From IMG/VR virus record IMGVR_UViG_2563366838_000005: DNA of 48,520 bases; one strand, given 5' to 3'. Source of the stretch: a virus (lineage: Duplodnaviria > Heunggongvirae > Uroviricota > Caudoviricetes). Positions 1-48,520 of the stretch are shown piece after piece. The translations under genes were made by a program, and so were the position numbers. The notes under the pieces were generated by a model. That model had not been told where the DNA came from and ran no database searches. It saw only the letters and a list, made by a program, of their open reading frames with translations. Numbering within the stretch: the stretch's first letter is position 1; each line of letters opens with the position of its first letter.

Positions 1-95
1 ATTCTCATCTGGAGAAAACAACATACATCCAGACGTATGCGCAGCTTATGCGGTTGCGTAATGGTGGCAGCCTGAAATCAAATCTGTATGAGTCG
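1..95. repeat. Terminal direct overlap: bases 1-95 are identical to 48426-48520, indicating a circular or circularly assembled molecule with a unique length of about 48425 bp
   Basis: Exact 95-nt identity between window start and window end, read directly from the sequence. Confidence 0.9.
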
Positions 96-782
96 TTGAT
101 CCTCCCGATCATTGCCAAGACGCCAAGAGGAATTGATTTTGGTTCGGGGCAGGGAGACTACGCGCGAATGCTCAGGGCAAAGGGATATAACCTGCATGAT
201 CTCGAGCTTTTCCGCCGTAAGGGCGCTGGAAACACTCTGGATAGGGCCGCAACAAACCGGATGATTGATACGCTGGTGGACGACTTAAAAACGCGAGGGC
301 GTTACGACTACGTGATTTGCGATAGCGTTTTGAACTCGGTCGATAGTGTCGAGGCTGAATGGTCCGTTCTGACGGTTCTGAAAGGCCTGTGTAAAGCTGG
401 TGGGTCAATATTCTTTTCTGGCCGTAGCCGTGGAGAACTGGAAACAGTCCTGAAGCAAACACAAGCGGCGAGTTCCAAAAGCCGGCTTTATTTTATTGAT
501 CATGACGGTTTTACCGCGTTGTACCGGAAGGGGCACTGGTTTTACCAGAAGTTTCACTCTGATGAGGAAGTGAAGCAGTTGTGTCGTGTACATGGTTTCA
601 GGATTAAGCGGTCAATATTCAACTGTAAGAGCTGGTATTTGCACGTCATTAACGATGATTCCCTTAGTTGGGCGAGTCTGGAGAAAGCTGTTCGTTTTGA
701 GTTTGAGTTGCCGTTGCCTGGTGGTTCAACAATCGGACGATCTGATGATGTGCTGGCGGCTTTCCGGCCGTTGATTAAGTAG
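1..782 (+). CDS. 3' portion of wrap-around gene: ParB-N-like domain fused to class I SAM-dependent methyltransferase (continues from 47834..48520; in-frame ATG at 48 is internal)
   Basis: Reading frame from ATG 47834 stays open to window end and is in phase with ORF 48..782; C-terminal part has GxGxG motif I (IDFGSGQG) and a YDYVICD motif II-like strand; no DPPY/NPPY motif seen. Confidence 0.65.
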   Translation, partial: SHLEKTTYIQTYAQLMRLRNGGSLKSNLYESLILPIIAKTPRGIDFGSGQGDYARMLRAKGYNLHDLELFRRKGAGNTLDRAATNRMIDTLVDDLKTRGRYDYVICDSVLNSVDSVEAEWSVLTVLKGLCKAGGSIFFSGRSRGELETVLKQTQAASSKSRLYFIDHDGFTALYRKGHWFYQKFHSDEEVKQLCRVHGFRIKRSIFNCKSWYLHVINDDSLSWASLEKAVRFEFELPLPGGSTIGRSDDVLAAFRPLIK

Positions 783-798
783 TGTGTAGGAGGCGCTG

Positions 799-1518
799 GT
801 GGCTGACAGAATTGAGATAAAGATGGATTTTTCTTCTCAGGATATTCAACGACAACTCCAGCGCCTTGAAGAACGCGAATTGCCGTTCGCAATGGCGCTT
901 GCGGCAACCAGAACGGCAAAGGCTTCTCAGGCTGCGATTAAGAATGAAATTAATCGGGTATTTGACAGGCCCACGCCGTGGATTCAGAACTCTACTTACG
1001 TTTTGGCCGCAAAGAAGAGTGATCCTACAGCCATTGTGTATGCTCGTGAATGGGGAGGAACGCCAGCCCCTGTAACGTTGACTCCGCAAATCGAAGGTGG
1101 CCAACGACAGTACAAACGCTCAGAAGGGGCGCTAAGGGCTGGTGGATATTTGCCTAACGGCTGGCAGATTGCTCCTGGTCCCGGCGCAAAGCTGGACAAA
1201 TACGGGAATATTTCGCGGGGGCAATTACAGCAGGTCTTATCTGGCCTAAGAGTTCAGCGAGATGCGCATCAAAATCGCCGTCAGGGCAAGCCTACGGAGT
1301 TTTTTGTTGTTCGACCTGGTACAAGTAACCCGCTTCAACCAGGCGTCTGGCAGCGCGTTGGGCGGCGTCCTACGTTGATCCTTACGTTTATCCAGCAACC
1401 TAACTATTCGCAGCGTCTTGATTGGCATGGCGTGGCGCTGCGTGCTGGTGAGGATGCGTTTGCTGATGAAGTCACAAAGGCTATTGATGACATTCTTTCC
1501 AAGACCTTCTCTCGTTAA
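799..1518 (+). CDS. Hypothetical protein (239 aa), tightly linked downstream of the ParB-methyltransferase fusion
   Basis: Long ORF starting 17 nt after the previous stop; no motif I recognise. Confidence 0.5.
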   Translation: MADRIEIKMDFSSQDIQRQLQRLEERELPFAMALAATRTAKASQAAIKNEINRVFDRPTPWIQNSTYVLAAKKSDPTAIVYAREWGGTPAPVTLTPQIEGGQRQYKRSEGALRAGGYLPNGWQIAPGPGAKLDKYGNISRGQLQQVLSGLRVQRDAHQNRRQGKPTEFFVVRPGTSNPLQPGVWQRVGRRPTLILTFIQQPNYSQRLDWHGVALRAGEDAFADEVTKAIDDILSKTFSR

Positions 1519-1692
1519 TCATCGTGTGGTTGATGGTGTTGTTATGCAGAGTGTATTCACTGTGTTCTGTAGCGTCGCTCGCTGGCTGTCTGTGGGGGAG
1601 CACGAGCATCGTTTCATCGTCCGGCAGAATTGGGTCCTTCTGGACAAAAGCGTTGGATGCGGGTCATTCGAACCCCGATGTTCGGCTAGCTA

Positions 1693-2075
1693 AACGTGAA
1701 AAAAGTTAGGTTAAAAGTTGCGGTAAAAGAAATTTACTCATCTCATTGAAAAATATCGGGAAAACGTGATTTTTTGCTGTATTTGTGCTGGTAAAAAGAA
1801 AGTAGAAAATTTTCTTTTAGATCATCAAGATACGCGCAGATCTTTAACCAATGTGATGTTGTTCTGATAAAAATCGTTATAAATCATGCAAATACATCCA
1901 ATCTTTTAACCAAAACACCATCTCAAGATCCTTTTTACTTATAAAAACTTAATAAAATCAGATGATTATGCTGGTTTGTGTGATTTTTTATGAGTAAAAA
2001 GATCGTCATTTTTCTCTTTTAGTATCAATAAGTTAAACAGTTTTCTTTAACCTGTTGTGTTATGGCGGTTAAAAA
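1693..2075. promoter_or_regulatory. AT-rich ORF-free region upstream of packaging genes; candidate packaging site and/or late promoter
   Basis: About 380 bp with no ORF; three copies of TCTT(T)TAACC (near 1842, 1902, 2045) and four GATC sites. Confidence 0.3.
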
Positions 2076-2666
2076 ATGGCTCTAAAAATCGAATATTTAC
2101 CAGTCGGTAAGCTGCTCAGATACGCCAAAAATTCACGGACTCATTCAGATGAGCAGGTTGAACAGTTGGTGAACAGTATCCGTGAGTTCGGTTTCACTAA
2201 TCCTGTGCTGATCGATGAAAAGAATGAACTGATTGCGGGGCATGGTCGGCTTGCAGCAGCCGAAATTCTGGAAATGGATAAAGTTCCGGCGATTCGGTTG
2301 AGTAACCTTTCTGAAAAACAGAAGAAGGCTTACAGGATTGCAGATAACAAGCTGGCCTTAAATGCTGGCTGGGATATGCAGCTTCTGGCCGAAGAAGTCA
2401 AAGAGTTAATGGATGATGATTTTGATATTGATCTGCTTGGGTTTAATGATGCAGAGCTTGACGAAATGTTAAGCGATGAACAGCCGCAGGAAGAAGACGA
2501 TAATTCTTCCCCTGTTGTTCAAATTAAGTACCTGGCTATTGATAAAGAACGTATTCCCGCGACGGATATGGAAATTGCATTGTTGCTGGATGTTTATCGT
2601 CAGTACCACGACGCGCATGAAACGCATGAGGGATTTGTTCAGTATCTTGCTAATGGTTGCAAGTAA
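2076..2666 (+). CDS. ParB-like nuclease domain protein
   Basis: KNSRTHS and GHGRLAAA motifs typical of ParB N-terminal domain; paralog of 47211..47834. Confidence 0.75.
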   Translation: MALKIEYLPVGKLLRYAKNSRTHSDEQVEQLVNSIREFGFTNPVLIDEKNELIAGHGRLAAAEILEMDKVPAIRLSNLSEKQKKAYRIADNKLALNAGWDMQLLAEEVKELMDDDFDIDLLGFNDAELDEMLSDEQPQEEDDNSSPVVQIKYLAIDKERIPATDMEIALLLDVYRQYHDAHETHEGFVQYLANGCK

Positions 2667-3217
2667 TGGCCATCGTCAGTAAGTCAGAGTTTGCTCGCCG
2701 GAAAGGTATTTCTCCGGCAATGGTTACGAAGCTCTGTCGTTCCGGTCGCATTCCAGTGCTGAAAAGCGGCAAGCTGGATTTTGATAAAGCCAGTGCGGCT
2801 TATGAAGCGAGCCGACAGGTTGGTCGTGAGGTATCTGCTGAAAATGGAAAAAGAGGGCATGGGATATCTTCGGAACAACCAGAGTTACCCGCTGATGATG
2901 CCGGATTAGCTGGTGGTACTTCCGGTGTTGCGGTGCAATTCAACAAGGCTAAGACCGCAGAAAAAATTTATCAGGCAAAGCTGAAACGCCTTGAATTTGA
3001 AGAAAAGGAAGGCTCTCTCATCGCTAAAGATGCGGTCAGGGATGATGCATTTCTGGCAGCTAATGAATTGCGTAGCCGCTTATTTAGTATTGCTCCAAGA
3101 GCAGCTCCCCGTTGTGAAGGCAAAACAGCCAGGGAGATCGAACGCATTATTGAAGACGAGATTAATTTTGCGCTTCAGGCGCTCCAGGAATCCCGATTTA
3201 TTAAGCAGGAAGAATAA
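2657..3217 (+). CDS. Putative terminase small subunit
   Basis: 186 aa ORF directly upstream of large terminase with N-terminal HTH-like segment; assigned by position. Confidence 0.5.
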   Translation: MQVMAIVSKSEFARRKGISPAMVTKLCRSGRIPVLKSGKLDFDKASAAYEASRQVGREVSAENGKRGHGISSEQPELPADDAGLAGGTSGVAVQFNKAKTAEKIYQAKLKRLEFEEKEGSLIAKDAVRDDAFLAANELRSRLFSIAPRAAPRCEGKTAREIERIIEDEINFALQALQESRFIKQEE

Positions 3218-3222
3218 ACCTC

Positions 3223-5079
3223 ATGGGCGAAACAGTATGGAGCACCGCTTTTTTCCGTGCGCTTCGCCCTAAATCACGGCTAACTGTTTCCGAATGGGCT
3301 GATAAGTATCGTCATGTAGCGCCGGGAACGTCTCCAGAGCCAGGGCCGTGGCGTACAAGCCGAGTGCCATATTTGCGTGAACCAATGGATGTTATTGGTG
3401 ACGCTGATACAGAAACAGTAGTGATGCAATGTAGCTCGCAAATTGGTAAATCCGAATTACAGCTAAATGTTATGGGTTACTTTGCAGATCAGGAGCCATC
3501 TCCTCAGTTGATGATTTATCCAACGGTAGAGGCGGCTGAGGCTTTTTCAAAAGAGCGTATTGATCCGACGTTCAAATATTCCCCTGGTTTGAAACACAAG
3601 CTGCATGAAGGGAAAGAGGGGCGCGGTGCAGCCAAAAAGTCCAGCACGACTATACGTATGAAGCATTACGCTGGTGGATATATAGCACTTGTTGGTGCTA
3701 ATTCCCCAGCAGGTCTTGCATCCAGGCCAATTCGAATACTGTTAGCTGATGAGATTGATCGTTACGGTGTGACGCAGGAGGGCGACCCACTAAAACTAGG
3801 TATTCAGCGTACTACCAACTTTCATAATCGTAAGAAAGTTTTTGTTTCTACTCCTGTTTTGGAGGAAACGAGCAAAATCCACAAGTGGTTTAAGCTCTCC
3901 GATCAGCGTTACTACCATGTTCCTTGCCCATGTTGTGGCACCATGCAGGTGATGAAATGGTCGCAAGTCAGATGGGATAAGAGCGATTCAGGTGAGGCGT
4001 TACCGGAAACGGCCAGATATGAGTGCTGTGAGTGCGGCGGGATTATGCGCGGATCTGGTAAACCAGACGTTGATTGGTTGGCGAAGGGGGTATGGATAGC
4101 TGAACATACTGGAGTTAAAGGTATTGTTGGTTTTCATATTAACAGTCTTTACTCCCCGTGGGTTGCATTGTCAGAGCTGGTTGAAGAATTTACGGAAGCA
4201 ACCAGAAACCGCGATAAAAATGGATTAATGGAGTTTATTAACCTTAAGCTGGGTGAGCCATGGAAAGAGGATGCTAAAGACGATATCGATCCTGAATACT
4301 TGTTGCAACGCAGAATAAGGTTTGAAGAGTTTTTACCAGATGATGTTTTATTGTTAAGTGCTGGTGTTGACGTACAGGACACGTATTTAGTTTGTGAATT
4401 GGTCGGTTGGGGAAAAGGTAAGGAGTCATGGGGGATAGAATATAAAATATTCCCAGGTGATCCCGCACAAGATGTTGTCTGGAAACAACTTGATGAATAC
4501 TTACTCCGTAGCTGGTCATTCCGTGACGGTCGAAAATTACAGATTTCTTCCGTTTGTATTGACTCTGGTGGGCATTTTACGACAGAGGTATATCGCTTTA
4601 CTAAGCCGAGAGAATCAAGGCGAATATACTCTATCAGGGGGCGTGGTGGGGTAGGTTTACCATTTATAGGAAAGCCAAGTAATAATAACCGTGTGGGTGC
4701 TATGTTGTTTAATTTGGGGGTTGATGATGGTAAAGGGACCATCATGGCAAGAATTAAACTACATGATCCTGGTCCTGGTTATATGCATTTCCCATTAGAT
4801 TCTGACAGAGGATATGATACCGAATACTTTAAAGGATTATTATCAGAGAAGAAAATATTTGAATATAAAAATGGGCAGACAAAAGAAAAGTGGGTGAAAG
4901 TCTACGAGCGTAACGAGCCTCTTGATTGCCGTAACTATGCAACTGCCGCGATGGAAATTCTGAACCCTAATTTTAACTGGCTTGCCGAACAGGAAATGCG
5001 AGGTAATGTGTATGTGCAGAACTCGTCAGGTATACGTAGAAGACGCCGTAGAGTTATAAGTAAAGGCGTAACCATATAG
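3223..5079 (+). CDS. Terminase large subunit, lambda gpA-like
   Basis: 618 aa; size and sequence character match the GpA terminase family; followed by gpW-like and portal genes. Confidence 0.85.
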   Translation: MGETVWSTAFFRALRPKSRLTVSEWADKYRHVAPGTSPEPGPWRTSRVPYLREPMDVIGDADTETVVMQCSSQIGKSELQLNVMGYFADQEPSPQLMIYPTVEAAEAFSKERIDPTFKYSPGLKHKLHEGKEGRGAAKKSSTTIRMKHYAGGYIALVGANSPAGLASRPIRILLADEIDRYGVTQEGDPLKLGIQRTTNFHNRKKVFVSTPVLEETSKIHKWFKLSDQRYYHVPCPCCGTMQVMKWSQVRWDKSDSGEALPETARYECCECGGIMRGSGKPDVDWLAKGVWIAEHTGVKGIVGFHINSLYSPWVALSELVEEFTEATRNRDKNGLMEFINLKLGEPWKEDAKDDIDPEYLLQRRIRFEEFLPDDVLLLSAGVDVQDTYLVCELVGWGKGKESWGIEYKIFPGDPAQDVVWKQLDEYLLRSWSFRDGRKLQISSVCIDSGGHFTTEVYRFTKPRESRRIYSIRGRGGVGLPFIGKPSNNNRVGAMLFNLGVDDGKGTIMARIKLHDPGPGYMHFPLDSDRGYDTEYFKGLLSEKKIFEYKNGQTKEKWVKVYERNEPLDCRNYATAAMEILNPNFNWLAEQEMRGNVYVQNSSGIRRRRRRVISKGVTI

Positions 5080-5090
5080 AGGAAATATAA

Positions 5091-5330
5091 ATGAACAATG
5101 AAGCATTTTCTCTGACTGAAGCCAGAGAGATGTTATCTGTCTGGCGGGAAGCATATCGCGCTATTGCTATTGGCGGTCAGTCATATAAATTTGGTACGCG
5201 GCAGTTAACTCGTGCGGATTTATCAGAAGTCAGAAAAGAGATGGATTACTGGCGTAATGAAGTAGAAAGATTATCAGCAGGTATACGCCGAGGCCCACGA
5301 ATTAAACGAGTGGTGATAAGAGATTTATGA
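5091..5330 (+). CDS. Head-tail joining protein, gpW-like
   Basis: 79 aa between terminase and portal; C-terminal RRGP motif as in lambda W. Confidence 0.6.
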   Translation: MNNEAFSLTEAREMLSVWREAYRAIAIGGQSYKFGTRQLTRADLSEVRKEMDYWRNEVERLSAGIRRGPRIKRVVIRDL

Positions 5331-6901
5331 ATATTCTTGATCGAGTTATTGCGCCGTTTTCACCTCAGAGGGCATTAAATCGAGCTTTGGCAAGAAAACG
5401 GTTAGAAGCACTTGAAGGTATTAATAACCTTGGATATTCACGTCATGGTGCAAGCACTCATAAAAAATCATTAAGGGGTTGGTTTAGTAAAGCTGGTTCT
5501 CCTGATGATGATATTGTTAAAAATATAGATAAATTGCGTGAGCGTTCTCGTGATCTCTTCATGGGAAACCCGCTATCGGTTGGCGCAATAAAAACTATCA
5601 GGACAAACGTTGTTGGTTCCGGTTTAAAACTAAATGCGAACATTGATGCCGATTTCTTGGGGATGACGCAGGAAGAAGCGCGAGCATGGGAAAAGCATGT
5701 TGAGCGTGAGTTTAGATTATGGGCTGATTCTCCAAATTGTGATGCATCAAGAATGTGTACTTTTGGACAATTGCAATCATTGGTCCAAATATCTGCGTTA
5801 ACATCTGGCGATATATTTGCTGCGCTACCAGTTATTAAGCGTAAGGGTGTTATATATGATTTGTGCGTCTATTTAATTGAAGGTGATCGTGTTTGCAATC
5901 CAGAGGATCGTTTTATACCAAATCTTTACGGTGGCGTAGAGGTTGGTGAATTTAGCGAGCCTGTGGCGTACTGGGTTGCAAAACATCACCCAGCCGGGAC
6001 TTCTGGTTTTGTAACCCGCAAGTGGGAACGTATTCCCGCATATGGGAGTAAAACAGGAAGAAGAAATATTCTGCATGTCATGCAGGATTTTGAAAGGCCT
6101 GGGCAACGTCGTGGCGTTCCTGTCCTTGCTCCTGTTATTGAAGCATTGAAGCAGTTAGGACGATACACCGATGCTGAATTGGTTGCTGCGGTTGTGTCAG
6201 GGATGTTTACTGTCTTTATTAAAACAGACGCTCCTGATGGACCAGTCGGTGAATCGGGTATCCCTCAGTACGAGCAGATCGATAACCATGATGATAACAC
6301 CCAAGAAATGGGGAATGGCTCCATAGTAAGTTTGGGTGAAGGTGAGTCGATAGATACAGCAAATCCCGGGCGACCAAATACGGCATTTGATGGTTTTGTT
6401 GTCGCCATATGCCGTCAAATTGGGGCTGCTTTAGAACTCCCTTACGAACTCTTGGTAAAGCATTTTACAGCAAGTTATAGCGCAAGCAGGGCCGCATTAC
6501 TTGAAGCCTGGAAAATGTTCCGTATGCGACGTGACTGGATGGTTCAGTCATTTTGCCAACCGATCTATGAGGAATGGTTGGCCGAAGCCGTTGCTAAAGG
6601 TCGTGTTATTGCCCCTGGTTTTTTTTATGGGCCTGAATATCGCGCTGCATGGAGTGGCGCTCAATGGTATGGCCCATCACAAGGCCAATTAGATCCCCTT
6701 AAAGAAGTCAAAGCTGCAAAACTGCGTGTTGAGGAAACATTCTCTACCCGTGAAAAGGAAGCGGCTGAAATGTCAGGTCTTAACTGGGAAGAAACCGCAC
6801 AAATTTGTGGCAGAGAAGAGAATGCTCGCCGTGAGTTGGGGCTGATTACGCCTCCTGTTTCTGAGGTAAATGAACAAAATATGGAGACAGATGATGCCTA
6901 A
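5327..6901 (+). CDS. Portal protein, lambda gpB-like
   Basis: 524 aa ORF in the canonical position after gpW; overlapping start/stop with neighbours. Confidence 0.8.
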   Translation: MNILDRVIAPFSPQRALNRALARKRLEALEGINNLGYSRHGASTHKKSLRGWFSKAGSPDDDIVKNIDKLRERSRDLFMGNPLSVGAIKTIRTNVVGSGLKLNANIDADFLGMTQEEARAWEKHVEREFRLWADSPNCDASRMCTFGQLQSLVQISALTSGDIFAALPVIKRKGVIYDLCVYLIEGDRVCNPEDRFIPNLYGGVEVGEFSEPVAYWVAKHHPAGTSGFVTRKWERIPAYGSKTGRRNILHVMQDFERPGQRRGVPVLAPVIEALKQLGRYTDAELVAAVVSGMFTVFIKTDAPDGPVGESGIPQYEQIDNHDDNTQEMGNGSIVSLGEGESIDTANPGRPNTAFDGFVVAICRQIGAALELPYELLVKHFTASYSASRAALLEAWKMFRMRRDWMVQSFCQPIYEEWLAEAVAKGRVIAPGFFYGPEYRAAWSGAQWYGPSQGQLDPLKEVKAAKLRVEETFSTREKEAAEMSGLNWEETAQICGREENARRELGLITPPVSEVNEQNMETDDA

Positions 6902-7958
6902 TTGGTGGGAAATAAAAAATAGCACGGGTGAAGATGACTCTCCGGCTGAACTTTTAATCTACGGATATATTGGCGAATTTGATGAGGTTTCTTCTTCTGA
7001 CATAGTTAATAAATTAAAGGATATATCATCAAATGCTATCAACGTAAAAATTAATAGTTATGGTGGTTCTGTTTTTACTGCTCAAGCTATTCTTTCTTCA
7101 TTAAAACGTCATAAGGCTAATATTACTGTTTATATTGATGGTATTGCTGCATCGGCTGCAACCATTATTGCAATGGCAGGTGATAAAGTTGTTATCCCAT
7201 CTAATGCTATGATGATGATCCATAATCCGTGGACATTTGCTGCTGGTGATGCGGATGAACTACGTGATATTGCTGAGATGATGGATAAGATACGAGATAG
7301 TATTTTATCTGCATATAAGGAGAAAACAGGGCTTTCTGAGGATAAATTAATTGAACTAATGGATCAGGAAACATGGCTAAATGCAGAAGAGGCTGTAGAG
7401 CTTGGATTTGCTGACGAAGTTGAAAAACCAATGCGCTTATCCGCTTCTATAAAGGAAGGGATGCTTTCGCTCAATGGAATAACTTTTGAAGCATCAAGGT
7501 TTTCAAAATTACCTGATTCGCTCGCAAAGTTGCCACAAAATAAAAATGAATTATCTACTGAATTAAATGAACAAAATGAGGACGATGTTGTGACTCTTGA
7601 TGAATTAAAAAATAAACATCCAGAATTATACAATCAGGTTTTTAATGCTGGTAAAGACGAGGGCGTTAAATCAGAACGCGAGCGCATTGAAACAATCGAG
7701 AATAGCGTGATTCCAGGTCATGACGACCTGGTTAAGAATGCAAAATTCAAAACGGGAGTTTCTGCGGCTGAACTTGCTTTGGAAATTATGAATGCAGAGC
7801 GAGCGCGTAACAAAAACTTTCTTAATCAACGGCAAGAAGACGCAAATGAGGTGAATGATTCAGTTGATGTTAATCAACCAGAAAACAACGGAGATAAACA
7901 AGCTGAAGTAGTAAAAAATGTTATTGGGTCAGTATTTAAAAACCGCGATAAAAATTAA
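6870..7958 (+). CDS. Prohead serine protease, ClpP-like, with C-terminal scaffold-like region (alternative start 6891)
   Basis: YGGSV...GIAASAA...MMMIHNPW motifs typical of ClpP-family phage proteases; acidic coiled C-terminus. Confidence 0.75.
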   Translation: MNKIWRQMMPNWWEIKNSTGEDDSPAELLIYGYIGEFDEVSSSDIVNKLKDISSNAINVKINSYGGSVFTAQAILSSLKRHKANITVYIDGIAASAATIIAMAGDKVVIPSNAMMMIHNPWTFAAGDADELRDIAEMMDKIRDSILSAYKEKTGLSEDKLIELMDQETWLNAEEAVELGFADEVEKPMRLSASIKEGMLSLNGITFEASRFSKLPDSLAKLPQNKNELSTELNEQNEDDVVTLDELKNKHPELYNQVFNAGKDEGVKSERERIETIENSVIPGHDDLVKNAKFKTGVSAAELALEIMNAERARNKNFLNQRQEDANEVNDSVDVNQPENNGDKQAEVVKNVIGSVFKNRDKN

Positions 7959-7967
7959 GGTGAGTTT

Positions 7968-8351
7968 ATGCGAGAGTCTTTTTCATTTGAACCAGATAAT
8001 CTGATTATTTCTGGTGGTATGCCAGCAATTACAACAAGTATTAAACTTGCCAGCGGTAAAGTAAATCGAGGTGAGTTGCTTGCTTTTGTCAGTATTGATC
8101 AGACAACAAATGTTGTCACTGTAGCACCAATAAATCTCTCTGGTGAGGGGGTGGCAAAAGAACCGTATTGTATCGCTCAACACAGTATTGATGCGACTGA
8201 TTCAGCGCAAGTTGGAACAGCATGGCTGACCGGAATGTTCAATGCACATGCGGTTATCCTTCCTGAATCAGCAAAGATTGCCGATGTATATCTGGCTTGC
8301 CGGAAGGTTGGGATATTCCTTAACACCGCACAACAAAATCCATCTGCATAA
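7968..8351 (+). CDS. Putative head decoration protein (gpD-like)
   Basis: 127 aa ORF between protease and major capsid gene; assigned by size and position. Confidence 0.45.
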   Translation: MRESFSFEPDNLIISGGMPAITTSIKLASGKVNRGELLAFVSIDQTTNVVTVAPINLSGEGVAKEPYCIAQHSIDATDSAQVGTAWLTGMFNAHAVILPESAKIADVYLACRKVGIFLNTAQQNPSA

Positions 8352-8371
8352 TATAAAGAGGTCGTATTTTT

Positions 8372-9415
8372 ATGCCGAATATTGATATTTTTGAACGACG
8401 TACAATGCTTGAGCCTGTTATTCAGAATTTCAAGGCTCGTCGTTTTCTTCTTCGTACCTTTTTTCCTGGTGTTCAGACCTTTAATACAAAGAAAGTTGAT
8501 CTGGATTTTGTTCGCGGTGGCCGTACTATGGCTCCGTTTGTTGGTAAAGGTTTTGGCTCAAAAACCGTTGAGCGACGCGGCTTTGTAACGAGAACTCTGG
8601 AGCCACCACTTGTTGCACCTGATTTGGTAACAACAGCAGAGCTGCTTTTAAACAGGCTTCCGGGTGAGAATATTTACAACGCAAAATCGCCAGCAGAACG
8701 AGCCGCCGAGCAATTAGGTAAAGATTTGCTTGAGCTTGATGAAATGGTTAACCGCCGTGAAGAATGGATGTGTGCACAAGTCTTGTTTACGGGGCAGGTT
8801 GATATTGTTGGTGAAGGTGTGGATGACACAGTTTATTTTTGGCCTGAAGAGGAAGGAGATAAACCATATCTTGAACTGACAGGTGATGATTTATGGAGTG
8901 CTGCAAAATCAGATCCGTTGGTCAATGTTCGCAACTGGAAACGTCGGGTATCACTAACTTCAGGTTTTACACCTCGTGTTGCCGTAATGGGCGCAAAAGT
9001 TGTTGATGCTTTCGTTAAAAATGAAGCAGTAACTAAATATCTTGATAATCGCCGAAAAGAGCTTGGGTATATTGAGCCTAAGGAGTTAGAAGAAGGCGTA
9101 ACTCATTATGGCAATCTTGAAGGTGTCGATTTTTATGGTTACGACGAACTTATTCGCAATGATAAAACAGGAAAACCAGAACCATTAGTACCGGAAGATA
9201 AGATCCTCTTTGGCTCTCCTGGTCGAGGAACGATGCTGTATGGTGCTGTAGAGCTTGTAGATGACGCCGAAAAGACTCTAACGATTGTTGAGTCACCACG
9301 AGTTCCAGACACCTGGGTAACTCGTAAGCCGGCTGGCCGTTATGTTGCCATGAAGTCATCTCCACTGCCTAATCCTGGTGTGGCTGATGCCTATCTGGTG
9401 GCTAAGGTGGTTTAA
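8372..9415 (+). CDS. Major capsid protein, lambda gpE-like
   Basis: 347 aa; N-terminal FLLRTFFPG region resembles lambda E; strong SD; canonical position. Confidence 0.8.
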   Translation: MPNIDIFERRTMLEPVIQNFKARRFLLRTFFPGVQTFNTKKVDLDFVRGGRTMAPFVGKGFGSKTVERRGFVTRTLEPPLVAPDLVTTAELLLNRLPGENIYNAKSPAERAAEQLGKDLLELDEMVNRREEWMCAQVLFTGQVDIVGEGVDDTVYFWPEEEGDKPYLELTGDDLWSAAKSDPLVNVRNWKRRVSLTSGFTPRVAVMGAKVVDAFVKNEAVTKYLDNRRKELGYIEPKELEEGVTHYGNLEGVDFYGYDELIRNDKTGKPEPLVPEDKILFGSPGRGTMLYGAVELVDDAEKTLTIVESPRVPDTWVTRKPAGRYVAMKSSPLPNPGVADAYLVAKVV

Positions 9416-9808
9416 ATGGCCAGACTGATTAAAAACATTGATACGATAAGCCACGGCTCGCTAAAAGCGGGCCGTTTGCTTAATGGGCTAATGGATAACT
9501 CCAGAATTGCCGAACTGATTGCGTCAGGACATGCTATTGCCACCGAAGAGGATGGTGATTTGGCATCGGCCGGGGGCTATGATGCTGCTAAGTTAGCTTT
9601 TGAGCATGGATACGCATCTGCTGTTAATGATGCTGTGGACGCGGGGTTGATTACGCGAACGGAGGCGGGTAGCTGTGTATTCGAGGTTGAGTTTGAGGAT
9701 GATGGCGGCAATGAGGAAACGGTTGCTGATGATTCATCTGAATCTGTAGCTACTTCTGATACCAGTAATGCGAAAAAATCAACGCAAAAAAAAGGTAATA
9801 AGAAGTAA
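9416..9808 (+). CDS. Hypothetical head-associated protein with acidic C-terminus
   Basis: ORF immediately after capsid gene. Confidence 0.45.
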   Translation: MARLIKNIDTISHGSLKAGRLLNGLMDNSRIAELIASGHAIATEEDGDLASAGGYDAAKLAFEHGYASAVNDAVDAGLITRTEAGSCVFEVEFEDDGGNEETVADDSSESVATSDTSNAKKSTQKKGNKK

Positions 9809-10152
9809 TGAACTCCTTCAAAGAGGTTATAGCGCAAGATATTTCTGCAATATTCCTCAATGAAAAAGAGTTTGCCGATACATATAACATAGACGGCAAG
9901 GATATCCTTGCCGTTATTGATACAGACCTTATTCATGAGCGGAATAAACGCTCATATGCTGAGTTTGCAGAGGGAATAAATCAGGGGCAAATAATATTAT
10001 TTGTTTCAAGAAAAGATTTTCCTGTTCTCCCTGTCAAAGACCAGTCAATGAAAATCAACGGTAAAAATTATATTATTGATGAAGTATCAGATAATGTTGG
10101 TGTATTGGAAATAACTCTCACTGTTAATACTAACAGAGGAATGCCGATTTGA
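9808..10152 (+). CDS. Putative head completion / head-tail connector protein
   Basis: Position between head and tail modules, overlapping start. Confidence 0.4.
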   Translation: MNSFKEVIAQDISAIFLNEKEFADTYNIDGKDILAVIDTDLIHERNKRSYAEFAEGINQGQIILFVSRKDFPVLPVKDQSMKINGKNYIIDEVSDNVGVLEITLTVNTNRGMPI

Positions 10153-10634
10153 TTAATCTTTTGATAGATGCAATAAAAAATCGGTTGGAACATGAGGTTT
10201 TCCATGATTTATTAGTGCAGGGGCCTCCTTATGATGAAACAGACAGCGATATTAAATTGTTTGTTCCAACAATATTTAAAGGGTACTTGCCTCCTAAATC
10301 ACAACCATCTCCAGATAAACCGCCAGAATTTCCTCATGTGATTATCAGGCCCACGGAAGGAGGAATGCAGCCTGAAACGGATGAAGTTAAGGTTAAGTTT
10401 CTTCTAGGTGGTTTTTGTGAGGACCATACTGGATATGAATGGGTAATGGCTCTTCTTGAAAGGATGATGTTTCATTTTCAGGAGAAGCCTTTACTTGAAG
10501 AGAAATTTCTCTTTCAGGGTGATATCAGATGGCGAATGTTTGATGATCAACCATATCCATATTGGATAACGGAAGCAACTGGAACGTGGCTAGTATTAAA
10601 GCCTCAGAATATTCAGTCTCAGGAGTTTATCTAA
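10149..10634 (+). CDS. Putative tail completion / neck protein
   Basis: Position; translationally coupled. Confidence 0.4.
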   Translation: MINLLIDAIKNRLEHEVFHDLLVQGPPYDETDSDIKLFVPTIFKGYLPPKSQPSPDKPPEFPHVIIRPTEGGMQPETDEVKVKFLLGGFCEDHTGYEWVMALLERMMFHFQEKPLLEEKFLFQGDIRWRMFDDQPYPYWITEATGTWLVLKPQNIQSQEFI

Positions 10635-10925
10635 ATGGCTAATAAGAAAAGTAGTAAAGAAGATATAGAAAAGAAGGAAGATGTTGCTCAAACATTTGTA
10701 TATATAGGACCAACAATCCCTCAACTCTCAATTTTGAAGCATAAACTATTTAAGAATGGTTTATCTCCAGAGTGTAAAAAATTAATATCACATATTCCTG
10801 GTGCAAAGTGTTTGTTTGTGGCAACCAGTGATTTTGCAGATGCAGAAAAAAGACTTTCTGATAAAACCAGTGTCGAGTATGTAATGTACTCTAGAGTTTC
10901 TTCTTCTATCATGGAGATTAAATAA
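10635..10925 (+). CDS. Hypothetical protein upstream of tail sheath
   Basis: 96 aa ORF in operon context. Confidence 0.4.
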   Translation: MANKKSSKEDIEKKEDVAQTFVYIGPTIPQLSILKHKLFKNGLSPECKKLISHIPGAKCLFVATSDFADAEKRLSDKTSVEYVMYSRVSSSIMEIK

Positions 10926-12388
10926 TGGGATATCGCCACGGTATTTATATATCTGAGCTGGCTACATCTATAACTCCTCCAGTACAAGTTAGTGCTGGGT
11001 TGATTGTCGCATTTGGTACAGCTCCTGTTAATCAGTTAGAAGATCCAGCCTCAGCGGTAAATAAACCTATCATTGCTTATACATACGCAGAGGCCGTATC
11101 TAAAATAGGATATAGCACAAACTTCGAGAAATATACTTTAAGCGAAGTAATTAAAGTCGCATTTGGAATATATGGTGTTGCGCCAGTTGTATTTATTAAT
11201 GTGCTTGATCCAGCAAAGCATAAGAAAGACGTACCTGATGAGGTAGTAAAACTTTCTGGCGGGAAAGGTACGCTCTCTAACGATGGTGTCTTATATAAAT
11301 CTGTTGTTGTGAAAAAAGCAGATGGTGATTCGGCAGGATTAACGGTTGACACCGATTATGTGCTGGCGCTGGATGATAATGGCTATACGGTCATTACCGC
11401 TATTAGCGGAGGAAAAATTACCGAAAAAGACGCTACTCTTAAGGTTAGTTATACGCATCTTGATCCCGGTGCCGTAACTAAAAATGACATTATCGGTGGT
11501 GTGGATTCCAACACTAAAGCCAATACAGGGCTTGAGTTACTGTCTGATGTGTATCCCCGCTTCAAGTTGGTTCCTGGACAAGTGATTGCGCCTGGATTTA
11601 GTTCTGATAGTGAAGTTGGCCAGCTAATGGCGGCTAAAGCTGCGCTGATTAGTGAATTGTTCAAAGCAGAAGCTATCACCGATGCGCCGACTGATAAATC
11701 TACTATCAGTGATTATTCTGCTGTTCCTGAATGGAAGCAGAACAATAATCATATGGCAGCTAACCAGACAGTGTGCTGGCCGATGGTGAAACTTGGTGAC
11801 AATATTTACCATCACTCAACCCATTTAGCTGCAGCAACATGCTTGCTGGATAGTCAGTATGGTGATATTCCATCACGTTCTCCGTCAAATATAAAACTAC
11901 AGATGGACGGTGCTGTACGTAAAGATGGCAGTGAGGTATGGCTTAACATTAGCCAGGCAAACTACTTAAATGGACAGGGGATTGTAACAAGCCTTAATTT
12001 TGATGGTTGGAAATCATGGGGAAACCGTAATGCTATTTATCCAACATCTACAGACCCCAAAGACGCATTTCGTGTTTGCCGACGTATGTTTAACTGGGTG
12101 GGTAATACGTTAATTCTTTCGCATTGGTCAAAAATAGACAATCCTGCAAACCGTCGATTAATTGAATCGATTGTTACTAGTGCGAATATTTGGCTTAACG
12201 GCCTCACTGGTAATCAGGATATTGCAGGTGGTGTTGTTACCTTTGATCAGTCTGAAAACACGATTACGTCATTGATGGACGGGATTGTTAAATTCCATGT
12301 AAAAATGACACCATTCTCACCTGCCAGAGATATAGAGTTCGTCATGGAATATAATCCTGATTATCTGCTGAACTTGTTTTCTGAATAA
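10925..12388 (+). CDS. Contractile tail sheath protein
   Basis: 487 aa; followed by tube, chaperone and tape measure genes as in P2/Mu-type tails. Confidence 0.8.
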   Translation: MGYRHGIYISELATSITPPVQVSAGLIVAFGTAPVNQLEDPASAVNKPIIAYTYAEAVSKIGYSTNFEKYTLSEVIKVAFGIYGVAPVVFINVLDPAKHKKDVPDEVVKLSGGKGTLSNDGVLYKSVVVKKADGDSAGLTVDTDYVLALDDNGYTVITAISGGKITEKDATLKVSYTHLDPGAVTKNDIIGGVDSNTKANTGLELLSDVYPRFKLVPGQVIAPGFSSDSEVGQLMAAKAALISELFKAEAITDAPTDKSTISDYSAVPEWKQNNNHMAANQTVCWPMVKLGDNIYHHSTHLAAATCLLDSQYGDIPSRSPSNIKLQMDGAVRKDGSEVWLNISQANYLNGQGIVTSLNFDGWKSWGNRNAIYPTSTDPKDAFRVCRRMFNWVGNTLILSHWSKIDNPANRRLIESIVTSANIWLNGLTGNQDIAGGVVTFDQSENTITSLMDGIVKFHVKMTPFSPARDIEFVMEYNPDYLLNLFSE

Positions 12389-12404
12389 ATAATAGGAGGT
12401 TGCT

Positions 12405-12926
12405 TTGAGCAATCAAATTCCTGAGAGACTTATTAACTTTACAGTATACGGTGAAGGAAACCGTATTATCGGTGTTGCTGACGCAAAGCTGCCATCAATT
12501 GAGATGATGACAGAAACTGTTAGTGGTGCAGGTATCGCTGGAGAGCTTGAGAGCGGAACGCTGGGGCATTTCAAACCAATGACTGTCTCTCTTAAATGGC
12601 GAACTCTGACCTCTGCTGGTACAAAATTATTTCTATCCTCATCGCATCAGGTAGATTTTCGCGGTAGCCAGCAGGTTTATGATGCAGGAACAGGAAAATA
12701 TAAAACGGTTCCTATTCGGGCTTCAATGAAGCTAAACCCTAAAAAACTGGATTTAGGTTCGCTACAGGTGGCAAAGGCTACTGATTCAGAGAATGAATTT
12801 GAAGTTCTCTATATCAAATTATTTATTGATGGAAAAGAAGTCCTGGAAATTGATAAGTTGAACTTTATTTGTATCTTTGATGGTGAAGATATATTAAAAA
12901 GCGTTCGTGATGATTTAGGTTTATAA
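12405..12926 (+). CDS. Tail tube protein
   Basis: 173 aa directly after sheath gene. Confidence 0.7.
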   Translation: MSNQIPERLINFTVYGEGNRIIGVADAKLPSIEMMTETVSGAGIAGELESGTLGHFKPMTVSLKWRTLTSAGTKLFLSSSHQVDFRGSQQVYDAGTGKYKTVPIRASMKLNPKKLDLGSLQVAKATDSENEFEVLYIKLFIDGKEVLEIDKLNFICIFDGEDILKSVRDDLGL

Positions 12927-12935
12927 GGTGACAAA

Positions 12936-13217
12936 ATGGAAACCGTTAAATTAAGTAAAGAATATCGTTTTGAAGACTTTGAGCCGGTGACTGAACTCAA
13001 CCTTGATTTAGACAACCTAAAAGGCAGTGATATTTTAGAGGTATCGGACTTACTGCAATCTCAAGGGCATGTTTCAGTTCAAACATCACTTGATAATAAA
13101 GTCCATGCAGCCTTGGCTGCTCGCTGTATTGGTCGTCCAATAGAGTATCTGAATGGATTACCAGCGAAAGACTTTGTTAAAGTTTGTCAAAAGGTACAGA
13201 ATTTTTTGCTCTCGTAG
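12936..13217 (+). CDS. Tail assembly chaperone (short form)
   Basis: Small ORF between tube and tape measure; contains slippery T TTT TTG at 13202-13208. Confidence 0.6.
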   Translation: METVKLSKEYRFEDFEPVTELNLDLDNLKGSDILEVSDLLQSQGHVSVQTSLDNKVHAALAARCIGRPIEYLNGLPAKDFVKVCQKVQNFLLS

Positions 13218-13366
13218 GTTTTGATGAGCAAAAACCTATTGATAAGCAAATAATGAGGGCCGCGAGTTCTCTATCTCAATCATCTCAATCAACACCTATA
13301 TCCTACTGGCTTTCTCTTCGGTTGAGGCGAATCGTCGCATGGATTGACGTGTTTAATGAGGATTAA
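13184..13366 (+). CDS. Tail assembly chaperone -1 frameshift extension (likely expressed only as a fusion with 12936..13217)
   Basis: ORF in the -1 frame overlapping the 3' end of the chaperone gene and ending 6 nt before the tape measure start. Confidence 0.5.
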   Translation: MSKGTEFFALVGFDEQKPIDKQIMRAASSLSQSSQSTPISYWLSLRLRRIVAWIDVFNED

Positions 13367-13371
13367 TACTA

Positions 13372-16164
13372 ATGGCCAGCAATAAGAACTTTAAGCTGGC
13401 TTTTGAAATTGGCGGCAAAGTTGCCGCCTCTCTCCCCAAAAGTTTTACTACAGCTAATCAGGCTGTTGCTAAATTAAATGCAGAGCTTGCTGGGTTAACG
13501 AAAGAACATGGGGAAATTCAAAAGCTACAATCTGTAAAAGTAAAGGTTGGACAGACTGCCCTCGAATATCATAAAGCTGCCGCTCGCGTTGAAGAGTTAC
13601 AGAAGCAAATAAAAAACACGGCCAATCCAACCAGAGCGATGCTTCGTGACTTTGAGAAGGCAAAAACACATTCATCAAATTTACGAGCATCACTACGTTC
13701 TCAGCGTGAAGAACTGGCCGCTTTAAAGTCTGCCTATCAGGGAGCTGATACATCTGCCAGAGCTTTGGCCTCAAGAGAGAAAGAGCTTAAAGCCAGCATT
13801 GATCGTAATCGTGAGGCTCAGGCCCGTAGCGTTGAGCAGGTTAACCGCTACAGAACGGCTTTGGCTTTAGCCAGAGCAAATGTTCAGCAAGTGAAAAAAC
13901 AGCAGGAGGAACTTAACCGGGCATTAGAAAAACAACGTATTGATAAAATTAACAGCTATAAAAATGCGTTGGCTGAAGCACGGAAAAATGTTCTTGCAGT
14001 AAAACGTGCTCAGGAGGAGTTAAACCGCGCGTTGGAAAGGCAGCGTGAATTGAAGCGAGAGCATCTTGGTGAGGCAAAGAGTCAACTTGTAAGGTCAGGA
14101 TTACAAACTGGTGCTGTAGCGGCTGGTGCATTTGCTGCTGCTAACAATGCAGCAAATTTCAATCGTGAAAACAAAATGATTGGTCTTACGGCAGATATGA
14201 AGCCGGAAGAAGTTCAGGCGATGGGGCAGGCGATGCTTGTTACCGGAACGGCTACCAACCAGTTTGCATCTGATATTCAGGCCGCTCAGGGTTTTCTCGT
14301 CGCTGCTGGGCAGGATTATAAAGAGGCTCAGGCGAATCTACTAACTATTGGGCGAACAGCTACAGCTACTGGCTCTGATATCCTCGATGTCTCGAAAGCA
14401 TCATTTACATTAAGTGACTCATTGAAGATTGATCCATCTCAAATGAAGTCTGCAATGGGGATTCTGGTTCAGGCAGGGAAAGAGGGGAACTTTGAATTTA
14501 AAGATATGGCCAAAAATCTTCCTGTGCTTGGTGCTCAGTTCCAGGCATTAAAAATGGGAGGTAAAGAAGCAGCCGCGACGATGGGTGCAGCTTTGCAGAT
14601 AGCTCGCAAGGGGGCTGCAACTTCGGATGAGGCTGCTAATAATATGAACAACTTTTTGGCAAAAATACTTTCCCCTGAAACACTAAAAAAAGCAAAGAAA
14701 AATTTCGGTGTAGATTTATATAAAATTGTTACAACAGCGCAGAAAAAAGGGAAGAATCCATTCGAAGCTGCAATGCATTCTGTCATGAAAATGACTAAGA
14801 ACGGAGATCAGAAGTTACTTGGTGAACTATTTGGCGATATGCAGGTTCAGAACTTTGTTCGTCCGATGATTCAAAACTGGAAGGAATACCAGAGAATCAA
14901 AGCAACATCTCTTGGAGCTGGAAGTGCTGTTATTGACCGCGATTTTGCCAACATAACGAAAGATAATGCGGAGCGATTGAAACAATTACGTATTCAGGCT
15001 AGCAATGCATCATTAAGTTTTGGTCAGGCCTTGCAACCTGCTTTGAATGCCGCGCTTAGTGTTTTGGTTCCGCTGATTACAAAAATTAGTGAATTTGTAG
15101 CTAACAACCCCAATTTTGTGTCTCAGATAGTGATGGCGGCAGGTGCGTTTCTAACCATGAAAAGTGTGGTTATAGCGTGTAGGGTAGCTATGCTGGCTTT
15201 ATCTGTAGCGACAAAGCTAACACCCTTCGGGTGGATTCAGATGGCTATATCTGCGCTGGTTGCCGCAGGAATATTGCTCTATCAGAATTGGGATAAGATC
15301 AGAGATTATGCTGTCAGAGTTTGGCCTTCTGTTAAGGAATATACAGTTAAATCATTTGAGGCTATAAAAAACTTTATCTTAAACTTTGACCTCAATGGAT
15401 GGATTATATCTATGTTTGGTAAAGCATGGGATTATCTTTCCAACATAAACTGGAGTTCGGCAGGAGTAAGAATTTACAGTACATTAATTAGTGCTTTTAA
15501 ATGGATGTCTCCGCTTCCGTTCTTAATTAAAGCATTTAAAATTACAACAAATTACCTTTCTGGCATTAACTGGAGCGAAACAGGAAAGAAAATCATAGAT
15601 ACACTGGTATCTGTTTTTATGCGTTTTTCACCAGTTGGACTCTTTATAAGAGCATTCCAATCTGTAACGACTTATTTATCTGGAATAAACTGGAGTGAGT
15701 CAGGCGCAAAAATAATTGAGACGTTAATCACTGGGATAAAATCAAAAGCAAATGCTTTAATTAATGAAGTGAAAGGCGTTTTTTCTTCTGTACGTGAGTA
15801 TTTACCGTTCTCTGACGCGAAAAAAGGTCCATTCTCACAGCTAACAAAGTCAGGTGGTGCAATAATGACTACTCTGGCATCAGGTGTTAGCAGGAATAAC
15901 AGCTTACAGAATGCAATAGCAAGCAAGTTCGGGCAATCAAATTTATCACCTCACGGGATATCTGCCGCTGGGACTTCTGGACCTCGCCAGAACGTTAACG
16001 CTGTGGCTGGTGGAATAACCTATTCACCTGTAATCAATCTTCCGGCTGGTTCACCAAAGGAAACTGAGGCGGCAGCTAAAAGAGCATTAGATGCGGGATA
16101 TTCTGATTTTGAGAAGAAATTGAGTGCTCATATGTTCCAACAACGGAGATTAAGTTTTGGATGA
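13372..16164 (+). CDS. Tail tape measure protein
   Basis: 930 aa; long coiled-coil N-terminal region, hydrophobic central segments, repeated LSGINWSE-type motifs. Confidence 0.85.
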   Translation: MASNKNFKLAFEIGGKVAASLPKSFTTANQAVAKLNAELAGLTKEHGEIQKLQSVKVKVGQTALEYHKAAARVEELQKQIKNTANPTRAMLRDFEKAKTHSSNLRASLRSQREELAALKSAYQGADTSARALASREKELKASIDRNREAQARSVEQVNRYRTALALARANVQQVKKQQEELNRALEKQRIDKINSYKNALAEARKNVLAVKRAQEELNRALERQRELKREHLGEAKSQLVRSGLQTGAVAAGAFAAANNAANFNRENKMIGLTADMKPEEVQAMGQAMLVTGTATNQFASDIQAAQGFLVAAGQDYKEAQANLLTIGRTATATGSDILDVSKASFTLSDSLKIDPSQMKSAMGILVQAGKEGNFEFKDMAKNLPVLGAQFQALKMGGKEAAATMGAALQIARKGAATSDEAANNMNNFLAKILSPETLKKAKKNFGVDLYKIVTTAQKKGKNPFEAAMHSVMKMTKNGDQKLLGELFGDMQVQNFVRPMIQNWKEYQRIKATSLGAGSAVIDRDFANITKDNAERLKQLRIQASNASLSFGQALQPALNAALSVLVPLITKISEFVANNPNFVSQIVMAAGAFLTMKSVVIACRVAMLALSVATKLTPFGWIQMAISALVAAGILLYQNWDKIRDYAVRVWPSVKEYTVKSFEAIKNFILNFDLNGWIISMFGKAWDYLSNINWSSAGVRIYSTLISAFKWMSPLPFLIKAFKITTNYLSGINWSETGKKIIDTLVSVFMRFSPVGLFIRAFQSVTTYLSGINWSESGAKIIETLITGIKSKANALINEVKGVFSSVREYLPFSDAKKGPFSQLTKSGGAIMTTLASGVSRNNSLQNAIASKFGQSNLSPHGISAAGTSGPRQNVNAVAGGITYSPVINLPAGSPKETEAAAKRALDAGYSDFEKKLSAHMFQQRRLSFG

Positions 16165-16375
16165 TTATAGAACGGTTCAAGGGGACTCATGGGATAGTAT
16201 CGCTTTAAAGTTGTATGGTAATGAGTACCTGTCTTATCTTCTTATTGATGCTAATACTGAGCACCGCTTTACGGTGCTTTTTTCTGCGGGAATTATTCTT
16301 AAAGTTCCTGATGCTCCGGTTATGCCAATATCAGTAAACAATTTTCCTCCGTGGAGACGCAATAGTGTTACGTAA
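16157..16375 (+). CDS. Tail protein X-like (LysM-like)
   Basis: 72 aa with DSWDSIALKLYG motif characteristic of P2 gpX-like LysM proteins. Confidence 0.6.
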   Translation: MDDYRTVQGDSWDSIALKLYGNEYLSYLLIDANTEHRFTVLFSAGIILKVPDAPVMPISVNNFPPWRRNSVT

Positions 16376-17366
16376 AACGCTTTTTGATGTTATATATCAG
16401 AATGTAAATATTACCGCTCATATGTCACCTGATGTTTTGTCAATGTCTTATACAGATAATGAAGATGGTCAGGTCGATGATATTTCTATTATATTAAAAA
16501 ATGATGATGGGAAATGGTCTGGAGACTGGACACCTAAAAAGGGTGATTTTATTGATTTGAGCTTTAAGCCTATAAATCAAATCGTCCTTGAGTGCGGGAA
16601 ATTCCAGGTAGATGGCATAACTTGCTCTGGACCACCTTCTGCGGTTGAGGTAACTGCTGTTTCTGTTCCTGTTTCATCAGGCATTAGACGTGATTTAAAA
16701 AGTAATGCATGGGAAAAAACAACTCTTAAAGATATAGCAACTTCTATAGCTAAATTAGCTAACCTTGAACTGTTGTTTCTTATTGATGGTGATAGTAATC
16801 CATATTATGCGCGTGAAGATCAAATGGAGGAAAGCGATTTAAAATTTCTCCATCGACTTTGCCAGGATGAAGGGTTGTCGTTAAAGGTCACTGATAGCCA
16901 ATTAATAATATTTGCTCAAGAGATGTTTGAGCAAAAAGATCCTATCGCTACGCTTACGTTAGGTATTGATGAGATAATCAGATATAGCTTTAGCACACAA
17001 TCTACAGATTTGTATAAAAGTTGCACGTGCAAATATCGCGTACCTAAAAAAAGAAAGTCGCTTTCGTATACTTGGGTAGATCCATCCGTAGAAGAAGGGT
17101 CGAATCTTAAGATAAGAAAACTGGTAGCTAATTTAGATGAAGCAAAACGTAAGGCAAAGGCTGCTTTGCGGCTTAAAAATAGATATCAAAATACCGGATC
17201 TTTAGTATTGGTTGGAGACACCAGATTGGTAGCTGGTGTAACTATAAATCTGGAGGGATTCGGTTCATTTTCTGGAAAATATCTTATATCGAAAGCTGTG
17301 CATTCAATTGGGACTAGTGGTTATACCACCTCGATTGATGTCCGAAGAGTAATTAATGGGTATTAA
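16365..17366 (+). CDS. Baseplate hub / late control protein D-like
   Basis: 333 aa; C-terminal FGSFSGKYLISKAVHS motif typical of the gpD family. Confidence 0.7.
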   Translation: MLRKTLFDVIYQNVNITAHMSPDVLSMSYTDNEDGQVDDISIILKNDDGKWSGDWTPKKGDFIDLSFKPINQIVLECGKFQVDGITCSGPPSAVEVTAVSVPVSSGIRRDLKSNAWEKTTLKDIATSIAKLANLELLFLIDGDSNPYYAREDQMEESDLKFLHRLCQDEGLSLKVTDSQLIIFAQEMFEQKDPIATLTLGIDEIIRYSFSTQSTDLYKSCTCKYRVPKKRKSLSYTWVDPSVEEGSNLKIRKLVANLDEAKRKAKAALRLKNRYQNTGSLVLVGDTRLVAGVTINLEGFGSFSGKYLISKAVHSIGTSGYTTSIDVRRVINGY

Positions 17367-17368
17367 TT

Positions 17369-17989
17369 ATGAATGATTTAGAAACATTATTACGTCAGAC
17401 TATAAGAGTTGGCGTTGTTTCTGATATTGATGATGGTGATGTTACAGCAAGAGTTACTTTCGATGATCAGGATAACGTCACTTCGGCAAAGTTATCAGTT
17501 ATTGTGAAAAATACAGATAAGAATGCTGATTACTGGATGCCAGATATTGGTGAGCAAGTTTTGTGTATCTTTCATCCCGCGGGGCCGCAACAAGGTTTTA
17601 TTCTTGGTAGTTTTTATGATGAAACACAGAAGCCGCCATCTAATACTGTTAATAAACGCGTCATTAGATTTAATAACGGAACTCGTATTGAGATAGACAG
17701 AGAATCTAATTTACTCCTTGTTGATGCTGTCGGAGATGTAACCATTAAGGCTACAGGAACCGTAACTATTGATGCTCCAGAAACCATCATTACCGGAAAT
17801 GCTACAGTTGAAGGATTACTAACCTTCAAAGGTGGAATGAAAGGATCTTCTGCTGGAGGTGTTGCAGCTACAATTTCTGGGAATGTTAAGGTTGTTGGTG
17901 GTGATATAGATGTTGATGGGATTAAATCTAAAGGCCACCATCACACAGCTCAGGGGGAATACGCTCCGACAACGGAGGCTCAGGCATGA
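17369..17989 (+). CDS. Baseplate spike protein, gpV-like
   Basis: 206 aa after D-like gene; C-terminal HHHTAQGEY segment. Confidence 0.65.
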   Translation: MNDLETLLRQTIRVGVVSDIDDGDVTARVTFDDQDNVTSAKLSVIVKNTDKNADYWMPDIGEQVLCIFHPAGPQQGFILGSFYDETQKPPSNTVNKRVIRFNNGTRIEIDRESNLLLVDAVGDVTIKATGTVTIDAPETIITGNATVEGLLTFKGGMKGSSAGGVAATISGNVKVVGGDIDVDGIKSKGHHHTAQGEYAPTTEAQA

Positions 17990-18453
17990 TTGTGGGTATG
18001 CTTGGTACAATGCCTTTTGTTGCCTCATCAATAGTGGTGAATACGTTCAACAATTTTAAAAGGACGTCAAAGCGTCGTGTAGCGCGCCATGATGTTATTG
18101 GGCTTAAACCTGTTCTGGAGGATATAGGTCCAGATCTGGATGAAGTTAGTTTTAATATGCGGTTGGATACAACACTTGGCATTGTTCCATTGGCTGCGCT
18201 TTCATTACTTAGGACAATGCAATCAATTCAGGAAGTAAATCCTGTTGTAATTGGTATTCAGTATTTTGGTAATTTTATAATTACAGATATAGAGGAATCA
18301 TGGACTTATTTCGGTCCAACTGGGAATCCACGAGTGATTATCGTCGGCATTAAATTACAGGAAGTCGGACAGACCTCTCTGAAAGAAGCATTAGTTGATA
18401 TTGCTGGCAATATAGAGTCAAAAACTAGAAGTGCGTTAGGTAAATTATTATGA
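17986..18453 (+). CDS. Baseplate/tail protein, unassigned (possibly gpU-like)
   Basis: 155 aa ORF inside baseplate cluster. Confidence 0.45.
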   Translation: MIVGMLGTMPFVASSIVVNTFNNFKRTSKRRVARHDVIGLKPVLEDIGPDLDEVSFNMRLDTTLGIVPLAALSLLRTMQSIQEVNPVVIGIQYFGNFIITDIEESWTYFGPTGNPRVIIVGIKLQEVGQTSLKEALVDIAGNIESKTRSALGKLL

Positions 18454-18770
18454 ATAATACGTTTACCATATCATCACCTTCTTACTCGATTGATTGGTCG
18501 CCCAAAACAGTTGTAGAAGAAGTTTTGCAAAATGTCTCTACTATTATTAATACTCAAATTGGCACTGTACCATATGCCAGAAAATTAGGAATTAATTCAA
18601 GTCTTGTTGATAGCTCTAGTCCAATTTTTATTGCTACAGCAACACGAGAAATAATTCAAAAAATTAGTGAGTTTGAGCCTAGAGCGATTATCCATTCTGT
18701 TACTTTTGAAAGAACGGACGTTTCTGATGGTTTTATTAGGCCAAAACTTGTGATAGGAGTTAGAGAATGA
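18450..18770 (+). CDS. Baseplate wedge protein, gpW/gp25-like
   Basis: 106 aa, size and position upstream of J-like gene. Confidence 0.65.
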   Translation: MNNTFTISSPSYSIDWSPKTVVEEVLQNVSTIINTQIGTVPYARKLGINSSLVDSSSPIFIATATREIIQKISEFEPRAIIHSVTFERTDVSDGFIRPKLVIGVRE

Positions 18771-19891
18771 CGTTGCCGCGTGGTGGTTTGCCAGATATTA
18801 CTTTCGCAGATTCTAACCCGACTGATATAACAACTCGTTCAATCAGGGCTTTTGAGAGTATAACAGGTGAAACATTAGCACCTGCTGATCCACGTAGATT
18901 ATTCATCTTATCATTGTGTGAGATTATTATACAGCAAAGAAAAGCTATCGATTTTTCTGCAAAACAAAACCTTCTTACATATGGTGAAGGTGAATATCTC
19001 GACCATATAGGCTATCTGACGGATACGCCTAGGCTGGAAGCTCAATCTGCCTTGACTACATTTGAGTTTAATCTGTCAACAAAATTATCGGGGATATATA
19101 CAATACCTGCTGGCACTCAAGTTTCAACTGGAAATGGTGTTATTTTCCAAACAGATATTTTGTTGGAAATACCTGCTGGGAAAACAGTTGGTACAGTCTC
19201 AGGATATGCTGTTATACCTGGTTTATCTGGGAATGGCTTTTTACCAGGGCAAATAAATGAGTTGGTGACTCCGTTGCCGTATGTTTCCAGAGTAAGGAAT
19301 GTAACAACATCTAATTCTGGTGCTGATACGGAGTCAGATGATAATTATGCTGAAAGAATAAAACTGTCGCCGGAAAAATTGTCTACAGCAGGGCCGGAGG
19401 ATTCTTATAAATATTGGACAAGAACAGCCAATCAGAATATAAAAGATGTGAATGTATATACACCATCGCCCGGAATTGTAGAAATCCGTTCTTTGTTAGA
19501 GAACGGAGATATACCTTCTGATGAACTATTAGAGCAGATAAATAGCGTTCTCTCTGCAACTAATATTCGACCATTCACAGATAAAGTTCTTGTTAAGAAA
19601 CCAGAGAGCATTGAATACGATATAATAATTAAATACTGGATTAACTCATCGGACAAAAACAGAACAACTTTAATTCAAAGTGAGGTTGAGAAAGCTATTG
19701 ATGAGTATAAACAATGGCAACGTTCGGTTATGGGAAGAGATATAAATCCAGATGAAATTATTCAACGTTTAAAAAATGCTGGGGCTAAAAGATTAGAAAT
19801 ATCAAGTCCTGTTTTTAATGTGGTTGGAGAGACACAGGTCGCCAGAGAGAGAAATATAAATTGCCAGTATGCGGGGTTAGAGGATGGCTGA
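18767..19891 (+). CDS. Baseplate protein, gpJ-like
   Basis: 374 aa following W-like gene. Confidence 0.7.
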   Translation: MTLPRGGLPDITFADSNPTDITTRSIRAFESITGETLAPADPRRLFILSLCEIIIQQRKAIDFSAKQNLLTYGEGEYLDHIGYLTDTPRLEAQSALTTFEFNLSTKLSGIYTIPAGTQVSTGNGVIFQTDILLEIPAGKTVGTVSGYAVIPGLSGNGFLPGQINELVTPLPYVSRVRNVTTSNSGADTESDDNYAERIKLSPEKLSTAGPEDSYKYWTRTANQNIKDVNVYTPSPGIVEIRSLLENGDIPSDELLEQINSVLSATNIRPFTDKVLVKKPESIEYDIIIKYWINSSDKNRTTLIQSEVEKAIDEYKQWQRSVMGRDINPDEIIQRLKNAGAKRLEISSPVFNVVGETQVARERNINCQYAGLEDG

Positions 19892-20465
19892 TATCTTTAA
19901 TGTTAGCTTGTTGGATGTTTTACCTCCTAACTTAGCTAGCGATCCCAACGTGATAGCTATGTCGAAAGCTATTGATGATGAACTACAAGCAATTAACAAT
20001 TTAATATATAAGACAGAAATATATAGCGTTGTTGATAACCTGGACTCAGTTGTTCTCGATCATTTAGCTTGGCAATGGAATGCTGATACATGGAGGGATA
20101 GTTGGCCTGTATCGTTAAAGCGTTCTGTTTTTAAATCAATAATACGAACAAAGCGAATAAAGGGTACAAGGGCAGCGGTTGAAGATGTAGTAAATAGCTT
20201 GGGTGGAGAGGTAAACATAACAGAATGGTTTGAAACATCACCACCTGGCGAACCATATACAGCCTCAATTGTTGCTTCGATTAACTCTTTTGATGGTGCT
20301 GTTCCTTCGAAAGAGATGTTGGAGGATACGTTAAGAAGTATCAAGAGTGCAAAGTCGGCAAGAACACTATTTACATTTTCGCAAGCAACCAATGTTTCAG
20401 GTGGTGTTGGTATTGTCGGTGCTTTCCAGCCTGTGTCTTATGTACGATTAATTGGTGAGTGCTAA
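19884..20465 (+). CDS. Baseplate/tail protein, gpI-like
   Basis: 193 aa between J-like and tail fibre genes. Confidence 0.6.
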   Translation: MADIFNVSLLDVLPPNLASDPNVIAMSKAIDDELQAINNLIYKTEIYSVVDNLDSVVLDHLAWQWNADTWRDSWPVSLKRSVFKSIIRTKRIKGTRAAVEDVVNSLGGEVNITEWFETSPPGEPYTASIVASINSFDGAVPSKEMLEDTLRSIKSAKSARTLFTFSQATNVSGGVGIVGAFQPVSYVRLIGEC

Positions 20466-20495
20466 TTTGCGATTTGTTAATCCAAGGAATTAAGC

Positions 20496-23300
20496 GTGAG
20501 TAAATTATTATTTACGATGACTGACGCCGGGCGTAAGGCGCTGGTTAATGCCAACAAGACTGGAACAAATAAAGTTGAGATCGTTTCTGTTGGTTTAGGT
20601 AGTAGATATTATGCCACATCAACCACACAAACAAAAATAACAGATGAAATAAAGCGACTTACCACAATAGGAGGCAAAGTCGTTTCTCCTGATACCATTC
20701 ATGTAACTGCGAAGGATGATAGTAAAGATGAGTATGTTGTCCATACAATAGGTTTGTATACAAATAAAGGAACATTGTTTGCTGTATACTCGCAAGAACA
20801 AGTAATAATAAATAAAGCATCTTCTACAATTGCTTTAATATCAAGTGATATAGCAATTAAAAATCTTGATACTAAAAACATTACATTTGGTGATGTTGAG
20901 TTTATTAACCCTCCCGCAACCGAAACTGTTGTTGGAGTAGCAAGATTTGCTAATGAACAAGAAATTGATGCAGGTACAGATGATTCCCTGGCTGTTTCAG
21001 CAAAGCGGCTTAAGCAAGCTATTGTAAAACATGAGCAATCACGTAATCATCCTGATGCAACTTTAACATCAAAAGGCATTGTTCAACTCAGTAATGCCAC
21101 CAATAGCACGTCTGAAAAGCTCGCAGCGACGCCTAAGGCTGTTAAGGCTGCATATGACCTGGCTAACGCTAAATACACCGCACAGGACGCTACCACGGCG
21201 CGAAAAGGGATTGTTCAGCTCAGTAGTGCCACTAACAGTACGTCTGAAACGCAGGCGGCAACGCCAAAAGCGGTCAAGGCAGCAAATGACAACGCAAATT
21301 CACGTCTGGCGAAAAATCAGAACGGTGCAGATATCCAGGATAAATCAGCTTTTCTGGACAATGTTGGCGTTACTAGCCTGACGTTTATGAAAAACAATGG
21401 CGAAATGCCGGTTGATGCCGACCTGAATACATTTGGTCCCGTTAAGGCTTATCTGGGGATCTGGTCTAAAGCTACCTCAACTAACGCAACACTGGAGAAA
21501 AATTTCCCGGAAGATAATGCTGTCGGTGTGCTTGAGGTTTTTGCTGCCGGCAATTTTGCAGGTACTCAACGCTTTACCACGGGAGACGGCAATGTATACA
21601 TGCGTAAACTCGCCAGTAAGTGGAATGGCACTGATGGTCCGTGGGGCGTATGGCGTCACACTCAATCTGCTACCCGCCCTTTGAGTACGACTATAGACCT
21701 GAATACGCTTGGAGCCGCCGAGCATCTTGGTTTATGGCGTAACAGTAGCTCGGCTATAGCTTCATATGAACGCAATTATCCAGAGGAAGGCGGCTTTGCT
21801 CAGGGGACGCTTGAGATCCTCGAAGGCGGGAATTATGGAAGAACGCAACGTTATACCACTCGCCGTGGAAATATGTATGTCCGCTGCCTTGCGGCAAGCT
21901 GGGATGCATCAAATCCGCAGTGGGAACCGTGGTTAAGAGTCGGTCATCAGTCAGAGAGTCGTTATTACGACGGGGATTTGAATGATGTGACTTCACCAGG
22001 TATTTACAGCGTTACAGGTAAAGCGACCAATGGTCCAATACTGGACGGAAACGGCGTGACAGTCCTCGGTATTCTGGAAGTGTTGAGGCGCTTTGATGGT
22101 GTTAACGTATGGCAGCGTTATACAACTGCCGGAACAGGTACAACCCTTAAAGGTCGCACGTTTGAGCGCGTTTTTACCGGCAGCTCATGGAGCGAATGGC
22201 GGGAAGTCTACACCTCGTATTCACTTCCCCTGAATCTGGGTATCGGCGGTGCAGTGGCAAAGCTCACCAGCCTGGACTGGCAGACCCACGACTTTGTGCC
22301 GGGCAGTCTGATAACCGTTCGGCTTGATAACATGACCAACATTCCCGACGGTATGGACTGGGGCGTCATTGATGGCAACCTGATAAACATCGCAGTTGGT
22401 CCGAGTGATGATTCCGGTACGGGGCGCTCAATGCATGTATGGCGCAGCACTGTAAGTAAAGCGAATTACCGCTTTTTTATGGTGCGTATTTCAGGAAATC
22501 CGGGAAGCCGCACGATCACGACAAGACGTGTGCCAATTATCGACGAAGCTCAGACATGGGCGGCGAAACAGACATTCAGCGGTGGTCTTTCTGGTGAACT
22601 GTCCGGCAATGCGGCTACAGCTACAAAGCTGAAAACGGCAAGGACAATTAACGGCGTAAAATTTGACGGCTCGGCAAATATTGAAGCATTTCCGCCAGGT
22701 GTTCCGTTGCCGTGGCCATCAGATACACCACCTGCGGGCTATGCAATTATGCAGGGGCAGACGTTTGATAAGGCAGCATATCCGAAACTGGCTATAGCCT
22801 ATCCTTCTGGTGTTATTCCAGATATGCGCGGCTGGACAATCAAGGGCAAACCCGCCAGTGGGCGTGCCGTATTGTCACAGGAACAGGACGGGATTAAATC
22901 GCATACTCACAGTGCCAGTGCGTCAAATACGGATTTGGGAACGAAAACAACCAGTTCGTTTGATTACGGCACGAAGACGGTCAGTACGTTTAATCATGGC
23001 ACAAAATCAACGAACAATACGGGCAATCATACGCACACTGTCGGTGGTGTTTATGGCGGCGACTCTGTCGGTGGAAAACAGCGTGTACAGGCTTCAGGAA
23101 ACAATCAGGTGTCCAGCACCGCCGGAGCGCACGCCCATACGGTGGATATTGGTCAGCATAACCACACTGTAGGTATTGGTGCCCATGCACACACTGTAGC
23201 ATTAGGTGCGCACGGACACACCATCACGGTAAATGCTACGGGTAATACCGAAAACACCGTCAAAAACATCGCATTTAACTATATTGTGAGGCTTGCATAA
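20496..23300 (+). CDS. Tail fibre protein with internal repeats and His-rich C-terminal tip
   Basis: 934 aa; tandem GIVQLSxATNSTSE..ATPKAVKAA repeats, three ~80 aa DLNT..G(I/L)W repeats, C-terminal HTH/HAH/HNH/HGH repeat series. Confidence 0.85.
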
Positions 23301-23875
23301 TGGCTTTCAGAATGAGTGCAGAAGCACAAACTATCCGCGTTTTCAATTTACTTGATGGAACCAATGAATTTATTGGCGAAAGTGACGCATATATCCCACC
23401 GTATACTGGTCTGCCTGCAAACAGTACAGATATTGCACCGCCTGATATTCCGGCGGGTTATGCAGCCGTTTTCAATGCAGATGAAATGAAATGGGAACTG
23501 ATGGAAGACCATCGCGGAAAGACCGTCTATGAAACGAAAACGGGAGCAGCCATTTATATTTCTGAACTTGGCGTATTACCTCCAGACGTGACAGCCATTT
23601 CCCCGGAGGGGGATTATCAGAAATGGAACGGCAATGCGTGGGTGAATGATGAGAATGCAGAGCGTGATGCGCTTGTCAGAGCGGCTGACTCTCAGAAGAA
23701 AGAGCTGATTGCATATGCAGGTGAAATTATTGCCACTCTGCAGGATGCTGTCGATTTAGATATGGCTACCGAGGAAGAAAAGTTAAGCCTGACACACTGG
23801 AAAAAATACCGTGTGCTACTGAATCGCGTTCAGCCGGAAAATGCCCCTGATATCGAATGGCCAGAATTAGTGTAA
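23300..23875 (+). CDS. Tail fibre assembly protein (Tfa-like)
   Basis: 191 aa immediately after the fibre gene, start overlapping its stop. Confidence 0.75.
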
Positions 23876-23896
23876 AGGCAAGATGATTTAAGGAAC

Positions 23897-23925
23897 AAAA
23901 CCGCCAATATGTTTATTAGCGGTTT
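23897..23925 (+). terminator. Candidate terminator at end of late operon
   Basis: 7 bp stem aaaccgc/gcggttt followed by T-run; long loop makes it weak. Confidence 0.3.
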
Positions 23926-24187
23926 TGCATTAAGTCAAAACAACCCTTTAACGGAGCTGGCCGCGCTGTTAAGGGATGATGTCACCTTATCTTTGAAGCC
24001 GGACAGCATATTGCTGAACGATGAGTTTACCGCAGGTTTCTGGCTGGGAATCATTGACTGGAGTTAGGCCAGTAGTATGATGCTCGCAAAACGAGATCCA
24101 ATTTAGATCCTTTTACTGGTGGATTATCGTTCGATCAGTGAGAGACTTCGTGCATGACCGAAAGTGTTGTGGTAGAGTTCTCTTAAA

Positions 24188-24202
24188 ACCACGTAACGTG
24201 GT
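24188..24202. promoter_or_regulatory. ACCAC-N5-GTGGT palindromic operator upstream of repA
   Basis: accacgtaacgtggt; same palindrome family as in the cI/cro intergenic region. Confidence 0.4.
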
Positions 24203-24245
24203 TATGATTGTGGGTGTCTGGTTGGAAAGTGACCAGATATGGAAA

Positions 24246-24354
24246 CAAAAAGCCCGCAGATAAATCTGCGGGCTTCTTGCGACATCCACGGAAAACCAAC
24301 AACAACAATCCATGGGCGCCTCGACAACTCCCATTATACGTTGGTTTTCCGTGG
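24246..24354 (-). ncRNA. Candidate CopA-like antisense RNA over the repA leader
   Basis: Minus-strand hairpin plus T5 at 24246-24274 and a 15 bp perfect inverted repeat (24286-24300 / 24340-24354) just upstream of the repA start. Confidence 0.3.
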
Positions 24355-24370
24355 ACGCAAGAGCGAACAT

Positions 24371-25219
24371 ATGGATAGACCAATGCCGTCTCTACGTTCA
24401 GCTTACGTTTGTAATTTGTCGCCGGAGTTCCAGCCTCCAAAGCACCATACGCACAAGCTGCCGCTGGTGTTATCTGATGCTTTACAGCGCATTAATGGGC
24501 GTGATCTTACGTGTGAGGTTGCGTTCTACGTTAATCAACCGTCAGAGCGGAAGCGCCGGATAAACGAGCATCGTCGTCGGGCGATTAATGCTGTGATCGC
24601 TGCGATTTTGCACCATGTAAACATCATTTCTAAGCGGGTTCTGGCTAGTGCTGAGGCGTTGGCTGATTTTTGCGGCCTGTCTACCGTATCCGAAGCTGGG
24701 AACAAGTCTATAACGCGCTGTACAAGGGCGTTGTCGCAACTGAAAGCGTTAGGTTTTATTGATTATGAACGTCGCTGGGATCGGGTGAATAAACAGTATT
24801 GGCCAGCGAAAATAGAGATTCGTGATCAACTGCTGGAAACCGTTGGTATTACTGAACAAGCATGGAGACGTGCGGTTAGCCAGAAACTTAATTACTTCAA
24901 TGCGAAGAATAGCGAACGGCTTAAAAAAGCGATAACGGAGGCTGATTATAAGCGTATTGTTATTCAGGAGCAGATGGAGAATGTATGGCGTCAGAGGAAG
25001 ACGGCCAGAGAGATAAAGGCAAAACAGAAAGCAGCGGAGAGAGCTGCGCGTCTTGTTCGGGAAAAGGGAGAGGCCGAACTTCGTCATCAAATCACCAGAG
25101 AGGTTAGTCAGGAATTTGCTGATGGCATGTATCCTGGTGCTGACCTTGCATATTTACGATCCCTCGTTGAGCAGCGTTATAACAGGTTAAGAAAGACCTG
25201 GAAATCACTCCAACATTAA
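24371..25219 (+). CDS. repA: Plasmid replication initiator RepA, IncFII RepA1-like (ORF also open from 24239)
   Basis: Segment CGLSTVSEAGNKSITRCTRALSQLKALGFIDYE resembles IncFII RepA1 as recalled; basic C-terminal region; internal ATG at 24371 gives a 282 aa product. Confidence 0.7.
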   Translation: MDRPMPSLRSAYVCNLSPEFQPPKHHTHKLPLVLSDALQRINGRDLTCEVAFYVNQPSERKRRINEHRRRAINAVIAAILHHVNIISKRVLASAEALADFCGLSTVSEAGNKSITRCTRALSQLKALGFIDYERRWDRVNKQYWPAKIEIRDQLLETVGITEQAWRRAVSQKLNYFNAKNSERLKKAITEADYKRIVIQEQMENVWRQRKTAREIKAKQKAAERAARLVREKGEAELRHQITREVSQEFADGMYPGADLAYLRSLVEQRYNRLRKTWKSLQH

Positions 25220-25850
25220 CCCACCTGAATGATGAATCCGGTTTTACCGGAGGATTATCTACGTCGCAATAAAATATCTGTTCAAAAAACAATCTAAATT
25301 AATTTTCTCTAAACCTGAACACAGCAAAAATATCGCCTTTACAGGCATCGGCTAATAAAGTTATCCACAGTTCTGATATGTATATGCAAATGGTTTTTTA
25401 TAATAGATGCACTAAACAAATAAATGCAAAATCACTTTCTTTTATTAAGACTTTCTTTATTTAACTTACACAGGCTTTGCCTGTGAATATGTTCGCCCTT
25501 GCAGCGAGCTAAAGCTCGCGCCGGTTCGAGTCGCTACGCTCAAATATACCTCCTCCGGCACTTGCCGGAGGCATGGAGCAGCCTGATCATCCTTTTCGAA
25601 ACGGCACGTTTCGAACTATACAAAATCAATTTATATAAGGCCGAAATAAGGCCTACGGCCGGGCTTTGCAGGAGGAAGGGGCGAGCCTTATCAATAAACG
25701 TCGATAAATACGCACACAGTAGCCATCAGAACGCGATAAAATGTAAGAAACATCATTTCCTATTAGACATAGAAAACTTGTCTTATACGCAATGTAGTAA
25801 ATTTCTATTGCCACATAGGAAAAGATTTCCTACCATCGTAGATATAATAA
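25220..25850. promoter_or_regulatory. Candidate replication origin region downstream of repA
   Basis: AT-rich stretch, consensus DnaA box TTATCCACA at 25361-25369, several GC-rich hairpins at 25500-25660. Confidence 0.5.
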
Positions 25851-26150
25851 ATGGAGATGGTTATGGATAAAGATACTGTTTTAAAAATGTTGAATCCGGC
25901 TTGTTTAAAAAAAGCGGATGAATGGGAATCTCCTACATGTGGAGAAGTTCGGGCAGTCATTGGCCTGACCGGAATGAGCGGCTCGCAGTTAGCCAAAAAA
26001 CTAGGCTTAAAAGATAGTCGCAATGTTCGCAACTGGCAGATGTTAAAGGAGTCCACATCCAGATCCAGCATTCCGTATGCAGCCTGGGCGCTGCTGTGTT
26101 ACTTCGCTGGGTTAGGGTTAATCTTCATTGATAACAAAACAGATGTTTGA
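25851..26150 (+). CDS. Hypothetical protein with possible HTH
   Basis: 99 aa ORF; LTGMSGSQLAKKLGL segment resembles an HTH. Confidence 0.4.
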   Translation: MEMVMDKDTVLKMLNPACLKKADEWESPTCGEVRAVIGLTGMSGSQLAKKLGLKDSRNVRNWQMLKESTSRSSIPYAAWALLCYFAGLGLIFIDNKTDV

Positions 26151-26437
26151 AACATGCAAATATGAGGTTTGTTATGGAACTTGTACGCAAAACACGCAAA
26201 GAGTTCTTGGACCTGTATCGCATGGGAGCTTTCACTTGTGTTGTGGCTACCCAGGACGAAGTGACAAAAAGCTGGCGGCTTTTTGCTCTCAATAAAAAAG
26301 GGATTGCCGTTTTCATTGAAAAAGCCCGTGGTGGTATCCGCGAATGGGCGGGATTGAATTATGTGGCTGATTTTTGCGCAGCTATGGGGATTCGTCGCTG
26401 GGAAGTCCATATGCCAGGAGTAAAGTCACAAAAATAG
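26147..26437 (+). CDS. Hypothetical protein
   Basis: 96 aa ORF overlapping the previous stop. Confidence 0.4.
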   Translation: MKHANMRFVMELVRKTRKEFLDLYRMGAFTCVVATQDEVTKSWRLFALNKKGIAVFIEKARGGIREWAGLNYVADFCAAMGIRRWEVHMPGVKSQK

Positions 26438-26681
26438 GGCTTTCGCGTCGAAAATGAGGCGAAACTGAAAACGAGATTTCATTAACAAATAAGCAACATA
26501 AAAAACGGTGGAAAACGCCCAGGAAAACATGATCTTTTGAGCGGATTTTTTAGATCCGACAATGAACGGTGATCCGGTGGTGCCGATAACGTCCATTATG
26601 TTAAATAGCCCCGTTTTTCTTGAAATTATAACCTACGGGTTATATAGTCAGTGGTATAAACTACAGGTTATAGGATTGAGC

Positions 26682-27029
26682 ATGTGGACGGTACTTTTTA
26701 GCCAGCGATTTGACGACTGGCTAAATGAGCAAGAAGAGGCTCTTCAGGAAAAGGTTTTGGCTGATTTGAAAAATCTACAGGTTTACGGACCTGAGTTACC
26801 CAGGCCATATGCCGATACCGTAAAAGGTTCTCGGTACAAAAATATGAAAGAGCTTCGCGTTCAGTTTTCTGGCCGTCCGATAAGAGCCTTTTATGCGTTC
26901 GATCCGATTCGTCGGGCCATCGTTCTTTGTGCAGGAGACAAAAGTAACGATAAGCGGTTTTATAAAAAACTGGTGCGTATAGCTGAGGATGAGTTTGCAG
27001 CACATCTGAACACACTGGAGAGCAAGTAA
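26682..27029 (+). CDS. higB: Type II toxin, RelE/ParE superfamily (HigB-like)
   Basis: 115 aa from ATG 26682 with SD; KELRVQF..RAFYAF..IVLCAGDKSNDKR pattern; followed by overlapping HTH antitoxin; palindromic operators upstream. Confidence 0.7.
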   Translation: MWTVLFSQRFDDWLNEQEEALQEKVLADLKNLQVYGPELPRPYADTVKGSRYKNMKELRVQFSGRPIRAFYAFDPIRRAIVLCAGDKSNDKRFYKKLVRIAEDEFAAHLNTLESK

Positions 27030-27328
27030 TGAGAACATTAGATGAGGTGATTGCCAGCCGTTCACCTGAAAGCCAGGCGCGAATTAAAGAAATGGCAGAT
27101 GAGATGATTCTTGAGGTCGGCTTGCAGATGATGCGTGAAGAACTCCAGTTATCACAAAAACAGGTTGCTGAGGCGATGGGTATAAGCCAGCCAGCAGTAA
27201 CAAAGCTGGAGCAGCGCGGAAATGATTTAAAGCTGGCGACATTAAAGCGTTACGTTGAAGCTATGGGAGGCAAATTAAGCCTGGATGTTGAGCTTCCTAC
27301 AGGAAAGCGAGTAGCGTTCCATGTCTAA
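27029..27328 (+). CDS. higA: HTH antitoxin, HigA-like (XRE family)
   Basis: 99 aa; LSQKQVAEAMGISQPAVTKLE HTH; start overlaps toxin stop. Confidence 0.75.
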   Translation: MRTLDEVIASRSPESQARIKEMADEMILEVGLQMMREELQLSQKQVAEAMGISQPAVTKLEQRGNDLKLATLKRYVEAMGGKLSLDVELPTGKRVAFHV

Positions 27329-27361
27329 CATAATGTAAGGCCCCATTGGGGCCTTACTTAT

Positions 27362-27646
27362 TTACTTACCATTTTTGCGGTTTTTTTCGGACTTCATAAG
27401 CTGGCTAACGCGCCCAGGTGTGATATTTAACATGCGGCTTACTTCAGCTTGTGATCCTACTTCCTCTACTAGCGATGCAACATAGCGAGATTTTCCTGAG
27501 GAGGTTAATCCATTATATGTTGCTCGTGCGACTTTTCCCTGAGCTTCTCTCATATCAACTAATGCCTGAGCAACCTGCTCAAAACCTTTAATTGTTACTT
27601 CTGTTAATGCTCGAATAGCATCAATTTCAGATTTTGGTTTAGCCAT
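27362..27646 (-). CDS. Putative DNA-binding regulator (C-terminal HTH)
   Basis: 94 aa; SRMLNITPGRVSQLMK HTH-like segment; divergent from conserved promoter copy 1. Confidence 0.5.
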   Translation of the reverse strand: MAKPKSEIDAIRALTEVTIKGFEQVAQALVDMREAQGKVARATYNGLTSSGKSRYVASLVEEVGSQAEVSRMLNITPGRVSQLMKSEKNRKNGK

Positions 27647-27800
27647 TTGGCACCTCCAATTGTTTAAAATGTGTTAATTGTAAAATTCAGCCGATACCAT
27701 GTTCAATGGTATACCATTGCTGAAATGTCTTTTTCAAGACCTTGCCAATAAGCTAAACAAAAATGTTTAATGTGCAGCCTAAAAAAGCACCAGTCACTAT

Positions 27801-27913
27801 TATTTATATAATTATAGATTTATATAAAAAGTGCTTTACGGGTGGGAAAAAATTTCCTAAGGTTATACCCGAAACCGAGCGATACCCGCCCTGGTTAAAC
27901 CGGAGATAACCCG
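27801..27913 (+). promoter_or_regulatory. Conserved promoter/leader block, copy 1
   Basis: Near-identical to 37201-37320 and 45221-45336: TATAATTATAGATTTATATAA motif, TTTAC(A/G)-17 nt-TAAGGT, conserved leader ending GGAG-N8-ATG. Confidence 0.55.
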
Positions 27914-28294
27914 ATGAGCATGATTAAAATCCGCAAAAACGCTTTCCTTAAAATTCAAACTATCCTGGCTGGTTCTGTCGGCGTGATTTGCCGTTCTTCT
28001 TCAAGCCGCATCGATGACGGCTACGATGATGAGTATCGTGTGTCCTCGTGCGATGAGGCTTTAACCTGGCTGAAGGAGAATCAGGAACGTGCCCAGGTAT
28101 ATCTGGAAACAGAGAACGGCAATCAGATGCTGCGTATTAGCGGTCGTTATGGATTTGAAACTACATTCATGGCCTATTTTAATCAGGCTTACTTTGACAA
28201 GGAGCTGGCCTGGTACACTGACCGCATGAGCAAAAGCGAGCCAGCCCCGATTACACCGCCGAACAATAAACCATTTTTATTCCTCGTTAAGTAA
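27914..28294 (+). CDS. Hypothetical protein (126 aa) driven by conserved promoter copy 1
   Basis: ORF starts exactly at the end of the conserved block. Confidence 0.5.
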   Translation: MSMIKIRKNAFLKIQTILAGSVGVICRSSSSRIDDGYDDEYRVSSCDEALTWLKENQERAQVYLETENGNQMLRISGRYGFETTFMAYFNQAYFDKELAWYTDRMSKSEPAPITPPNNKPFLFLVK

Positions 28295-28357
28295 ACACAA
28301 TGCGCAAAGTGTCATTTTGACACTTTGCGAGTGTTAATATTGTTCGAGGAGGATGCT

Positions 28358-28537
28358 ATGACGGGTTATGAATTGAAATTATGGCGTCGTGGGATGAATT
28401 GGACGCAGGAGCGAGCCGCTGAAGAGTTTGGGATATCGTTGGCTACATATAAGCGATATGAGAAGGGTGAGCCGCCGAGGGTCATTGAGATGGCCATTCG
28501 CGTTCTGTCGTTTGACGATATGGTTAAGGATCTTTAA
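28358..28537 (+). CDS. Small HTH protein (XRE-like)
   Basis: 59 aa from ATG 28358 with GAGGAGG SD; WTQERAAEEFGISLATYKRYE HTH. Confidence 0.55.
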   Translation: MTGYELKLWRRGMNWTQERAAEEFGISLATYKRYEKGEPPRVIEMAIRVLSFDDMVKDL

Positions 28538-28677
28538 CACCTTGATAAAGATGCGATTCTGTTAAGGCTGCAAACCCTTGTATGGGAAAAGGTTAAAGTG
28601 TCGTCAGAATTGGAACAAGGGATCAAATGATCCTTTACGGATCGTTTTATGGTGGTGTAATGTAAGCGCCAGAAAGA

Positions 28678-28704
28678 CAAAAACCGCCTTGCCGGGCGGT
28701 TTTC
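28678..28704. terminator. Hairpin terminator, A-run upstream and T-run downstream (possibly bidirectional)
   Basis: aaaaccgcc ttgccgg gcggtttt. Confidence 0.5.
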
Positions 28705-29265
28705 AGTCTGAAATTTAAATCTTGCTTGGTAGGCTGGATTTAAAAAGACACCTCTTGATTGGGGCGGCTTTCTTGCGTCTAAAGATAATCAAATCTTTTT
28801 GCGCCTGCAACCCCTTTTTTACTGGTGCCCATTTCAGACTCACGCTCGCGTCGTTGTCTTTGCCACTTCGTTGGGTTCGGTGTTTTTGGGCGAAGTGGCG
28901 CGCGGGTATGCGTACAAGGGGAAAGTGTGCTGACGCAAGCCAGGAACAGCGATCTAAACTAAGTCGAGTCTGAGAAAGGCAGGAGTGCGACAACTCGCCT
29001 GTGCTCTATGAGCAGAAGAAGGTATATCAGACGACCAATGGCATGATTGTGGGCCACAGGGCGCACACGGCGGCGAAGCATTGGAAACGATGTGGAGCTA
29101 TCTGGTGGCATGAGTTCCGGTACTCGATCTCGAGCTTTTTTTGATGCTTTTGAGAAGGGGCCGGAACTCCGGTAAAGGGCACCTTGTATGGGGGGAGGGG
29201 GGGTTGTGTCTTAAGGAAGATCTAATACGATATTGCTTTACCCTTATATCTAAAAGGAGATTTCT

Positions 29266-29901
29266 ATGGGGATGCTGGTGGCGTTTATTATTAGCCTGAT
29301 TTTGTGTTTCTTCGTAGTTCGTGGCGCATATCGGAAACAATGTGCCTCGTCTTCTGGTGGTAAGTTCAAAGCTGTTTTAGTGAGTGGCTTTCTCGGGATT
29401 GCAACTTTTGTAGTTGTTAATACTCTTGCGGCTGTGACCTTGATCCCAGAAGACTCTAACACTGCGGCTACTACCGGAGCTGCTTTTGATGGTGTGACCG
29501 TAGATAAGTTTAAGAAGTTATATAATGATGACCTTGAAGGCATCGCTACATCAGGAAAAACCACCTCCACTATAAGAATTAAGTCTGTTAAACAAGGTAA
29601 CAACACCGTTGAATTTGCCATCAACTCATCTGTTAACGGTCGGGCTAGAGTTGATAAGGATGGGAAGATTTCTGAGTTATTATGGCGAGTATCCAAGCCT
29701 AACTCTGATTCCTTGCTTTCTATGGCCGTAGCAGTTGAAGTCTTGGATGCGTCAAGTGAAAGAGACACCGTGATTGCGCAGTTAGAGCAGATTGTTAAAT
29801 CTGGTATGCAGAAAGCTGAGTTCAAGACTAAGAGAGGCGAGTATTACGTTTCTCGTGACAAATCAGGGCATGTATCGCTACTGATTACACCGAAATATTA
29901 A
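29266..29901 (+). CDS. Membrane-anchored hypothetical protein (211 aa)
   Basis: AGGAG SD; two N-terminal hydrophobic segments; stop followed by hairpin terminator. Confidence 0.6.
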   Translation: MGMLVAFIISLILCFFVVRGAYRKQCASSSGGKFKAVLVSGFLGIATFVVVNTLAAVTLIPEDSNTAATTGAAFDGVTVDKFKKLYNDDLEGIATSGKTTSTIRIKSVKQGNNTVEFAINSSVNGRARVDKDGKISELLWRVSKPNSDSLLSMAVAVEVLDASSERDTVIAQLEQIVKSGMQKAEFKTKRGEYYVSRDKSGHVSLLITPKY

Positions 29902-29910
29902 GAATTGAAG

Positions 29911-29937
29911 AAGCGCCCAAATCGGGCGCTTTGTTTT
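29911..29937. terminator. Terminator hairpin between convergent genes
   Basis: agcgccc aaat cgggcgct followed by ttgtttt; sits between convergent stops at 29901 and 29936. Confidence 0.6.
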
Positions 29938-31087
29938 ATGGTTTTGCACCTGCGGCCAGTTTATCCGCAGATATTTTTATCAGTTCCTGTAGTGTCTTGG
30001 CTGGCAGGTTTGCATCCAGAACGCTGAGTATGCTGTTGTGATCAGCTTGGTCGACTACTTTGCCTGTCGGTGGTAGTAGCTTGAGCTGAGGATTCAGGTT
30101 TTCGTCAAAGCTGATAAGTGCTCTGGCGTTTCTGAGCAGATCAAGAAGTAAGGCTGATATCACATTTTCCTGAGTCATTGCTGGCAGATTTAGCACCGCT
30201 TTGGTTTTCCCTGTTGCCTTGTCAAACTCCTTGATTAGTTCCTTCCTGTAGTTCGGTTCCGTTAATAGCCGATTATGCTCTGTTGCCGCGCGGATAATCG
30301 TTTTTTCCTGGTACAGTCGTTTAGCCAGATCGCGCTCGTACTGTGTTTTTAACACGCTGCTGATAGCGTTAAAGGCTTCAATGTAGGCCAGCTTGATATC
30401 CTTCACGCCTGGACCGTCGATACTTTCCATGAGCAAGGTAAATCCGTCTTTTGTCATGCGATAGATTGTTATTTCGCGGTCGCTTCCTTCCAACGGTCGT
30501 TGCTCTTTAAAGAAATGACGCGCCGCAGCTGTGCGAGGAATGCGTAACGCATCGATGGCCATAACGATGGAATTGTTTGTGGTGCTGAATGCTTGGGCAA
30601 CATCGGCTGAGGTTGTGAGTGGCTCGTTGTTGCACACCTTAACGTAATACATTGGTTTGGCGTTGAGCGTATCGACAACCTCACGAGCATTGTTTGGTGA
30701 GACGGTTACGGTCGCGGCCGTTTGCGCGTTCTGGCTGAAATAGCAGTCTTCCAGCCGTTCGAACACATCCCACGCCTGATCGGTTTCGAGCATTTTAGCG
30801 TGACGTGCAGCCCCGCGTTCTGTCCAGAGGATGAGAGAGCGAGTTTTGGGGGAAATTTGTACCTCATTTTGTGACTCGTTTAAAACTAGTCGCAAATTTT
30901 TGAGTTCATCACCAACAGCTTTAAAGAAGTGCTTCCCCTCAATGAACCGAGTTTTATTTTCATGGTGATTTTGCTGTATACGGATTGCTTCTGTTCCATA
31001 AAGGCGGGCGAGTAGCTCAGTTGTGATTACTGGAATCTGATTATGCAGGATAGGCTGTAGGGTGTTAACGGTCCGAAGCGTTTTCAT
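29936..31087 (-). CDS. Phage antirepressor / regulatory protein (ORF6N-like N-terminus, Rha-like C-terminus)
   Basis: 383 aa; domain layout recalled from antirepressor families; start overlaps upstream small ORF. Confidence 0.65.
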   Translation of the reverse strand: MKTLRTVNTLQPILHNQIPVITTELLARLYGTEAIRIQQNHHENKTRFIEGKHFFKAVGDELKNLRLVLNESQNEVQISPKTRSLILWTERGAARHAKMLETDQAWDVFERLEDCYFSQNAQTAATVTVSPNNAREVVDTLNAKPMYYVKVCNNEPLTTSADVAQAFSTTNNSIVMAIDALRIPRTAAARHFFKEQRPLEGSDREITIYRMTKDGFTLLMESIDGPGVKDIKLAYIEAFNAISSVLKTQYERDLAKRLYQEKTIIRAATEHNRLLTEPNYRKELIKEFDKATGKTKAVLNLPAMTQENVISALLLDLLRNARALISFDENLNPQLKLLPPTGKVVDQADHNSILSVLDANLPAKTLQELIKISADKLAAGAKP

Positions 31088-31371
31088 TTTGCACCTCCCA
31101 TAACTACTTTGGTTACGAGGGAGATTTTTGCGTCAGAAACAGCGTTATCGTTGCTGGCGATGCGCATAGCTTCGCGCTCGATGATTTCAGCCAGGCGGAA
31201 TTTATCGGCGTATGAGGCTTTCTTGAGAAGGATCTTTACGAGATTGACGTAATAGTCATGGGGTAAGTTTGTCATGATGATAGTTCCAGTTTTGATATTG
31301 GAATAATCACCACCGCTGACGCCAATCAGTGAGGTGGTGAGACGTACAGGGTTGGCGTAACCGGTCATCAT
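31084..31371 (-). CDS. Hypothetical protein translationally coupled to antirepressor
   Basis: 95 aa ORF whose stop overlaps the antirepressor start. Confidence 0.45.
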   Translation of the reverse strand: MMTGYANPVRLTTSLIGVSGGDYSNIKTGTIIMTNLPHDYYVNLVKILLKKASYADKFRLAEIIEREAMRIASNDNAVSDAKISLVTKVVMGGAK

Positions 31372-31441
31372 GATACCCGGCGAGCCTTACGGCTCCCCCG
31401 CACGCCCCACCATAATTCGGGTGTAGCTGTGCTTTACGCAT

Positions 31442-31462
31442 AAAAAAACCGCTAACGCGGTA
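31442..31462 (-). terminator. Candidate minus-strand terminator in antirepressor operon leader
   Basis: On minus strand: 5 bp stem accgc/gcggt, 4 nt loop, then T7. Confidence 0.35.
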
Positions 31463-31608
31463 TGCGCCATGATGATTATCGGGACGCCAATCCCGACCGT
31501 AGATTTTGCTACGGCTCGGAAAGTGTCCACCAATGGCGCATTCATGTCAATACGGCAGGATTTTAACAGAGACAACCACATAGCGTGGGTTTATTGGTAG
31601 GCAGAAAC

Positions 31609-31635
31609 AAAAAAACCGCCCTATTGAGGACGGTT
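31609..31635 (-). terminator. Candidate minus-strand terminator in ORF-poor region
   Basis: On minus strand: 8 bp stem with one G-U pair, 6 nt loop, then T7. Confidence 0.45.
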
Positions 31636-32032
31636 CTTTCGTGCTGATCGGATTCGCGGTCCTTTCAGCATTACGTTGTTGTATAAACAACCACGCAAGC
31701 ACAAGCAGCAAGTTAATTTTACCCAAAAGGTAATAATAGTCCACTATTATGCTTCAAAAAATTGTGGTTCTTGTTGTGCCTGCAAACTCACAGATTGTGG
31801 GTAGGTTACTGATTTTGTGAAAATAAACGAGTTTTTTCGTTTAATTTCTTTCCTATTACTAATCTTAAAATAATCGTAAAATACCTGTGGACCTTCCCGC
31901 CGATTCGCACCCGGGCACCGACTTTAGGGGAGGATTCTCCGTTGCCGTACATGCAAGCACAAGCAGCCGTGCTTGCTCTCGCGTTGTTTTCGTCGGTGGG
32001 GATGCCGTGAAACGGCCTGTAAGGGCCATACA

Positions 32033-32155
32033 ATGAAAAAATACTGTATGTGTATTTTTATCGTTGTTACTGGGGCTTTGTTTACGCCACATGGGGAGGG
32101 TTGGAAGATTACTGATAACGCTCTGAATGTGACGATAAACATTAGCAGCAAGTAG
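32033..32155 (+). CDS. Candidate small hydrophobic peptide (40 aa)
   Basis: ATG 32033; hydrophobic core CMCIFIVVTGALF; strong terminator 6 nt after the stop; weak SD. Confidence 0.3.
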   Translation: MKKYCMCIFIVVTGALFTPHGEGWKITDNALNVTINISSK

Positions 32156-32160
32156 CGATT

Positions 32161-32185
32161 AGGCCCCTTCGGGGGCCTTTTTTTA
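32161..32185 (+). terminator. Rho-independent terminator
   Basis: aggcccc ttcg ggggcct followed by T7. Confidence 0.7.
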
Positions 32186-32194
32186 TGGCTGAAT

Positions 32195-32377
32195 TTAAAC
32201 GCTGGAGCGCATTAAGCCTTTCAGAACTGCTTCACGTACCCATTCTGGCCTGGTGGATAGCAGGGCAAATAAGCAGCCAGCTTGCAGCCGTTTGAGGTCG
32301 GTTAGACGAGTTTTCAGTAACCGTGTATATTGTTGCTCGGACATAACAAATTCCCCTTGTTGTGTCGCGACGGCCAA
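32195..32377 (-). CDS. Hypothetical small protein downstream of par genes
   Basis: 60 aa ORF only. Confidence 0.3.
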   Translation of the reverse strand: MAVATQQGEFVMSEQQYTRLLKTRLTDLKRLQAGCLFALLSTRPEWVREAVLKGLMRSSV

Positions 32378-32406
32378 CAGTTGGCGCTGGAGGCCGTCAC
32401 CTTCTC

Positions 32407-32655
32407 TTACTTCTGGTTGTATTGAGCCTTGAGTAACTCAAAAGACTTTGTCAGCACTTCTTTCAATGACATATCCATTGAGCTGGCGAACGTTTTGTAC
32501 TCGCGTTTAAATTCAGGGTCGACGTTAAACGCCATTTGTGCCCCACCTGATTTGGTTCTGGTTGGCGTTTCAGTCGGGTCGAAAACCTGCGGTTGTTCGA
32601 TCGATGGCGGTACGCCTTTGCTGTTCTTCTTTGGTGGTTTTGATGGTGCGGCCAT
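32407..32655 (-). CDS. Partition protein, ParG-like ribbon-helix-helix
   Basis: 82 aa; C-terminal NVDPEFKREYKTFASSMDMSLKEVL resembles ParG RHH; immediately downstream of ParA. Confidence 0.65.
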   Translation of the reverse strand: MAAPSKPPKKNSKGVPPSIEQPQVFDPTETPTRTKSGGAQMAFNVDPEFKREYKTFASSMDMSLKEVLTKSFELLKAQYNQK

Positions 32656-32698
32656 GTGTATCCCCTCTTATATAAATCTATAAAACTATAATTATATA

Positions 32699-33367
32699 TT
32701 ATGCGGCAGTAGTCAGAGCCTCAAGCTGGTTGATAATCCCCTGAATAACGTCGTCTGCCTTTTTGCGTGGCGCAACGTATGAGCACTCAATGAGGCTTAA
32801 GCCCTTATCCTGAGCTTTGCTCAGAGCTGGCTTGTGGGGAATGTACTTATCGACAACAAAGTATGGCGTATTAGCCAGGTACTCTTGGGCTTCAATATAG
32901 TCAGCTTCGTTTTCAGCCGCGCCGGAAAACACCATGCAAATTTTCTTGATTGGTACACCCTTTTTAACGATGCCGTGAGCAGTGTTAACGGTGGTTTCCA
33001 GGTCATCGGTAGAGAATCGGGTTGGCAAAATAACCATATCCAGAAATTCAGATAGCTTCGGTACTGATTCAGATGCGTAGGCACCGCCATCGACGATAAC
33101 CAGGTCGTATACTTCTGATTCGATGATTTTCTGGACTTGTGATGGTGTGCCGCACGGCTGCGCCGCGATTGCTGGTTCGATATTGTTGGCCATTCTGCGT
33201 TGTACCCAACGCGTTACCGTTCCGTTAAGCACATCCATATCGATCAGGCATACATTCCAGCCAGCCTTTGCATAAGCAACTGCTAAAGCACGGGCAATTG
33301 TTGATTTGGTTACGCCGCCTTTTCCGTTGAAAATACCTACAGAGATAGTCATTTGTCGAGACTCCAT
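32699..33367 (-). CDS. parA: Partition ATPase ParA (type Ib)
   Basis: 222 aa; deviant Walker A GIFNGKGGVTKST; paired with a small RHH protein. Confidence 0.85.
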   Translation of the reverse strand: MESRQMTISVGIFNGKGGVTKSTIARALAVAYAKAGWNVCLIDMDVLNGTVTRWVQRRMANNIEPAIAAQPCGTPSQVQKIIESEVYDLVIVDGGAYASESVPKLSEFLDMVILPTRFSTDDLETTVNTAHGIVKKGVPIKKICMVFSGAAENEADYIEAQEYLANTPYFVVDKYIPHKPALSKAQDKGLSLIECSYVAPRKKADDVIQGIINQLEALTTAA

Positions 33368-33480
33368 GTGTTTGGTTATATAATTCTATAAATCTATATT
33401 TATAGAACGAGGTAAGCATAACCAACTTTTTGGCTGATGAAAAGCGTTTTATATAATTATATAAAACTATAATCATATAA
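33368..33480. promoter_or_regulatory. Candidate partition site / par operator with TATA-rich iterons
   Basis: Two clusters (about 33375-33405 and 33445-33478) of CTATAA/TTATAG-type ~8 bp repeats upstream of parA; a third between parG and parA (32663-32698). Confidence 0.45.
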
Positions 33481-33502
33481 GCGGGCGTTAGCCCGCTTGC
33501 AG

Positions 33503-33877
33503 TCAGAGGTCAGCTATCGTTGATATCAGTTGATTTGCTAGCTGTCGCTGTTTACGTGAGAGGGTTAGAGCAGCTTCTGAGCGGTCGCTAAGAGGGGGGT
33601 TTTCATCAAGAATCATGAGGCATACAGAAATAATAGCCCTGTTATATGCCATCAATGGCTGGCACAGCTTCGATACCGCTGGCACATCGTATTGTAAGGC
33701 CGTTTTGAGGCAGACTTTTTGTTCTGATGCCAGATGAAGGATAGATTCTATCCAGTCGATATCTTTCTCATTATCAATGATTTGGCATAACATACACTCA
33801 ATCGCTATGTTCAACGCTTGGATTTCGATTCCAGCAGTGATCAGAGTTTCGTTTTTATTGGCTGTATGTAATTCCAT
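33503..33877 (-). CDS. Hypothetical protein
   Basis: 124 aa ORF between cI and parA. Confidence 0.45.
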   Translation of the reverse strand: MELHTANKNETLITAGIEIQALNIAIECMLCQIIDNEKDIDWIESILHLASEQKVCLKTALQYDVPAVSKLCQPLMAYNRAIISVCLMILDENPPLSDRSEAALTLSRKQRQLANQLISTIADL

Positions 33878-33912
33878 GCGTAGCCTCTTTTATACTTTTA
33901 CATGTTGTCAAA

Positions 33913-33927
33913 ACCACAAAATGTGGT
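33913..33927. promoter_or_regulatory. ACCAC-N5-GTGGT palindrome downstream of cI (operator and/or terminator)
   Basis: accacaaaatggtggt-type palindrome (accacaaaatgtggt) followed by T-run. Confidence 0.4.
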
Positions 33928-33969
33928 TTTTTTGAGCGTAGAAATGCACGGCTTTCGCCGTGCTGTGTA

Positions 33970-34626
33970 TCATAACCAGTTGACAACACTAACTACGCGG
34001 CCAAGAACTTTATAACGCTTAAATTCCTCGTTATTCAGATGCTTAGTGTTCATTTCAGCATCCCTTTCGGTTGACAGCATAACAGCATTGTCACCCGGTA
34101 TGACTCTACAGTGCCTCAAAACAACCAGGCCATTTCTGTCTTCAAGGGCATAGATCCCCTCATGAATCTCTGTATCGTCTGTATTAATCAGGACTTGGGA
34201 GCCTGGGGATATTGTTGGTGACATTAACTCATCGTTGCTCTGGAGAACTGACAGAGACGATGGGTTGATGTTCTTGCTTCGTAGAATCTCCTGTTCTATC
34301 GCCAGCACTGGCTTTTCTCCGGCGTGCGATGCTATGTCATTTTTTATAGCTACAAGCCCAGGAATAACAGGAGCGTTAGTATTCTGGGGTGGGAACGGGT
34401 TATCTGTTAAGCACGCGATATAAGGCGCTGATGCTTTCAGGGCGTGCGCGATTTTCTTGATGGCAGGTATAGATGGTTGTCTTAATCCGGCCTCATAGTT
34501 CTGCAAGGTGCTTAAGCCTATTCCAGTGACTTGCTGGAGATCTCCGGCAGTCATGCCGGATTGTTTCCGTAGAGTCTGAATGCGCAGACCTATTTCTTTC
34601 TTGATGTTCTCGTCGTTGCTTTTCAT
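33970..34626 (-). CDS. CI-like prophage repressor (N-terminal HTH, C-terminal S24 LexA-like peptidase domain)
   Basis: 218 aa; HTH GMTAGDLQQVTGIGLSTLQNYE; C-terminal domain with S24-like layout; divergent from Cro-like gene. Confidence 0.8.
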   Translation of the reverse strand: MKSNDENIKKEIGLRIQTLRKQSGMTAGDLQQVTGIGLSTLQNYEAGLRQPSIPAIKKIAHALKASAPYIACLTDNPFPPQNTNAPVIPGLVAIKNDIASHAGEKPVLAIEQEILRSKNINPSSLSVLQSNDELMSPTISPGSQVLINTDDTEIHEGIYALEDRNGLVVLRHCRVIPGDNAVMLSTERDAEMNTKHLNNEEFKRYKVLGRVVSVVNWL

Positions 34627-34800
34627 GTCTCATCAATCGTGAATGGTGGGTTATTTATACATTACCACATTTAGTGGTTTTCACATGGTAAGACGAGAGG
34701 TGGACCACAAATAGAAGGTTATTTTTTGTTTTGCCCATTGAAAAACTCACGATATGTGGTTTTAATACCACATATCGTGGTTTTAACTGGAGTTCGTTAA
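34627..34800. promoter_or_regulatory. Immunity-region operator/promoter region between cI and cro-like genes
   Basis: ACCAC-N5-GTGGT at 34664-34678 and 34767-34781, the latter within a 13 bp perfect inverted repeat (34748-34760 / 34767-34779). Confidence 0.55.
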
Positions 34801-35295
34801 ATGACCTTTCAGGAGTGGGTTGACGAAAATGGAGGCCAAATTGGTGTTGCCAGAAAGTTTGGCTTTACGTCATCACTGATTGGTGCCTGGTATCGCTTCG
34901 AGAGATTCCCTCGTGCGGATAACCTGACGCTGCTGGTGGCGTATTCGGAAGGCCGGATTAACGTCCAGCAATGGGCGGCAGATTTTGCCGAACGTCAGCG
35001 CCAGCGTAGCGATGGCACATCGGTTCGGCAGAACAAGATCAAAGGGAATCTCCCTGTTAACTGCTTATCAAGGCTGAAAGCGGTTTTCTCTGAGTTGGGG
35101 ATGCCTGCGGAGCGTTGCAATCTACGCGGTCCGCGATTCATTGCTCGCTGGAAACACTCACACGTAACCGTTTCAGAGGTTCGTGATGCGATTACCGTGC
35201 TGGAGCTTAAGAATAAAGATTCCAGCGATATCGAGCTGATTCATAAGGAGATTAGCAACGCCCGGCGTTCAGCACTTGGGAGGCTTGAGGAATGA
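34801..35295 (+). CDS. Cro-like HTH regulator with C-terminal extension
   Basis: 164 aa; N-terminal Cro/YdaS-like HTH; divergent from cI. Confidence 0.5.
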   Translation: MTFQEWVDENGGQIGVARKFGFTSSLIGAWYRFERFPRADNLTLLVAYSEGRINVQQWAADFAERQRQRSDGTSVRQNKIKGNLPVNCLSRLKAVFSELGMPAERCNLRGPRFIARWKHSHVTVSEVRDAITVLELKNKDSSDIELIHKEISNARRSALGRLEE

Positions 35296-35807
35296 TGATT
35301 CTGGCCTTCTTTGGTGATAATCACCAGATTCAATCGAAGGTGGTGCACTACCTTGATCAAACGATTAAAGGATTTGCTATCGATCATATTGATAACGATA
35401 GCAAACATCTATCTGTAGATCAGAAAATTGGACGTGTGCAGCGACTGGTTGCCAGCCGTAACAGACGTGACACCGTAACAGTAGTCACGGGGATAACGGA
35501 GGTCATGGAGTACCAGATGTTGCTGCATCGTGGAGCTGTTTTCTGCGTTCTTCCTGGCATTCTGCCAGCAATTCTTGCTCGTGGTTTTGTCCCTATTGAT
35601 GAGTCGTTTTTATATGTAACCCCAAGCCGTTCCCTTCTGGATACGGAGGCGAAGCGTCGCATTTATATGATGCCGGACGAGGCATTTTCTGAATGTTACC
35701 GCCGTGAAATGAGGTTGGGTAAACGAGAAGTGTCTGTTGTTCGTGATGGCAGGTTTTTAAGAAGCCGCACGGTGAAAAGCACCAGAAATGACGGGGGCCA
35801 TCAATGA
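35292..35807 (+). CDS. Hypothetical protein
   Basis: 171 aa ORF, translationally coupled. Confidence 0.45.
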   Translation: MMILAFFGDNHQIQSKVVHYLDQTIKGFAIDHIDNDSKHLSVDQKIGRVQRLVASRNRRDTVTVVTGITEVMEYQMLLHRGAVFCVLPGILPAILARGFVPIDESFLYVTPSRSLLDTEAKRRIYMMPDEAFSECYRREMRLGKREVSVVRDGRFLRSRTVKSTRNDGGHQ

Positions 35808-36037
35808 GTAGTTATGTTCGCGGTGCTGCGATGCATTGCCAGAATCCCCAATTCTGGCGCTTTCTGACCAGTAAAACAGGGAAGAACGTTTCAAACAGTT
35901 CTGAGGCCTCTGTGATTCTGCGTGAGTTTTGCGGGATCTCATCCCGTAAAGAGCTGGCAAAGAACTACGCGGCCAGAAGCATGTATGTCCAGTTAATCAA
36001 CGAGTTCAACCTCTTTATCAATGGTAAGGGGCGCTGA
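35804..36037 (+). CDS. Hypothetical protein
   Basis: 77 aa ORF, overlapping start/stop. Confidence 0.4.
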   Translation: MSSYVRGAAMHCQNPQFWRFLTSKTGKNVSNSSEASVILREFCGISSRKELAKNYAARSMYVQLINEFNLFINGKGR

Positions 36038-36441
36038 TGAACGGACGTACACCAACGAAGAAAGAGAAACTTTATATACAAGCGGTGCTCACTCACGTGG
36101 GTTGCATAGCTTGCATTATTGATGGCCGTGAAATTGAGAATCCAGAGCTGTGGACGGAGCTACATCACGATCCTGATTACGGCAGCGTTGATGAGAATTG
36201 CCACTTCCATAGCTTTGGGTTGTGCGCACCACATCATCGCGGTGTTGTGCCTGGTGGTGGGCGCGTGCCTCCGCATATTGCCGTTCGTCACCCTCCCCTG
36301 AGTAATTGTGCTCGCTTTGTTGAGCGTTATGGCACCGATGAATTTTTGTGTGCGCAGACGTGGGAGCTGTTGCCGCAGTCAGTTAAAGACGAAATTGGGT
36401 TTGATCTTAGTCTTGGTGAAGTACCAGGGGATACCAAATGA
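36037..36441 (+). CDS. Cys/His-rich putative nuclease (HNH-like)
   Basis: 134 aa with CIACIIDG, ELHHDPD, CHFHSFGLCAPHH motifs. Confidence 0.4.
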   Translation: MNGRTPTKKEKLYIQAVLTHVGCIACIIDGREIENPELWTELHHDPDYGSVDENCHFHSFGLCAPHHRGVVPGGGRVPPHIAVRHPPLSNCARFVERYGTDEFLCAQTWELLPQSVKDEIGFDLSLGEVPGDTK

Positions 36442-36770
36442 GATATACCGGCTTTCGCAAACCAGCGACCAGGAAAAGCAAATACGGCAATAAAAAAACT
36501 GTTGTCGATGATATCTCTTTTGATAGCAAAAAAGAGGCTGATTACTACTGCGAACTGAAGCTACTGAGAAAAGCTGGCCGCGTTGTGACGTTTCTTATGC
36601 AGGTGCCTTTTCATCTGCCAGGTGGTGTCGTTTATAAACTTGATTTCATGGTGTTTTATGACGATGGGACGATTGATTGTGTCGACACTAAAGGTGTGCG
36701 AACAGACGTCTACATCATGAAGAAAAAGCAGGTAGAGGCGCTTTATCCCGTCACGATACGGGAGATCTGA
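36438..36770 (+). CDS. DUF1064-like protein, putative nuclease/resolvase
   Basis: 110 aa; YGNKKTVVDDISFDSKKEADYY..YKLDFMVF..VDTKG pattern recalled for DUF1064. Confidence 0.5.
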   Translation: MRYTGFRKPATRKSKYGNKKTVVDDISFDSKKEADYYCELKLLRKAGRVVTFLMQVPFHLPGGVVYKLDFMVFYDDGTIDCVDTKGVRTDVYIMKKKQVEALYPVTIREI

Positions 36771-36773
36771 ACA

Positions 36774-37151
36774 GTGAGACGCGATCTGGATAGCTTGTTT
36801 GAGCTATGGGCGCTGTGGGTGCGCAATGGCTGCAACGCCCGTAGCGGTTTCGCGTCGATGTTAGAAATGATGATGGTTACGCGCTGCCAGTTTACCGGAG
36901 GGGGCGGCGCACCAAATGACTCACTGGAAACCAGTATAGAGGGAGCGGTGACGGCCCTCACGGTAGTTGATGAGACTGCGGCGCTGGTTGTCCGAATTGA
37001 ATACGGGGCGTGGGAGATTCGGGGCCTCGACATAAATGCACCGCATATTGATAAAGCCCACGCCCTTTCTCTTAGCCTCAGACAGTATCGCCGGAAGCTG
37101 GCAAAAGCCAGGGCGTATGTTGTCGACTATTTGAAAAAGCGAAGAGAGTAA
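36774..37151 (+). CDS. Possible antitermination protein Q-like regulator
   Basis: 125 aa; weak resemblance (ELWALWVRNG, basic C-terminus) to small Q proteins; lies just upstream of conserved promoter copy 2. Confidence 0.3.
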   Translation: MRRDLDSLFELWALWVRNGCNARSGFASMLEMMMVTRCQFTGGGGAPNDSLETSIEGAVTALTVVDETAALVVRIEYGAWEIRGLDINAPHIDKAHALSLSLRQYRRKLAKARAYVVDYLKKRRE

Positions 37152-37200
37152 AAGTGTCATTTTGAGCTGTTTTGATGGTGTGTAGACATCGGGAACATCG

Positions 37201-37320
37201 AAAATCTATAAATATATAATTATAGATTTATATAAAAAGTGCTTTACAGGTGGGAAAAAATTTCCTAAGGTTATACCCGAAACCGAGCGATACCCGCCCT
37301 GGTTAAACCGGAGAAATCTG
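37201..37320 (+). promoter_or_regulatory. Conserved promoter/leader block, copy 2
   Basis: Near-identical to copies 1 and 3; upstream AAATCTATAA-N8-TTATAGATTT inverted repeat. Confidence 0.55.
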
Positions 37321-38388
37321 ATGAATAAACAAGTAATTATTTCTGACTGGATCAACAACCCTAACAGCCTGTTAAGCACTGATACTGGCTACCTATTACG
37401 CCATGTTAATGGTCGTATGGTCAAAAGCGATGAGCACGAAACCTTTTTCTTTGTTGAAGATGATGGGCGTATCTATGAGGATGGTTACTCTTATGAAGCC
37501 CAAACTGGTTGTATCCCTGCGGAGCTGGTGGACGTAACAGAAGATCTGCGCAAAGCATGGCTTGAACAGCAGCAGCGCGGAGATGATTACGTAAACACCT
37601 ATCAGGAACGCCAGAACGCGCGTCTTGCCCGATATATTGCTCGTGCAGAAAAAGCCAGAAAAGAAGGTGCGGTAGCGCATAAGCGAGCGCATGACCTGTT
37701 GGATGTGATCCCGTTAGGCCAGCCGATTTTAGTTGACCATTATAGCGCGAAAGGCCATCGCCGCCGTTTGTCTAAAGCTGATGCGTTATTAAGAAAAGCG
37801 TTTGTTGAATGCGAAAGTAAAGCATCACACTACGAGAGCAAAGCCGCAGGTGTTGGTCGTAATGGAATTTCGTCTGATGATCCTGATGCGCTATTTAAGT
37901 TGCTTCGTAAGCTGCAAGGCTGCATGAAGTCACACGTCAAAATGAAGGCCGCAAATAAGGCCATTCGCAAATACAAAAAAGACCAATTACAGCAGCTTTC
38001 TGCATTAATCGATCTCAGGTTTACAGAAAGCGAAGCCAAAGAGTTACTGGCCGGAGATTTCTGTGGGCACATCGGATTCCCTTCATACGCACTGAGCAAC
38101 AATAACGCCGAGATCAAACGACTACAGAGCCGTATTAAGGAGCTTGAATCGGTCAAGTCTGTAACAGGAGCACAGCGCGAAGAATACGACGACTTTTCTA
38201 TGGAGATAGATCCAGAGGATAACCGCATCCTGTTTTATTTCCCTGGCAAACCAGAGGCAAACATTCGTTCGCTGCTTAAATCACGTGCCTTTAAGTGGAG
38301 TCCAACCCGTAATGCATGGGTTCGCAAGATTACTCCAAATGCCCTGGCTGATGCCCGATATCTGAAAGAATCGCTATTGAAAGCCTGA
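37321..38388 (+). CDS. DUF3560-like hypothetical protein (355 aa)
   Basis: GQPILVDHYSAKGHRRR motif recalled as typical of DUF3560; starts exactly after conserved block. Confidence 0.5.
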   Translation: MNKQVIISDWINNPNSLLSTDTGYLLRHVNGRMVKSDEHETFFFVEDDGRIYEDGYSYEAQTGCIPAELVDVTEDLRKAWLEQQQRGDDYVNTYQERQNARLARYIARAEKARKEGAVAHKRAHDLLDVIPLGQPILVDHYSAKGHRRRLSKADALLRKAFVECESKASHYESKAAGVGRNGISSDDPDALFKLLRKLQGCMKSHVKMKAANKAIRKYKKDQLQQLSALIDLRFTESEAKELLAGDFCGHIGFPSYALSNNNAEIKRLQSRIKELESVKSVTGAQREEYDDFSMEIDPEDNRILFYFPGKPEANIRSLLKSRAFKWSPTRNAWVRKITPNALADARYLKESLLKA

Positions 38389-38399
38389 CAGTAAGCCTA

Positions 38400-38419
38400 C
38401 GGCGGGATGTCTCCCGCCG
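38400..38419 (+). terminator. Hairpin terminator followed by AT-rich iteron-like motif
   Basis: cggcggga tgtc tcccgccg, 8 bp stem. Confidence 0.45.
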
Positions 38420-38444
38420 TATATAGAATTATATATTTATATAA

Positions 38445-38747
38445 ATGTATAAGGACGCCTCGACAATGAAACGCAAAATTATTAACCCCCAAGATGTGAT
38501 TAATTTCCTGACCGATCACCCATGTTCAAAAGTGGACGTAATCGCGGAGCACATTGGTGTGTCGCAGAACTCTATGCGTTGCAGACTGAGAAGCATGGTT
38601 GCCGAAGGACAGATAACAACCAGGAAAATAAATGGTTGCCTGTACTACTCCGCTAAACCGGAATTGCCATTTGGCATGAATCCTAACTCCATGTTGTTTA
38701 ACACCTTATTAGCCAAAGTTAAGCCGTTGAGAGGGGCTGTGGCATGA
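38445..38747 (+). CDS. Hypothetical protein, possible winged-helix DNA-binding (alternative start 38466)
   Basis: 100 aa ORF; segment VDVIAEHIGVSQNSMRCRLRSMVAEGQI resembles a wHTH. Confidence 0.4.
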   Translation: MYKDASTMKRKIINPQDVINFLTDHPCSKVDVIAEHIGVSQNSMRCRLRSMVAEGQITTRKINGCLYYSAKPELPFGMNPNSMLFNTLLAKVKPLRGAVA

Positions 38748-39109
38748 GCATCAAAACCCATACCGGAATAATCATTACCAATGATGGTGAGAAAAAAGTG
38801 AAGTTGCGCGAGACGCCGACAACCTGGTGTGTTGGTCCGAAAGAAACATATCGCAAGGAAGATGGCCGTCGTTGTGGGGCACCACTTTCCCGCCGTCGCC
38901 TCCTTTTGAGCACGATAAAACCTATCGGGCAGGTTGAGCAACCAACGACTCCGGTAACGAAGATTTCAGACAAGAGTCTGGCAAACCTGATCTCCGATGC
39001 GGACAAGGTGCTGGAGCGGAACACCCCCGTTGCAGATGAGGAATGGTGGCAGGATTTCCGAGCAGCAATGCTAGAGCTTCAGGAACGTCGTCGGGAGGAG
39101 TTGAAGTGA
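38744..39109 (+). CDS. Hypothetical protein
   Basis: 121 aa ORF overlapping neighbours. Confidence 0.4.
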   Translation: MSIKTHTGIIITNDGEKKVKLRETPTTWCVGPKETYRKEDGRRCGAPLSRRRLLLSTIKPIGQVEQPTTPVTKISDKSLANLISDADKVLERNTPVADEEWWQDFRAAMLELQERRREELK

Positions 39110-39813
39110 GCAAGATGAAAGAGCGCGGCATGATTTTTAATGATGCGATGGTCAGGGCCATCCTCGAAGGCAGGAAGACGCAGACTCGCCGACCTGTAAA
39201 AAATGTCAGGGCCGATAACTGCCTGGTTATCCGTAAACCGACAAAGAAACGCAATGGTGTCTATACCCACGTTATGGATGCACCTGAACATGGTTTATGT
39301 CCGTTCGGTAACGTTGGTGATCGCATATGGGTCCGTGAAGCGTGGGCGATATTAGGCAATGAGGATGGTTGCAGTGTGGACTGGAACGACAACCTTTGTC
39401 GTGGCGATGAGAAGAACGCAGCAAGGATTTATCGGGCCAGTTGCGAGCAAAAGCCTGGTGATTACGGCCTGTGGTCGATACCCGATGATGCCGACTGGAA
39501 ACCTCACACTGTGAATGAAAAGTTTGATGGCGGGTGGTGTCCATCAATTCACATGCCGCGCTGGGCTTCGCGTATTTTGCTGGAAATTACCGACGTGCGT
39601 GTGGAACGGCTGCATGACATGAGCGAGGCAGATGCTAAAGCGGAAGGCGCATCTCCGGCGACGTACAAGATTACACCGCCGGAAGCTGTTTATCGCGTTG
39701 GCTTTGGTGATATCTGGCGCGGTATTTACGGGCAAGAGAACTGGCTATCTAACCCGTGGGTATGGGTAATTGAGTTTAAGCGTATTCAGGAGGCAACCAG
39801 TGAGCGAAATTAA
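39106..39813 (+). CDS. Conserved phage hypothetical protein
   Basis: GTG 39106 after GGAGG SD (or ATG 39112); N-terminal MIFNDAMVRAILEGRKTQTRR motif. Confidence 0.45.
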   Translation: MSKMKERGMIFNDAMVRAILEGRKTQTRRPVKNVRADNCLVIRKPTKKRNGVYTHVMDAPEHGLCPFGNVGDRIWVREAWAILGNEDGCSVDWNDNLCRGDEKNAARIYRASCEQKPGDYGLWSIPDDADWKPHTVNEKFDGGWCPSIHMPRWASRILLEITDVRVERLHDMSEADAKAEGASPATYKITPPEAVYRVGFGDIWRGIYGQENWLSNPWVWVIEFKRIQEATSERN

Positions 39814-40396
39814 TTACCAGGCACTGCGTGAGGCAGCAGAAGCAATAAAAGTCGTGGCAACGCCGCAAAAATTGCTCGCGTTTCGTATGAAGGTCACACC
39901 GCAGGTTGTGCTGGCGCTACTGGATGAAATTAAGCGGCTGGAGGACACAAATATCGATGCTATGTGCCGAATTGCGGAGTATGAGACTAATCTCGCTGCG
40001 CTGGTGGTGGAGAACGACGGACTGAAACACGCAATGGCCGTAACTCTTGAGCATGTGTCGGTCACGGATGCAGGGCAGGCTGGTGTTGCTGCAATGATTA
40101 TCAATGATGCCCTACACCACAGCGAAACTCCAGCTACCGATGCTTTTCTGGCTGAAATTCGTGCGGAAGCACGCAACGAGGGGATTAACTATACCGCCAG
40201 CCGTCTTGCTGCTGCGTTCAATCACGGATTTATCAATAAGTCTTTGCGTGAAGTTTTCGACGTTACGCGCATGATTCTGTCAGCGAAAGAAGAGTTGGCT
40301 AATGAACCGTACCCGATTGATGGCCTGTCCGGTGAATATGCGGAGAAATCCCTTGAAGAATGGGCGGAACAGATTCGCAAAGGAGTTCAGTTATGA
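39800..40396 (+). CDS. Ea22-like protein, paralog 1
   Basis: GTG 39800 after AGGAGG; N-terminal INYQALREAAEA..VVLALLDEIKRLE shared with 40623..41285. Confidence 0.55.
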   Translation: MSEINYQALREAAEAIKVVATPQKLLAFRMKVTPQVVLALLDEIKRLEDTNIDAMCRIAEYETNLAALVVENDGLKHAMAVTLEHVSVTDAGQAGVAAMIINDALHHSETPATDAFLAEIRAEARNEGINYTASRLAAAFNHGFINKSLREVFDVTRMILSAKEELANEPYPIDGLSGEYAEKSLEEWAEQIRKGVQL

Positions 40397-40626
40397 GCAT
40401 CCGAACTGAACATGGATTTGGTCCTTCAACAGTCGAAGTCGAATGGCTTGATGATTGCCCTAAGTGCCAGCACGGCAAAGCCAAGGTAACAGGATGGTCG
40501 GTAACCAAAGATTCTTTGTGGGCGGGTGATGAGGCTGTCTGTTCCAAATGCGGTCACAAAGGTGAAATCGATGCTGATGGAGAGAATGCCTGGGTGGAAT
40601 GGGACGAAATCGAGGAGGCACAATGA
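40393..40626 (+). CDS. Small zinc-ribbon protein
   Basis: 77 aa with CPKC...CSKC pair. Confidence 0.5.
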   Translation: MSIRTEHGFGPSTVEVEWLDDCPKCQHGKAKVTGWSVTKDSLWAGDEAVCSKCGHKGEIDADGENAWVEWDEIEEAQ

Positions 40627-41285
40627 GCAAAATTGACTATCAGGCACTGCGTGATGCGGCAGAAAAGGCAACACAGGGTGAATGGGTCGCATTTATTTCG
40701 CCGGGCAAATACGGCACGTACGCCGTACACACACCAGGTGATAATCATCACGGAGATATTGTCGACTGGCCAGGATTCGACGAACAGAAAAACGCAGAGA
40801 ACAACGCTCGTTATATCGCAGCTTTCAACCCTGAAGTAGTGCAGGCATTACTGGATGAACGGGAAAGAAACCAGCAATACATCAAATCACGCGACCAGGA
40901 GAACGAGGAAATTGCGCTAACGGTAGGGAAGCTGCGTGTTGAGCTGGAAGCCGCAGAGAAGCGCAACGCAAAATTACAAAGCGAGAATGCATACATCCGC
41001 AACCGGTACAAAGAACTGGACCTGTTAATCGGGAAAAACATTCTGGTCATGCAGGCTGCGATTATCGAATGGCAGGCAACTGGCGACGCTAAGAGCGGAC
41101 TGGCATGGATTTATAACACACTGTTTGGCCCAGGCGAATTGCCGGACGAATCTGAGAAAGATGCTCAGGCCTACTTTAATCGCAAATATGCACCGATTGA
41201 CGAAAAGCTTATGGAGCTTCACAAGTGGTTTTGGGAACAAAGTAAAGCCGAGCGCGCCGCTGGCATTGGCGTGAAGGGGGAATGA
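40623..41285 (+). CDS. Ea22-like protein, paralog 2
   Basis: ATG 40623 after GAGGAGG; N-terminal IDYQALRDAAEKA..VVQALLDERERN. Confidence 0.55.
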   Translation: MSKIDYQALRDAAEKATQGEWVAFISPGKYGTYAVHTPGDNHHGDIVDWPGFDEQKNAENNARYIAAFNPEVVQALLDERERNQQYIKSRDQENEEIALTVGKLRVELEAAEKRNAKLQSENAYIRNRYKELDLLIGKNILVMQAAIIEWQATGDAKSGLAWIYNTLFGPGELPDESEKDAQAYFNRKYAPIDEKLMELHKWFWEQSKAERAAGIGVKGE

Positions 41286-41641
41286 GTATGGCTTTTGTAT
41301 CAATCATAACTGGTGGCAGAGGTCGCAAGCGTGACACGGCAGGAATATCCGTTAGATATTCAAAATCAGGATCTGTGCAGTGCTATATCGGAGTTGATGT
41401 CAGATCGAACAGTCGATTTATTTTCGTTGAGTTGGATGAGGAAAACAGGCAGATCAGGGTGATGCCAACCTCGGATGAAAAGGGTGCAAAGATGTCTGGT
41501 GCAAGCAGAGGGACATTCTCAGTAACTAAAAAGTTTGGGGATGTGGTTATACCTTCAGGACATAAAAAAGCTTTCATCGAGCTGGAAAAAAATGCTGATG
41601 GTTGGTGGTACGGTAAATATCAAGAAGGGGATACGGCATGA
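41282..41641 (+). CDS. Hypothetical protein
   Basis: 119 aa ORF. Confidence 0.4.
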   Translation: MSMAFVSIITGGRGRKRDTAGISVRYSKSGSVQCYIGVDVRSNSRFIFVELDEENRQIRVMPTSDEKGAKMSGASRGTFSVTKKFGDVVIPSGHKKAFIELEKNADGWWYGKYQEGDTA

Positions 41642-42012
41642 TCACTATTACCAAAGAGCGACTGCTGACAATCAAGCAGTGGCGCGAAACATACGGACCT
41701 GATAGCAACGTTGTACTGCCAGCAGAAGAAGCGGAAGAACTGGCACGAATTGCACTTGCATCGCTGGAAGCAGAACCGGTGGCGTGGATGCGTGATGACG
41801 CAGATGGTCGTGAGTATAACGCTCGCAATGAATTTTCTGGTGGAGGGGGAGGAGTTCCACTCTACGCCACCCCTCCAGTGCCAGTAGTACCGGAAGAAAA
41901 ACCAATGCCTAATCCTCTTAGCATGTACGCGGTTGATGCTGTTGCCGCTATTGCAGAGGTGAGAGGCTGGAATGCCTGCCGCGCGGCTATGCTTCATGGG
42001 AAAGGAAAGTGA
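41638..42012 (+). CDS. Hypothetical protein, paralogous to 42014..42289
   Basis: Shared N-terminal TKE(R/Q)L..I...RE and (E/A)PVAW motifs. Confidence 0.4.
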   Translation: MITITKERLLTIKQWRETYGPDSNVVLPAEEAEELARIALASLEAEPVAWMRDDADGREYNARNEFSGGGGGVPLYATPPVPVVPEEKPMPNPLSMYAVDAVAAIAEVRGWNACRAAMLHGKGK

Positions 42013-42013
42013 T

Positions 42014-42289
42014 ATGGCTACTTTTACCAAAGAGCAATTGATTGCCCATATTCGTGAACGTAAGGAAGCGCGCCAGAGAATGTTGGATACGGTAACTATT
42101 AACCCCGGATTTCGTGAATATCTTGAAAGAGAGCTTGCTACAGATGAAATTGCACTGGCATCCCTGGCATCTGCACCTGTTGCATGGCTAGTTGGAGGGC
42201 GTTTGTTCACAACTGAGATAGCTGCGGGGATGTACGCTAGTGAGGTGAGGAAAGCAGTTAAGCCGCTATTCTTTTCTGCACTACTGTGA
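42014..42289 (+). CDS. Hypothetical protein, paralog of 41638..42012
   Basis: ATG 42014 after AGGAAAG; shared motifs with preceding gene. Confidence 0.4.
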   Translation: MATFTKEQLIAHIRERKEARQRMLDTVTINPGFREYLERELATDEIALASLASAPVAWLVGGRLFTTEIAAGMYASEVRKAVKPLFFSALL

Positions 42290-42434
42290 GTATTGTTTTT
42301 TTATTGATCGATCAACCACATTTTGAAGGTTTTTTTATGAAGAAACCTTGTTTTAGGTGGTAACTGGGTGTAGTGTTTCATTTAACGTAGTAAAACTGCG
42401 TTAAGCGATTACCGCGTAATTTGTTGCTTTATGA

Positions 42435-42465
42435 AGCCCTGCCTTTTCGGCGGGGCTTTTTTTTA
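42435..42465 (+). terminator. Rho-independent terminator immediately upstream of holin gene
   Basis: 9 bp stem agccctgcc/ggcggggct with one G-U pair, loop ttttc, then T8. Confidence 0.55.
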
Positions 42466-42477
42466 ACGAGGATTTCA

Positions 42478-42873
42478 ATGTCAGCAGAACCAATTTCCGG
42501 TACGGCCGTTGCTGCTGGTGGCCTGATGGGTGCCAGCGTTTTTGGTATTGCAACTGGTATTGATTACGGCGTTGTATTCGGGGCATTTGCTGGCGCTGTT
42601 TTCTATGTTGCTACAGCGGTGAATATTAGCCGTCTCAAGCTGATTGGCTATTTCTTTACATCGTTCATTGTTGGAGTGATTGGAGCGCCGTTAGTTGGCT
42701 CATTTCTTGCCAAATGGACCAGCTACAACGATCGTCCTCTGGATGCGCTTGGTGCGGTTATTGTGGCTGCATTGACCATTAAAATCCTCACGTTCGTAAA
42801 CAGCCAGGATCTCGGTAGCATCTTTGGAATGCTTTCCCGCTTACGTGGAGGGGGTTCAAATGGTAAGCAGTGA
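42478..42873 (+). CDS. Putative holin (multi-TM membrane protein)
   Basis: 131 aa from ATG 42478 with GAGGA SD; several hydrophobic helices; first gene of lysis cassette. Confidence 0.55.
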   Translation: MSAEPISGTAVAAGGLMGASVFGIATGIDYGVVFGAFAGAVFYVATAVNISRLKLIGYFFTSFIVGVIGAPLVGSFLAKWTSYNDRPLDALGAVIVAALTIKILTFVNSQDLGSIFGMLSRLRGGGSNGKQ

Positions 42874-43156
42874 CCCGTCAGCACTGATTAATGCGGTGCT
42901 TTGCACAGTAATAGTAATGGCGCTGATGCTTTATCGACGGAAAGACTCCAGGCATCGTCCATTTGTTTCCTTTCTGGCTTATATCTACGTCATTGTATAC
43001 GCCAATGTTCCCTTCCGTTATGTGTTCGGTCTTTATCAAGAATCCCACTGGCTGGTGGTTATTGGAAATCTGATTATCTGCATCGTTGTTCTGTATTTCA
43101 GGGGCAATCTGGCGCGGATAGTTGACGCATTAGGGTTTAATCATGACCAAAGATGA
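42860..43156 (+). CDS. Lysis-associated membrane protein (second holin or antiholin candidate)
   Basis: 98 aa from ATG 42860; three hydrophobic segments; overlaps endolysin start. Confidence 0.45.
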   Translation: MVSSDPSALINAVLCTVIVMALMLYRRKDSRHRPFVSFLAYIYVIVYANVPFRYVFGLYQESHWLVVIGNLIICIVVLYFRGNLARIVDALGFNHDQR

Positions 43157-43685
43157 GATTTTTAACAGCATTCTTGGAAAAGAGGGCGGCTATGTGGATC
43201 ACCCTGACGACAAGGGAGGCCCAACAAAGTGGGGCATTACTCAGAATACTGCCCGTGCTCACGGATACCGTGGCGATATGCGAGATCTGACGCGAGAACA
43301 GGCTCTGATGATTCTTGAAGGTGATTATTGGTATGGGCCTCGTTTTGACCAGGTGGCGCAATTTTCCCCTGATATTGCGGCTGAGATGTGCGATACGGGC
43401 GTCAACATGGGGCCGACTGTGGCTACGAAGATGCTTCAACGTTGGCTGAATGTTTTCAACCGTGGCGGGAAGTTGTATCCAGATATGGATGTGGATGGGC
43501 GAATCGGCCCGCGCACCATTGCGGCATTACGTGCTTATCTTGGGAATCGGGGAAAAGACGGCGAACGGGTAATGCTGACGGCCCTGAACTGTACGCAGGG
43601 CGACCGTTATCTGGACCTGGCGGAGAAACGCGAAGCAAATGAGTCGTTTGTCTATGGCTGGATGAAAGAGCGAGTGGTGGTATGA
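43143..43685 (+). CDS. Endolysin, GH108-like N-terminal domain with peptidoglycan-binding C-terminal domain
   Basis: 180 aa; N-terminal EGGYVDHPDDKGGPTKWGIT motif characteristic of GH108 lysozymes. Confidence 0.75.
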   Translation: MTKDEIFNSILGKEGGYVDHPDDKGGPTKWGITQNTARAHGYRGDMRDLTREQALMILEGDYWYGPRFDQVAQFSPDIAAEMCDTGVNMGPTVATKMLQRWLNVFNRGGKLYPDMDVDGRIGPRTIAALRAYLGNRGKDGERVMLTALNCTQGDRYLDLAEKREANESFVYGWMKERVVV

Positions 43686-43960
43686 CTGGTTTGAAAGCCG
43701 TTTTGTCATTTATCGGCACCGTTATATTGGTTGCATTCGGTGCGTTTGGTTTTGGTCGTATGAAGGGGCGAGAAAAGGCCGAAGATGAAGCTGAAAAGCA
43801 GCGCATTAATGAGAATGCAGCCGCCGTAAAAGCCACTGCGGAGCGGCGTATAGAAGTGACAAAAGAGGTGGGCAATGTACAGCAGAGTGTTAACCATATG
43901 GCTGATGACGATGTTGATCGCGAGCTGCGGGAGTCGTGGAAGCGTCCCGGTGGTGGTTGA
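43682..43960 (+). CDS. i-spanin (Rz-like)
   Basis: 92 aa; N-terminal TM helix, charged coiled region; start overlaps endolysin stop. Confidence 0.6.
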   Translation: MTGLKAVLSFIGTVILVAFGAFGFGRMKGREKAEDEAEKQRINENAAAVKATAERRIEVTKEVGNVQQSVNHMADDDVDRELRESWKRPGGG

Positions 43961-44084
43961 TACCGCCTGTGATTGGGTAAAGCCCATCTACCTGACTGAT
44001 CACGATATCGATGTTATGGACCGCCAGACAAAGAAAGATATTCTGGCTCATAACAGGGCATGGGAAATCAACTGCCCCAAGTAA
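43875..44084 (+). CDS. o-spanin (Rz1-like lipoprotein)
   Basis: 69 aa; lipobox LIASC; starts in an alternate frame inside the i-spanin gene. Confidence 0.6.
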   Translation: MYSRVLTIWLMTMLIASCGSRGSVPVVVDTACDWVKPIYLTDHDIDVMDRQTKKDILAHNRAWEINCPK

Positions 44085-44253
44085 TATATATTTCTATAAT
44101 TATATAAATATATAGTTACAACATTCTATGCGCTTTTCTCATGGGCGCACGCATCAACCATGTTTGTCTGATATGCCGCCGCGCCCAAAAATCCTGAATT
44201 TATTGGCTGGGATTTTCGTGCGCGGCGCCACACCAGACAAACAGATCAAATAT

Positions 44254-44329
44254 GGCCCCTTAGCTCAGTGGTTAGAGCAGGCGACTCATAATCGCACGGT
44301 CATCGGTTCAAATCCGGTAGGGGCCACCA
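44254..44329 (+). tRNA. tRNA with CAU anticodon, most like tRNA-Ile2 (lysidine type); could be scored as tRNA-Met
   Basis: 76 nt cloverleaf with 7 bp acceptor stem, D-arm GCTC/GAGC, anticodon loop CTCATAA, T-loop TTCAAAT, encoded CCA; resembles E. coli ileX as recalled. Confidence 0.8.
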
Positions 44330-44637
44330 ATTCACTCTCACACATAAAGATAAGCGCGGTGGAGTTACTTCCTTCGTGCTCATCTTTATGCGTGCCTGGT
44401 GCGCATTTCGGGCGAACGTGGGGCTAAGTTACAGGCAGGGCCTGTTATCCGCAAAGGGGTAAAAGCTGGAGCGGCACGGAACTGTAGCCGTGTTACCAAA
44501 ACAGCGTTGTCGGGCGATATCCGGCACACAACAGGCAAGGGCATTAATCAGTCTGGTTAGTGCCCTTTTCGTTGCGTCTGCTGTAGAGCTGGCCAGCGTT
44601 ATGACTGCCGGAGATAAGCGCCGGAGGCACAACTAAC

Positions 44638-45225
44638 ATGGAGGCAATTGCATTGTTTAATCTGATTTATGCAGATCCCCCCTGGGAATACAAAGATAAG
44701 TGTAAGGATGGGAATCGTGGAGCTGGTTTTAAGTATCCAACGATGAAAGCTGAGGATATTGCTCGTATTCCTGTCTGGCAGCTTGCTAATCCTGAATCGT
44801 GTTTGTTGGCCATGTGGTGGGTTCCGACTCAGCCAGAAGAAGCGTTGCTGGTGGTGAAAGCATGGGGATTCAGGCTTATGACCATGAAGGGCTTCACATG
44901 GAACAAATGTGGTAGCCGACAACCAGATAAGCTGGTGATGGGGATGGGGCATATGACTCGTGCAAACAGTGAAGATTGCTTGTTTGCGGTAAAAGGCAAA
45001 TTGCCGACCCGCCTTGATGCGGGGATCATTCAGTCGTTTACATCGCCTCGTCTGGAGCATTCTCGGAAGCCTGATGTGGTTCGTGACAAGCTGGTAAGGC
45101 TGTTAGGTGATGTTCCTCGTATTGAGCTGTTTGCTCGCGGTGATTTACCTGATGGTTGGCATGGCTGGGGCAACCAGTGCAATGGAAGTATCCAGTTGCA
45201 TGATGCTCTCTGGCAAGTGGTATAG
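44638..45225 (+). CDS. DNA adenine methyltransferase, MT-A70-like
   Basis: 195 aa; IYADPPWEY catalytic motif near N-terminus. Confidence 0.7.
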   Translation: MEAIALFNLIYADPPWEYKDKCKDGNRGAGFKYPTMKAEDIARIPVWQLANPESCLLAMWWVPTQPEEALLVVKAWGFRLMTMKGFTWNKCGSRQPDKLVMGMGHMTRANSEDCLFAVKGKLPTRLDAGIIQSFTSPRLEHSRKPDVVRDKLVRLLGDVPRIELFARGDLPDGWHGWGNQCNGSIQLHDALWQVV

Positions 45226-45336
45226 AATTATATAATTATAGATTTATATAAAAGTGCTTTACAGGTGGGAAAAAATTTCCTATGGTTATACCCGAAACCG
45301 AGCGATACCCGCCCTGGTTAAACCGGAGATAACCCG
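45221..45336 (+). promoter_or_regulatory. Conserved promoter/leader block, copy 3
   Basis: Near-identical to copies 1 and 2 (TTTACA-17 nt-TATGGT variant), ends at ATG 45337. Confidence 0.55.
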
Positions 45337-45606
45337 ATGAAAGTACAAGACCGTGAAGTAGTAAAAAACCTCCTGCAATACCTGACCTCAAAAAACCTGA
45401 CTGGCAGCGTTGAGTTCCGTGAAGCGTTAAAACATTTCAACGTCACTACGGTTTATCGTTGGGAAAACAAACATTCTGAAAGACCGTATGTGGTGGATGT
45501 TTTTGCGCCTGATATTGAGTGCGGTTTTGAGCGTCATTCGTTCAAGGAGAAACATTCTGCTGATTTTTTTTGTGAGGTTGTATGTGCGGCAGGAGATGAT
45601 GAGTGA
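45337..45606 (+). CDS. Hypothetical protein (89 aa) driven by conserved promoter copy 3
   Basis: ORF begins at end of conserved block. Confidence 0.5.
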   Translation: MKVQDREVVKNLLQYLTSKNLTGSVEFREALKHFNVTTVYRWENKHSERPYVVDVFAPDIECGFERHSFKEKHSADFFCEVVCAAGDDE

Positions 45607-45803
45607 TGCGTATTTCCTTCAAACGTGCGACTGAGCAGCAACGCAAAGAGTTCCTGGCTGATGATGTAGCGGCCGTTTATGACCTCATGAAAGAGGTTGT
45701 GGAATCAGGGAACTACACGGCGGCAAAGATGCTTAAACTGCAATTCTTGCTGGGCGACCTGAAATACAAATCCGAAGTTGTCGCCGGACGACGCGAGCAT
45801 TAA
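45603..45803 (+). CDS. Hypothetical protein
   Basis: 66 aa ORF overlapping the previous stop, followed by terminator. Confidence 0.4.
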   Translation: MMRISFKRATEQQRKEFLADDVAAVYDLMKEVVESGNYTAAKMLKLQFLLGDLKYKSEVVAGRREH

Positions 45804-45826
45804 ACCGTAACGATAACGAACAACGA

Positions 45827-45853
45827 GCCTCGGCAATTGCCGGGGCTTTTTTA
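45827..45853 (+). terminator. Rho-independent terminator
   Basis: 8 bp stem gcctcggc/gccggggc with one G-U pair, loop aatt, then T6. Confidence 0.6.
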
Positions 45854-45877
45854 CATCCAGACAAAGGAGAACATGGG

Positions 45878-46177
45878 ATGCCTTCGACAAGCACCAAAAA
45901 AGAAATGGCGGTTAGTGATGTGCTTTACGCGCTTTCGACTATATGTGACGGAGCAATGATGAGGATGAAAGTCCTCCATGAAGCATACGGAAAAAGTCAC
46001 GATGAGGCAGCTAAAGAGTGCCTGAATGAGATTGTGGACTTCATTGATAGCCATCGTTCAGTTATATCGCGTCAACCGACAGCGTCGTCCATCACGATTA
46101 GCGCACCGGTTATCAATATATCAGTAACTGCGGCATGTAAATCAGCAGCGGAAGATGATCGTGCTTATGCCGAGTGA
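45878..46177 (+). CDS. Hypothetical protein
   Basis: 99 aa ORF. Confidence 0.4.
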   Translation: MPSTSTKKEMAVSDVLYALSTICDGAMMRMKVLHEAYGKSHDEAAKECLNEIVDFIDSHRSVISRQPTASSITISAPVINISVTAACKSAAEDDRAYAE

Positions 46178-46367
46178 TTTGTTCTGGTTTCCGCTTCCAA
46201 TAAGAGATTTGTTGGTATTTCTAGCTGGCGCTTACGTCTGGAGAAAAGCGAAAGACACCTCGTTATCTTTGAGGTTTGTCTTAGCTATATCGGTAGGAAC
46301 CGCGCTGGGGACGGCGTATCTCTTGACATTACTGGAGATATTCATTGAAGAATGGATAGTTTCATGA
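46155..46367 (+). CDS. Small membrane protein
   Basis: 70 aa with two hydrophobic helices. Confidence 0.4.
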   Translation: MIVLMPSDLFWFPLPIRDLLVFLAGAYVWRKAKDTSLSLRFVLAISVGTALGTAYLLTLLEIFIEEWIVS

Positions 46368-46516
46368 ATGGTGTTGGCATTTTTCTGATGGTTGTGGCCG
46401 TGTGTTTTTGTATCTCGCTGGTGGTTATCGCTGGTGTCCTGTGGCGCATCTTAGTGGCGCAGAGGGCTTTTCGGCTTAAGCGGGAGCAAATGCGCCTTGA
46501 TTTATATCGAAAGTAA
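46364..46516 (+). CDS. Candidate small membrane peptide (50 aa)
   Basis: ATG 46364 overlapping previous stop; hydrophobic N-terminus and basic C-terminus; terminator follows. Confidence 0.3.
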   Translation: MNGVGIFLMVVAVCFCISLVVIAGVLWRILVAQRAFRLKREQMRLDLYRK

Positions 46517-46524
46517 CTCTTACA

Positions 46525-46554
46525 GCCTCGCGGTGTCGCGGGGCTTTTTATTTT
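46525..46554 (+). terminator. Rho-independent terminator
   Basis: 8 bp stem gcctcgcg/cgcggggc, loop gtgt, then T-run. Confidence 0.6.
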
Positions 46555-46565
46555 CAGGTGATGTT

Positions 46566-46976
46566 ATGGAAAAGAAAGAAGATAAACCGATTGCCATTGG
46601 TGCAGAGTCTGTTCCGTTTAAGTTTGAATTATCCCAACTGGTAACAATGCGTATCAGTGAAGAGTGGGGAGAAGTTCAAGCCCGTGCTCAGTATGCAAAT
46701 GGCGAAAACCAGTATCTGATTCACTATCAGGCGGCTGATGGCCGTGCTACCACAGAGTGGTTCGGTGAGTCGATGCTGATTGCGATGGAGGATAAACGTC
46801 ATCCTGGCTGCCCTGTTTTTGCCTGTATTGATTTGCCAGAAGGCGCGGTACTTGAAGACGACAAAGAAGAATGGTCGCCTGATGGCGAACTTGTCATTAC
46901 CGGAATCGTGGATGGTAAGCCGGAATATTCCCGTATTGAGGTAAATAACGGCCACATCTGTTTGATCCCTGCGTAA
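46566..46976 (+). CDS. Hypothetical protein
   Basis: 136 aa from ATG 46566 with AGGTG SD. Confidence 0.45.
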   Translation: MEKKEDKPIAIGAESVPFKFELSQLVTMRISEEWGEVQARAQYANGENQYLIHYQAADGRATTEWFGESMLIAMEDKRHPGCPVFACIDLPEGAVLEDDKEEWSPDGELVITGIVDGKPEYSRIEVNNGHICLIPA

Positions 46977-47210
46977 CGCATTACAGCAGCTCTTGTGCTA
47001 ATCAGGGGCTGCGATAATGCGCAAACCAAAGCTGCCTCATTAACTCCTGCTCGCTGTGGAGTTAATGCTGGTGGCTTTTTTATTACTGGAAGGTGGGCGA
47101 CCGCCGTCAGTTGCGACCTGACGACAGTCATTCATACCCACAGGGTGCCGTGGATACAAACCGAGGCCCACTTGCTTGCACAAGCGAGGGGATTTTAGCG
47201 GATAAACGGC

Positions 47211-47834
47211 ATGACAAAACATCTTAATGTGGTTTCTTTACCACTTTCTGTGTTGATTGGTTATGAAAAGAACGCTCGCACACACTCCGTGGAGCAGGTA
47301 GATCAGATTGTTGCCAGCATACAGGAGTACGGATGGACTAATCCGATCCTGATAGACGAGAACAACGTTGTAATTGCTGGTCATGGTCGAATTGCTGCGG
47401 CCACTCAGTTGGGGATGGATGATGTTCCCTGCATTGTTCTGGCTGGGCTAACGGAGAATCAGAAGAAGGCATATCGTCTGGCCGACAACCGTATTCCGCT
47501 GAATGCTGGTTGGGATGAAGAGTTGTTAAGCGCGGAGCTTGCAGATCTTGCGGCCGATGATTTTGCTCTGGACTCAATTGGTTTTACTCAGCGCGAACTG
47601 GATAACTTATTGAGTGCGGCAGTCTACGATGACACAGAGGGTATGGATATCCCATTTGAGAAGGATGAGGCCAAATCAGGCGTAAAAGTTCAGTACCTGT
47701 CATTTGGAGGTCATAAAATCCCGGCAACGGATGAGGAAGCGGATCGTTTTGACTGCGCGGTGTCTCGTTATGTTGATGATAATGGCAGCTATATCGGATT
47801 TGTATCCGCATTGCTGGCTGGGGAGGTGTGCTGA
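47211..47834 (+). CDS. ParB-like nuclease domain protein (paralog of 2076..2666)
   Basis: KNARTHS and GHGRIAAA motifs; stop overlaps the start of the next gene. Confidence 0.75.
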   Translation: MTKHLNVVSLPLSVLIGYEKNARTHSVEQVDQIVASIQEYGWTNPILIDENNVVIAGHGRIAAATQLGMDDVPCIVLAGLTENQKKAYRLADNRIPLNAGWDEELLSAELADLAADDFALDSIGFTQRELDNLLSAAVYDDTEGMDIPFEKDEAKSGVKVQYLSFGGHKIPATDEEADRFDCAVSRYVDDNGSYIGFVSALLAGEVC

Positions 47835-48520
47835 TGCTTCACCTCAATTACGACATAACGCACCTACGCGGCGCGGAATATAACCCGCGTTTTATCGGTG
47901 AGGATGATCTTGCGAGGCTGGCGGAAAGCGTCAGGGAGCTGGGGCTTGTGAAGCCATTGATAGTGCGCGGCGATTTGCTGGTGGCGGGACACCAAAGGAC
48001 GAAGGCGCTACGTAAGTTGGGAATAACGCGTGCTGCGGTGTATGTGTTGCCCTGTGAAACGACGGTATACGACGAAGTACGGTTTAACCAACTGCATAAC
48101 GGAACGGATTTTGATAGCGGAGATGAGCGTTGCAGGGTGTCCGGTCTGGAAGATAAGCATGGTTTTGTTCAGGTATCGGCAAGCCAGATCTCAGGCAATA
48201 TGCGCGCGAAAATGGCATATGTTCGAAAGAACATAGCGGAACTGGTTATCAAGTATGGTCCGTGGGGTGGTTGTGTTGCTACTCAGTCTGGTGAGGTTAT
48301 TCACTGTGCTCAGTATGCATTAGCAGCGAAAATGACGCGCACACCGCTAACGGTGTTTGTGATCCCTGATGTTGAGAAGGAAAAATACCAAAGTTATCTG
48401 AATAAAACTTATGGTGTATTTGAGTATTCTCATCTGGAGAAAACAACATACATCCAGACGTATGCGCAGCTTATGCGGTTGCGTAATGGTGGCAGCCTGA
48501 AATCAAATCTGTATGAGTCG
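47834..48520 (+). CDS. 5' portion of wrap-around gene: ParB-N-like domain of the ParB/methyltransferase fusion (runs off window end, continues at 1..782)
   Basis: ATG 47834 overlapping previous TGA; GHQRTKAL ParB-like motif; no stop before window end; frame continuous with 48..782. Confidence 0.65.
   Translation, partial: MLHLNYDITHLRGAEYNPRFIGEDDLARLAESVRELGLVKPLIVRGDLLVAGHQRTKALRKLGITRAAVYVLPCETTVYDEVRFNQLHNGTDFDSGDERCRVSGLEDKHGFVQVSASQISGNMRAKMAYVRKNIAELVIKYGPWGGCVATQSGEVIHCAQYALAAKMTRTPLTVFVIPDVEKEKYQSYLNKTYGVFEYSHLEKTTYIQTYAQLMRLRNGGSLKSNLYES

Follow-up and report, generated by a model that had tools for sequence, protein, structure and literature searches.

A predicted KorC-repressed, kil-kor-type promoter-leader cassette in three copies on a phage-plasmid

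In IncP-1 promoters, operators for KorA and KorB lie just upstream of the -35 element. It has been reported that KorC of RP4 regulates klcA, kleA and kleC, and a korC promoter with a KorC site in its -35/-10 interval has been taken to suggest autoregulation (PMC12365149). In new transconjugants, expression rises about 224-fold for klcA and 22-50-fold for the kle genes (PMC7314908), and in RA3, promoters are co-repressed by KorC and KorB (PMC9455977).

The window analyzed here, the whole 48,520-nucleotide stretch of viral DNA, is a circular, myovirus-type phage-plasmid of ~48.4 kb. Judged by sequence, three blocks in it share ancestry with the klcA/kleA promoters that KorC represses in IncP-1 conjugative plasmids. 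It is likely that each block is one copy of a portable kil-kor-type promoter-leader cassette and that the triplicated cassette forms a KorC-repressed, kil-kor-type regulon in a phage-plasmid.

Anatomy, kinship and cargo of the blocks

As the initial annotation had claimed, three near-identical blocks are present, each a promoter-plus-leader unit joined to the first codon of an unrelated gene. A repeat search of the window returned a 102-nt family at 27805, 37213 and 45228, and when the copies are aligned with MAFFT, near-identity extends from the AT-rich motif through the ATG (95.5-97.3% pairwise over 113 columns), with flanks that are unrelated on both sides; this identity cannot be chance.

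27797-27913, + strand: copy 1 block; array 27797-27828, -35 TTTACG 27835-27840, palindrome 27843-27859, -10 TAAGGT 27858-27863, hairpin 27873-27896, Shine-Dalgarno GGAG 27902-27905
37205-37320, + strand: copy 2 block; array 37205-37236, -35 TTTACA 37243-37248, palindrome 37251-37267, -10 37266-37271, hairpin 37281-37304, Shine-Dalgarno 37310-37313
45221-45336, + strand: copy 3 block; array 45221-45252, -35 45258-45263, palindrome 45266-45282, -10 TATGGT 45281-45286, hairpin 45296-45319, Shine-Dalgarno 45325-45328

Every block is made of four modules: four 8-bp TATAnAAT repeats upstream of the -35; the -35 (TTTACA), a palindrome-filled spacer and the -10 (TAAGGT); a leader hairpin that begins at a constant 8-10 nt past the -10; and ACCGGAG-N8-ATG. 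The 17-bp spacer palindrome, TGGGAAAAAATTTCCTA (TGGGAAA-N3-TTTCCTA), runs over the first two bases of the -10; it had been missed in the initial annotation, whose proposal of a shared regulatory input behind the block identity finds its counterpart in this predicted repressor site. The upstream motif described earlier is present, although rather than standing alone it forms the 3' portion of the four-repeat TATAnAAT array, which is found at five more sites. The 'three ACCCG repeats' of the leader are not kept in the Salmonella or Serratia relatives; the leader parts conserved among relatives are the hairpin plus ACCGGAG...CCGATGA. A simple sigma-70 scan scores copy 3 and a fourth promoter (described below) at 9/12 and copies 1 and 2 at only 8/12, and the -10 hexamers of the blocks (TAAGGT/TATGGT) are weaker than the IncP TAATAT.

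A conserved RNA structure in the leader, also proposed earlier, is borne out by the hairpin: 91% of cells in its alignment are paired (10-45% in slid controls), double compensatory changes occur at three pairs, and structure prediction gives this fold for every lineage. Transcription would begin 1-3 nt ahead of the hairpin, and the short ACCGGAG Shine-Dalgarno after it, 8 nt from the ATG, would be single-stranded; most likely, we infer, the hairpin acts as a 5'-terminal mRNA stabilizer in a strong translation-initiation module.

By eye and alignment, the elements that the blocks share with klcAp and kleAp of R772 are the -35, a TAGG-N9-CCTA palindrome ending in the -10, the hairpin and ACCGGAGAA..CCGATGA; the same elements lie upstream of klcA in Xylella, Xanthomonas, Acidovorax, Photobacterium, pMCR3 and Citrobacter plasmids. 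A covariance model trained on eight klcA/kleA promoter-leaders of conjugative plasmids alone matches exactly the three blocks in the window, at full length and with 44-48 bits (E 3e-8 to 2e-7; copy 1, 44.2 bits, E 1.9e-7; copy 2, 46.5 bits, E 6.2e-8; copy 3, 48 bits, E 2.9e-8), and its next-best match is the korC promoter at 12 bits.

The units driven by the blocks are as follows.

27914-28294, + strand: 126-aa gene, cargo of copy 1
28303-28329: 12-bp perfect palindrome/hairpin, directly 3' of the 126-aa gene and bounding its unit
37321-38388, + strand: DUF3560 gene, cargo of copy 2
38396-38419, + strand: GC-rich hairpin read from the sequence, no U-tract, directly 3' of the DUF3560 gene and bounding its unit
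45337-45606 and 45603-45803, + strand: 89-aa and 66-aa genes, cargo of copy 3
45825-45848, + strand: terminator-like hairpin with a 10-bp stem and a T-run, 3' of the 89/66-aa genes and bounding their unit

The driven genes are unrelated to each other and differ between lineages, and the cargo has no PADLOC, Pfam or klc/kle homology. As a guess, they could be accessory 'establishment' or anti-defence genes, which would fit short, hairpin-bounded, lineage-variable units.

Run on the relatives, the covariance model matches three times in each of L001, L002 and L003 and once in L184, with no match in L182 or L185; L182, L184 and L185 are partial contigs, and the sampled regions of L182 and L185 hold neither korC nor any palindrome or block. 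In the Salmonella relative the blocks stand at the same three syntenic places and are about 88% identical, and in Serratia they are recognizable; across lineages the functional elements are kept and loop and linker vary. Nucleotide identity is 93.8-98.2% within a genome versus 86-90% between the E. coli and Salmonella genomes, and at eight positions a substitution is fixed in the whole set of three copies in one genome but not in the other. Both observations point to concerted evolution, probably by gene conversion, as what keeps the copies within a genome identical. The proteins of the driven genes are 45-68% identical between E. coli and Salmonella, so that the block seems better conserved than the genes it drives, a comparison that is only indicative because nucleotide identity is set against protein identity.

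The KorC homologue and the proposed regulon

25808-25836, + strand: fourth promoter, TTGCCA - CA - TAGGAAAAGATTTCCTA - TACCAT, with the same -35/palindrome/-10 geometry
25863-26150, + strand: KorC homologue, 95 aa, candidate repressor of the palindromes (BLASTP to R772 KorC)
26147-26437, + strand: conserved 96-aa protein, co-transcribed with korC

The 95-aa protein is 51% identical to the annotated KorC of the IncP-1beta plasmid R772 (BLASTP, E 4e-23) and also matches the C-terminal region of AcrIF24 (E 1.4e-5) and Aca3 (E 0.016). The fourth promoter has neither array nor hairpin leader; it is presumed from its sequence to be the autoregulated korC promoter. The same arrangement is found in the Serratia relative (L003, 16268-16295), and a palindrome in the korC promoter of both the E. 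coli and Serratia lineages is a signature of autoregulation. This promoter lies outside the span covered by the initial annotation. Every relative retains the 96-aa protein, even where korC is missing. With the same palindrome in its own promoter, the KorC homologue, which is not among the three candidates named earlier, is most likely the regulator.

The core of the proposed mechanism is drawn from homology and from the published behavior of IncP-1 and RA3. A dimer of the KorC homologue would bind the spacer palindrome and exclude RNA polymerase from the sigma-70 promoter, and it would also repress its own promoter. On entry of the DNA into a KorC-free cell, the three promoters would fire briefly until accumulating KorC shut them off, as in the 'zygotic induction' of the RP4 klcA and kle genes. 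More tentatively, a ParG-like protein may combine two roles, centromere binding and global co-repression, as KorB does in RK2 and omega in pSM19035, so that KorC and the partition adaptor together would silence three short accessory units.

The TATAnAAT arrays and competing explanations

The TATAnAAT pattern has 15 matches in the window versus 0.01 expected, and arrays occupy eight sites, three in the blocks, three around parA/parG and two others.

32407-32655, - strand: ParG-like protein, 82 aa, centromere-binding candidate, with a disordered basic N-terminal tail and a C-terminal ribbon-helix-helix (RHH)
32667-32698, - strand: array B, with four TATAnAAT repeats, in the gap that separates the parA stop from the parG-like start
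32699-33367, - strand: small Walker-type ParA, 222 aa (Pfam CbiA/ParA/MipZ)
33375-33479, - strand: arrays C2 (33375-33406) and C1 (33448-33479) upstream of parA, candidate centromere/operator
38422-38453, + strand: array E, after the hairpin 38396-38419 and directly upstream of a 93-aa gene (ATG 38466)
44085-44116, + strand: array F; the tRNA gene 44254-44326 follows about 140 nt downstream

In composition the arrays are very rich in A/T, and many -10-like hexamers occur in them. In the AF2 model of the ParG-like protein, pLDDT is above 90 for roughly residues 41-80, and the top Foldseek matches are RHH proteins, with ParG 1P94 at rank 5; 16 of 47 family members match Pfam RHH_10, weakly, whereas the protein alone matches no Pfam family, ParG included, and its profile reaches ParG 1P94 only at E 0.77. 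The arrays may, more tentatively, be the binding sites of this RHH partition adaptor. The ParG-like protein had been named among the candidate regulators of the blocks; it remains a plausible binder of the arrays but not of the promoter core.

It is rather unlikely, but the possibility has some substance, that the arrays are instead generic AT-rich promoter architecture, that is, UP elements or -10-like clusters, H-NS nucleation sites or targets of the Q-like/sigma-like protein. They are nearly pure A/T, contain TATAAT, and lie directly upstream of the -35 in the blocks or of start codons (arrays B and E); an array also follows the Q-like gene in every lineage, those without korC included, so that a link between the two is possible. 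Against this, each array has four units in a strict 8-bp register, which does not match the phasing by helical repeat that curved or UP DNA would show. The RHH proteins ParG, omega and MetJ bind tandem short repeats, which the register fits. Of the eight arrays, three lie around parA and parG, where a type Ib centromere/operator is usually found; in Salmonella the arrays are found at the same syntenic sites, and in relatives without korC or blocks they persist alongside ParA and the ParG-like protein. The array consensus also shifts between lineages in step with the ParG-like beta-strand: QMAFNV goes with TATAKAWT in E. coli, PMNFNM (Serratia) and PLNFNV (L182) with the TAAATAWT type, and QLLFRL (L184) with GATATAAA/TATATCTT; this covariation is imperfect, as the L185 strand differs (PLHFSV) and its arrays resemble the Serratia type.

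36774-37151, + strand: 'Q-like' protein, 125 aa, immediately upstream of copy 2, weakly Q21- or sigma-region-4-like

That the blocks are Q-dependent late promoters like lambda PR', where this protein would load onto RNA polymerase at the conserved promoter or initial transcribed region and let it pass the downstream hairpins and terminators into the lysis/morphogenesis genes, is improbable. The Q-like gene does end 60 nt ahead of array A2 of copy 2, each block-driven unit is followed by a hairpin or terminator, the initial transcribed region of the blocks is conserved, and the best Foldseek matches of the AF2 model are Q21 structures (probability 0.8-0.94, TM about 0.5). These matches have E about 0.3, however, sigma region 4 proteins score nearly equally, and the protein matches no Pfam Q family. 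A Q-loading site, as suggested in the initial annotation, is further disfavored by conjugative plasmids that carry the cassette, leader included, with no Q-like gene in their sampled regions, and by korC-less relatives that keep the Q-like gene and have no block downstream of it. The spacer element is a perfect dyad, as expected of a dimeric HTH repressor; no conserved -10-like pause element after the start site was seen across lineages; and copy 1 is oriented away from the late genes. The suggestion that copy 3 could be the late promoter is unlikely to hold, as a strong terminator-like hairpin (45825-45848) lies about 490 nt downstream, followed by another at 46524-46545.

Still less probable is a coincidental KorC homology, with the palindrome serving as operator of another HTH protein (the Xre-type at ~28358-28537, the 94-aa protein at 27362-27646 or a cI-like repressor). 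Several small HTH proteins are encoded nearby, and with its gene downstream of copy 1 the Xre-type protein could be autoregulatory. Yet the palindromes of the cI-cro region differ (ACCACAT...ATGTGGT); the 94-aa gene, an earlier candidate for the regulator, is missing from the Salmonella relative, which keeps all three blocks; the Xre-type protein has no homologue in Serratia pJSRIV006_2, where the palindromes are kept; and TAGG-N9-CCTA stands at the same promoter position in korC-bearing plasmids and in the korC promoter.

Finally, it can hardly be credited that a recent triplication or a small mobile insertion left the blocks behind without regulatory function: the copies are highly identical, and the cassette sits in many unrelated replicons, an occurrence that had been named as grounds for doubting a regulatory function, but the spacing between the block end and a start codon is fixed in every copy, the syntenic places, functional elements and (indicatively) relative conservation described above speak against it, terminal inverted repeats and target duplications are absent from the blocks, and in those other replicons the cassette is no inert remnant but a characterized promoter, regulated experimentally in IncP-1 (PMC7314908, PMC12365149).

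Comparison with known plasmid and phage systems

For the partition side, the closest parallels to the proposed system are omega of pSM19035 (inc18) and ParG/parH of TP228, in which a small RHH protein with a flexible N-terminal tail is likewise encoded after a small ParA. The 7-bp heptads of omega and the 4+4 bp units of ParG are short tandem repeats that serve as centromere and operator. Omega sites occur at several pSM19035 promoters, comparable to the dispersed arrays here; the differences are that the repeat is TATAnAAT and that, of eight dispersed arrays, three are fused to a KorC-type promoter. In the linear phage-plasmid N15, sopC partition sites are scattered in phage regions near promoters, a similar layout, but its partition system is type Ia SopAB with palindromic sites, and we know of no KorC cassette in N15.

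Aca-controlled anti-CRISPR promoters are related through the likeness of the KorC homologue to Aca3 and the AcrIF24 C-terminal region. Aca logic, a strong promoter with a dyad operator that is shut off after an entry burst, is the logic proposed here; the operator and leader in the window are of the KorC class, and there is no evidence for an anti-CRISPR or anti-defence role of the cargo genes. By description, RA3 (IncU) is similar in that KorC, jointly with the partition protein KorB, controls multiple promoters, and korC of pOXA-48 (IncL) in that an operator placed between -35 and -10 is proposed to mediate autoregulation, although a single predicted site is reported there.

The IncP-1 klcA/kleA system differs in its host, a conjugative plasmid rather than a myovirus-type phage-plasmid, in its stronger -10, in its partition proteins (IncC/KorB there, type Ib with a small ParA plus RHH protein here) and in the genes driven, which here are unrelated to klc/kle genes. 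No KorA or KorB operator lies near the blocks, and KorA has no significant match in the window (best tblastn E 0.13); the place of these operators is taken by the four 8-bp TATAnAAT repeats. What the two have in common is a homologous repressor, a sequence that agrees in the -35, the 17-bp TAGG-N9-CCTA spacer operator, the -10, the leader hairpin and the Shine-Dalgarno-ATG context, several near-identical copies per replicon that each drive an unrelated short operon, an operator in the repressor's own promoter and, as a candidate here, a partition-related protein's binding site immediately ahead of the -35.

Anatomy and distribution of the promoter-leader blocks

The three near-identical blocks recorded in the initial annotation are confirmed. 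In a MAFFT alignment of 27761–27960, 37170–37369 and 45186–45385, the copies match almost perfectly between the AT-rich motif and the start codon ATG, outside which the sequences are unrelated on either side; a repeat search of the window returns a 102-nt family in three copies, and the copies are 95.5–97.3% identical pairwise over 113 columns.

Promoter-leader blocks, the units that they drive, and the parts of each block from 5′ to 3′
27797–27913: copy 1; 126-aa gene, then a perfect 12-bp-stem palindrome (28303–28329)
37205–37320: copy 2; DUF3560 gene, then a GC hairpin (38396–38419)
45221–45336: copy 3; 89-aa and 66-aa genes, then a terminator-like hairpin with a T-run (45825–45848) and another (46524–46545)
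Part a, 5′ end: array of four 8-bp repeats, consensus TATA(T/G)A(A/T)(T/A)
Part b: six bases, then the −35 element TTTACA (TTTACG in copy 1)
Part c: two bases, then the 17-bp palindrome TGGGAAA-AAA-TTTCCTA, whose terminal TA starts the −10 element (TAAGGT/TATGGT); spacer of 17
Part d: nine bases, then the hairpin AACC-GA-GCG-ATACC-CGC-CCT-GGTT
Part e: AAACCGGAGA, a gap of 7–8 nt, and the ATG

The "three ACCCG repeats" of the earlier description are not conserved across relatives and have been dropped as a feature. Eight positions separate the E. coli from the Salmonella copies, with all three copies agreeing inside each genome, and some of these positions are loop or linker sites without evident function. 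Block identity is 93.8–98.2% within one genome versus 86–90% between the E. coli and Salmonella genomes, a pattern that points to homogenisation of the copies, by gene conversion or recombination, on top of selection by shared regulators.

The genes driven by the blocks vary by lineage, and none is common to the Serratia relative. When compared with PADLOC, Pfam, PHROGs and NCBIfam, they matched only DUF3560 and PHROGs families without assigned function, and no homology to klcA, klcB, kleA or kleE was found. Between the 126-aa gene and the Xre-type HTH gene that follows (ATG at ~28358), the palindrome at 28303–28329, GCGCAAAGTGTCA-TTT-TGACACTTTGCG, could serve as a terminator or as the operator of the Xre-type protein. 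An MT-A70 methyltransferase gene (44638–45225) lies just upstream of copy 3, and three genes with ParB/Srx N-terminal domains (47211–47834, 48–782 and 2076–2666), two of which partly match PADLOC MTase_II, stand ahead of the terminase genes; together they could form a DNA-modification or anti-restriction set.

The window is circular, because positions 1–95 equal 48426–48520 (an exact 95-nt terminal overlap), and the circular assembly was opened within a ParB-domain gene. The element is a phage-plasmid of ~48.4 kb with an IncFII-type RepA, a small ParA, a cI-like HTH/S24 repressor, a toxin-antitoxin pair and a contractile-tail myovirus virion module; its 930-aa tape-measure gene holds a 42-nt repeat in three copies at 120-bp spacing (15432–15713, 67–71% identity). 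About 60 plasmids of E. coli, Salmonella and Klebsiella (47–52 kb) are >95% identical to it across the par region, and the Yersinia phages vB_YpM_39, 41 and 44 are ~97% identical. The pSLy3 phage-plasmid group was considered as the home of the element and found to be wrong, pSLy3 belonging to the SSU5 supercommunity.

Among 5,426 complete E. coli genomes, 74 carry the block, ATCC 25922 being one of them; the median is three copies per genome, and 214 of the 217 places are on plasmids. In a scan of viral contigs, matches were confined to the E. coli/Salmonella clade. A scan of genome contigs with the pattern GGAA-N6-TCCTA-N25–50-AACCGGAG was too loose, nearly all of its matches being chance. 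In the Salmonella relative (pAR-0407-1) the blocks lie at the three corresponding syntenic positions, and the Serratia relative (pJSRIV006_2) has three far more diverged copies and the korC-promoter site. Two metagenomic partial contigs, L182 and L185, have the RepA-ParA-cI-early-operon-Q-like backbone in common with the window, and no korC, palindrome or block was found in the 18–19 kb sampled from them.

Relation to the IncP-1 klcA and kleA promoters

The KorC-type cassette of broad-host-range conjugative plasmids was reportedly described in 1988. Upstream of klcA and kleA, the IncP-1β plasmid R772 carries AAAGTGCTTGAC-(2–3 nt)-TAGGGCATTTTGCCCTA-ATAT-(10 nt)-GGCCGGGC...GCCCAGGTC-AACTACCGGAGAAAGTCCG-ATGA, which is the same cassette as that of the blocks. 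An alignment of eleven sequences has 34 invariant columns spread across promoter and leader, and all cassette elements are common to eight diverse plasmid examples. When the R772 kleA promoter-leader was used as a query, 316 plasmid records were retrieved, most of the matches lying ahead of kleA or klcA/antirestriction genes. [quoted passage not shown]

For a non-circular test of membership, a covariance model was trained on eight conjugative-plasmid sequences only. In the window, this model finds exactly the three blocks, at full length (44–48 bits, E 3e-8 to 2e-7); no other match is significant, the korC promoter coming next with 12 bits. The E. coli, Salmonella and Serratia plasmids each contain three copies by this model and the partial contig L184 one, with no match in L182 or L185. 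Their sequence places the blocks in the class of KorC-operator promoters known from the IncP-1 kil-kor regulon, in this case on a phage-plasmid.

A candidate repressor is also encoded. The 95-aa protein at 25863–26150 is 51% identical over 80 aa to the annotated KorC of R772 (E 4e-23), and in tblastn it matches KorC-annotated proteins on IncP-1 and many other plasmids (3,928 PLSDB records). In the PDB, its matches are Aca3 (E 0.016) and AcrIF24, the latter in its C-terminal region (E 1.4e-5), a resemblance that links plasmid Kor repressors with anti-CRISPR-associated repressors. The 96-aa protein co-transcribed with korC (26147–26437) is conserved in every relative (~44% identity), even in the two that lack korC, and its gene invariably comes after repA.

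The 17-bp palindrome in the −35/−10 spacer, overlapping the −10 element, is TGGGAAAAAATTTCCTA at 27843, 37251 and 45266. A fourth, perfect copy, TAGGAAAAGATTTCCTA at 25816–25832 with the pattern TAGGAA-N5-TTCCTA, lies in a promoter of the form TTGCCA-CA-palindrome-TACCAT, which has the block geometry, lacks the array and the hairpin leader, and precedes the 95-aa gene. With the IncP operator geometry taken directly from the R772 sequence, the palindrome geometry is that of R772 klcAp and kleAp and of six other plasmids. In RP4, KorC regulates klcA, kleA and kleC, and a KorC site within the −35/−10 interval of a korC promoter suggests autoregulation (PMC12365149). Expression of klcA and of the kle operons rises strongly in new transconjugants (PMC7314908). 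We infer that KorC would repress the blocks, given its homology, its phyletic co-occurrence with them and where the operator lies. The cI repressor was rejected as the palindrome binder because the cI-cro region carries different operators. The cI/early-operon intergenic region (34640–34790) contains several palindromes of the type ACCACAT...ATGTGGT, including a 14-bp-stem dyad at 34747–34780; these are presumably the cI operators, separate from the block palindrome.

No OA or OB operator (the KorA and KorB sites) was found near the blocks, and matches elsewhere in the window are at chance level. A tblastn search of the window for KorA gave as best match 29578–29835 (28% over 93 aa, E 0.13, not significant), which is the C-terminal part of a 211-aa protein (29266–29901) downstream of copy 1. 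One base off the IncP KorB operator consensus TTTAGCSGCTAAA is TTTAGCGGATAAA at 47194–47206, 5 nt upstream of the ParB/Srx-domain gene 47211–47834; it may be a coincidence, since ~1.5 matches with at most two mismatches are expected by chance.

Repeat arrays, partition proteins and other candidate regulators

The pattern of four successive TATA-N4 units has 15 matches in the window against 0.01 expected. The arrays, which are sets of four 8-bp TATAnAAT repeats, occupy eight sites, are all oriented with their downstream gene, and lie at the same syntenic sites in the Salmonella relative.

Arrays and the partition genes beside them
Promoter-leader blocks: three of the eight array sites
33375–33406 and 33448–33479: arrays upstream of parA
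32699–33367 (−): parA
32667–32698: array between the parA stop and the parG-like start
32407–32655 (−): gene for the 82-aa ParG-like protein
38422–38453: array after the DUF3560 unit
44085–44116: array upstream of a tRNA gene

The tRNA gene (44254–44326, +, 67 bits) lies inside a mechanically called ORF (44128–44427), with its array ~140 nt upstream. ParA is a small Walker-type protein of 222 aa without an N-terminal DNA-binding domain (Pfam CbiA, 1.7e-12, plus ParA and MipZ). The ParG-like protein alone has no Pfam match, and its profile matches ParG in the PDB only at E 0.77. Its family comprises ~55 clusters of 74–90 aa proteins, with weak Pfam matches to RHH_10 in 16 of 47 members and to Antitox_RHH in 10 of 47. 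In the AF2 model, residues 1–40 are unstructured (pLDDT 61–70) and are followed by an extended segment and helices 46–58 and 63–79 at >90; the top Foldseek matches in the PDB are ribbon-helix-helix (RHH) proteins, with ParG (1P94) at rank 5. Across lineages the arrays keep their 8-bp register, and their consensus shifts along with the presumptive DNA-reading β-strand, with an imperfect fit in L185.

Presumptive DNA-reading β-strand of the ParG-like protein and array consensus
E. coli: QMAFNV; TATAKAWT
Serratia: PMNFNM; TAAATAWT-type
L182: PLNFNV; TAAATAWT-type
L184: QLLFRL; GATATAAA/TATATCTT
L185: PLHFSV; like the Serratia type (imperfect fit)

Relatives without korC keep the arrays, which therefore form a module of their own that goes with ParA and the ParG-like protein. 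In IncP-1 promoters, as read in R772, the KorA and KorB operators occupy the position held by the arrays in the blocks; since neither operator is near the blocks, it is a reasonable reading that the partition adaptor may act as a co-repressor there. Alternatively, the arrays may be AT-rich UP elements, H-NS sites or clusters of −10 elements.

The Q-like 125-aa protein (36774–37151) belongs to no Pfam family and has a weak NCBIfam match to PA0613_fam; with its AF2 model (mean pLDDT 77), the best Foldseek match is Q21, which is weak (E ~0.3, TM ~0.5), with sigma region 4 domains close behind. In the initial transcribed region, no −10-like element past the start site is conserved across lineages, and the conserved spacer element is the dyad, which is present also on conjugative plasmids. 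Because the cassette occurs on conjugative plasmids and is absent from the sampled regions of Q-like-bearing relatives without korC, the Q-like protein is unlikely to be the defining factor at the blocks; it may have an accessory role at copy 2. The proposal that copy 3 is the late promoter is unlikely as it stands, since past the hairpins at 45825–45848 and 46524–46545 the packaging genes would be reachable only with antitermination. The 94-aa HTH protein (27362–27646) is missing from the Salmonella relative and falls away as the shared regulator. From the initial annotation's idea of a shared input, a dedicated common regulator and a leader structure are retained, and its listed regulator candidates, the Q-type role and the late promoter are not.

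The leader hairpin and comparison with known systems

The stem-loop that RNAfold predicts is the same in all lineages, with z-scores of only −1.3 to −2.4. When 16 sequences are aligned, 91% of the eight-pair helix is paired, compared with 10–45% in slid controls; three of its pairs show compensatory double changes (A-U/G-C, G-C/A-U and C-G/U-A), several single compatible changes are found, and the loop sequence is variable. For a weak second hairpin, which takes in the SD, this alignment gives no covariation. Single-stranded ACCGGAG..CCGATGA shows little or no variation across all plasmids. The hairpin start is constant, 8–10 nt past the −10 element, so that the hairpin would sit 1–3 nt from the expected mRNA 5′ end. 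Stem-loops at the 5′ end, such as that of ompA, stabilise mRNA, and the hairpin position fits a 5′-terminal stabilising stem of this kind. In the blocks, no Rfam family scores as high as its gathering threshold, and the matches there are only at chance level (E >3). Gathering-level Rfam matches in the window are C4 antisense RNA (31330–31417, −), isrK (31442–31515, −) and ryfA (31887–32183, +), which adjoin an Ash-family ORF and an ORF6N/Rha antirepressor; the locus, which takes in 29936–31371 (−), resembles a P1/P7 immI-type antirepressor operon under RNA control.

A tentative and rather doubtful wider reading is that an IncP-type kil-kor circuit has been rebuilt with other parts, with the leader as an undescribed cis-acting RNA module. 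The ParG-type RHH adaptor would bind the eight dispersed, centromere-like TATAnAAT arrays and, together with KorC, would co-repress genome-wide, so that one protein would run both plasmid segregation and the silencing of "entry-burst" genes. The 5′-terminal hairpin and the ACCGGAG..CCGAUGA leader would be a module common to the KorC regulons of conjugative plasmids and phages, which might be a target of post-transcriptional control beyond being a mere stabiliser. The main reading, in which KorC represses the blocks, is the more likely one; if it is correct, the plasmid cassette also works in related phage-plasmids of E. coli, Salmonella, Yersinia and Serratia, which would be a concrete example of regulatory-module exchange between plasmids and phages. 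KorC would then be the probable master switch of unannotated genes expected first on entry, which become natural candidates for establishment or anti-defence roles. The blocks also offer a testable example of a partition adaptor that would regulate globally from dispersed sites in a phage, and they bring to notice a conserved leader hairpin outside Rfam.

Two known systems can be compared. In type Ib partition (ParF/ParG of TP228; δ/ω of pSM19035), a small ParA is followed by a small RHH protein, as is the case here, where the N-terminal tail of that protein is predicted to be disordered, but the ParG-like protein resembles ParG by architecture only, with no Pfam ParG membership. The arrays upstream of parA and inside the operon are candidate centromere and operator sites. 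The IncP-1 kil-kor regulon has several near-identical promoter copies in front of different operons (PMC2680271), and likewise there are three per genome in the E. coli, Salmonella and Serratia relatives; unlike the phage-plasmid blocks, which have neither, the IncP-1 promoters carry KorA/KorB operators beside the promoter. The putative RHH-type repeat arrays stand where IncP-1 has these operators.

Follow-up and report, generated by a model that had tools for sequence, protein, structure and literature searches.

What does a phage-plasmid carry in a stretch that lacks any conserved reading frame and lies directly ahead of a membrane-protein gene? The window (the whole stretch of DNA analysed, 48,520 nucleotides) is a phage-plasmid of about 48 kb of Escherichia, Salmonella and relatives, and our reading of its sequence is that the block at 28622-29216 is probably a strongly diverged ColE1-class RNA-primed replication origin. 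This assignment draws directly on the conservation of the block, the compensatory changes in its stems, the strand on which pairing is kept, its framing by promoter and terminator, and the similarity of both of its ends to ColE1 models. The block adjoins an IncFII RepA replicon, and its neighbourhood is as follows.

24239-25219: IncFII RepA replicon
28358-28630 (+): upstream HTH (XRE-type) gene, 90 aa in almost all relatives; context, outside the origin
28622-29216: conserved block, the proposed origin; conservation stops at 29216
28631-29265: non-coding stretch without a conserved ORF
29217-29935: variable cargo slot, between the proposed origin and the 3' end of ant
29266-29901 (+): gene for a 211-aa protein, AAGGAG 6 nt ahead of its ATG
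29910-29932 (+): intrinsic terminator, common to the cargo gene and to the ant operon convergent with that gene
29936-31087 (-): ORF6N/Rha antirepressor gene, ant
31330-31515: C4 and isrK RNAs

An earlier note on this DNA saw no convincing ORF between 28704 and the ATG at 29266, and this holds: the ORFs within 28700-29265 are short, start mostly with TTG or GTG, give translations that match no family in Pfam and PHROG searches, and are broken by 1-nt indels in diverged homologues, so that reading frames are not maintained. The substitutions in the block were also searched for 3-base periodicity, which is absent, leaving no coding signal. A hidden protein gene or pseudogene is ruled out on these grounds, and a type I toxin mRNA likewise, a small hydrophobic ORF being conserved nowhere in the block; the 33-aa ATG ORF at 29045 has its non-synonymous changes exactly at covarying stem positions. 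One correction concerns 28538-28630, which forms the final part of the upstream HTH gene: that gene reaches 28630 in almost all relatives and in the window is cut to 59 aa by a premature stop codon, TAA at 28535-28537. The truly non-coding part is 28631-29265.

The block is 88-90% identical to its counterparts in Salmonella/Yokenella-type relatives, against 70-78% for the DNA of the flanking genes, and the 126-aa protein encoded beside it is 66% identical to those of relatives. Recent exchange of the module between lineages, instead of purifying selection, could be a partial cause of this extra conservation. The phage-plasmid family with the conserved block spans at least Escherichia, Salmonella, Klebsiella and Yokenella, and two metagenomic variants carry internal deletions of 50 nt (L023) and 22 nt (L028). 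Scans of GTDB genomes with exact 22-mers and neighbour proteins returned no more distant homologues. Plasmids with HTH homologues were considered as distant relatives and dropped as not syntenic, and in a Vibrio campbellii phage-plasmid the syntenic position is occupied by a gap poor in ORFs, from which the homologous RNA is absent.

The structural elements of the block that bear on its identity are these.

28811-28820 (+): C4U6 tract, predicted partner of G6AG7, closing the RNA body
28862-28899 (+): hairpin GCCACTTCG/CGAAGTGGC, 5 bp changed on both sides among homologues
28918-28921 (+): internal G4 run within 47 nt of invariant sequence, ~255 nt ahead of the putative origin-equivalent
29078-29093 (+): GAAA-tetraloop hairpin, 2 pairs changed on both sides
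29112-29169 (+): last long stem-loop GAGTTCCGG/CCGGAACTC, with a U-rich loop
29190-29203 (+): G6AG7 tract GGGGGGAGGGGGGG, invariant or near-invariant across all homologues

The two hairpins named earlier, at 28862-28899 and 29112-29169, are both present, and the G-tract exists as well, at 29190-29203 rather than 29185-29198 (5 nt off) and 10-25 nt past the putative origin-equivalent. In relatives, compensatory changes reveal selection on at least two hairpins: seven pairs, located in the hairpins at 28862-28899 and 29078-93, have both partners changed, where shuffles give 3.3 +/- 1.1 and slid controls 0-3, and double-changed cells number 18 against 5.0 +/- 1.9, with 0/500 shuffles as high. Folding energy is modestly better than that of shuffles on either strand (z -2.5 for plus, -3.2 for minus). 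An RNA on the minus strand is ruled out, since the single-step changes are G-U pairs on the plus strand and A-C mismatches on the minus strand, and it is also disfavoured by a promoter and terminator framing found on the plus strand only; many one-sided changes from G-U to G-C or A-U keep pairing on the plus strand alone, and the G-U intermediates in the 28862-28899 hairpin, which falls inside the 50 nt absent from L023, agree with this. Pairing between C4U6 and G6AG7 is predicted with a probability of 0.8-1.0 in three of four variants and has no covariation because both tracts are invariant.

These observations speak to the idea that the block is an inert relic, left when a small ColE1-like plasmid long ago co-integrated with the phage-plasmid and kept by linkage alone or spread through recent recombination. 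Co-integration of ColE1 with larger plasmids is frequent (PMC8683028), the deletion variants exist, and the G-runs are shorter than in ColE1; but a relic would not be expected to outconserve the flanking coding genes as clearly as this block does, to have its stem changes compensated, to retain a slippage-prone G6AG7 run in all lineages, or to occur in 62 PLSDB plasmids when the neighbouring 126-aa gene occurs in 63. We regard a relic as improbable.

In ColE1, the primer transcript stays in a persistent RNA-DNA hybrid, RNase H makes the primer end at the origin and Pol I extends it, no plasmid-encoded initiator being needed. RNAI (RF00106), an antisense RNA, is ~100 nt long and folds into three stem-loops; it is complementary to the 5' end of RNAII and ends in an intrinsic terminator. 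The kissing complex of RNAI and RNAII is stabilised by Rop/Rom, a small four-helix protein that is accessory and not universal. The corresponding elements in the window would be the following.

28634-28663 (+): RNAII-like promoter, -35 TTTACG at 28634-28639, -10 TAATGT at 28658-28663
28670-29180 (+): RNAII-like preprimer RNA, ~510 nt, from a predicted start at ~28670-28672 to the origin-equivalent
29170-29180 (+): putative origin-equivalent CGGTAAAGGGC, aligned to ColE1 AUGGAAAAACG
28776..28672 (-): putative RNAI-like antisense RNA, ~105-107 nt, overlapping the long RNA over its first ~105 nt
28772..28745, 28744..28714 and 28705..28678 (-): three antisense stem-loops, the last a terminator
28810..28782 (-): candidate antisense promoter, -35 TTGCAG at 28810..28805, 17-nt spacer, -10 TATCTT at 28787..28782

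Both hexamers of the RNAII-like promoter are invariant in 15 homologues and the spacer varies; TGTAAT at 28656-28661, preceded by an upstream TG, is an alternative -10, and GATC sites at 28621, 28629 and 28640 lie within an inverted repeat at this promoter. A promoter scan of the block on both strands reported no promoter, which counts against the ColE1 reading. The start of the RNAII-like RNA was placed by alignment with the ColE1 RNAII start, and the origin-equivalent, from covariance-model alignment, would lie at 29170-29180; with conservation stopping at 29216, the module has a total of ~510-580 bp, which fits the ~550 bp from RNAII promoter to oriV of a ColE1-type origin (PMC8683028).

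On the opposite strand, the hairpin at 28705..28678 is a strong intrinsic terminator, so that the terminator placed beforehand at 28678-28704 is real as a hairpin and is called by the scan for the minus strand only. The 107-nt antisense fold (z -3.4) consists of three stem-loops and is maintained in the Salmonella variant L003. Within the 5' domain, variability is greatest in the second stem-loop, which occurs in two allelic forms. The candidate antisense promoter is a weak consensus match (3/6 and 4/6) and invariant among homologues. The Rfam RNAI model (RF00106) has a weak match at this place and strand, its 18.1 bits lying far below the gathering threshold of 47 and coming mostly from the generic terminator hairpin.

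Kinship with ColE1 was assessed with covariance models built from nine ColE1-like origins, or 10 in the case of R3, covering the RNAII promoter and first 110 nt (R3), the middle of RNAII (R2) and its last 140 nt (R1). With both strands searched and filters off, the top match of R3 in the window is 28631-28754 (+), at 20.8 bits and E 0.003. The top match of R1 in the window is 29048-29180 (+), at 18.5 bits and E 0.009, with a runner-up of 10 bits. These two E-values are modest and their calibration is rough. The matches share one strand and are collinear with ColE1-like spacing. They strengthen in relatives, R3 reaching 28.5 bits (E 5.5e-5) on the Salmonella-type L003 and L019, and R1 27-38 bits (E 1e-4 to 4e-7) on five diverged relatives. 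R2 has no match within the block at E <= 10, and the middle third is not recognisably ColE1, pairwise alignment alone suggesting short collinear matches there; the block is therefore classed as a diverged variant and not as a typical member.

The operational criterion for a ColE1 origin is a match to an ori HMM profile at E <= 0.001 (PMC8683028). An nhmmer search with a nine-sequence ColE1 ori profile gave E 0.12, at the 5' end only and with filters off, and no match by default, and the reverse search of ColE1 with a block-derived profile gave none. Semi-global alignment of the block to nine ColE1-like origins yields z-scores mostly of 5-11 (2.4-10.9), the best pairs having P ~1e-6 against 462 window segments, and mostly of 3-6 (1.2-6.3) for the body alone. 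Unrelaxed blastn found no ColE1 similarity for the block; relaxed blastn returned ~1570 weak matches at the promoter and first hairpin, and among the matches listed nearly all were plasmids of 2-8 kb. In one of the weakly matched sequences, L041, a bona fide RNAI (56.5 bits) covers the matched part, and R1 scores 57 bits.

The same results weigh on whether the block might instead encode a structured non-coding RNA of a new kind, ~550-580 nt long, standing by itself without kinship to ColE1 and acting in trans as a protein scaffold or sponge or in anti-defence, its likeness to ColE1 being convergence or chance. Such an RNA would accord with the strong conservation, the own promoter and terminator, the predicted C4U6/G6AG7 closing helix, the middle third without detectable ColE1 similarity, and Rfam searches of the window and one empty-slot relative (gathering and E <= 10), which found no family at threshold and sub-threshold matches to the terminator hairpin only. 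However, two independent ColE1-family models have their top matches at the two ends of the block in the same strand, order and spacing, the E-values fall to 4e-7 and 5.5e-5 in relatives, and the listed weak blastn matches are almost only to small Col-type plasmids; we hold this alternative to be very unlikely. A role as an antisense RNA that regulates the element's other genes in trans was rejected, as elsewhere in the window there are only chance-level 11-13-mer matches and no extended complementarity. Two further candidates were set aside: a group II intron remnant behind a terminator (neither a domain-5-like hairpin nor a match to an Rfam intron) and a CsrB-like sponge (~7 GGA motifs per 550 nt, counted by eye, roughly the chance number).

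Downstream of the block lies the 211-aa gene, whose strong SD (AAGGAG), own terminator (29910-29932) and orientation against the antirepressor gene, with which it is convergent, were all described correctly before. Its proposed place in an accessory cargo spot is borne out by relatives, in which the slot after 29216 is 719 nt with a 211/214-aa gene, 242 nt with a 61-aa ORF, or ~41 nt with a terminator alone; the 211-aa gene is thus exchangeable cargo. In the empty-slot relatives the plus-strand terminator comes straight after the block, ~40 nt past the origin-equivalent, where classical ColE1 is without one. Of the checks suggested for the protein, topology agreed, with two hydrophobic segments at about residues 2-20 and 36-60 and a predicted structure of two N-terminal TM helices and a ~135-aa alpha/beta C-terminal domain (pLDDT ~90); family and fold searches returned no match, characterised exclusion proteins included, and the suggested superinfection exclusion would be only a candidate function. 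As no promoter of its own was detected, the gene is probably read from the RNAII-like promoter and co-transcribed with the RNAII-like RNA. The suggestion of an RNA associated with the cargo gene is half right: the ORF-free region does encode an RNA, which is not an accessory of that gene, because it is unchanged when the slot is empty, outconserves every neighbouring gene, has ends that match ColE1 RNAII models, and faces a putative RNAI-like RNA on the opposite strand.

The slot also informs a further alternative, in which the block is ColE1-derived and exapted, so that the RNAII/RNAI pair no longer primes and now serves as a constitutive promoter and structured leader for the slot, or as an RNAI-like incompatibility or exclusion determinant against related phage-plasmids and small Col plasmids. 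A cargo gene directly behind the block without a detectable promoter, a second stem-loop with two alleles as expected of a specificity determinant, an element with its own RepA and ParA, and G4 runs in place of the ColE1 -265 and -20 G-runs would all suit it. Against this, empty-slot relatives conserve the block equally, so a leader role cannot account for the conservation, and the entire 3' domain up to the origin-equivalent, which priming needs and antisense control does not, is conserved and gives the best ColE1 match. Exaptation therefore has a small chance of being correct, and a diverged ColE1-class origin remains our preferred reading.

We propose a mechanism for this origin modelled on established ColE1 biology (Tomizawa and Masukata models; ori outline in PMC8683028). 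The sigma-70 promoter at 28634-28663 would drive a highly folded RNAII-like preprimer of ~510 nt on the plus strand, which near 29170-29180 would stay hybridised to its template, aided by G-rich segments. RNase H would cut the hybridised RNA, and DNA polymerase I would extend it rightward. The ~105-nt RNAI-like RNA (28776..28672), through its three stem-loops, would pair with the 5' end of the preprimer and block primer formation, and in this way may set copy number and incompatibility. RNAII-like transcripts that do not become primers would continue past 29216 into the slot, where the membrane-protein gene, with its own SD and terminator, would be a moron expressed from the promoter of the origin.

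The element would then have two replicons. A Pfam scan found no phage replication protein apart from IncFII RepA, which speaks for our reading. The element also encodes a ParA partition system; the presence of RepA and ParA makes a second origin unneeded for maintenance, which counts against it. MOB-suite, as applied in PLSDB typing, reports no replicon for these plasmids. A 32 kb deletion derivative, pCREC-544_3, retains repA and the block together and is thus uninformative on origin sufficiency. We infer that the RNAs are produced, that the origin fires, and that its work is divided from that of RepA between maintenance and lytic or high-copy replication; a lytic role is offered only as a hypothesis. 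It is conceivable, and we put it forward with some doubt, that IncFII RepA/ParA provides low-copy replication in lysogeny and an ancient protein-independent ColE1-type origin high-copy or lytic replication, that G6AG7 acts as an R-loop lock like CSBII, that the RNAII promoter is a platform for moron expression, and that such RNA-primed origins are missed by protein-based and replicon-typing screens.

ColE1-type origins are usually viewed as a hallmark of small multicopy plasmids, or of recent co-integrates. Here, a deeply diverged one is apparently fixed and strongly conserved in a family of phage-plasmids often found in E. coli and Salmonella of clinical and animal origin. If active, it would explain how phage DNA is amplified without an encoded replicase, and one would expect it to depend on host Pol I and RNase H, RNAI-based incompatibility to arise among related elements, and downstream moron expression to be coupled to replication control. 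Surveys of phage-plasmids that use protein markers can miss RNA-only replicons.

A comparison with ColE1 highlights a common architecture. The distance from promoter to origin is ~510-545 bp here and ~555 bp in ColE1, and in both the RNAII promoter has a GTAAT -10 region, with GATC sites lying in an inverted repeat. The first stem-loop, AAAAACCGCC...GGCGGTTTT, would also serve to terminate the putative ~105-nt three-stem-loop RNA on the opposite strand, and the ColE1 RNAI promoter, TTGAAG/TACACT, has the candidate TTGCAG/TATCTT as its positional counterpart. The 3' domain consists in both of a hairpin with a GGAAACG loop, a long hairpin with a U-rich loop, and then a G-run and an A-run; the 29078-29093 hairpin aligns with the ColE1 hairpin CCAGGGGGAAACGCCUGG, and 29112-29169 with the final RNAII stem-loop (R1 positions ~66-127). 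G-runs fall at +287, +453 and +534 in ColE1 and at +251, +490 and +523-536 here, the G6 at +287, ~265 nt upstream of the ColE1 origin, corresponding to a G4 ~255 nt upstream. The differences are equally clear: the G6 runs at -265 and -20 are G4 here, an extra invariant G6AG7 lies past the origin-equivalent, where classical ColE1 has none, and divergence is too great for blastn, default nhmmer and the Rfam RNAI threshold, with a dissimilar middle third. No Rop family member was seen among the proteins scanned, which include part of the window's small ORFs, and the block is followed at once by a variable gene slot or a terminator. The host is a 48 kb phage-plasmid with IncFII RepA and ParA, unlike a small multicopy mobilisable plasmid.

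In reported ColE1 co-integrates, typical and recently acquired origins are accompanied by rop, mob or colicin genes within IncF, IncN or IncC plasmids (Ares-Arroyo et al. 2021, PMC8683028). The present case resembles them in that the proposed ColE1-type origin sits in a larger replicon equipped with a Rep protein of its own, and departs from them in that the origin stands alone, is deeply diverged, and is conserved across a whole phage-plasmid family. P1 has a lytic replicon, repL/oriL, beside the immI c4-icd-ant operon in addition to a RepA-type plasmid replicon. Similarly, the replication function proposed here would be a second one, beside a C4-RNA/antirepressor operon and accompanied by a RepA-type replicon; in contrast to P1, there is no RepL-like protein and no homology, and the block is convergent with ant instead of downstream on the same strand. 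Mitochondrial CSBII is a G5-6AG7-8 tract that forms R-loops and primers. The interrupted G-run of the block (G6AG7), on the RNA-like strand at the end of the putative primer transcript, is reminiscent of it with no relatedness implied, and differs in lying past the origin-equivalent and in its predicted pairing with C4U6.

Our analysis concerns a phage-plasmid of about 48 kb, and its main finding, on the best reading of the evidence, is a diverged ColE1-type origin embedded in that element; the earlier note, which had proposed a structured, ORF-free region followed by an accessory cargo gene, holds in its observations after minor corrections and is partly right in its interpretation, since a cargo slot and an encoded RNA are indeed there. 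Among E. coli genomes 72 match the region, at 73 places of which 72 are on plasmids of 47-50 kb; three Yersinia phages (vB_YpM_39/41/44) match it too. The element encodes a lambda-type terminase, a contractile tail, ParA, a HigB/RelE toxin-antitoxin pair and a CI-like repressor; its minus strand carries a P1-like immunity cassette, comprising the isrK and C4 RNAs, a small Ash-like ORF and an ORF6N/Rha antirepressor. A full-length ryfA RNA (Rfam, 141.8 bits) lies near isrK/C4 at 31887-32183 (+), and a tRNA-Met (CAT) gene at 44254-44329 (+) in the late/lysis part.

Features of the phage-plasmid (hairpins and G-tract by sequence)
24239-25219, IncFII-family RepA
28862-28899, hairpin
29112-29169, hairpin with a U-rich loop, already described in the earlier note
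29190-29203, G6AG7 tract
29936-31087 (-), ORF6N/Rha antirepressor gene (ant)
31330-31515 (-), isrK and C4 RNAs (Rfam), upstream of the small ORF and the antirepressor; P1/P7-like immI cassette

Ahead of the 211-aa ORF, 635 nt are truly non-coding; the first 93 nt of the region in the earlier note (28538-28630) are the tail of the upstream XRE-type HTH gene (28358-28630), which a premature TAA at 28535-28537 reduces to 59 aa in the window; it encodes 90 aa in nearly all relatives (L026 is frameshifted; L027, L029 and L006 stop four codons before the end). ORF translations of the 635 nt gave no family match, the ORFs lack conservation, 1-nt indels interrupt them in diverged homologues, and substitutions show no codon periodicity. 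Both named hairpins exist, and the G-tract is present 5 nt to the right of where it had been placed. The presumed terminator at 28678-28704 is a real hairpin (28678-28705), scored as an intrinsic terminator on the minus strand only. Another minus-strand-only terminator-like hairpin, of 12 bp, lies at 28303-28329 (-) between the plus-strand genes for a 126-aa protein and the HTH protein; the two hairpins suggest a repeated block to antisense transcription entering from the ant side.

Homologues gathered from plasmids, viral contigs and metagenomes are mostly 98-99.8% identical, with six at 83-95% (Salmonella pAR-0407-1, a Yokenella contig and several metagenomic contigs). In diverged elements the non-coding block 28622-29216 is 88-90% identical, against 70-78% for the DNA of flanking genes (five loci, diverged elements with comparable flanks) and 66% for the adjacent 126-aa protein. 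The conserved stretch runs from the HTH stop codon to a sharp edge at 29216; module exchange between lineages could account in part for the extra conservation. In a 15-sequence alignment, compensated substitutions occur in two hairpins (five pairs in 28862-28899, two in a GAAA-tetraloop hairpin at 29078-29093), with 18 both-side-changed cells against 5.0 +/- 1.9 in shuffles and 0-3 such pairs in slid controls. Many single-step changes yield G-U pairs on the plus strand, where the other strand would have A-C mismatches. At the left edge lies TTTACG-N18-TAATGT, or TTTACG-N16-TGTAAT with a preceding TG; both hexamers are invariant and the spacer is variable. The HTH stop codon abuts this RNAII-like promoter, which the HTH protein could regulate. 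Two metagenomic relatives carry deletions: L023 (83% identical) lacks 50 nt (window ~28859-28908), comprising hairpin 28862-28899 and a few flanking bases, and L028 (95% identical, ~3x coverage) lacks 22 nt from the RNA centre. These may be deletions that are tolerated, defective copies or assembly errors.

No Rfam family exceeded threshold in the region; the only weak match to recur was to RNAI, at the 28678-28705 hairpin on the minus strand, and it led to a comparison with ColE1 itself (NC_001371), in which RNAI occupies 749..645 and the preprimer RNAII extends from ~642 as far as the origin (~1196). The promoter-to-origin lengths are similar, the first stem-loop in both doubles as the terminator of the opposite-strand RNA, and the G-runs of ColE1 (+287, +453 and +534) can be set beside those of the block (+251, +490 and +523-536). 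In global alignment the block is the best-scoring window segment against ColE1 RNAII, and the reverse comparison agrees. Semi-global alignment with nine ColE1-like origins (71-83% identical to ColE1) gave z-scores of mostly 5-11 (range 2.4-10.9), the best pairs reaching a Gumbel P of ~1e-6, and with most partners the block outscored all 462 control segments; without the promoter and first hairpin, z still lay mostly at 3-6 (range 1.2-6.3). Relaxed-threshold blastn lent independent support, adding about 1570 weak matches at the promoter and first hairpin, nearly all 2-8 kb plasmids among those listed; in one of them (L041) the matched stretch is covered by a true RNAI (56.5 bits). The nhmmer threshold for a ColE1 profile and the Rfam thresholds were not reached.

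Three covariance models (5', middle and 3') were built from ColE1-family origins, and the 3' model was run on both strands of the window with filters off; for the window copy, the E-values are modest and their calibration is rough. The 3' model, covering the last 140 nt of RNAII, matched best at 29048-29180 (+) (18.5 bits, E 0.009; runner-up 10 bits) and reached 27-38 bits (E 1e-4 to 4e-7) in Salmonella/Yokenella-type relatives. The 5' model (RNAII promoter and first 110 nt) matched best at 28631-28754 (+) (20.8 bits, E 0.003) and reached 28.5 bits (E 5.5e-5) in relatives. These matches share strand and have the correct order and spacing; the middle model found no match, and the middle third of the block is unrecognisable as ColE1. 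In the alignments the two correspond part by part: a GATC-containing inverted repeat with a GTAAT -10 region, a stem-loop AAAAACCGCC/GGCGGTTTT, a GGAAACG-loop hairpin, the long U-rich-loop hairpin (29112-29169) and, at the RNA-DNA switch, a G-run and an A-run, with CGGTAAAGGGC (29170-29180) opposite ColE1 AUGGAAAAACG. A second, sub-threshold match of the 5' model and nhmmer profile, at 31562-31705 (+) (14-15.5 bits, E 0.06-0.13), recurs at L001 7223-7373 and L022 7107-7253, with the hairpin AAACAAAAAAACCGCC...GGACGGTT at its centre; a similar terminator lying between isrK and ryfA may be all that it reflects.

The fold of the minus-strand stretch 28776..28672 (z -3.4) has a short tail and three stem-loops, the last of them the terminator; the Salmonella variant retains this fold with a different second stem-loop. 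A candidate antisense promoter, TTGCAG-17-TATCTT, is a weak match at the place of ColE1's TTGAAG/TACACT. The block is best read, from its sequence, as a deeply diverged ColE1-type origin. Its mechanism would be that of the well-studied ColE1 system, with an RNAII-like RNA as preprimer, an RNAI-like RNA as antisense regulator and, near 29170-29180, the origin. For the G6AG7 tract, pairing with an invariant C4U6 tract at 28811-28820 is predicted, at a probability of 0.8-1.0 in three of four variants; G6AG7 could also stabilise an R-loop.

Between 29216 and the 3' end of ant, relatives show three states.

States of the slot
719 nt, 211/214-aa gene, in E. coli-, Salmonella-, Citrobacter- and Yokenella-type elements
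242 nt, 61-aa ORF
about 41 nt, plus-strand terminator only, AAAGGGGCCGTAGCCCCTTTGTTGTT

These states, including the terminator-only one, indicate that the block is more than a leader and forms a self-contained transcription unit, with the 211-aa gene inserted between the RNA body and a terminator. The cargo spot of the earlier note is thereby supported; a functional link of RNA to cargo is not. The 211-aa ORF (29266-29901) is preceded by an AAGGAG Shine-Dalgarno sequence and followed by a terminator (29910-29932). Its product, only 46-56% identical among the four element types and with homologues confined to these phage-plasmids, has two transmembrane helices joined by a positively charged loop, and the positive-inside rule would place the C-terminal ~150 aa in the periplasm. 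The AlphaFold model (mean pLDDT 78.3) is confident for a C-terminal alpha/beta domain (residues 80-210, about 90), and comparisons with known folds and families gave nothing informative. For such a putative lysogen-expressed inner-membrane moron, a part in host interaction or exclusion would be plausible.

In the Vibrio vulnificus plasmid NZ_MZ325519.1 (L042), at 862-1079 (+), a PAGEV RNA (RF03037, 124 bits) follows at a distance of ~90 nt a 25-nt hairpin that has the same sequence as window 28679-28703, and a weak match to the 3' model (1153-1309, 11 bits, E 0.5) comes just after the RNA; in Vibrionales, PAGEV may correspond to an RNAII-type primer region. The distantly related V. campbellii phage-plasmid NZ_CP050481.1 (L031; 126-aa homologue 39% identical) has at the syntenic position (5376-6227) an unannotated gap of ~850 bp with an unannotated ORF and two copies of a module (a terminator, AAATAAAGA repeats, then GACGAAAAGTCCTA...GAAGGCCGGGCA); this gap has no homology to the block.

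Apart from RepA, Pfam found no phage replication protein, so an origin needing only host functions could serve the phage; we hypothesise that it supports lytic or high-copy replication. MOB-suite assigns no replicon to these phage-plasmids. A natural deletion derivative, pCREC-544_3 (NZ_CP024829.1; circular, 32,182 bp), has lost ~16 kb, including parA, the CI-like repressor and the early/lysis region, and keeps repA, the ColE1-like block and structural genes; speculatively, its persistence without a partition system would fit a multicopy origin. ColE1-type origins receive no mention in the 2021 phage-plasmid survey, and ColE1 co-integrates in large plasmids are already known (PMC8683028). Relative to ColE1, the block has traits of its own: its internal G-runs are shortened, the invariant G6AG7 lies just beyond the origin-equivalent, and a gene slot or terminator follows directly downstream.

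Follow-up and report, generated by a model that had tools for sequence, protein, structure and literature searches.

An IsrK–C4-type antisense switch and a TimP/TimR-type toxin–antitoxin pair very probably adjoin upstream of a phage-plasmid antirepressor operon

In the immI region of phages P1 and P7 (c4–icd–ant1/2), Citron & Schuster 1990, Biere et al. 1992 and Hartmann et al. 1995 are said to have found, for P1, translational repression followed by polarity, with processing by RNase P. The CA RNA of the N15 immA region (Ravin et al. 1999) is reportedly also a small RNA processed from the leader of the operon that it controls, with complementary targets upstream and downstream. In plasmid R1's hok/sok system, a small membrane toxin is paired with an antisense sRNA, and the outcome is post-segregational killing. 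The P1 c4 mechanism has been summarised elsewhere (PMC8198154, PMC12197685). In Gifsy-1 (isrK–orf45 (STnc1160)–anrP), PisrK drives the operon, and experiments have revealed read-through of the IsrK terminator, pairing of IsrK with the region at the C4 position, AUGA coupling to the antirepressor and a processed RNA of ~80 nt (STnc1160) at the C4 position that depends on the isrK promoter (PMC4825925). The published models dispute the role of the a1/b1 RNA, which is an unexplained extra target in P1 and an activator in Gifsy-1. The timPR (ryfA/timR) pairs, whose mechanism has been described (PMC7667032, PMC11228461, PMC13000454), have a divergent sRNA with an intrinsic terminator and a 5′ end complementary to stem-loop 2 (SL2), more than 60 nt from the ribosome-binding site of the toxin mRNA (PMC7667032, PMC11228461); the TimR site in ryfA has been experimentally proven (PMC7667032).

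Here we analyse positions 31372–32030 of a stretch of 48,520 nucleotides (the window). A sequence-only reading had described this interval as a leader of ~650 nt preceding the antirepressor operon, with two minus-strand terminators and a direct repeat, and had proposed control by a c4-like RNA or by attenuation. Its antisense-RNA idea was right and its anatomy wrong, so that the proposal is partly supported. In our view the interval is very probably the junction of two independent RNA-based modules on a phage-plasmid of ~48 kb, a judgement that takes in the whole explanation, including both mechanisms. As read from the sequence, these are an antisense switch of the P1/Gifsy-1 type (IsrK and C4) and an RNA-controlled TimP/TimR toxin–antitoxin pair, with four small-RNA genes of kinds already known. 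Family membership, anatomy, complementarity and covariation were observed directly. Covariance and structure prediction, which had been suggested as a check, returned three Rfam families above their curated gathering scores (C4, isrK and ryfA) and folds with z = −5.3 for C4 and −5.9 for the TimR-like RNA (31709–31605). Other Rfam matches (RNAI, Phe_leader, PhrS and others) lie far under their thresholds and reflect a generic hairpin-plus-terminator resemblance. The interval is as poor in ORFs as had been described: none there has family support.

The first module lies on the minus strand (~31550 to 29936) and would be an immI-type antirepressor operon. Its features are as follows.

29936–31087, minus strand: antirepressor gene, 383 aa, with ORF6N (Pfam, 4.7e-20) and Phage_pRha (Pfam, 3.8e-12) domains
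31084–31275, minus strand: 63-aa ORF (MTNLPHDYY...), at the position of P1 icd; phrog_7886 1–63/63, E = 2e-47
31272–31280, minus strand: a2, UCAUCAUGA, target of a′, covering the AUG (31275–31273) of the 63-aa ORF
31319–31325, minus strand: b2, UUGGCGU, target of b′, in the loop of a small hairpin
31330–31417, minus strand: C4 antisense RNA gene; Rfam RF01695, 81 bits against 45, model 1–87/87, E = 2e-14
31358–31352, minus strand: b′ element ACGCCAA, single-stranded in C4
31376–31365, minus strand: a′ loop, GUAUCAUGAUGA, a hairpin loop of C4
31442–31515, minus strand: IsrK-type leader sRNA; Rfam isrK RF01394, 70.9 bits against a gathering score of 50, model 1–77/77
31461–31448 (stem) and 31447–31441 (T-run), minus strand: IsrK intrinsic terminator, found by the scanner
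31475–31468, minus strand: a1, UCAUCAUG, inside IsrK
31490–31484, minus strand: b1, UUGGCGU, in the loop of IsrK hairpin 2
31522–31550, minus strand: putative isrK promoter, −35 TTGACA (31550–31545), 17-nt spacer, −10 GACACT (31527–31522), start near 31515
31568–31560, minus strand: candidate extended −10, TGTTAAAAT, after the CCAC-N5-GTGGTT motif
31574–31588, no strand assigned: CCAC-N5-GTGGTT motif, 24 bp upstream of the isrK −35

All relatives, Gifsy-1 included, have C4 in the corresponding position. Its minimum-free-energy fold has a long closing stem and two inner hairpins that leave a′ and b′ unpaired, and these two elements are complementary to sequences at the start of the operon: a′ (UCAUGAUGA) pairs with a2 and b′ with b2. 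The gene lies directly upstream of the operon and the attenuator-like IsrK terminator lies in the leader, which bears out the proposal of a c4-like RNA and/or attenuation. The place foreseen for that RNA was less accurate: a C4 gene exists, but mostly outside the reported interval, within what had been taken for the start of a 95-aa ORF.

The pairing is maintained by covariation. In a 12-sequence alignment of phage-plasmids, Yersinia phage, Stx2c phage and Gifsy-1, the a′/b′, a1/b1 and a2/b2 elements change together; b′ ACGCCAA, GTTCCAA and AGGCTAA pair with TTGGCGT, TTGGAAC and TTAGCCT, respectively, which are identical in b1 and b2. A larger set, 93 distinct leaders from 120 viral contigs, contains 38 combinations of a′ and b′. 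Within their own locus, Watson–Crick runs of at least 7 were present for b1 in 93/93 leaders, for b2 in 93/93 and for a2 in 85/93, against 4–8% with loci swapped (40/930 for a2 and 75/930 for b2). A T-run terminator precedes C4 in 92 of the 93 leaders, at a median distance of 25 nt.

An antisense RNA of another type could be imagined here, namely a plus-strand RNA acting in cis over the ribosome-binding region of either the first ORF or the antirepressor gene. P22 sar, the classical antisense precedent, is the point in favour of such an arrangement, which we nevertheless consider extremely unlikely: the scanner found no plus-strand promoter-like or terminator-like sites in 31000–31450, the one plus-strand Rfam match there is at chance level (E = 4.2), and the trans-acting C4 design is fully present.

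The C4 design places its downstream targets at the first ORF of the operon. The antirepressor ORF, which matches anti-repressor families in PHROGs, begins at an ATGA overlap (31087–31084) that holds both the stop of the 63-aa ORF and the antirepressor ATG, with GGGAGGTG just upstream; this arrangement suggests that the two are translationally coupled. The sequence-only reading had coupled the antirepressor to a 95-aa ORF, the start of which, at 31371, does not seem to stand. The 95-aa ORF is probably mis-started, because its ATG lies inside the C4 a′ loop and because PHROG 7886 and five relatives start internally, and the supported start is 31275. A 192-bp CDS is annotated here in these 5 relatives (RefSeq records), and the sequences of the relatives upstream of its ATG are set apart by 1-nt indels that break the frame. 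A tblastn search of 50,697 phage records with the 63-aa ORF retrieved three Yersinia phages only and no similarity to P1 Icd; tblastn, PHROGs and NCBIfam gave it no functional name and no link to Icd, and PHROG 7886 is a family without known function. We found no literature on the Yersinia phages vB_YpM_39/41/44, an absence that is not proof.

The region has also been annotated as protein: in some plasmids RefSeq calls a 288-bp ORF an 'ash family protein'. If so, 31275–31581 would be coding, through the 95-aa ORF (31371–31084) and a frameshifted 64-aa ORF (31581–31387). Pfam Phage_ASH (PF10554) does match the 95-aa ORF at residues 2–39 (26.1 bits, cutoff 26), the 64-aa ORF has a weak match to the same family, and several database records annotate Ash. 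However, the Pfam match is limited to translated C4 and isrK, in two frames, and leaves the conserved 63-aa part untouched, while relatives vary by 1-nt indels and by changes that keep RNA pairing rather than codons. The C4 and isrK covariance models pass their thresholds, PHROG 7886 and the five RefSeq records begin at the internal ATG, and Gifsy-1 orf45 is itself conserved at the nucleotide level with variable amino acids (PMC4825925). We regard a protein-coding origin as very improbable and read the stretch as RNA genes.

Upstream of C4, the minus-strand terminator that had been noted at 31442–31462 is real: the scanner found the G+C hairpin and T7 run, which terminate the Rfam isrK match. 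IsrK folds into three hairpins. Its 3′ end is 24 nt from C4 and its a1/b1 elements are complementary to a′/b′, which places a second copy of the targets upstream of C4 in the same predicted transcript. The c4-a1b1 model (RF03163) over isrK (31528–31476) reaches 41 bits, under the gathering score of 46.7; the equivalent Gifsy-1 site passes at 48.1 bits.

The putative isrK promoter aligns with the isrK promoter region of Gifsy-1, and the first position of the Rfam isrK model corresponds to 31515. Its −10 element, GACACT, is weak: it matches at just 3/6 positions, which is why the scanner did not report this promoter. The scanner also missed the terminator at 31635–31609, and both were read from sequence and folds. 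The operon leader is ~240 nt long (31515 to 31275), not 650 nt. The CCAC-N5-GTGGTT motif emerged from reading the cI–cro sequence and has 7 matches, spread over 6 places, in the window, where 0.06 would be expected; cI and cro flank three of these places, and another is directly downstream of the cI gene. It is a probable operator of the prophage repressor, for which a 218-aa CI-like protein is the candidate, and it may be functionally tied to the isrK promoter. A comparison of k-mers shared between the isrK promoter region and the cI–cro region gave nothing useful, and inspection by eye revealed no LexA box (CTG-N10-CAG) near the isrK promoter.

By analogy with the characterised homologues, from which C4 processing and the direction of regulation are taken, transcription would begin at ~31515 from the promoter near 31550–31522. 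Some transcripts would end at the IsrK terminator (31441), giving a 74-nt sRNA with b1 and a1, and others would read through into C4 (31417–31330) and on across the 63-aa ORF to the antirepressor gene. As in P1 and Gifsy-1, C4 is probably cut out of the longer transcript, and would then pair through its exposed b′ and a′ with b2 (31325–31319) and a2 (31280–31272). As a2 spans the start codon of the 63-aa ORF, this pairing is expected to block the 63-aa ORF, and hence also the antirepressor, because the ATGA overlap couples both. Because IsrK holds the same target sequences, it could act as a competitor for C4 or for the C4 portion of the long RNA and would shift the balance to expression. The sign of the effect of IsrK on the antirepressor here is uncertain, because the P1 and Gifsy-1 models disagree on the a1/b1 RNA. 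This widespread E. coli phage-plasmid probably silences its antirepressor through an RNA switch of interchangeable specificity.

Compared with P1/P7 immI, the design is the same and the proteins are not homologous. Both have a C4-family RNA in the operon leader, targets of a′/b′ both upstream (a1/b1) and where translation of a small first ORF begins (a2/b2), coupling of that ORF to the antirepressor gene, and a plasmid prophage; the a′/b′ specificity variants (the 38 combinations here) are analogous to P1/P7 heteroimmunity. By contrast, no similarity to Icd is detectable in the 63-aa ORF, the antirepressor is of the ORF6N/Rha type and not Ant1/2, and a2 spans the start codon itself. An intrinsic IsrK-type terminator here splits a1/b1 from C4, so that a discrete a1/b1 sRNA is predicted to be made.

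The order of elements is that of Gifsy-1: promoter, IsrK with its terminator, C4-family RNA and antirepressor. All three Rfam families (C4, isrK and c4-a1b1) have their counterparts at equivalent positions, the C4 region is 86% identical (megablast), and both loci use AUGA coupling into the antirepressor gene. In Gifsy-1, however, a2 overlaps the anrP Shine–Dalgarno sequence and orf45, the ORF that provides the coupling, extends across the C4 sequence, whereas here the orf45-equivalent AUG (AUGGUGGGG..., 31412) meets a UAA after 8 codons and there is no orf45-type ORF. C4 here instead targets the separate downstream 63-aa ORF, which gives the coupling, an arrangement nearer to P1. The antQ and isrJ neighbours are absent, and the prophage is a plasmid here and an integrated lambdoid prophage there. 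The P4 CI RNA (seqA/seqB/seqC) is likewise a small RNA processed from the leader of the operon that it controls, with target copies on both sides, an analogy drawn by the Gifsy-1 authors themselves (PMC4825925); the P4 CI and N15 CA RNAs differ in acting mainly through premature transcription termination.

The second module (31605–32183) has the features of a timPR-family type I toxin–antitoxin pair.

31605–31709 (3′ end approximate), minus strand: TimR-like antitoxin sRNA, ~100 nt, aligning with E. coli K-12 timR (b4811)
31716–31743, minus strand: promoter-like site of the TimR-like sRNA, −35 TGGACT, 16-nt spacer, −10 TAAAAT; 9/12 matches (scanner)
31877–31882, plus strand: −10-like TAAAAT, assigned to timP from the sequence
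31887–32183, plus strand: timP toxin mRNA (ryfA family); Rfam RF00126, 141.8 bits against 80, model 1–296/296
31950–31967, plus strand: predicted TimR-binding site in stem-loop 2 of the timP 5′ UTR, including repeat copy 2 (31953–31967)
32033–32155, plus strand: ORF of a TimP-like small toxic membrane protein, 40 aa, MKKYCMCIFIVVTGALFTPHGEGWKITDNALNVTINISSK, aligning with K-12 TimP
32161–32178 and T-run, plus strand: timP terminator (scanner)

The ryfA model scores 134–162 bits in the relatives and 315 bits in K-12. The TimP-like ORF aligns with NCBIfam toxic_TimP (NF040796) over 1–40/40 with E = 7e-5, but its 23 bits fall short of the cutoff of 45; its ATG is at mRNA nt 147, as in K-12, and it is conserved in 10 loci, with in-frame indels. 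The TimR-like sRNA has the three-hairpin architecture of K-12 timR, and its body is nearly invariant among relatives, in which the adjoining promoter spacer is highly diverged. The geometry of its promoter-like site puts the start at ~31709, the first base of the stretch complementary to timP. The match of this pair to the published features supports its assignment to the timPR family. By eye, we also noticed a 7-bp pairing (CCGCCGA with UCGGUGG) that is a candidate for the SL1–SL3 pseudoknot which translation of timP in this family requires.

Both remaining elements of the supposed leader belong to this sRNA. The second minus-strand terminator, given as 31609–31635, is present in sequence and fold as a hairpin (AACCGUCC/GGGCGGUU, 31635–31614) with a T7 run to 31609, and it closes the TimR-like sRNA. 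The 15-nt direct repeat, GCAAGCACAAGCAGC, does occur in exactly two plus-strand copies, but at 31695–31709 and 31953–31967 rather than 31697 and 31954; with up to 2 mismatches allowed, there are 3 matches against 0.2 expected. The 5′ end of the TimR-like sRNA, GCUGCUUGUGCUUGCGUG, is the reverse complement of copy 1 and is its targeting end. A role of this terminator and repeat in antirepressor control, as had been suggested, is therefore not upheld.

With a contiguous-pairing search, nt 1–18 of the TimR-like sRNA pair with nt 64–81 of the timP mRNA, 66 nt before the ATG; RNAduplex on full-length TimR and timP returned uninformative long-range structure. The K-12 geometry is the same, with timR nt 1–19 on mRNA nt 64–82 and the ATG at nt 147 in both. 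Across relatives, 97.9% of cells are paired and 7/19 pairs change on both sides, which 0/500 shuffles reach, a count drawn from five distinct rows in a set of mostly closely related timPR relatives. A 68%-identical relative (L090) carries six compensatory double changes, and the one-sided differences all give G–U pairs, bar two cells at the stretch's ends, which are unpaired.

These data bear on whether the two copies of GCAAGCACAAGCAGC are instead DNA sites, iterons or operators, for one maintenance or immunity protein. They are identical direct repeats 258 bp apart that adjoin the partition genes, and concerted change of both copies would also be expected from co-evolution with one protein. 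Yet copy 2 falls exactly at the proven TimR site of ryfA (nt 64–81, SL2; PMC7667032) and copy 1 at the exact 5′ end of the TimR homologue, the copies differ, bar the two end cells, only in ways that permit G–U pairing, an asymmetry that is meaningless for DNA binding, and the rest of the window holds no third exact copy. The DNA-site explanation is highly improbable, and we favour an RNA duplex. In the proposed module, the plus strand would give a timP mRNA of ~300 nt encoding a 40-aa membrane toxin, its toxicity being taken from the characterised homologues, and the divergent minus-strand sRNA of ~100 nt would prevent translation by occupying stem-loop 2 of the 5′ UTR with its first 18 nt.

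A single minus-strand leader of ~650 nt from ~32030, with successive attenuators at 31635–31609 and 31462–31442 and the repeat as an RNA or protein recognition element, would be consistent with both terminators being on the operon strand and upstream of the operon, with the lack of a supported protein gene between terminators and operon, and with read-through from the upstream partition genes, also on the minus strand, which could cross the region. Three relatives (L001, L005 and L007), however, have an insertion of ~0.7 kb at window positions 31592–31600, a 573-bp plus-strand HTH gene that comes to lie between the two terminators with the operon side otherwise unaltered. The two modules are accordingly separable. 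In addition, the upstream terminator closes a K-12 TimR homologue with its own promoter-like site, the repeat copies show the covariation of an intermolecular duplex involving a plus-strand mRNA of known family, and the region immediately 5′ of isrK aligns with Gifsy-1, where PisrK drives the operon (PMC4825925). One continuous leader is very unlikely; ~31605–32183 is a separate, divergent timR/timP module, and the insertion splits it from the switch.

Like chromosomal timPR, the window passes the ryfA model and has a divergent sRNA of ~100 nt with the same hairpins and an intrinsic terminator; the TimP-like ORF is 40 aa here and TimP is 41 aa in K-12, with a like hydrophobic N-terminus and the ATG at nt 147. 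The copies differ in setting, the phage-plasmid module adjoining partition genes and the chromosomal one lying between sseA and sseB, in score (ryfA 142 bits here against 315 in K-12; TimP 23 against 87 bits) and in promoter spacer (178 bp here against 400 bp), and the IS128 RNA is absent here. As the pairing sequence differs, the two antitoxins are not expected to cross-protect. Because it adjoins partition genes, this timPR copy is most likely a maintenance (addiction) module of the plasmid prophage, a role assigned by analogy with characterised homologues. In this it resembles hok/sok (cited in PMC13000454), a type I module close to the maintenance functions of an extrachromosomal replicon. 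The families are different: hok mRNA has to undergo 3′ processing and is overlapped in cis by sok, whereas timP requires none and TimR is a trans-encoded RNA; post-segregational killing would be expected here by analogy.

The novelty is modest: a divergent, unannotated timPR on a mobile element, with no mechanism new in kind. The four RNA genes are all missing from the annotation of every phage and plasmid record examined, and corrected annotation changes the reading of phage-plasmid immunity regions, in which RNA has been labelled protein and a start codon placed in an RNA loop. For the timPR field, so far concerned with chromosomal copies only, the locus provides a natural test case for a maintenance function. 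We found no literature linking ryfA/timPR with phage-plasmids, although such an absence is not proof.

A broader joint reading, to which we give somewhat less than even credence, combines a mobile, orthogonal timPR acting as an addiction or abortive-infection module, a three-RNA IsrK/C4 switch and Ash as translated RNA. If it were true, a family so far described only as a chromosomal locus would gain its first mobile member, and TimR–timP pairing orthogonal to host timPR would bring about post-segregational killing or addiction, possibly also abortive infection. The P1 c4 repressor and Gifsy-1 IsrK activator accounts would be unified, with the a1/b1 sRNA titrating C4; dozens of a′/b′ classes would set a cross-immunity network among prophages and phage-plasmids; and the Pfam 'Ash protein family' would consist largely of translated RNA genes.

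A blastn search ('distant' mode) of 5,426 complete E. coli genomes gave 74 places, 73 of them on plasmids. The chromosomal ryfA locus seems to lie beyond its reach, and the link to that locus comes from covariance and profile models and pairwise alignment. The phage-plasmid is present in ~1.3% of complete E. coli genomes; one carrier is E. coli ATCC 25922, with a related 48-kb plasmid (NZ_CP009073.1, region 18,900–20,900). In a scan of genome contigs, the TimR core of the mobile clade was found in one species representative, a Buttiauxella MAG; the records with carriers otherwise come from Escherichia, Klebsiella, Salmonella and Yersinia.

The interval 31372-32030, which had been read from sequence as one leader of ~650 bp, contains parts of two modules. 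Scanning the whole window against Rfam at the gathering threshold returned three matches in this region:

31417-31330, minus strand: C4 antisense RNA (81 bits; gathering score 45)
31515-31442, minus strand: IsrK (70.9 bits; gathering score 50)
31887-32183, plus strand: ryfA (141.8 bits; gathering score 80)

A permissive scan added c4-a1b1 ("a1, b1 targets of C4") at 31528-31476 (41 bits, under its gathering score of 46.7). Together with a TimR-like RNA, the C4, IsrK and ryfA (timP) RNAs make four, all members of described families; none of them is annotated in any phage or plasmid record examined. The interval is indeed poor in ORFs, with no internal ORF with family support, and both minus-strand terminators proposed for it are real: the promoter/terminator scanner lists the one at 31442-31462 as 31461-31441, and that at 31635-31609 is visible in sequence and fold. 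Given the Rfam match at 31515-31442, the former is the IsrK terminator. The earlier idea of antisense-RNA control was correct, although its coordinates were wrong and an unrelated toxin-antitoxin module had been mixed in.

The C4 RNA folds (z = -5.3) with recognition element a' (GUAUCAUGAUGA) in a hairpin loop and b' (ACGCCAA) single-stranded. Complements of both are present twice, as b1 (UUGGCGU) and a1 (UCAUCAUG) within IsrK and again downstream:

31325-31319, minus strand: b2, UUGGCGU, complement of b'
31280-31272, minus strand: a2, UCAUCAUGA, complement of a', spanning the ATG at 31275

This ATG starts a 63-aa ORF (orf63), for which a PHROG 7886 match covers 63 of 63 profile positions and which is a 192-bp gene in the RefSeq/GenBank annotation of five relatives; its stop overlaps the start of the antirepressor gene (ant) as ATGA. 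By contrast, the start of the 95-aa ORF of the sequence-only reading is probably wrong: its ATG at 31371 sits within the a' loop, and the C4 gene covers its first 14 codons. The sole Pfam match of this reading, Phage_ASH (PF10554), falls on residues 2-39, that is, on translated C4 RNA. The same family weakly matches a 64-aa ORF in another frame across IsrK (31275-31581 region, minus strand), and in the RefSeq annotation of some relatives the 95-aa ORF is named 'ash family protein'; Phage_ASH may largely be the translation of C4/IsrK RNA genes.

Among 12 aligned sequences (Gifsy-1, an Stx2c phage, seven relatives of the phage-plasmid kind and two further lambdoid phages), a'/b', a1/b1 and a2/b2 co-vary, and 1-nt indels disrupt any reading frame. 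A pattern scan of IMG/VR for this C4 subtype found 120 contigs, giving 93 distinct leaders with 38 (a', b') combinations. Watson-Crick runs of at least 7 were far more frequent within a locus than when loci were swapped:

b1: own locus 93/93; loci swapped 71/930
b2: own locus 93/93; loci swapped 75/930
a2: own locus 85/93; loci swapped 40/930

A T-run lies upstream of C4 in 92 of the 93 leaders (median distance 25 nt). In all relatives tested, Gifsy-1 among them, Rfam places isrK directly before C4; in Gifsy-1, c4-a1b1 over isrK exceeds threshold. One 79.8-kb contig (IMGVR_UViG_3300036772_000294) has, besides the C4 of the operon, two more genes of the C4 family in tandem (L090 1324-1501). They lie upstream of the isrK promoter, differ in their a'/b' sequences and may supply additional immunity specificities. 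A 68%-identical timPR is ~5 kb away on this contig.

In P1/P7, ant shut-off requires c4 RNA besides C1, with pairing around the ribosome-binding region (PMC8198154, PMC12197685). In Gifsy-1, isrK-orf45-anrP is driven by the isrK promoter; some transcripts read through the IsrK terminator into a long, translationally silent RNA, IsrK pairs with the orf45 region and activates anrP translation in trans, and the orf45 region is also the source of a processed RNA of ~80 nt, STnc1160 (PMC4825925). We identify STnc1160 as the C4 homologue. These precedents and the window layout lead to a model in which C4 would block initiation at orf63, and thereby ant through translational coupling, while IsrK would compete for C4. 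That C4 is processed, the direction in which IsrK acts and any polarity dependent on Rho are inferences from homologues. The window joins an IsrK-type terminated leader to a layout resembling that of P1, with C4 directed at a distinct small ORF that is coupled to ant; in Gifsy-1, however, a2 overlaps the anrP Shine-Dalgarno and orf45 spans C4, whereas the equivalent frame in the window closes after 8 codons. The module probably works like P1 immI; it belongs to the C4 and IsrK RNA families, but P1 immI has Icd and Ant1/2, and the proteins here are neither.

A putative isrK promoter on the minus strand (-35 TTGACA, 31550-31545; 17-nt spacer; -10 GACACT, 31527-31522) was read from sequence and the Gifsy-1 alignment; the promoter/terminator scanner did not call it. 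The motif CCAC-N5-GTGGTT has 7 matches at 6 places in the window (0.06 expected), including 31574-31588, 24187-24203, 33912-33928, 34665-34679 and 34748-34782. Three of these are between cI and cro and another is found immediately downstream of cI, and the motif is therefore probably the prophage-repressor operator. One copy precedes the isrK -35 by 24 bp and overlaps the site where the -35 of a candidate extended -10 promoter would be (TGTTAAAAT, 31568-31560, minus strand), an arrangement that recalls P1 immI, where one promoter is under C1 control and a second is constitutive.

The RNA matched by ryfA is a complete timP mRNA that has a terminator of its own. TimR is divergently encoded, ends in an intrinsic terminator and pairs through its 5' end with ~18 nt in SL2 of the timP 5' UTR, >60 nt from the RBS (PMC7667032, PMC11228461). 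The corresponding elements here are:

32033-32155, plus strand: TimP-like ORF of 40 aa, aligning with K-12 TimP
31743-31716, minus strand: promoter-like site of the TimR-like sRNA, TGGACT-16-TAAAAT (scanner; start ~31709)

The ORF aligns end to end with NCBIfam toxic_TimP at 23 bits, under the cutoff of 45, so annotation pipelines skip it. The TimR-like RNA (~100 nt) extends from ~31709 to the terminator at 31635-31609, aligns with annotated K-12 timR (b4811) and has the same hairpins in its fold. The 15-nt direct repeat noted earlier has exactly two copies, at 31695 and 31953 (first placed 2 and 1 nt off), and 3 matches with up to 2 mismatches (0.2 expected); the reverse complement of copy 1 begins exactly at the predicted start. 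Pairing involves sRNA nt 1-18 and mRNA nt 64-81, with the ATG at nt 147; the corresponding K-12 positions are 1-19 in the sRNA, 64-82 in the mRNA and 147 for the ATG. Both copies change together across relatives (97.9% of cells paired; 7/19 pairs changed on both sides; 0/500 shuffles equal), and the promoter spacer between them can hardly be aligned. Where only one side differs, a G-U pair results, except for two unpaired cells at stretch ends. Six compensatory changes are present in a relative of 68% identity, which comes from a viral contig of 80 kb.

At the RNA level the timPR module tests as a family member, and it is a divergent, plasmid-borne clade; we found no report of timPR on phage-plasmids in the searchable literature. 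Because its pairing sequence differs from that of K-12, the plasmid's timP should escape neutralisation by host TimR, judging from sequence. When the K-12 locus (L132 3357-4159) is compared with window 31605-32183, the timR-ryfA spacer is 400 bp in K-12 and holds IS128 RNA (Rfam, 261 bits), whereas that of the phage-plasmid is 178 bp without IS128. The phage-plasmid spacer is also the most variable stretch among relatives.

The toxin-antitoxin module is unrelated to antirepressor control. Some relatives, namely a Yersinia phage, the ATCC 25922 plasmid and pO145_122715_2, have an insertion at the point that corresponds to window 31592-31600. It consists of a 573-bp HTH gene, falls exactly between the TimR terminator and the region of the isrK promoter, and has conserved flanks on both sides. 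In the three relatives (L001, L005 and L007) the gene lies at:

L001 4720-5292, plus strand: HTH/XRE regulator gene
L005 1953-2525, plus strand: HTH/XRE regulator gene
L007 1956-2528, plus strand: HTH/XRE regulator gene

The reported features are real, and the RNAs are of known kinds.

The window, ~48 kb long, is a phage-plasmid. Around the finding it shares 91% identity with the circular Yersinia phages vB_YpM_41/44/39, which are 49 kb, and 81-100% with non-mobilizable 47-49-kb plasmids from E. coli, E. fergusonii, E. albertii, Klebsiella and Salmonella. Among 5,426 E. coli genomes, all complete, 72 contain the timPR segment, at 74 places in total; 73 of these are on plasmids, and the one on a chromosome may reflect integration of the element. 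The neighbours of the finding are:

29936-31087, minus strand: ORF6N/Rha antirepressor, to the left
32195-32377, minus strand: 60-aa ORF between timP and parA, weak PHROG match only
32407-32655, minus strand: 82-aa ORF between timP and parA, matching phrog_6024, probably the partner of ParA
32699-33367, minus strand: ParA-type partition gene, to the right
33970-34626, minus strand: HTH + S24-peptidase repressor, to the right

The position beside partition genes suggests a maintenance role for timPR. Because the timP terminator works in one direction only, transcripts reading through from the partition operon would be antisense to timP and would end at the TimR terminator. The phage-plasmid also carries a tRNA gene (44254-44326, plus strand; Rfam tRNA, 67 bits).

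Follow-up and report, generated by a model that had tools for sequence, protein, structure and literature searches.

Eight four-unit repeat arrays at the par locus and dispersed sites of an enterobacterial phage-plasmid suggest an RHH partition protein that doubles as a regulator

Phage-plasmids often carry accessory genes and, to our knowledge, the way in which plasmid maintenance and phage gene expression are coordinated in these elements is largely unknown beyond P1 and N15. In the case of N15, partition sites placed within promoters regulate phage genes. That element relies on the type Ia proteins SopA and SopB and on four single 16-bp inverted repeats, IR1-IR4 (PMC7205306), scattered sites that were described by Ravin & Lane 1999 and Grigoriev & Lobocka 2001 (as cited in PMC7205306 and PMC5016525). 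The omega protein of pSM19035 is served by six parS arrays of 7-10 heptads, which overlap the copS, delta and omega promoters (PMC9499535; PMC5016525), and at least four contiguous repeats are required there for ParA activation (PMC9499535). ParG of TP228 recognises boxes in an 8-bp register, both in parH and in the OF operator (PMC3130281).

The window, that is, the whole stretch of DNA analysed here (48,520 nucleotides), corresponds to a complete or near-complete circular RepA/ParA phage-plasmid of 48.5 kb. It carries a contractile-tail structural module, an antirepressor module, the gene of the plasmid RepA (repA, 24239-25219) and, on the minus strand, a CI-like repressor gene (33970-34626). 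This phage-plasmid family is present in at least 62 plasmids of E. coli, Salmonella and Klebsiella, that of E. coli ATCC 25922 among them. Across the par region, 59 PLSDB plasmids of about 47-50 kb show an identity of at least 95%; most of them are from E. coli, and ATCC 25922 is again included. In three Yersinia phages (vB_YpM_39, vB_YpM_41 and vB_YpM_44) this identity is 98-99%; a search of the literature on the Yersinia phages of this family found nothing. The pSLy3 group, of the SSU5 supercommunity, is a different element.

The par locus (32.4-33.5 kb) is encoded on the minus strand. Its first gene, parA (32699-33352, identified by Pfam and RefSeq annotation), codes for a small Walker-type ParA/ParF-like ATPase of 217 aa, with an upstream ATG at 33367 as an alternative start, and is followed by the gene of an 82-aa ParG-like protein (32407-32655; translation, AF2 and Foldseek). 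A conserved 49-aa ORF placed downstream of parG on the same strand (32195-32344), and preceded by a conserved hairpin, is possibly a third gene of the par operon. Inspection of the sequence located a predicted par promoter at 33415-33443 (minus strand), with the -35 element TTTTCA at 33443-33438, a 17-bp spacer and the -10 element TATGCT at 33420-33415. Three repeat arrays accompany these genes. Array P3 (33449-33480, four units) ends 5 bp upstream of the predicted -35, covering positions of about -41 to -72, and has a hairpin at its side (33481-33498). Array P2 (33376-33407, four units) starts 7 nt downstream of the predicted -10 and extends roughly from +1 to +32. Array P1 (32668-32699), made of the units TTATATAA, ATCTATAA, AACTATAA and TTATATAT, fills exactly the spacer between the parA stop and the parG SD. 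The complete order along the minus strand is hairpin, P3, 5 bp, -35, 17 bp, -10, 7 nt, P2, SD, parA, P1, the ParG-like gene, hairpin and 49-aa ORF. The predicted promoter is thus enclosed between an upstream array and a second one at about +1, the layout expected for autorepression, with P2 as the putative operator. This flanking of the predicted promoter by P2 and P3 is kept in nine relatives.

A closer inspection of the window revealed eight intergenic, near-identical 32-bp arrays, each composed of about four in-register 8-bp TATA-type units (TTATATAA/TTCTATAA/ATCTATAA). The unit TTATATAA is a palindrome, and its variants with one G/C are TTCTATAA, ATCTATAA and TTATAGAA. Three arrays (P1-P3) surround parA and the ParG-like gene and the other five (D1-D5) are found 4-12 kb away, at 27.8, 37.2, 38.4, 44.1 and 45.2 kb. 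Once the units are phased at 8 bp, the borders of the arrays are sharp and G+C-rich and the G/C occupies a fixed position of the unit. The original prediction had listed these clusters, and all eight are present within a few bases of where it placed them. It had also pointed to a 16-nt stretch of the parG-parA spacer that matches exactly the reverse complement of a promoter block, which proved correct at all three promoter cassettes: the 16-mer TTATATAAATCTATAA occurs without mismatch on the plus strand at 32668-32683 and on the minus strand at 27812-27827, 37220-37235 and 45236-45251. When up to three mismatches are allowed, this 16-mer has 25 matches in the window against 0.76 expected from dinucleotide-preserving shuffles (at most 4 in any shuffle). 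The eight clusters contain 22 of the 25, and the remaining three, with 2-3 mismatches, are isolated (11291, 14708 and 17002). The proposal of a motif common to the par locus and the dispersed sites was upheld by a scan of the whole 48.5 kb with the 7-mers of the par-proximal arrays alone, which recovered the five dispersed sites and nothing else; the same scan on composition-preserving 40-bp block shuffles gives an expectation of 0.005 arrays. Other AT-rich stretches of the window, e.g. 1928-1969 and 19991-20025, are devoid of the array motif. A reading of the arrays as RepA iterons or an origin was rejected, given that none lies near repA.

Three of the dispersed arrays are placed in front of copies of a promoter/leader cassette of about 86 bp, which consists of a -35 element TTTACR, a 17-bp spacer with an inverted repeat, a -10 element TAAGGT/TATGGT and a conserved leader, the promoters being consensus predictions. 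Array D1 (27796-27827), with three good units (27804-27827) and a degenerate one (27796-27803), ends 7 bp upstream of the -35 of cassette 1 (27828-27913, plus strand; predicted -35 TTTACG at 27835-27840 and -10 TAAGGT at 27858-27863, with the spacer inverted repeat and the conserved leader). Array D2 (37204-37235, four units) likewise ends 7 bp upstream of the -35 of cassette 2 (37236-37320, plus strand; predicted -35 TTTACA at 37243-37248 and -10 at 37266-37271), which precedes a DUF3560/primase-like gene (37321-38388). Array D3 (45220-45251, four units) ends 6 bp upstream of the -35 of cassette 3 (45252-45336, plus strand; predicted -35 TTTACA at 45258-45263 and -10 TATGGT at 45281-45286). 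The distance between array and predicted -35 is 5-7 bp at P3, D1, D2 and D3. A promoter scan of the region gave fewer promoter-like sites overall than were found in shuffles.

The other two dispersed arrays abut transcription units of a different kind. The four units of D4 (38421-38452) have a hairpin (38400-38419) on one side and, on the other, the SD/leader AAGGACGCCTCGACAATG of a MarR-like 93-aa gene (38466-38747); this leader resembles that of parA, GGAGTCTCGACAAATG. The four units of D5 (44084-44115) directly follow the stop codon of the preceding gene, 139 bp upstream of a tRNA-Met (44254-44329). D1, D2 and D3 are alike by duplication, as parts of a triplicated cassette of about 120 bp, and are not mutually independent; the independent contexts in which the arrays occur are therefore the cassette, D4, D5 and the three par arrays. 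The promoter cassette was found in 72 of 5,426 complete E. coli genomes, nearly always plasmid-borne. Relatives carrying the cassette and lacking parA-parG were sought, and the cassette was seen only within this phage-plasmid family (the three Yersinia phages and the 72 E. coli genomes).

ParA matches the Pfam CbiA/ParA/MipZ families, its RefSeq relatives are annotated as 'ParA family protein', and its profile matches ATPases of the MinD/Soj/ParF type (ParF, 4dzz, weakly, E=1.8e-4). With 217 aa and no N-terminal DNA-binding extension it has the form of a type Ib ParA. The 82-aa protein encoded directly downstream also agrees with a type Ib system, at the level of fold prediction, in its tail and RHH domain, as do the short-repeat arrays P2 and P3 in adjoining the predicted par promoter.

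No Pfam family was assigned to the ParG-like protein, no match was returned by phmmer against the PDB, and a significant sequence match was found to none of the characterised centromere-binding proteins; for omega there was no match with either phmmer against the PDB or the family profile. This profile aligns in register with ParG (1p94) at a non-significant E=0.77, ParG being the sole partition protein among the weak PDB matches. The protein corresponds to PHROG 6024 ('unknown function'). An exhaustive HMMER search yielded about 50 small relatives with 33-48% identity, and 16 of the 47 aligned members of the family match Pfam RHH_10. In the AF2 model residues 1-40 form a disordered, basic tail, followed by a confident strand-helix-helix (pLDDT >90 for residues 41-80) with helices at residues 46-58 and 63-79. 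Among the 50 Foldseek matches listed for this model, about the first 48 are almost all RHH proteins, including StnY, CdbA, ParG (1p94), AmrZ, CopG, Arc and ParD; 1p94 is placed fifth by E-value among the matches listed and none reaches E<=0.001, non-significant values of this sort being expected for 42 residues. The models support the use of 'ParG-like' for an architecture (tail plus RHH) rather than for a sequence family. In this sense the name ParG given in the original prediction stands as a description of the predicted fold, and fails as a family assignment in view of the Pfam and 1p94 results.

The comparison of relatives sheds light on the protein that reads the arrays. A Salmonella relative with 80% identity over the par DNA has all eight arrays at orthologous places, with the order of the units reshuffled and the consensus unchanged. 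Further relatives (L018-L025), among them the loci of class K (see below), were drawn from IMG/VR; a profile scan of genome contigs with the ParA alignment gave two MAG matches only, both irrelevant. The arrays of these elements fall into three hexamer classes, and within each of them the par-proximal and the dispersed arrays share the same hexamer at 8-bp spacing. Class E (CTATAA) comprises the window, the Salmonella relative, L018 and L019; class S (CTTTAA), two Serratia plasmids and L022; and class K (GATATA), L020, L021 and L023-L025. Hexamer counts are near-categorical across nine genomes for both par-proximal and dispersed arrays, with at most one off-class hexamer per set. A matrix of shared k-mers built for class E and the two Serratia genomes of class S has a block-diagonal form. 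In a cross-scan matrix extended to class K, classes E and S exclude each other and the class E 7-mers also pick up class K arrays, the E and K motifs being partly overlapping.

The two Serratia plasmids are syntenic and encode ParG-like proteins of 38-45% identity, one of the plasmids bearing a lambda-like instead of a contractile tail module. Their par-proximal arrays are of the TTAAATA/CTTTAA type, and the arrays upstream of the cassette and at the D4 orthologue have been switched in the same way, next to a promoter core and a D4 leader that are conserved. Orthologues of D4 exist in Salmonella and in both Serratia plasmids, each with the motif of its class. Classes E and S keep the same promoter core, made up of the -35 and -10 elements, the inverted repeat TAGGA-N7-TCCTA and the leader; the array alone changes. 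The inverted repeat in the spacer, unchanged between classes, implies that a second, different regulator would act on the same promoters. In class K, with the motif GATATA/ATATAAAT, the promoter-linked dispersed arrays adjoin the same -35-proximal core, whose array-proximal part alone can be read from the flanks, as array, AAAAAGAG, CTTGCG and CATTAGGA. Among the relatives, P1 is confined to those of class E and to Serratia YL4 p2, so not every array is essential.

The strand of the ParG-like protein (A-F-N-V-D) was aligned to that of Arc (Q-F-N-L-R), in which residues Q9, N11 and R13 contact bases. Substitutions that define the classes are placed at the two predicted base-contacting positions, being A/S and N in class E, N and N in class S, and L and R/Q in class K; the core positions of the strand remain hydrophobic in all classes. 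Between classes S and K the identity is 65-70% for ParA and 58-72% for the ParG tail, and falls to 40-54% for the RHH domain. Thus, the DNA-binding domain has diverged disproportionately where the motif changed most. This co-variation is correlative: the three clades represent two independent switches, and every element-encoded protein also differs between clades. Outside these classes, the Erwinia phage LS-2018a has a distant ParA/ParG pair, with no recognisable 8-bp arrays beside parA and no synteny.

These comparisons make it very likely that a single element-encoded binder is common to the par and the dispersed arrays. The ParG-like protein is the best candidate, since par-proximal and dispersed hexamers switch together in three lineages and do so in step with the ParG beta-strand, and we infer from these patterns that ParG binds the arrays. 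Taken together, the sequences make it probable that an RHH partition protein doubles as a regulator through dispersed four-unit arrays. In this scenario one RHH dimer would occupy each 8-bp unit via its beta-ribbon and four dimers would cooperatively coat the 32-bp array. Coating of P3 and P2 around the par promoter would bring about autorepression, and P1-P3 together would build the partition complex, in which the flexible ParG tails would engage ParA. ParG would also coat the five dispersed arrays, three of them upstream of the -35 of the triplicated cassette and two directly before other transcription units. At the cassettes a coated array, at about -41 to -75, may occlude or replace UP-element/alpha-CTD contacts, and at D4 and D5 it would abut the start of the transcription unit. 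The level of ParG, set by autoregulation and by titration on the sites, would then control a small regulon of phage-plasmid genes. The dispersed arrays, having each the four contiguous units that pSM19035 requires, may add centromere capacity, with transcription as their primary role.

The converse weighting, a dispersed centromere in which D1-D5 are needed for segregation or materially aid it, in the manner of IR1-IR4 of N15, and any effect on transcription is secondary, seems to us doubtful. The four contiguous units of each dispersed array correspond to the minimum for activation of the ParA ATPase by omega-parS (PMC9499535), the arrays extend across about 17 kb of the 48-kb replicon, and the operator arrays of pSM19035 and TP228 do possess centromere activity (PMC9499535, PMC3130281); such activity is plausible for the dispersed copies. 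A pure centromere, however, needs neither a fixed spacing of 5-7 bp to the -35, which is kept in three classes, nor arrays that abut an SD/leader, and the par genes are already flanked by three arrays of their own. The conserved array-to- -35 distance in the three classes is the main reason why a transcriptional role is ranked above a purely centromeric one.

It is considerably less probable that the arrays are read by a different element-encoded protein, such as the 164-aa or 171-aa early proteins or the 49-aa ORF, with ParG binding elsewhere or non-specifically. Candidates of this kind are available: all nine genomes encode the CI-like repressor, early164, early171, Ref and the 49-aa ORF, each with differences from clade to clade. 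Against them, a parA-RHH operon whose promoter is flanked by tandem 8-bp units bears the signature of an RHH centromere-binding protein (PMC9499535, PMC3130281), and it is the ParG RHH domain, chiefly at its predicted base-contacting residues, that follows the motif classes. The CI-like repressor was rejected as array binder for having its own distinct palindromes of the ACCACA type, and the 49-aa ORF because it does not tell class E from class K (identity of about 76-82% between E and K, and 84% within E). The MarR-like 93-aa, the HTH 70-aa and the 124-aa proteins had also been tried and were discarded, being undetectable in classes S and K.

That no dedicated protein is involved, the arrays being intrinsic promoter elements (UP-like AT tracts or an embedded -10) or sites for IHF, Fis or H-NS spread by duplication of the cassette, would suit their position at about -41 to -75 in the UP-element zone, their nearly pure A+T content rich in TATAAT-like hexamers and the origin of D1-D3 as copies of one cassette, and is nevertheless very improbable given the strict 8-bp register, the fixed place of G/C within the unit, the switch of the hexamer at all sites in three lineages whose hosts are closely related and have conserved nucleoid proteins, the location of P1, P2, D4 and D5 outside UP-element positions, and the lack of the motif in other AT-rich tracts.

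With ParG retained as the preferred reader, a more ambitious proposal can be put forward tentatively, and we consider it unlikely. The ParG-like RHH protein would be a hub of segregation and regulation; the arrays would act at once as distributed centromere and as operators, with copy number and partition-complex assembly setting expression; and the three protein/hexamer pairs would constitute incompatibility groups, both for partition and for regulation, as well as a simple RHH recognition code (A/S-N:CTATAA, N-N:CTTTAA and L-R:GATATA).

Should the 82-aa protein read the eight arrays, it would be the first omega-like partition protein known to us as a global regulator in an enterobacterial phage-plasmid, and plasmid segregation would be tied to the control of phage genes. 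A function would also be provided for the protein family PHROG 6024, which has no Pfam entry and whose members are at present labelled hypothetical. The three co-varying classes of protein and DNA offer a natural experiment on how an RHH beta-strand reads DNA and on how partition incompatibility evolves. The system is readily testable, as a member of the family resides in the reference strain ATCC 25922.

Regarding the known systems, the likeness to N15 advanced in the original prediction holds for the logic of the arrangement and not for its components. In this linear phage-plasmid, too, partition sites are scattered among phage genes at kilobases from the par operon. The proteins are unrelated, N15 using the large HTH ParB protein SopB of a type Ia system whereas an 82-aa RHH protein and a 217-aa ParA of type Ib are found here, and its sites are single inverted repeats in place of the tandem arrays of four 8-bp units. 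In the IncP plasmid RK2 the partition protein KorB is also a global repressor, with 12 dispersed OB operators; KorB is a ParB of the HTH kind and its sites are single palindromes, unlike the arrays described here. MetJ, an RHH repressor, binds cooperatively to 2-5 tandem 8-bp palindromic metboxes, the same geometry as that of the TTATATAA units, and is a chromosomal metabolic repressor without a partition role.

Closer precedents than N15 are ParG with parH and OF of TP228 and omega/delta of pSM19035. The E. coli plasmid TP228 has the same succession of an ATPase gene and a small RHH gene whose product bears a flexible N-terminal tail. Its boxes recur every 8 bp in direct and inverted orientation, are cooperatively coated and form an operator array and an upstream centromere array (PMC3130281). 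The 8-bp register is shared, but the boxes of TP228 are ACTC with 4-bp AT spacers as compared with CTATAA/TTATATAA in the window, its 20 boxes are clustered upstream of parF without dispersed copies, and the ParG-like protein has no match to Pfam ParG.

The delta/omega system of pSM19035 likewise combines a small ParA with an RHH centromere-binding protein and has separate arrays of contiguous repeats at the promoters of different units, sites that are operators and parS at once. Its hallmark of at least four contiguous repeats at several promoters is also seen here, in eight arrays of about four units at or near predicted promoters. The differences concern the repeats, which in pSM19035 are 7-bp non-palindromic heptads (WATCACW) in arrays of 7-10 as opposed to four 8-bp TATA-type units; the genes, as omega and delta are transcribed separately and parA-parG forms an operon; and the setting, as pSM19035 comes from Streptococcus pyogenes and the present element is a phage-plasmid of a Gram-negative host, with a triplicated promoter cassette among its targets. 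Because no defining sequence feature of ParG, omega or Sop was found, we place the locus outside these families, as a type Ib system whose sites are distributed in the manner of omega, and omega/delta of pSM19035 is its nearest precedent.

Three near-identical promoter/leader cassettes are predicted from the sequence, all on the plus strand (27828-27913, 37236-37320 and 45252-45336), each preceded by one of the dispersed TATA arrays. The predicted elements of each cassette are a -35 box TTTACR, a 17-bp spacer with an inverted repeat, a -10 box and a conserved leader. The copies are nearly identical inside one genome and diverge from genome to genome, which indicates that the cassettes are under concerted evolution. 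The inverted repeat of the spacer reads (T)GGGA-N7-TCCTA in the window and TAGGA-N7-TCCTA in the relatives, and does not vary with ParG class (the classes, named E, S and K, are distinguished by the array hexamer), implying a second regulator for the cassettes besides ParG, the proposed array-binding protein. In the leader RNA, the hairpin AACCGAGCG...CGCCCTGGTT (27870-27913, and two paralogous leaders) displays two compensatory AU-to-GC pairs between the E. coli/Salmonella and the Serratia copies, and the Shine-Dalgarno (SD) sequence is enclosed by a small CGG/CCG hairpin. This RNA structure may control translation or stability.

A CTCGACAA-ATG motif is common to the translation-initiation regions of parA (GGAGTCTCGACAAATG, 33353-33368) and of the gene following array D4 (AAGGACGCCTCGACAATG, 38453-38468). 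The motif is retained in the three classes, 5' of both parA and the D4-orthologous gene.

Downstream of parG, a conserved 49-aa ORF with an upstream hairpin (32195-32406, minus strand; ATG at 32344, good SD) is found in all nine relatives. The sequence of the GC-rich hairpin depends on the class, with the stem retained. The ORF product shares 72-76% identity between classes E and K, but ParA only about 54%; on these identities, the better conservation of the ORF is an unexplained mosaic. Adjoining the par operon is a full-length Rfam match to ryfA (31887-32183, plus strand, 141.8 bits), possibly a type I toxin-antitoxin-like locus.

The window and Serratia pJSRIV006_2 (NZ_CP074139.1) have in common a plasmid/early module comprising RepA, the antirepressor, parA-parG, CI, early genes and the promoter cassettes. 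In pJSRIV006_2 this module is paired with a lambda-like siphovirus structural module, and elsewhere with contractile-tail modules; judged from these arrangements, it is a maintenance/regulation module swapped among phage morphotypes.

The tRNA-Met gene (44254-44329, plus strand) is placed 139 bp 3' of array D5, within the mechanical ORF 44128-44427, which is probably spurious.

Sequence inspection and hairpin matches located ACCACA...TGTGGT-type palindromes (33905-33930, 34655-34790) around the gene for the CI-like repressor and within the divergent early promoter region; they differ from the TATA arrays and are presumably the CI operators. C4 antisense RNA and isrK (Rfam; 31330-31417 and 31442-31515, minus strand) are positioned upstream of an Ant/Rha-like antirepressor gene (29936-31087, minus strand, 383 aa), and together they resemble immI of P1/P7, as an immI-like antirepressor control module.

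Follow-up and report, generated by a model that had tools for sequence, protein, structure and literature searches.

A complete and probably functional tRNA-Ile2 gene, with the anticodon CAU and an encoded CCA end, lies at 44254..44329 on the plus strand of the window, the whole 48,520-nt stretch of DNA analysed here, and in our judgement it most likely serves to raise AUA decoding capacity on an Escherichia phage-plasmid. We infer that the gene is transcribed and that its precursor would be trimmed to a 76-nt tRNA in which the CCA is already present. The host TilS would recognise the pairs C4:G69 and C5:G68 and turn C34 into lysidine, IleRS would charge the product with isoleucine, and the charged, modified tRNA would read AUA; the likely effect would be an AUA decoding capacity beyond that provided by the only such genes of E. 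coli, ileX and ileY. What the sequence shows is the gene itself, identity elements of the Ile2 type, a phage lineage and a biased codon usage in the element that carries it.

ARAGORN, run over the entire window, returned exactly one tRNA, at 44254-44329 (+), with the anticodon CAT beginning at position 34 (tRNA positions 34-36, 44287..44289, plus strand), in which C34 is the base that TilS would be expected to convert to lysidine. Rfam family RF00005 scored 67 bits over 44254-44326 (gathering score 29; E = 1.6e-12 in a search of the entire window against all Rfam families). The gene has a complete acceptor stem of 7 bp, A73 and an encoded CCA, and so is not a tRNA-derived fragment lacking part of that stem. 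Among ten distinct alleles 96.2% of cells were paired in the cloverleaf, compared with 29-49% when the 3' partners were slid, and in 500 shuffles neither the pairing nor the covariation score of the alleles was equalled. Among the alleles, 6:67, 49:65 and 51:63 show compensatory changes, those at 49:65 and 51:63 being compensatory relative to ileX, and the stems stay paired throughout. These results bear out the first-pass annotation, made from the sequence alone, which had placed a cloverleaf tRNA with a CAU anticodon at this position. The minimum free energy fold of the single sequence is not a cloverleaf, as is common among tRNAs, and is evidence neither way. Within the family of elements described below the tRNA has three polymorphisms, at positions 13 (C-G to U-G), 26 and 59, all of them structure-neutral; this amounts to 3 variable columns in 76, against 3 to 9% in the flanks, although with a family only 1 to 3% diverged such conservation is uninformative on selection.

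Comparison with the tRNA genes of E. coli K-12 points to the isoleucine rather than the methionine class. The window tRNA matches ileX at 68 of 76 positions and ileY at 66 of 76, but the elongator metT/U at only 57 and the initiator metZ at 51. Its acceptor stem (GGCCCCU/AGGGGCC) is that of ileX, and so are the D arm, the anticodon loop and pairs 28-31:39-42 of the anticodon stem; D arm, anticodon loop, TilS pairs and A73 are shared with ileX and ileY alike, and the loop, CUCAUAA, is found also in phage P1 trnI and in ileZ of the Stx phage 933W. The eight differences from ileX are U43A, U44C, G59A and changes in three T-stem pairs, of which two are compensatory. U43A converts the G-U pair at 27:43 of the host tRNA into a G-A mismatch, a feature that we count against the proposed function. 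Whereas ileX and ileY are chromosomal, the window gene lies on a mobile element.

The dominant identity elements for E. coli TilS are C4:G69 and C5:G68, and the U4-A69 and A5-U68 pairs of tRNA-Met are TilS-negative elements (PMC12514573, PMC11947777, PMC2500205); a heterologous tRNA-Ile2 that keeps C4:G69/C5:G68 is accepted by the E. coli enzyme (PMC12514573). Both positive pairs are present in the window tRNA and both negative pairs are absent. TmcA, the enzyme that marks tRNA-Met, requires C27-G43, C30-G40 and G44 (PMC2500205), and all of these determinants are likewise missing from the window tRNA, which has G27-A43, G30-C40 and C44. Its anticodon stem is GGCGA/UCGCA. Initiator tRNAs have an unpaired 1:72 position and three consecutive G-C pairs at 29-31:39-41; since G1-C72 is paired, the window tRNA is not an initiator. 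The IleRS identity elements that Nureki et al. are said to have described in 1994 (A73, A37, A38, C29-G41, U12-A23 and C4-G69) are all in place.

The methionine label is nevertheless attached to this gene, by ARAGORN and in three GenBank Yersinia phage records (OR545053-55), which take the anticodon literally, and unmodified tRNA-Ile2 can serve as a substrate of MetRS. An elongator tRNA-Met reading AUG is all the same very unlikely, and we consider it ruled out by the identity elements above; PGAP, moreover, labels the identical sequence in a RefSeq plasmid (L001:6455-6530) as tRNA-Ile. ARAGORN makes no distinction between tRNA-Ile2 and tRNA-Met. We thus assign the gene to tRNA-Ile2 with high confidence on these sequence features, as the first-pass annotation had proposed, and its identity determinants predict lysidine at C34 and charging with isoleucine.

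The first 95 nt of the window recur at its end, so that the window represents a circular genome of 48,425 bp. The source element is an Escherichia-infecting circular phage-plasmid of about 48.4 kb, belonging to the family of pECO-b75, the E. coli ATCC 25922 plasmid and Yersinia phage vB_YpM_39. Records of this family are circular plasmids of 47-50 kb, near-identical to the window and common in E. coli. They combine RepA, ParA and a toxin-antitoxin pair with a full myovirus-type set of head, tail and baseplate genes, and no integrase is annotated in them; the isolated Yersinia phages vB_YpM_39, 41 and 44 (OR545053-55) are syntenic with the window, with 98.9% identity in the tRNA region. On these grounds the element is a phage-plasmid and not an integrated prophage, which refines the earlier reading. 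Of 5,426 complete E. coli genomes, 69 contain 80% or more of the 1-kb stretch surrounding the tRNA, and the intergenic region is found in 58 to 61 PLSDB plasmids, the lower figure counting those in which 80% or more of the 556-nt intergenic query is covered; the 61 are mostly from Escherichia, with three from Salmonella and one from Klebsiella. One member resides in the reference strain E. coli ATCC 25922 as plasmid NZ_CP009073.1, where the gene, at 31562-31637, is labelled tRNA-Ile. Our literature search found no paper on the family (vB_YpM_39, pECO-b75), and the Y. pestis pseudolysogenic phage HQ103 was not among the matches listed. The small protein encoded after parA (32407-32655) has no Pfam match, and a Pfam-recognisable centromere-binding protein is therefore not supported.

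The closest relative of the window tRNA is trnI of phages P1 and P7 (NC_005856, 70933-71008), which matches it at 72 of 76 positions and is curated in the P1 record as 'tRNA-ile2 (CAT), 89% identical to ileX'. The two differ at positions 6, 26, 50 and 59 and have in common the derived bases A43, C44, A49:U65 and C51:G63, which do not occur in the host genes; by these bases, together with an identity of at least 94%, the window tRNA falls into the P1-type trnI lineage. Each is the single Ile2 gene of an Escherichia phage-plasmid, with CCA encoded. Their settings differ, as P1 trnI belongs to the ban operon, which is under C1 control, with tciABC (tciC) before it and the ban helicase gene after it, whereas the window tRNA lies between the Rz1 and MT-A70 genes, in flanks without homology to those of P1.

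A 20-mer spanning positions 43-44 was found at 120 or more IMG/VR loci, and among the 120 matches listed 9 have flanks of the window family and 111 have P1-like flanks. Rare alleles that mix the bases of the window and P1 types at positions 6, 26, 50 and 59 occur in both contexts. An exact scan for the same 20-mer in 185,579 species-representative genomes gave only two matches. One, in an Oscillospiraceae metagenome-assembled genome, was rejected as chance, there being no tRNA at that place; the other is on an 83-kb contig of an Escherichia assembly, which may be a P1-like element. Judged by these matches, the A43/C44 allele appears to circulate among Escherichia phage-plasmids and to be native to no sampled chromosome.

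Other phage-borne relatives are more distant. The ileZ gene of Stx phage 933W is also a tRNA-Ile2 (CAU) near late and lysis genes, for which the same rare-codon rationale holds, and its 27:43 pair is also non-Watson-Crick, although A-C rather than G-A. It belongs, however, to a three-tRNA cluster (ileZ-argN-argO) with two tRNA-Arg genes, located between Q/pR' and stx and upstream of the lysis genes, whereas the window carries a lone tRNA downstream of its lysis genes and no tRNA-Arg; the lambdoid order of Q, tRNA cluster and stx/lysis genes does not occur in the window. Salmonella phages STML-198 and Melville and Proteus phage ABTNLPp2 carry Ile2-like CAU tRNAs about 89.5% identical to that of the window and often labelled tRNA-Met. 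These isolated phages, which we take to be virulent, have multi-tRNA arrays in genomes of about 158-160 kb, in contrast to the lone tRNA of a temperate phage-plasmid seen here.

To compare codon usage with that of the host, 65 window genes were curated by transferring the PGAP annotation of pECO-b75 to the window, the late genes being those for packaging, head, tail and baseplate, and 40 genes in 50 kb around ileX served as the K-12 sample. AUA makes up 14.9 per 1000 codons and 24% of isoleucine codons in all 65 window genes, 20.2 per 1000 and 31% in the late genes, and 3.5 per 1000 and 6% in the K-12 sample (window versus K-12, Fisher p = 1e-24). The published figure for E. coli is 4.9 per 1000 (PMC12514573), which puts the excess over E. 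coli at 3 to 4 times overall and about 4 to 6 times in the virion genes. AUA is 2.2-fold more frequent in the late genes than in the remaining element (p = 2e-7), and all five tandem AUA-AUA pairs lie within late genes. The suggestion in the first-pass annotation that a phage copy of the tRNA could support translation of AUA-containing late genes thus finds its counterpart in the codon counts; the bias fits codon supplementation for the late genes, from which a fitness benefit would follow.

Several counts weigh against codon supplementation. Two arginine codons are enriched more strongly than AUA, AGA about nine-fold and AGG about eight-fold (9.7 versus 1.05 and 5.2 versus 0.63 per 1000 in the element and the K-12 sample, respectively), but the element has no tRNA-Arg gene. 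None of the 346 codons of the major capsid gene is AUA, and the most highly expressed gene is thus independent of this tRNA. A relative (L134) whose structural module is 97.6% identical, with 14.6 AUA per 1000 codons, has no tRNA in the 10 kb examined, and relatives with about 88% TerL identity have about 10 AUA per 1000 and mostly lack an Ile2 tRNA in that stretch. On the supporting side, some relatives that share this head-tail module have different tRNAs in roughly the corresponding region, namely Thr-UGU with Gly-UCC, or Arg-UCU just before the holins; of two further relatives, one has a CAU tRNA together with Phe and Thr tRNAs there and the other a lone CAU tRNA, both CAU tRNAs being Ile2-like by alignment with some positions irregular. 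The presence of different tRNAs in that region of elements with a common AT-rich virion module suggests that such elements have acquired tRNAs repeatedly.

The gene follows the lysis cassette (42478..44084, plus strand; assigned with Pfam and PHROGs), as the first-pass annotation had said. The cassette consists of two holin genes (Phage_holin_8, 42478-42873; Phage_holin_3_7, 42860-43156), a GH108 endolysin with a PG_binding_3 domain (43140-43685), an Rz-like spanin (43682-43960) and an Rz1-like spanin overlapping it (43875-44084), all on the plus strand, and 169 nt separate the Rz1 stop from the tRNA start. The next gene downstream encodes an MT-A70 family DNA methyltransferase (44638..45225, plus strand; Pfam PF05063, E = 3e-23; also called by PGAP) and possibly forms one unit with the non-coding sequences around the tRNA.

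An open reading frame at 44128..44427 (+) spans the tRNA, the hairpin upstream of it and its trailer. It has no Pfam match, is unannotated in RefSeq and GenBank relatives, and is broken within the family. When its integrity was checked in 12 near-identical members, a stop was found at codon 6 in L088 and at codon 47 in L118, the latter made by the structure-neutral tRNA change C13U, and a frameshift near codon 81 in L003, L025, L029, L088 and L118; the tRNA is intact in the members in which the frame is broken. In L135, a relative with 88% TerL amino acid identity, about 75% nucleotide identity and unrelated endolysin and spanin genes, there is no plus-strand ORF over the conserved hairpin; Salmonella plasmid CP053324 is one example that carries an L135-type relative. 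The frame does match phrog_23857 ('unknown function', E = 1e-41), but we did not accept this as proof of a protein, given the stops and frameshifts in relatives, and the most plausible explanation of the PHROG is that it gathers ORFs mis-called across the tRNA region. The view that this ORF is spurious is therefore upheld.

Comparison with L135 also outlines a non-coding arrangement around the tRNA. An AT-rich array with a period of about 8 bp (44078..44114, strand unassigned; repeat family D1) is a candidate operator or promoter element and one of eight dispersed intergenic copies, three of which run on into a 102-nt repeat with TTTACA-N17-TAAGGT (or TATGGT) and a shared leader. The array and the GTTACAACATTC that follows it are almost unchanged in L135, though the coding DNA on either side is unrelated between the two or has about 75% identity. 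A sigma-70 promoter scan of 43600-45300 found no promoter upstream of the tRNA or at the array, which we count against the proposed function. A long hairpin with 34-nt arms (44161..44243, plus strand; inverted repeat I4) ends 11 nt upstream of the tRNA; the fold of 44120-44253 has -49 kcal/mol (z = -5.1), and the hairpin is kept in L135 with two compensatory pairs. It could be a processing site, for example for RNase III, or a regulatory structure.

Homology between the window and L135 ends at 44246 and restarts at 44402. The intervening 155-nt segment (44247-44401) is specific to tRNA-bearing members and includes a predicted hairpin in the tRNA 3' trailer (44343..44390, plus strand); the slot thus holds the tRNA and a 72-nt trailer in the window, and in L135 its content is some 670 nt long, free of ORFs and strongly structured (z = -4.65), and matches no Rfam family. 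Low-threshold Rfam searches of 43950-44700 and of the L135 slot gave sub-threshold matches only, to miRNA models on the hairpin and to a rydB-like model (27-29 bits against a gathering score of 50), and these were taken as chance or left unassigned. Downstream of the slot lies a conserved non-coding block (44402..44536, plus strand) with no matching Rfam family, and over the interval 44402-44637 the window and L135 are visibly more alike than over the MT-A70 coding sequence, where they are 74-75% identical. The block is followed by a hairpin resembling an intrinsic terminator (44537..44573, plus strand), with 14 pairs, a GGGCA/UGCCC base and a fold z of -4.3, and then by UUUUCGUU; in L135, where the loop carries an insertion of 36 nt, compensatory changes preserve the stem, and the T-run is conserved as well. 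A simple terminator scan of 43600-45300 missed this hairpin. These comparisons would place the tRNA in a slot whose cargo varies, within a conserved cassette of non-coding elements. It more likely belongs to such a cassette of its own than to the tail of the lysis operon, and transcription of the cassette may have a separate, regulated start and stop at 44573, instead of being an extension of the lysis transcript.

Codon supplementation was weighed against other accounts of why the element carries this gene. One is that the tRNA mainly serves counter-defence or replaces that of the host: instead of making up for a mismatch in codon usage, it would sustain AUA decoding after cleavage, depletion or an end to synthesis has removed the host tRNA-Ile2 during infection. 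Evasion of tRNA-targeting defences has been put forward as a role of phage tRNAs (PMC10264068). The A43/C44 allele is found, among the matches listed, in only two unrelated phage-plasmid families and not on the chromosomes of the 185,579 species representatives, and the phage-specific changes cluster at 27:43 and 44, beside the anticodon stem, in the window tRNA, P1 trnI and 933W ileZ alike (with other bases in ileZ). The anticodon loop, however, is that of the host and so has none of the mutations by which evasion has been described, and the codon bias is by itself a sufficient rationale. We know of no nuclease specific for tRNA-Ile2, and we regard a counter-defence role as unlikely.

It is likewise improbable that the gene is neutral or nearly neutral cargo, recombined from a co-resident P1-like phage-plasmid into the variable slot and kept by linkage. 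The unrelated contents of the slot in the window and L135, the mixed alleles in both flanking contexts, and the tRNA-free stretch of L134 beside the same AUA-rich virion module would all be explained in this way. Against it, the gene is intact in all family members examined, with structure-neutral polymorphisms only, and is present in the 58 PLSDB plasmids and 69 complete E. coli genomes; the intactness weighs little, as the family is so closely related.

A more elaborate account, which we consider unlikely as a whole, makes the tRNA an interchangeable cargo of a separately regulated non-coding-RNA cassette, with an allele tuned for phage use. The cassette would run from the AT-rich array through the 34-bp-arm hairpin, the cargo slot, the conserved block and the terminator to MT-A70; the eight AT arrays may be bound by one common regulator, and the A43/C44 tRNA-Ile2 allele would be exchanged only among Escherichia phage-plasmids. 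As the HTH repressor-like gene (33970-34626) has 37 AUA per 1000 codons, AUA decoding might be coupled to the lysis-lysogeny decision; alternatively, the allele might escape a host factor acting on the 27:43/44 region.

Finally, many temperate phages carry tRNA segments at attP, but a remnant of, or target for, site-specific integration is highly improbable here and was rejected, as no integrase is annotated in this family of RepA- and ParA-bearing circular plasmids, so that the tRNA is not part of an attachment site, and as the gene is full-length with eight differences from host ileX, some of them compensatory.

The preferred reading, that of a tRNA-Ile2 gene supplementing AUA decoding, makes the first-pass annotation correct in both observation and interpretation, and the finding is an ordinary one. 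The gene was already known, being annotated as tRNA-Ile in RefSeq plasmids including that of E. coli ATCC 25922, and genes of this kind were already curated as P1 trnI and Stx phage ileZ. The present work adds the connection with the P1 lineage, the codon counts, the case against the overlapping ORF and its PHROG family, and the conserved non-coding cassette with its swappable slot. Its import beyond correct annotation is small, but annotation is affected: the GenBank phage records of the family and ARAGORN-based pipelines mislabel the gene as tRNA-Met, and at least one PHROG family (phrog_23857) was apparently built from ORFs mis-called over the tRNA. As it combines just one tRNA with a clear AUA bias, in a host strain that is easy to obtain, the family offers a simple test system for the value of a rare-codon tRNA to a temperate element.

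The segment carrying the tRNA-Ile2 gene (window 44247-44401) is replaced in L135, a relative whose TerL shares 88% amino-acid identity with that of the window, by approximately 670 nt of different sequence (L135:1544-2210, IMGVR_UViG_2695420618_000004). This filling contains no ORF longer than 66 amino acids on either strand. With a strong predicted fold (z = -4.65) and no counterpart in Rfam, it may represent an undescribed structured RNA. Homology resumes in a non-coding block (44402-44637) 5' of the MT-A70 gene, which is conserved between the window and L135 visibly above the level of coding sequence. Compensatory changes preserve a terminator-like hairpin within this block (44537-44573) in L135. 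Rfam also gives a weak rydB-like match at 44580-44635 (27 bits, under the gathering score of 50), with a similar match in L135 (29 bits, gathering score 50).

Viral contigs with the TerL and head module in common (∼88% amino-acid identity) differ in the tRNAs that they carry 6 to 6.5 kb 5' of TerL. These comprise Thr-UGU and Gly-UCC tRNAs (L142/L143:4046-4201), a CAU tRNA together with Phe and Thr tRNAs (L145:3863-4091), a lone CAU tRNA (L147:3472-3547), and an Arg-UCU tRNA just 5' of the holins (L154:3757-3833); many further relatives have no tRNA at that place. On alignment, the two CAU tRNAs look Ile2-like. A plasmid of E. coli ATCC 25922, a strain in standard use for quality control (NZ_CP009073.1, 48,488 bp), belongs to the same phage-plasmid family as the window and has a tRNA-Ile gene in the corresponding position (31562-31637).

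The spurious ORF that spans the tRNA (44128-44427) matches phrog_23857, a family of unknown function (E = 1e-41), which suggests that this family was itself assembled from ORFs mis-called over the tRNA region. Two genes stand out in their usage of AUA, the codon read by tRNA-Ile2: the major capsid gene (8372-9415) has none in 346 codons, in a neighbourhood of late genes averaging 20 per 1000, and an HTH/S24 repressor-like gene (33970-34626) has eight, equivalent to 36.9 per 1000 and among the highest values in the element.

Two families of dispersed non-coding sequence were also found. Eight AT-rich arrays (27790-27826, 32662-32698, 33377-33417, 33435-33479, 37198-37242, 38415-38451, 44078-44114 and 45214-45250) each consist of 3 to 4 TATAnnnn units with a period of approximately 8 bp. 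All eight are intergenic, placed where transcription units begin and to either side of parA, and the array 5' of the tRNA (44078-44114) is near-identical in L135 despite the ∼75% identity of that relative. The arrays may be operators or centromere-like sites for one common regulator; the small ParA-linked protein has no match in Pfam. The second family is a 102-nt repeat in three copies (27805-27906, 37213-37314 and 45228-45329; 99% and 81% identity to the reference copy), which contains a sigma-70-like TTTACA-N17-TAAGGT/TATGGT and a common leader that ends, in each copy, at the start codon of a gene unrelated to the other two.

Positions 1-95 of the window are repeated exactly at 48426-48520. 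This terminal duplication is overlap from the assembly; the molecule itself is circular, with a true length of 48,425 bp, and is opened within a ParB N-terminal-domain gene. Three ParB/Srx-like genes (47211-47834, 47834-48520 joined to 1-782, and 2076-2666) are located with the MT-A70 methyltransferase gene (44638-45225) between the lysis and packaging modules, an unusual density of ParB-nuclease-like genes.

Finally, gathering-level Rfam matches to C4 antisense RNA, isrK and ryfA (31330-31417 (-), 31442-31515 (-) and 31887-32183 (+)) adjoin a Rha/Ant-like gene (29936-31087 (-)). This locus looks like an immI antisense immunity region of the P1/P7 type, and the phage-plasmid also has its tRNA lineage in common with P1.
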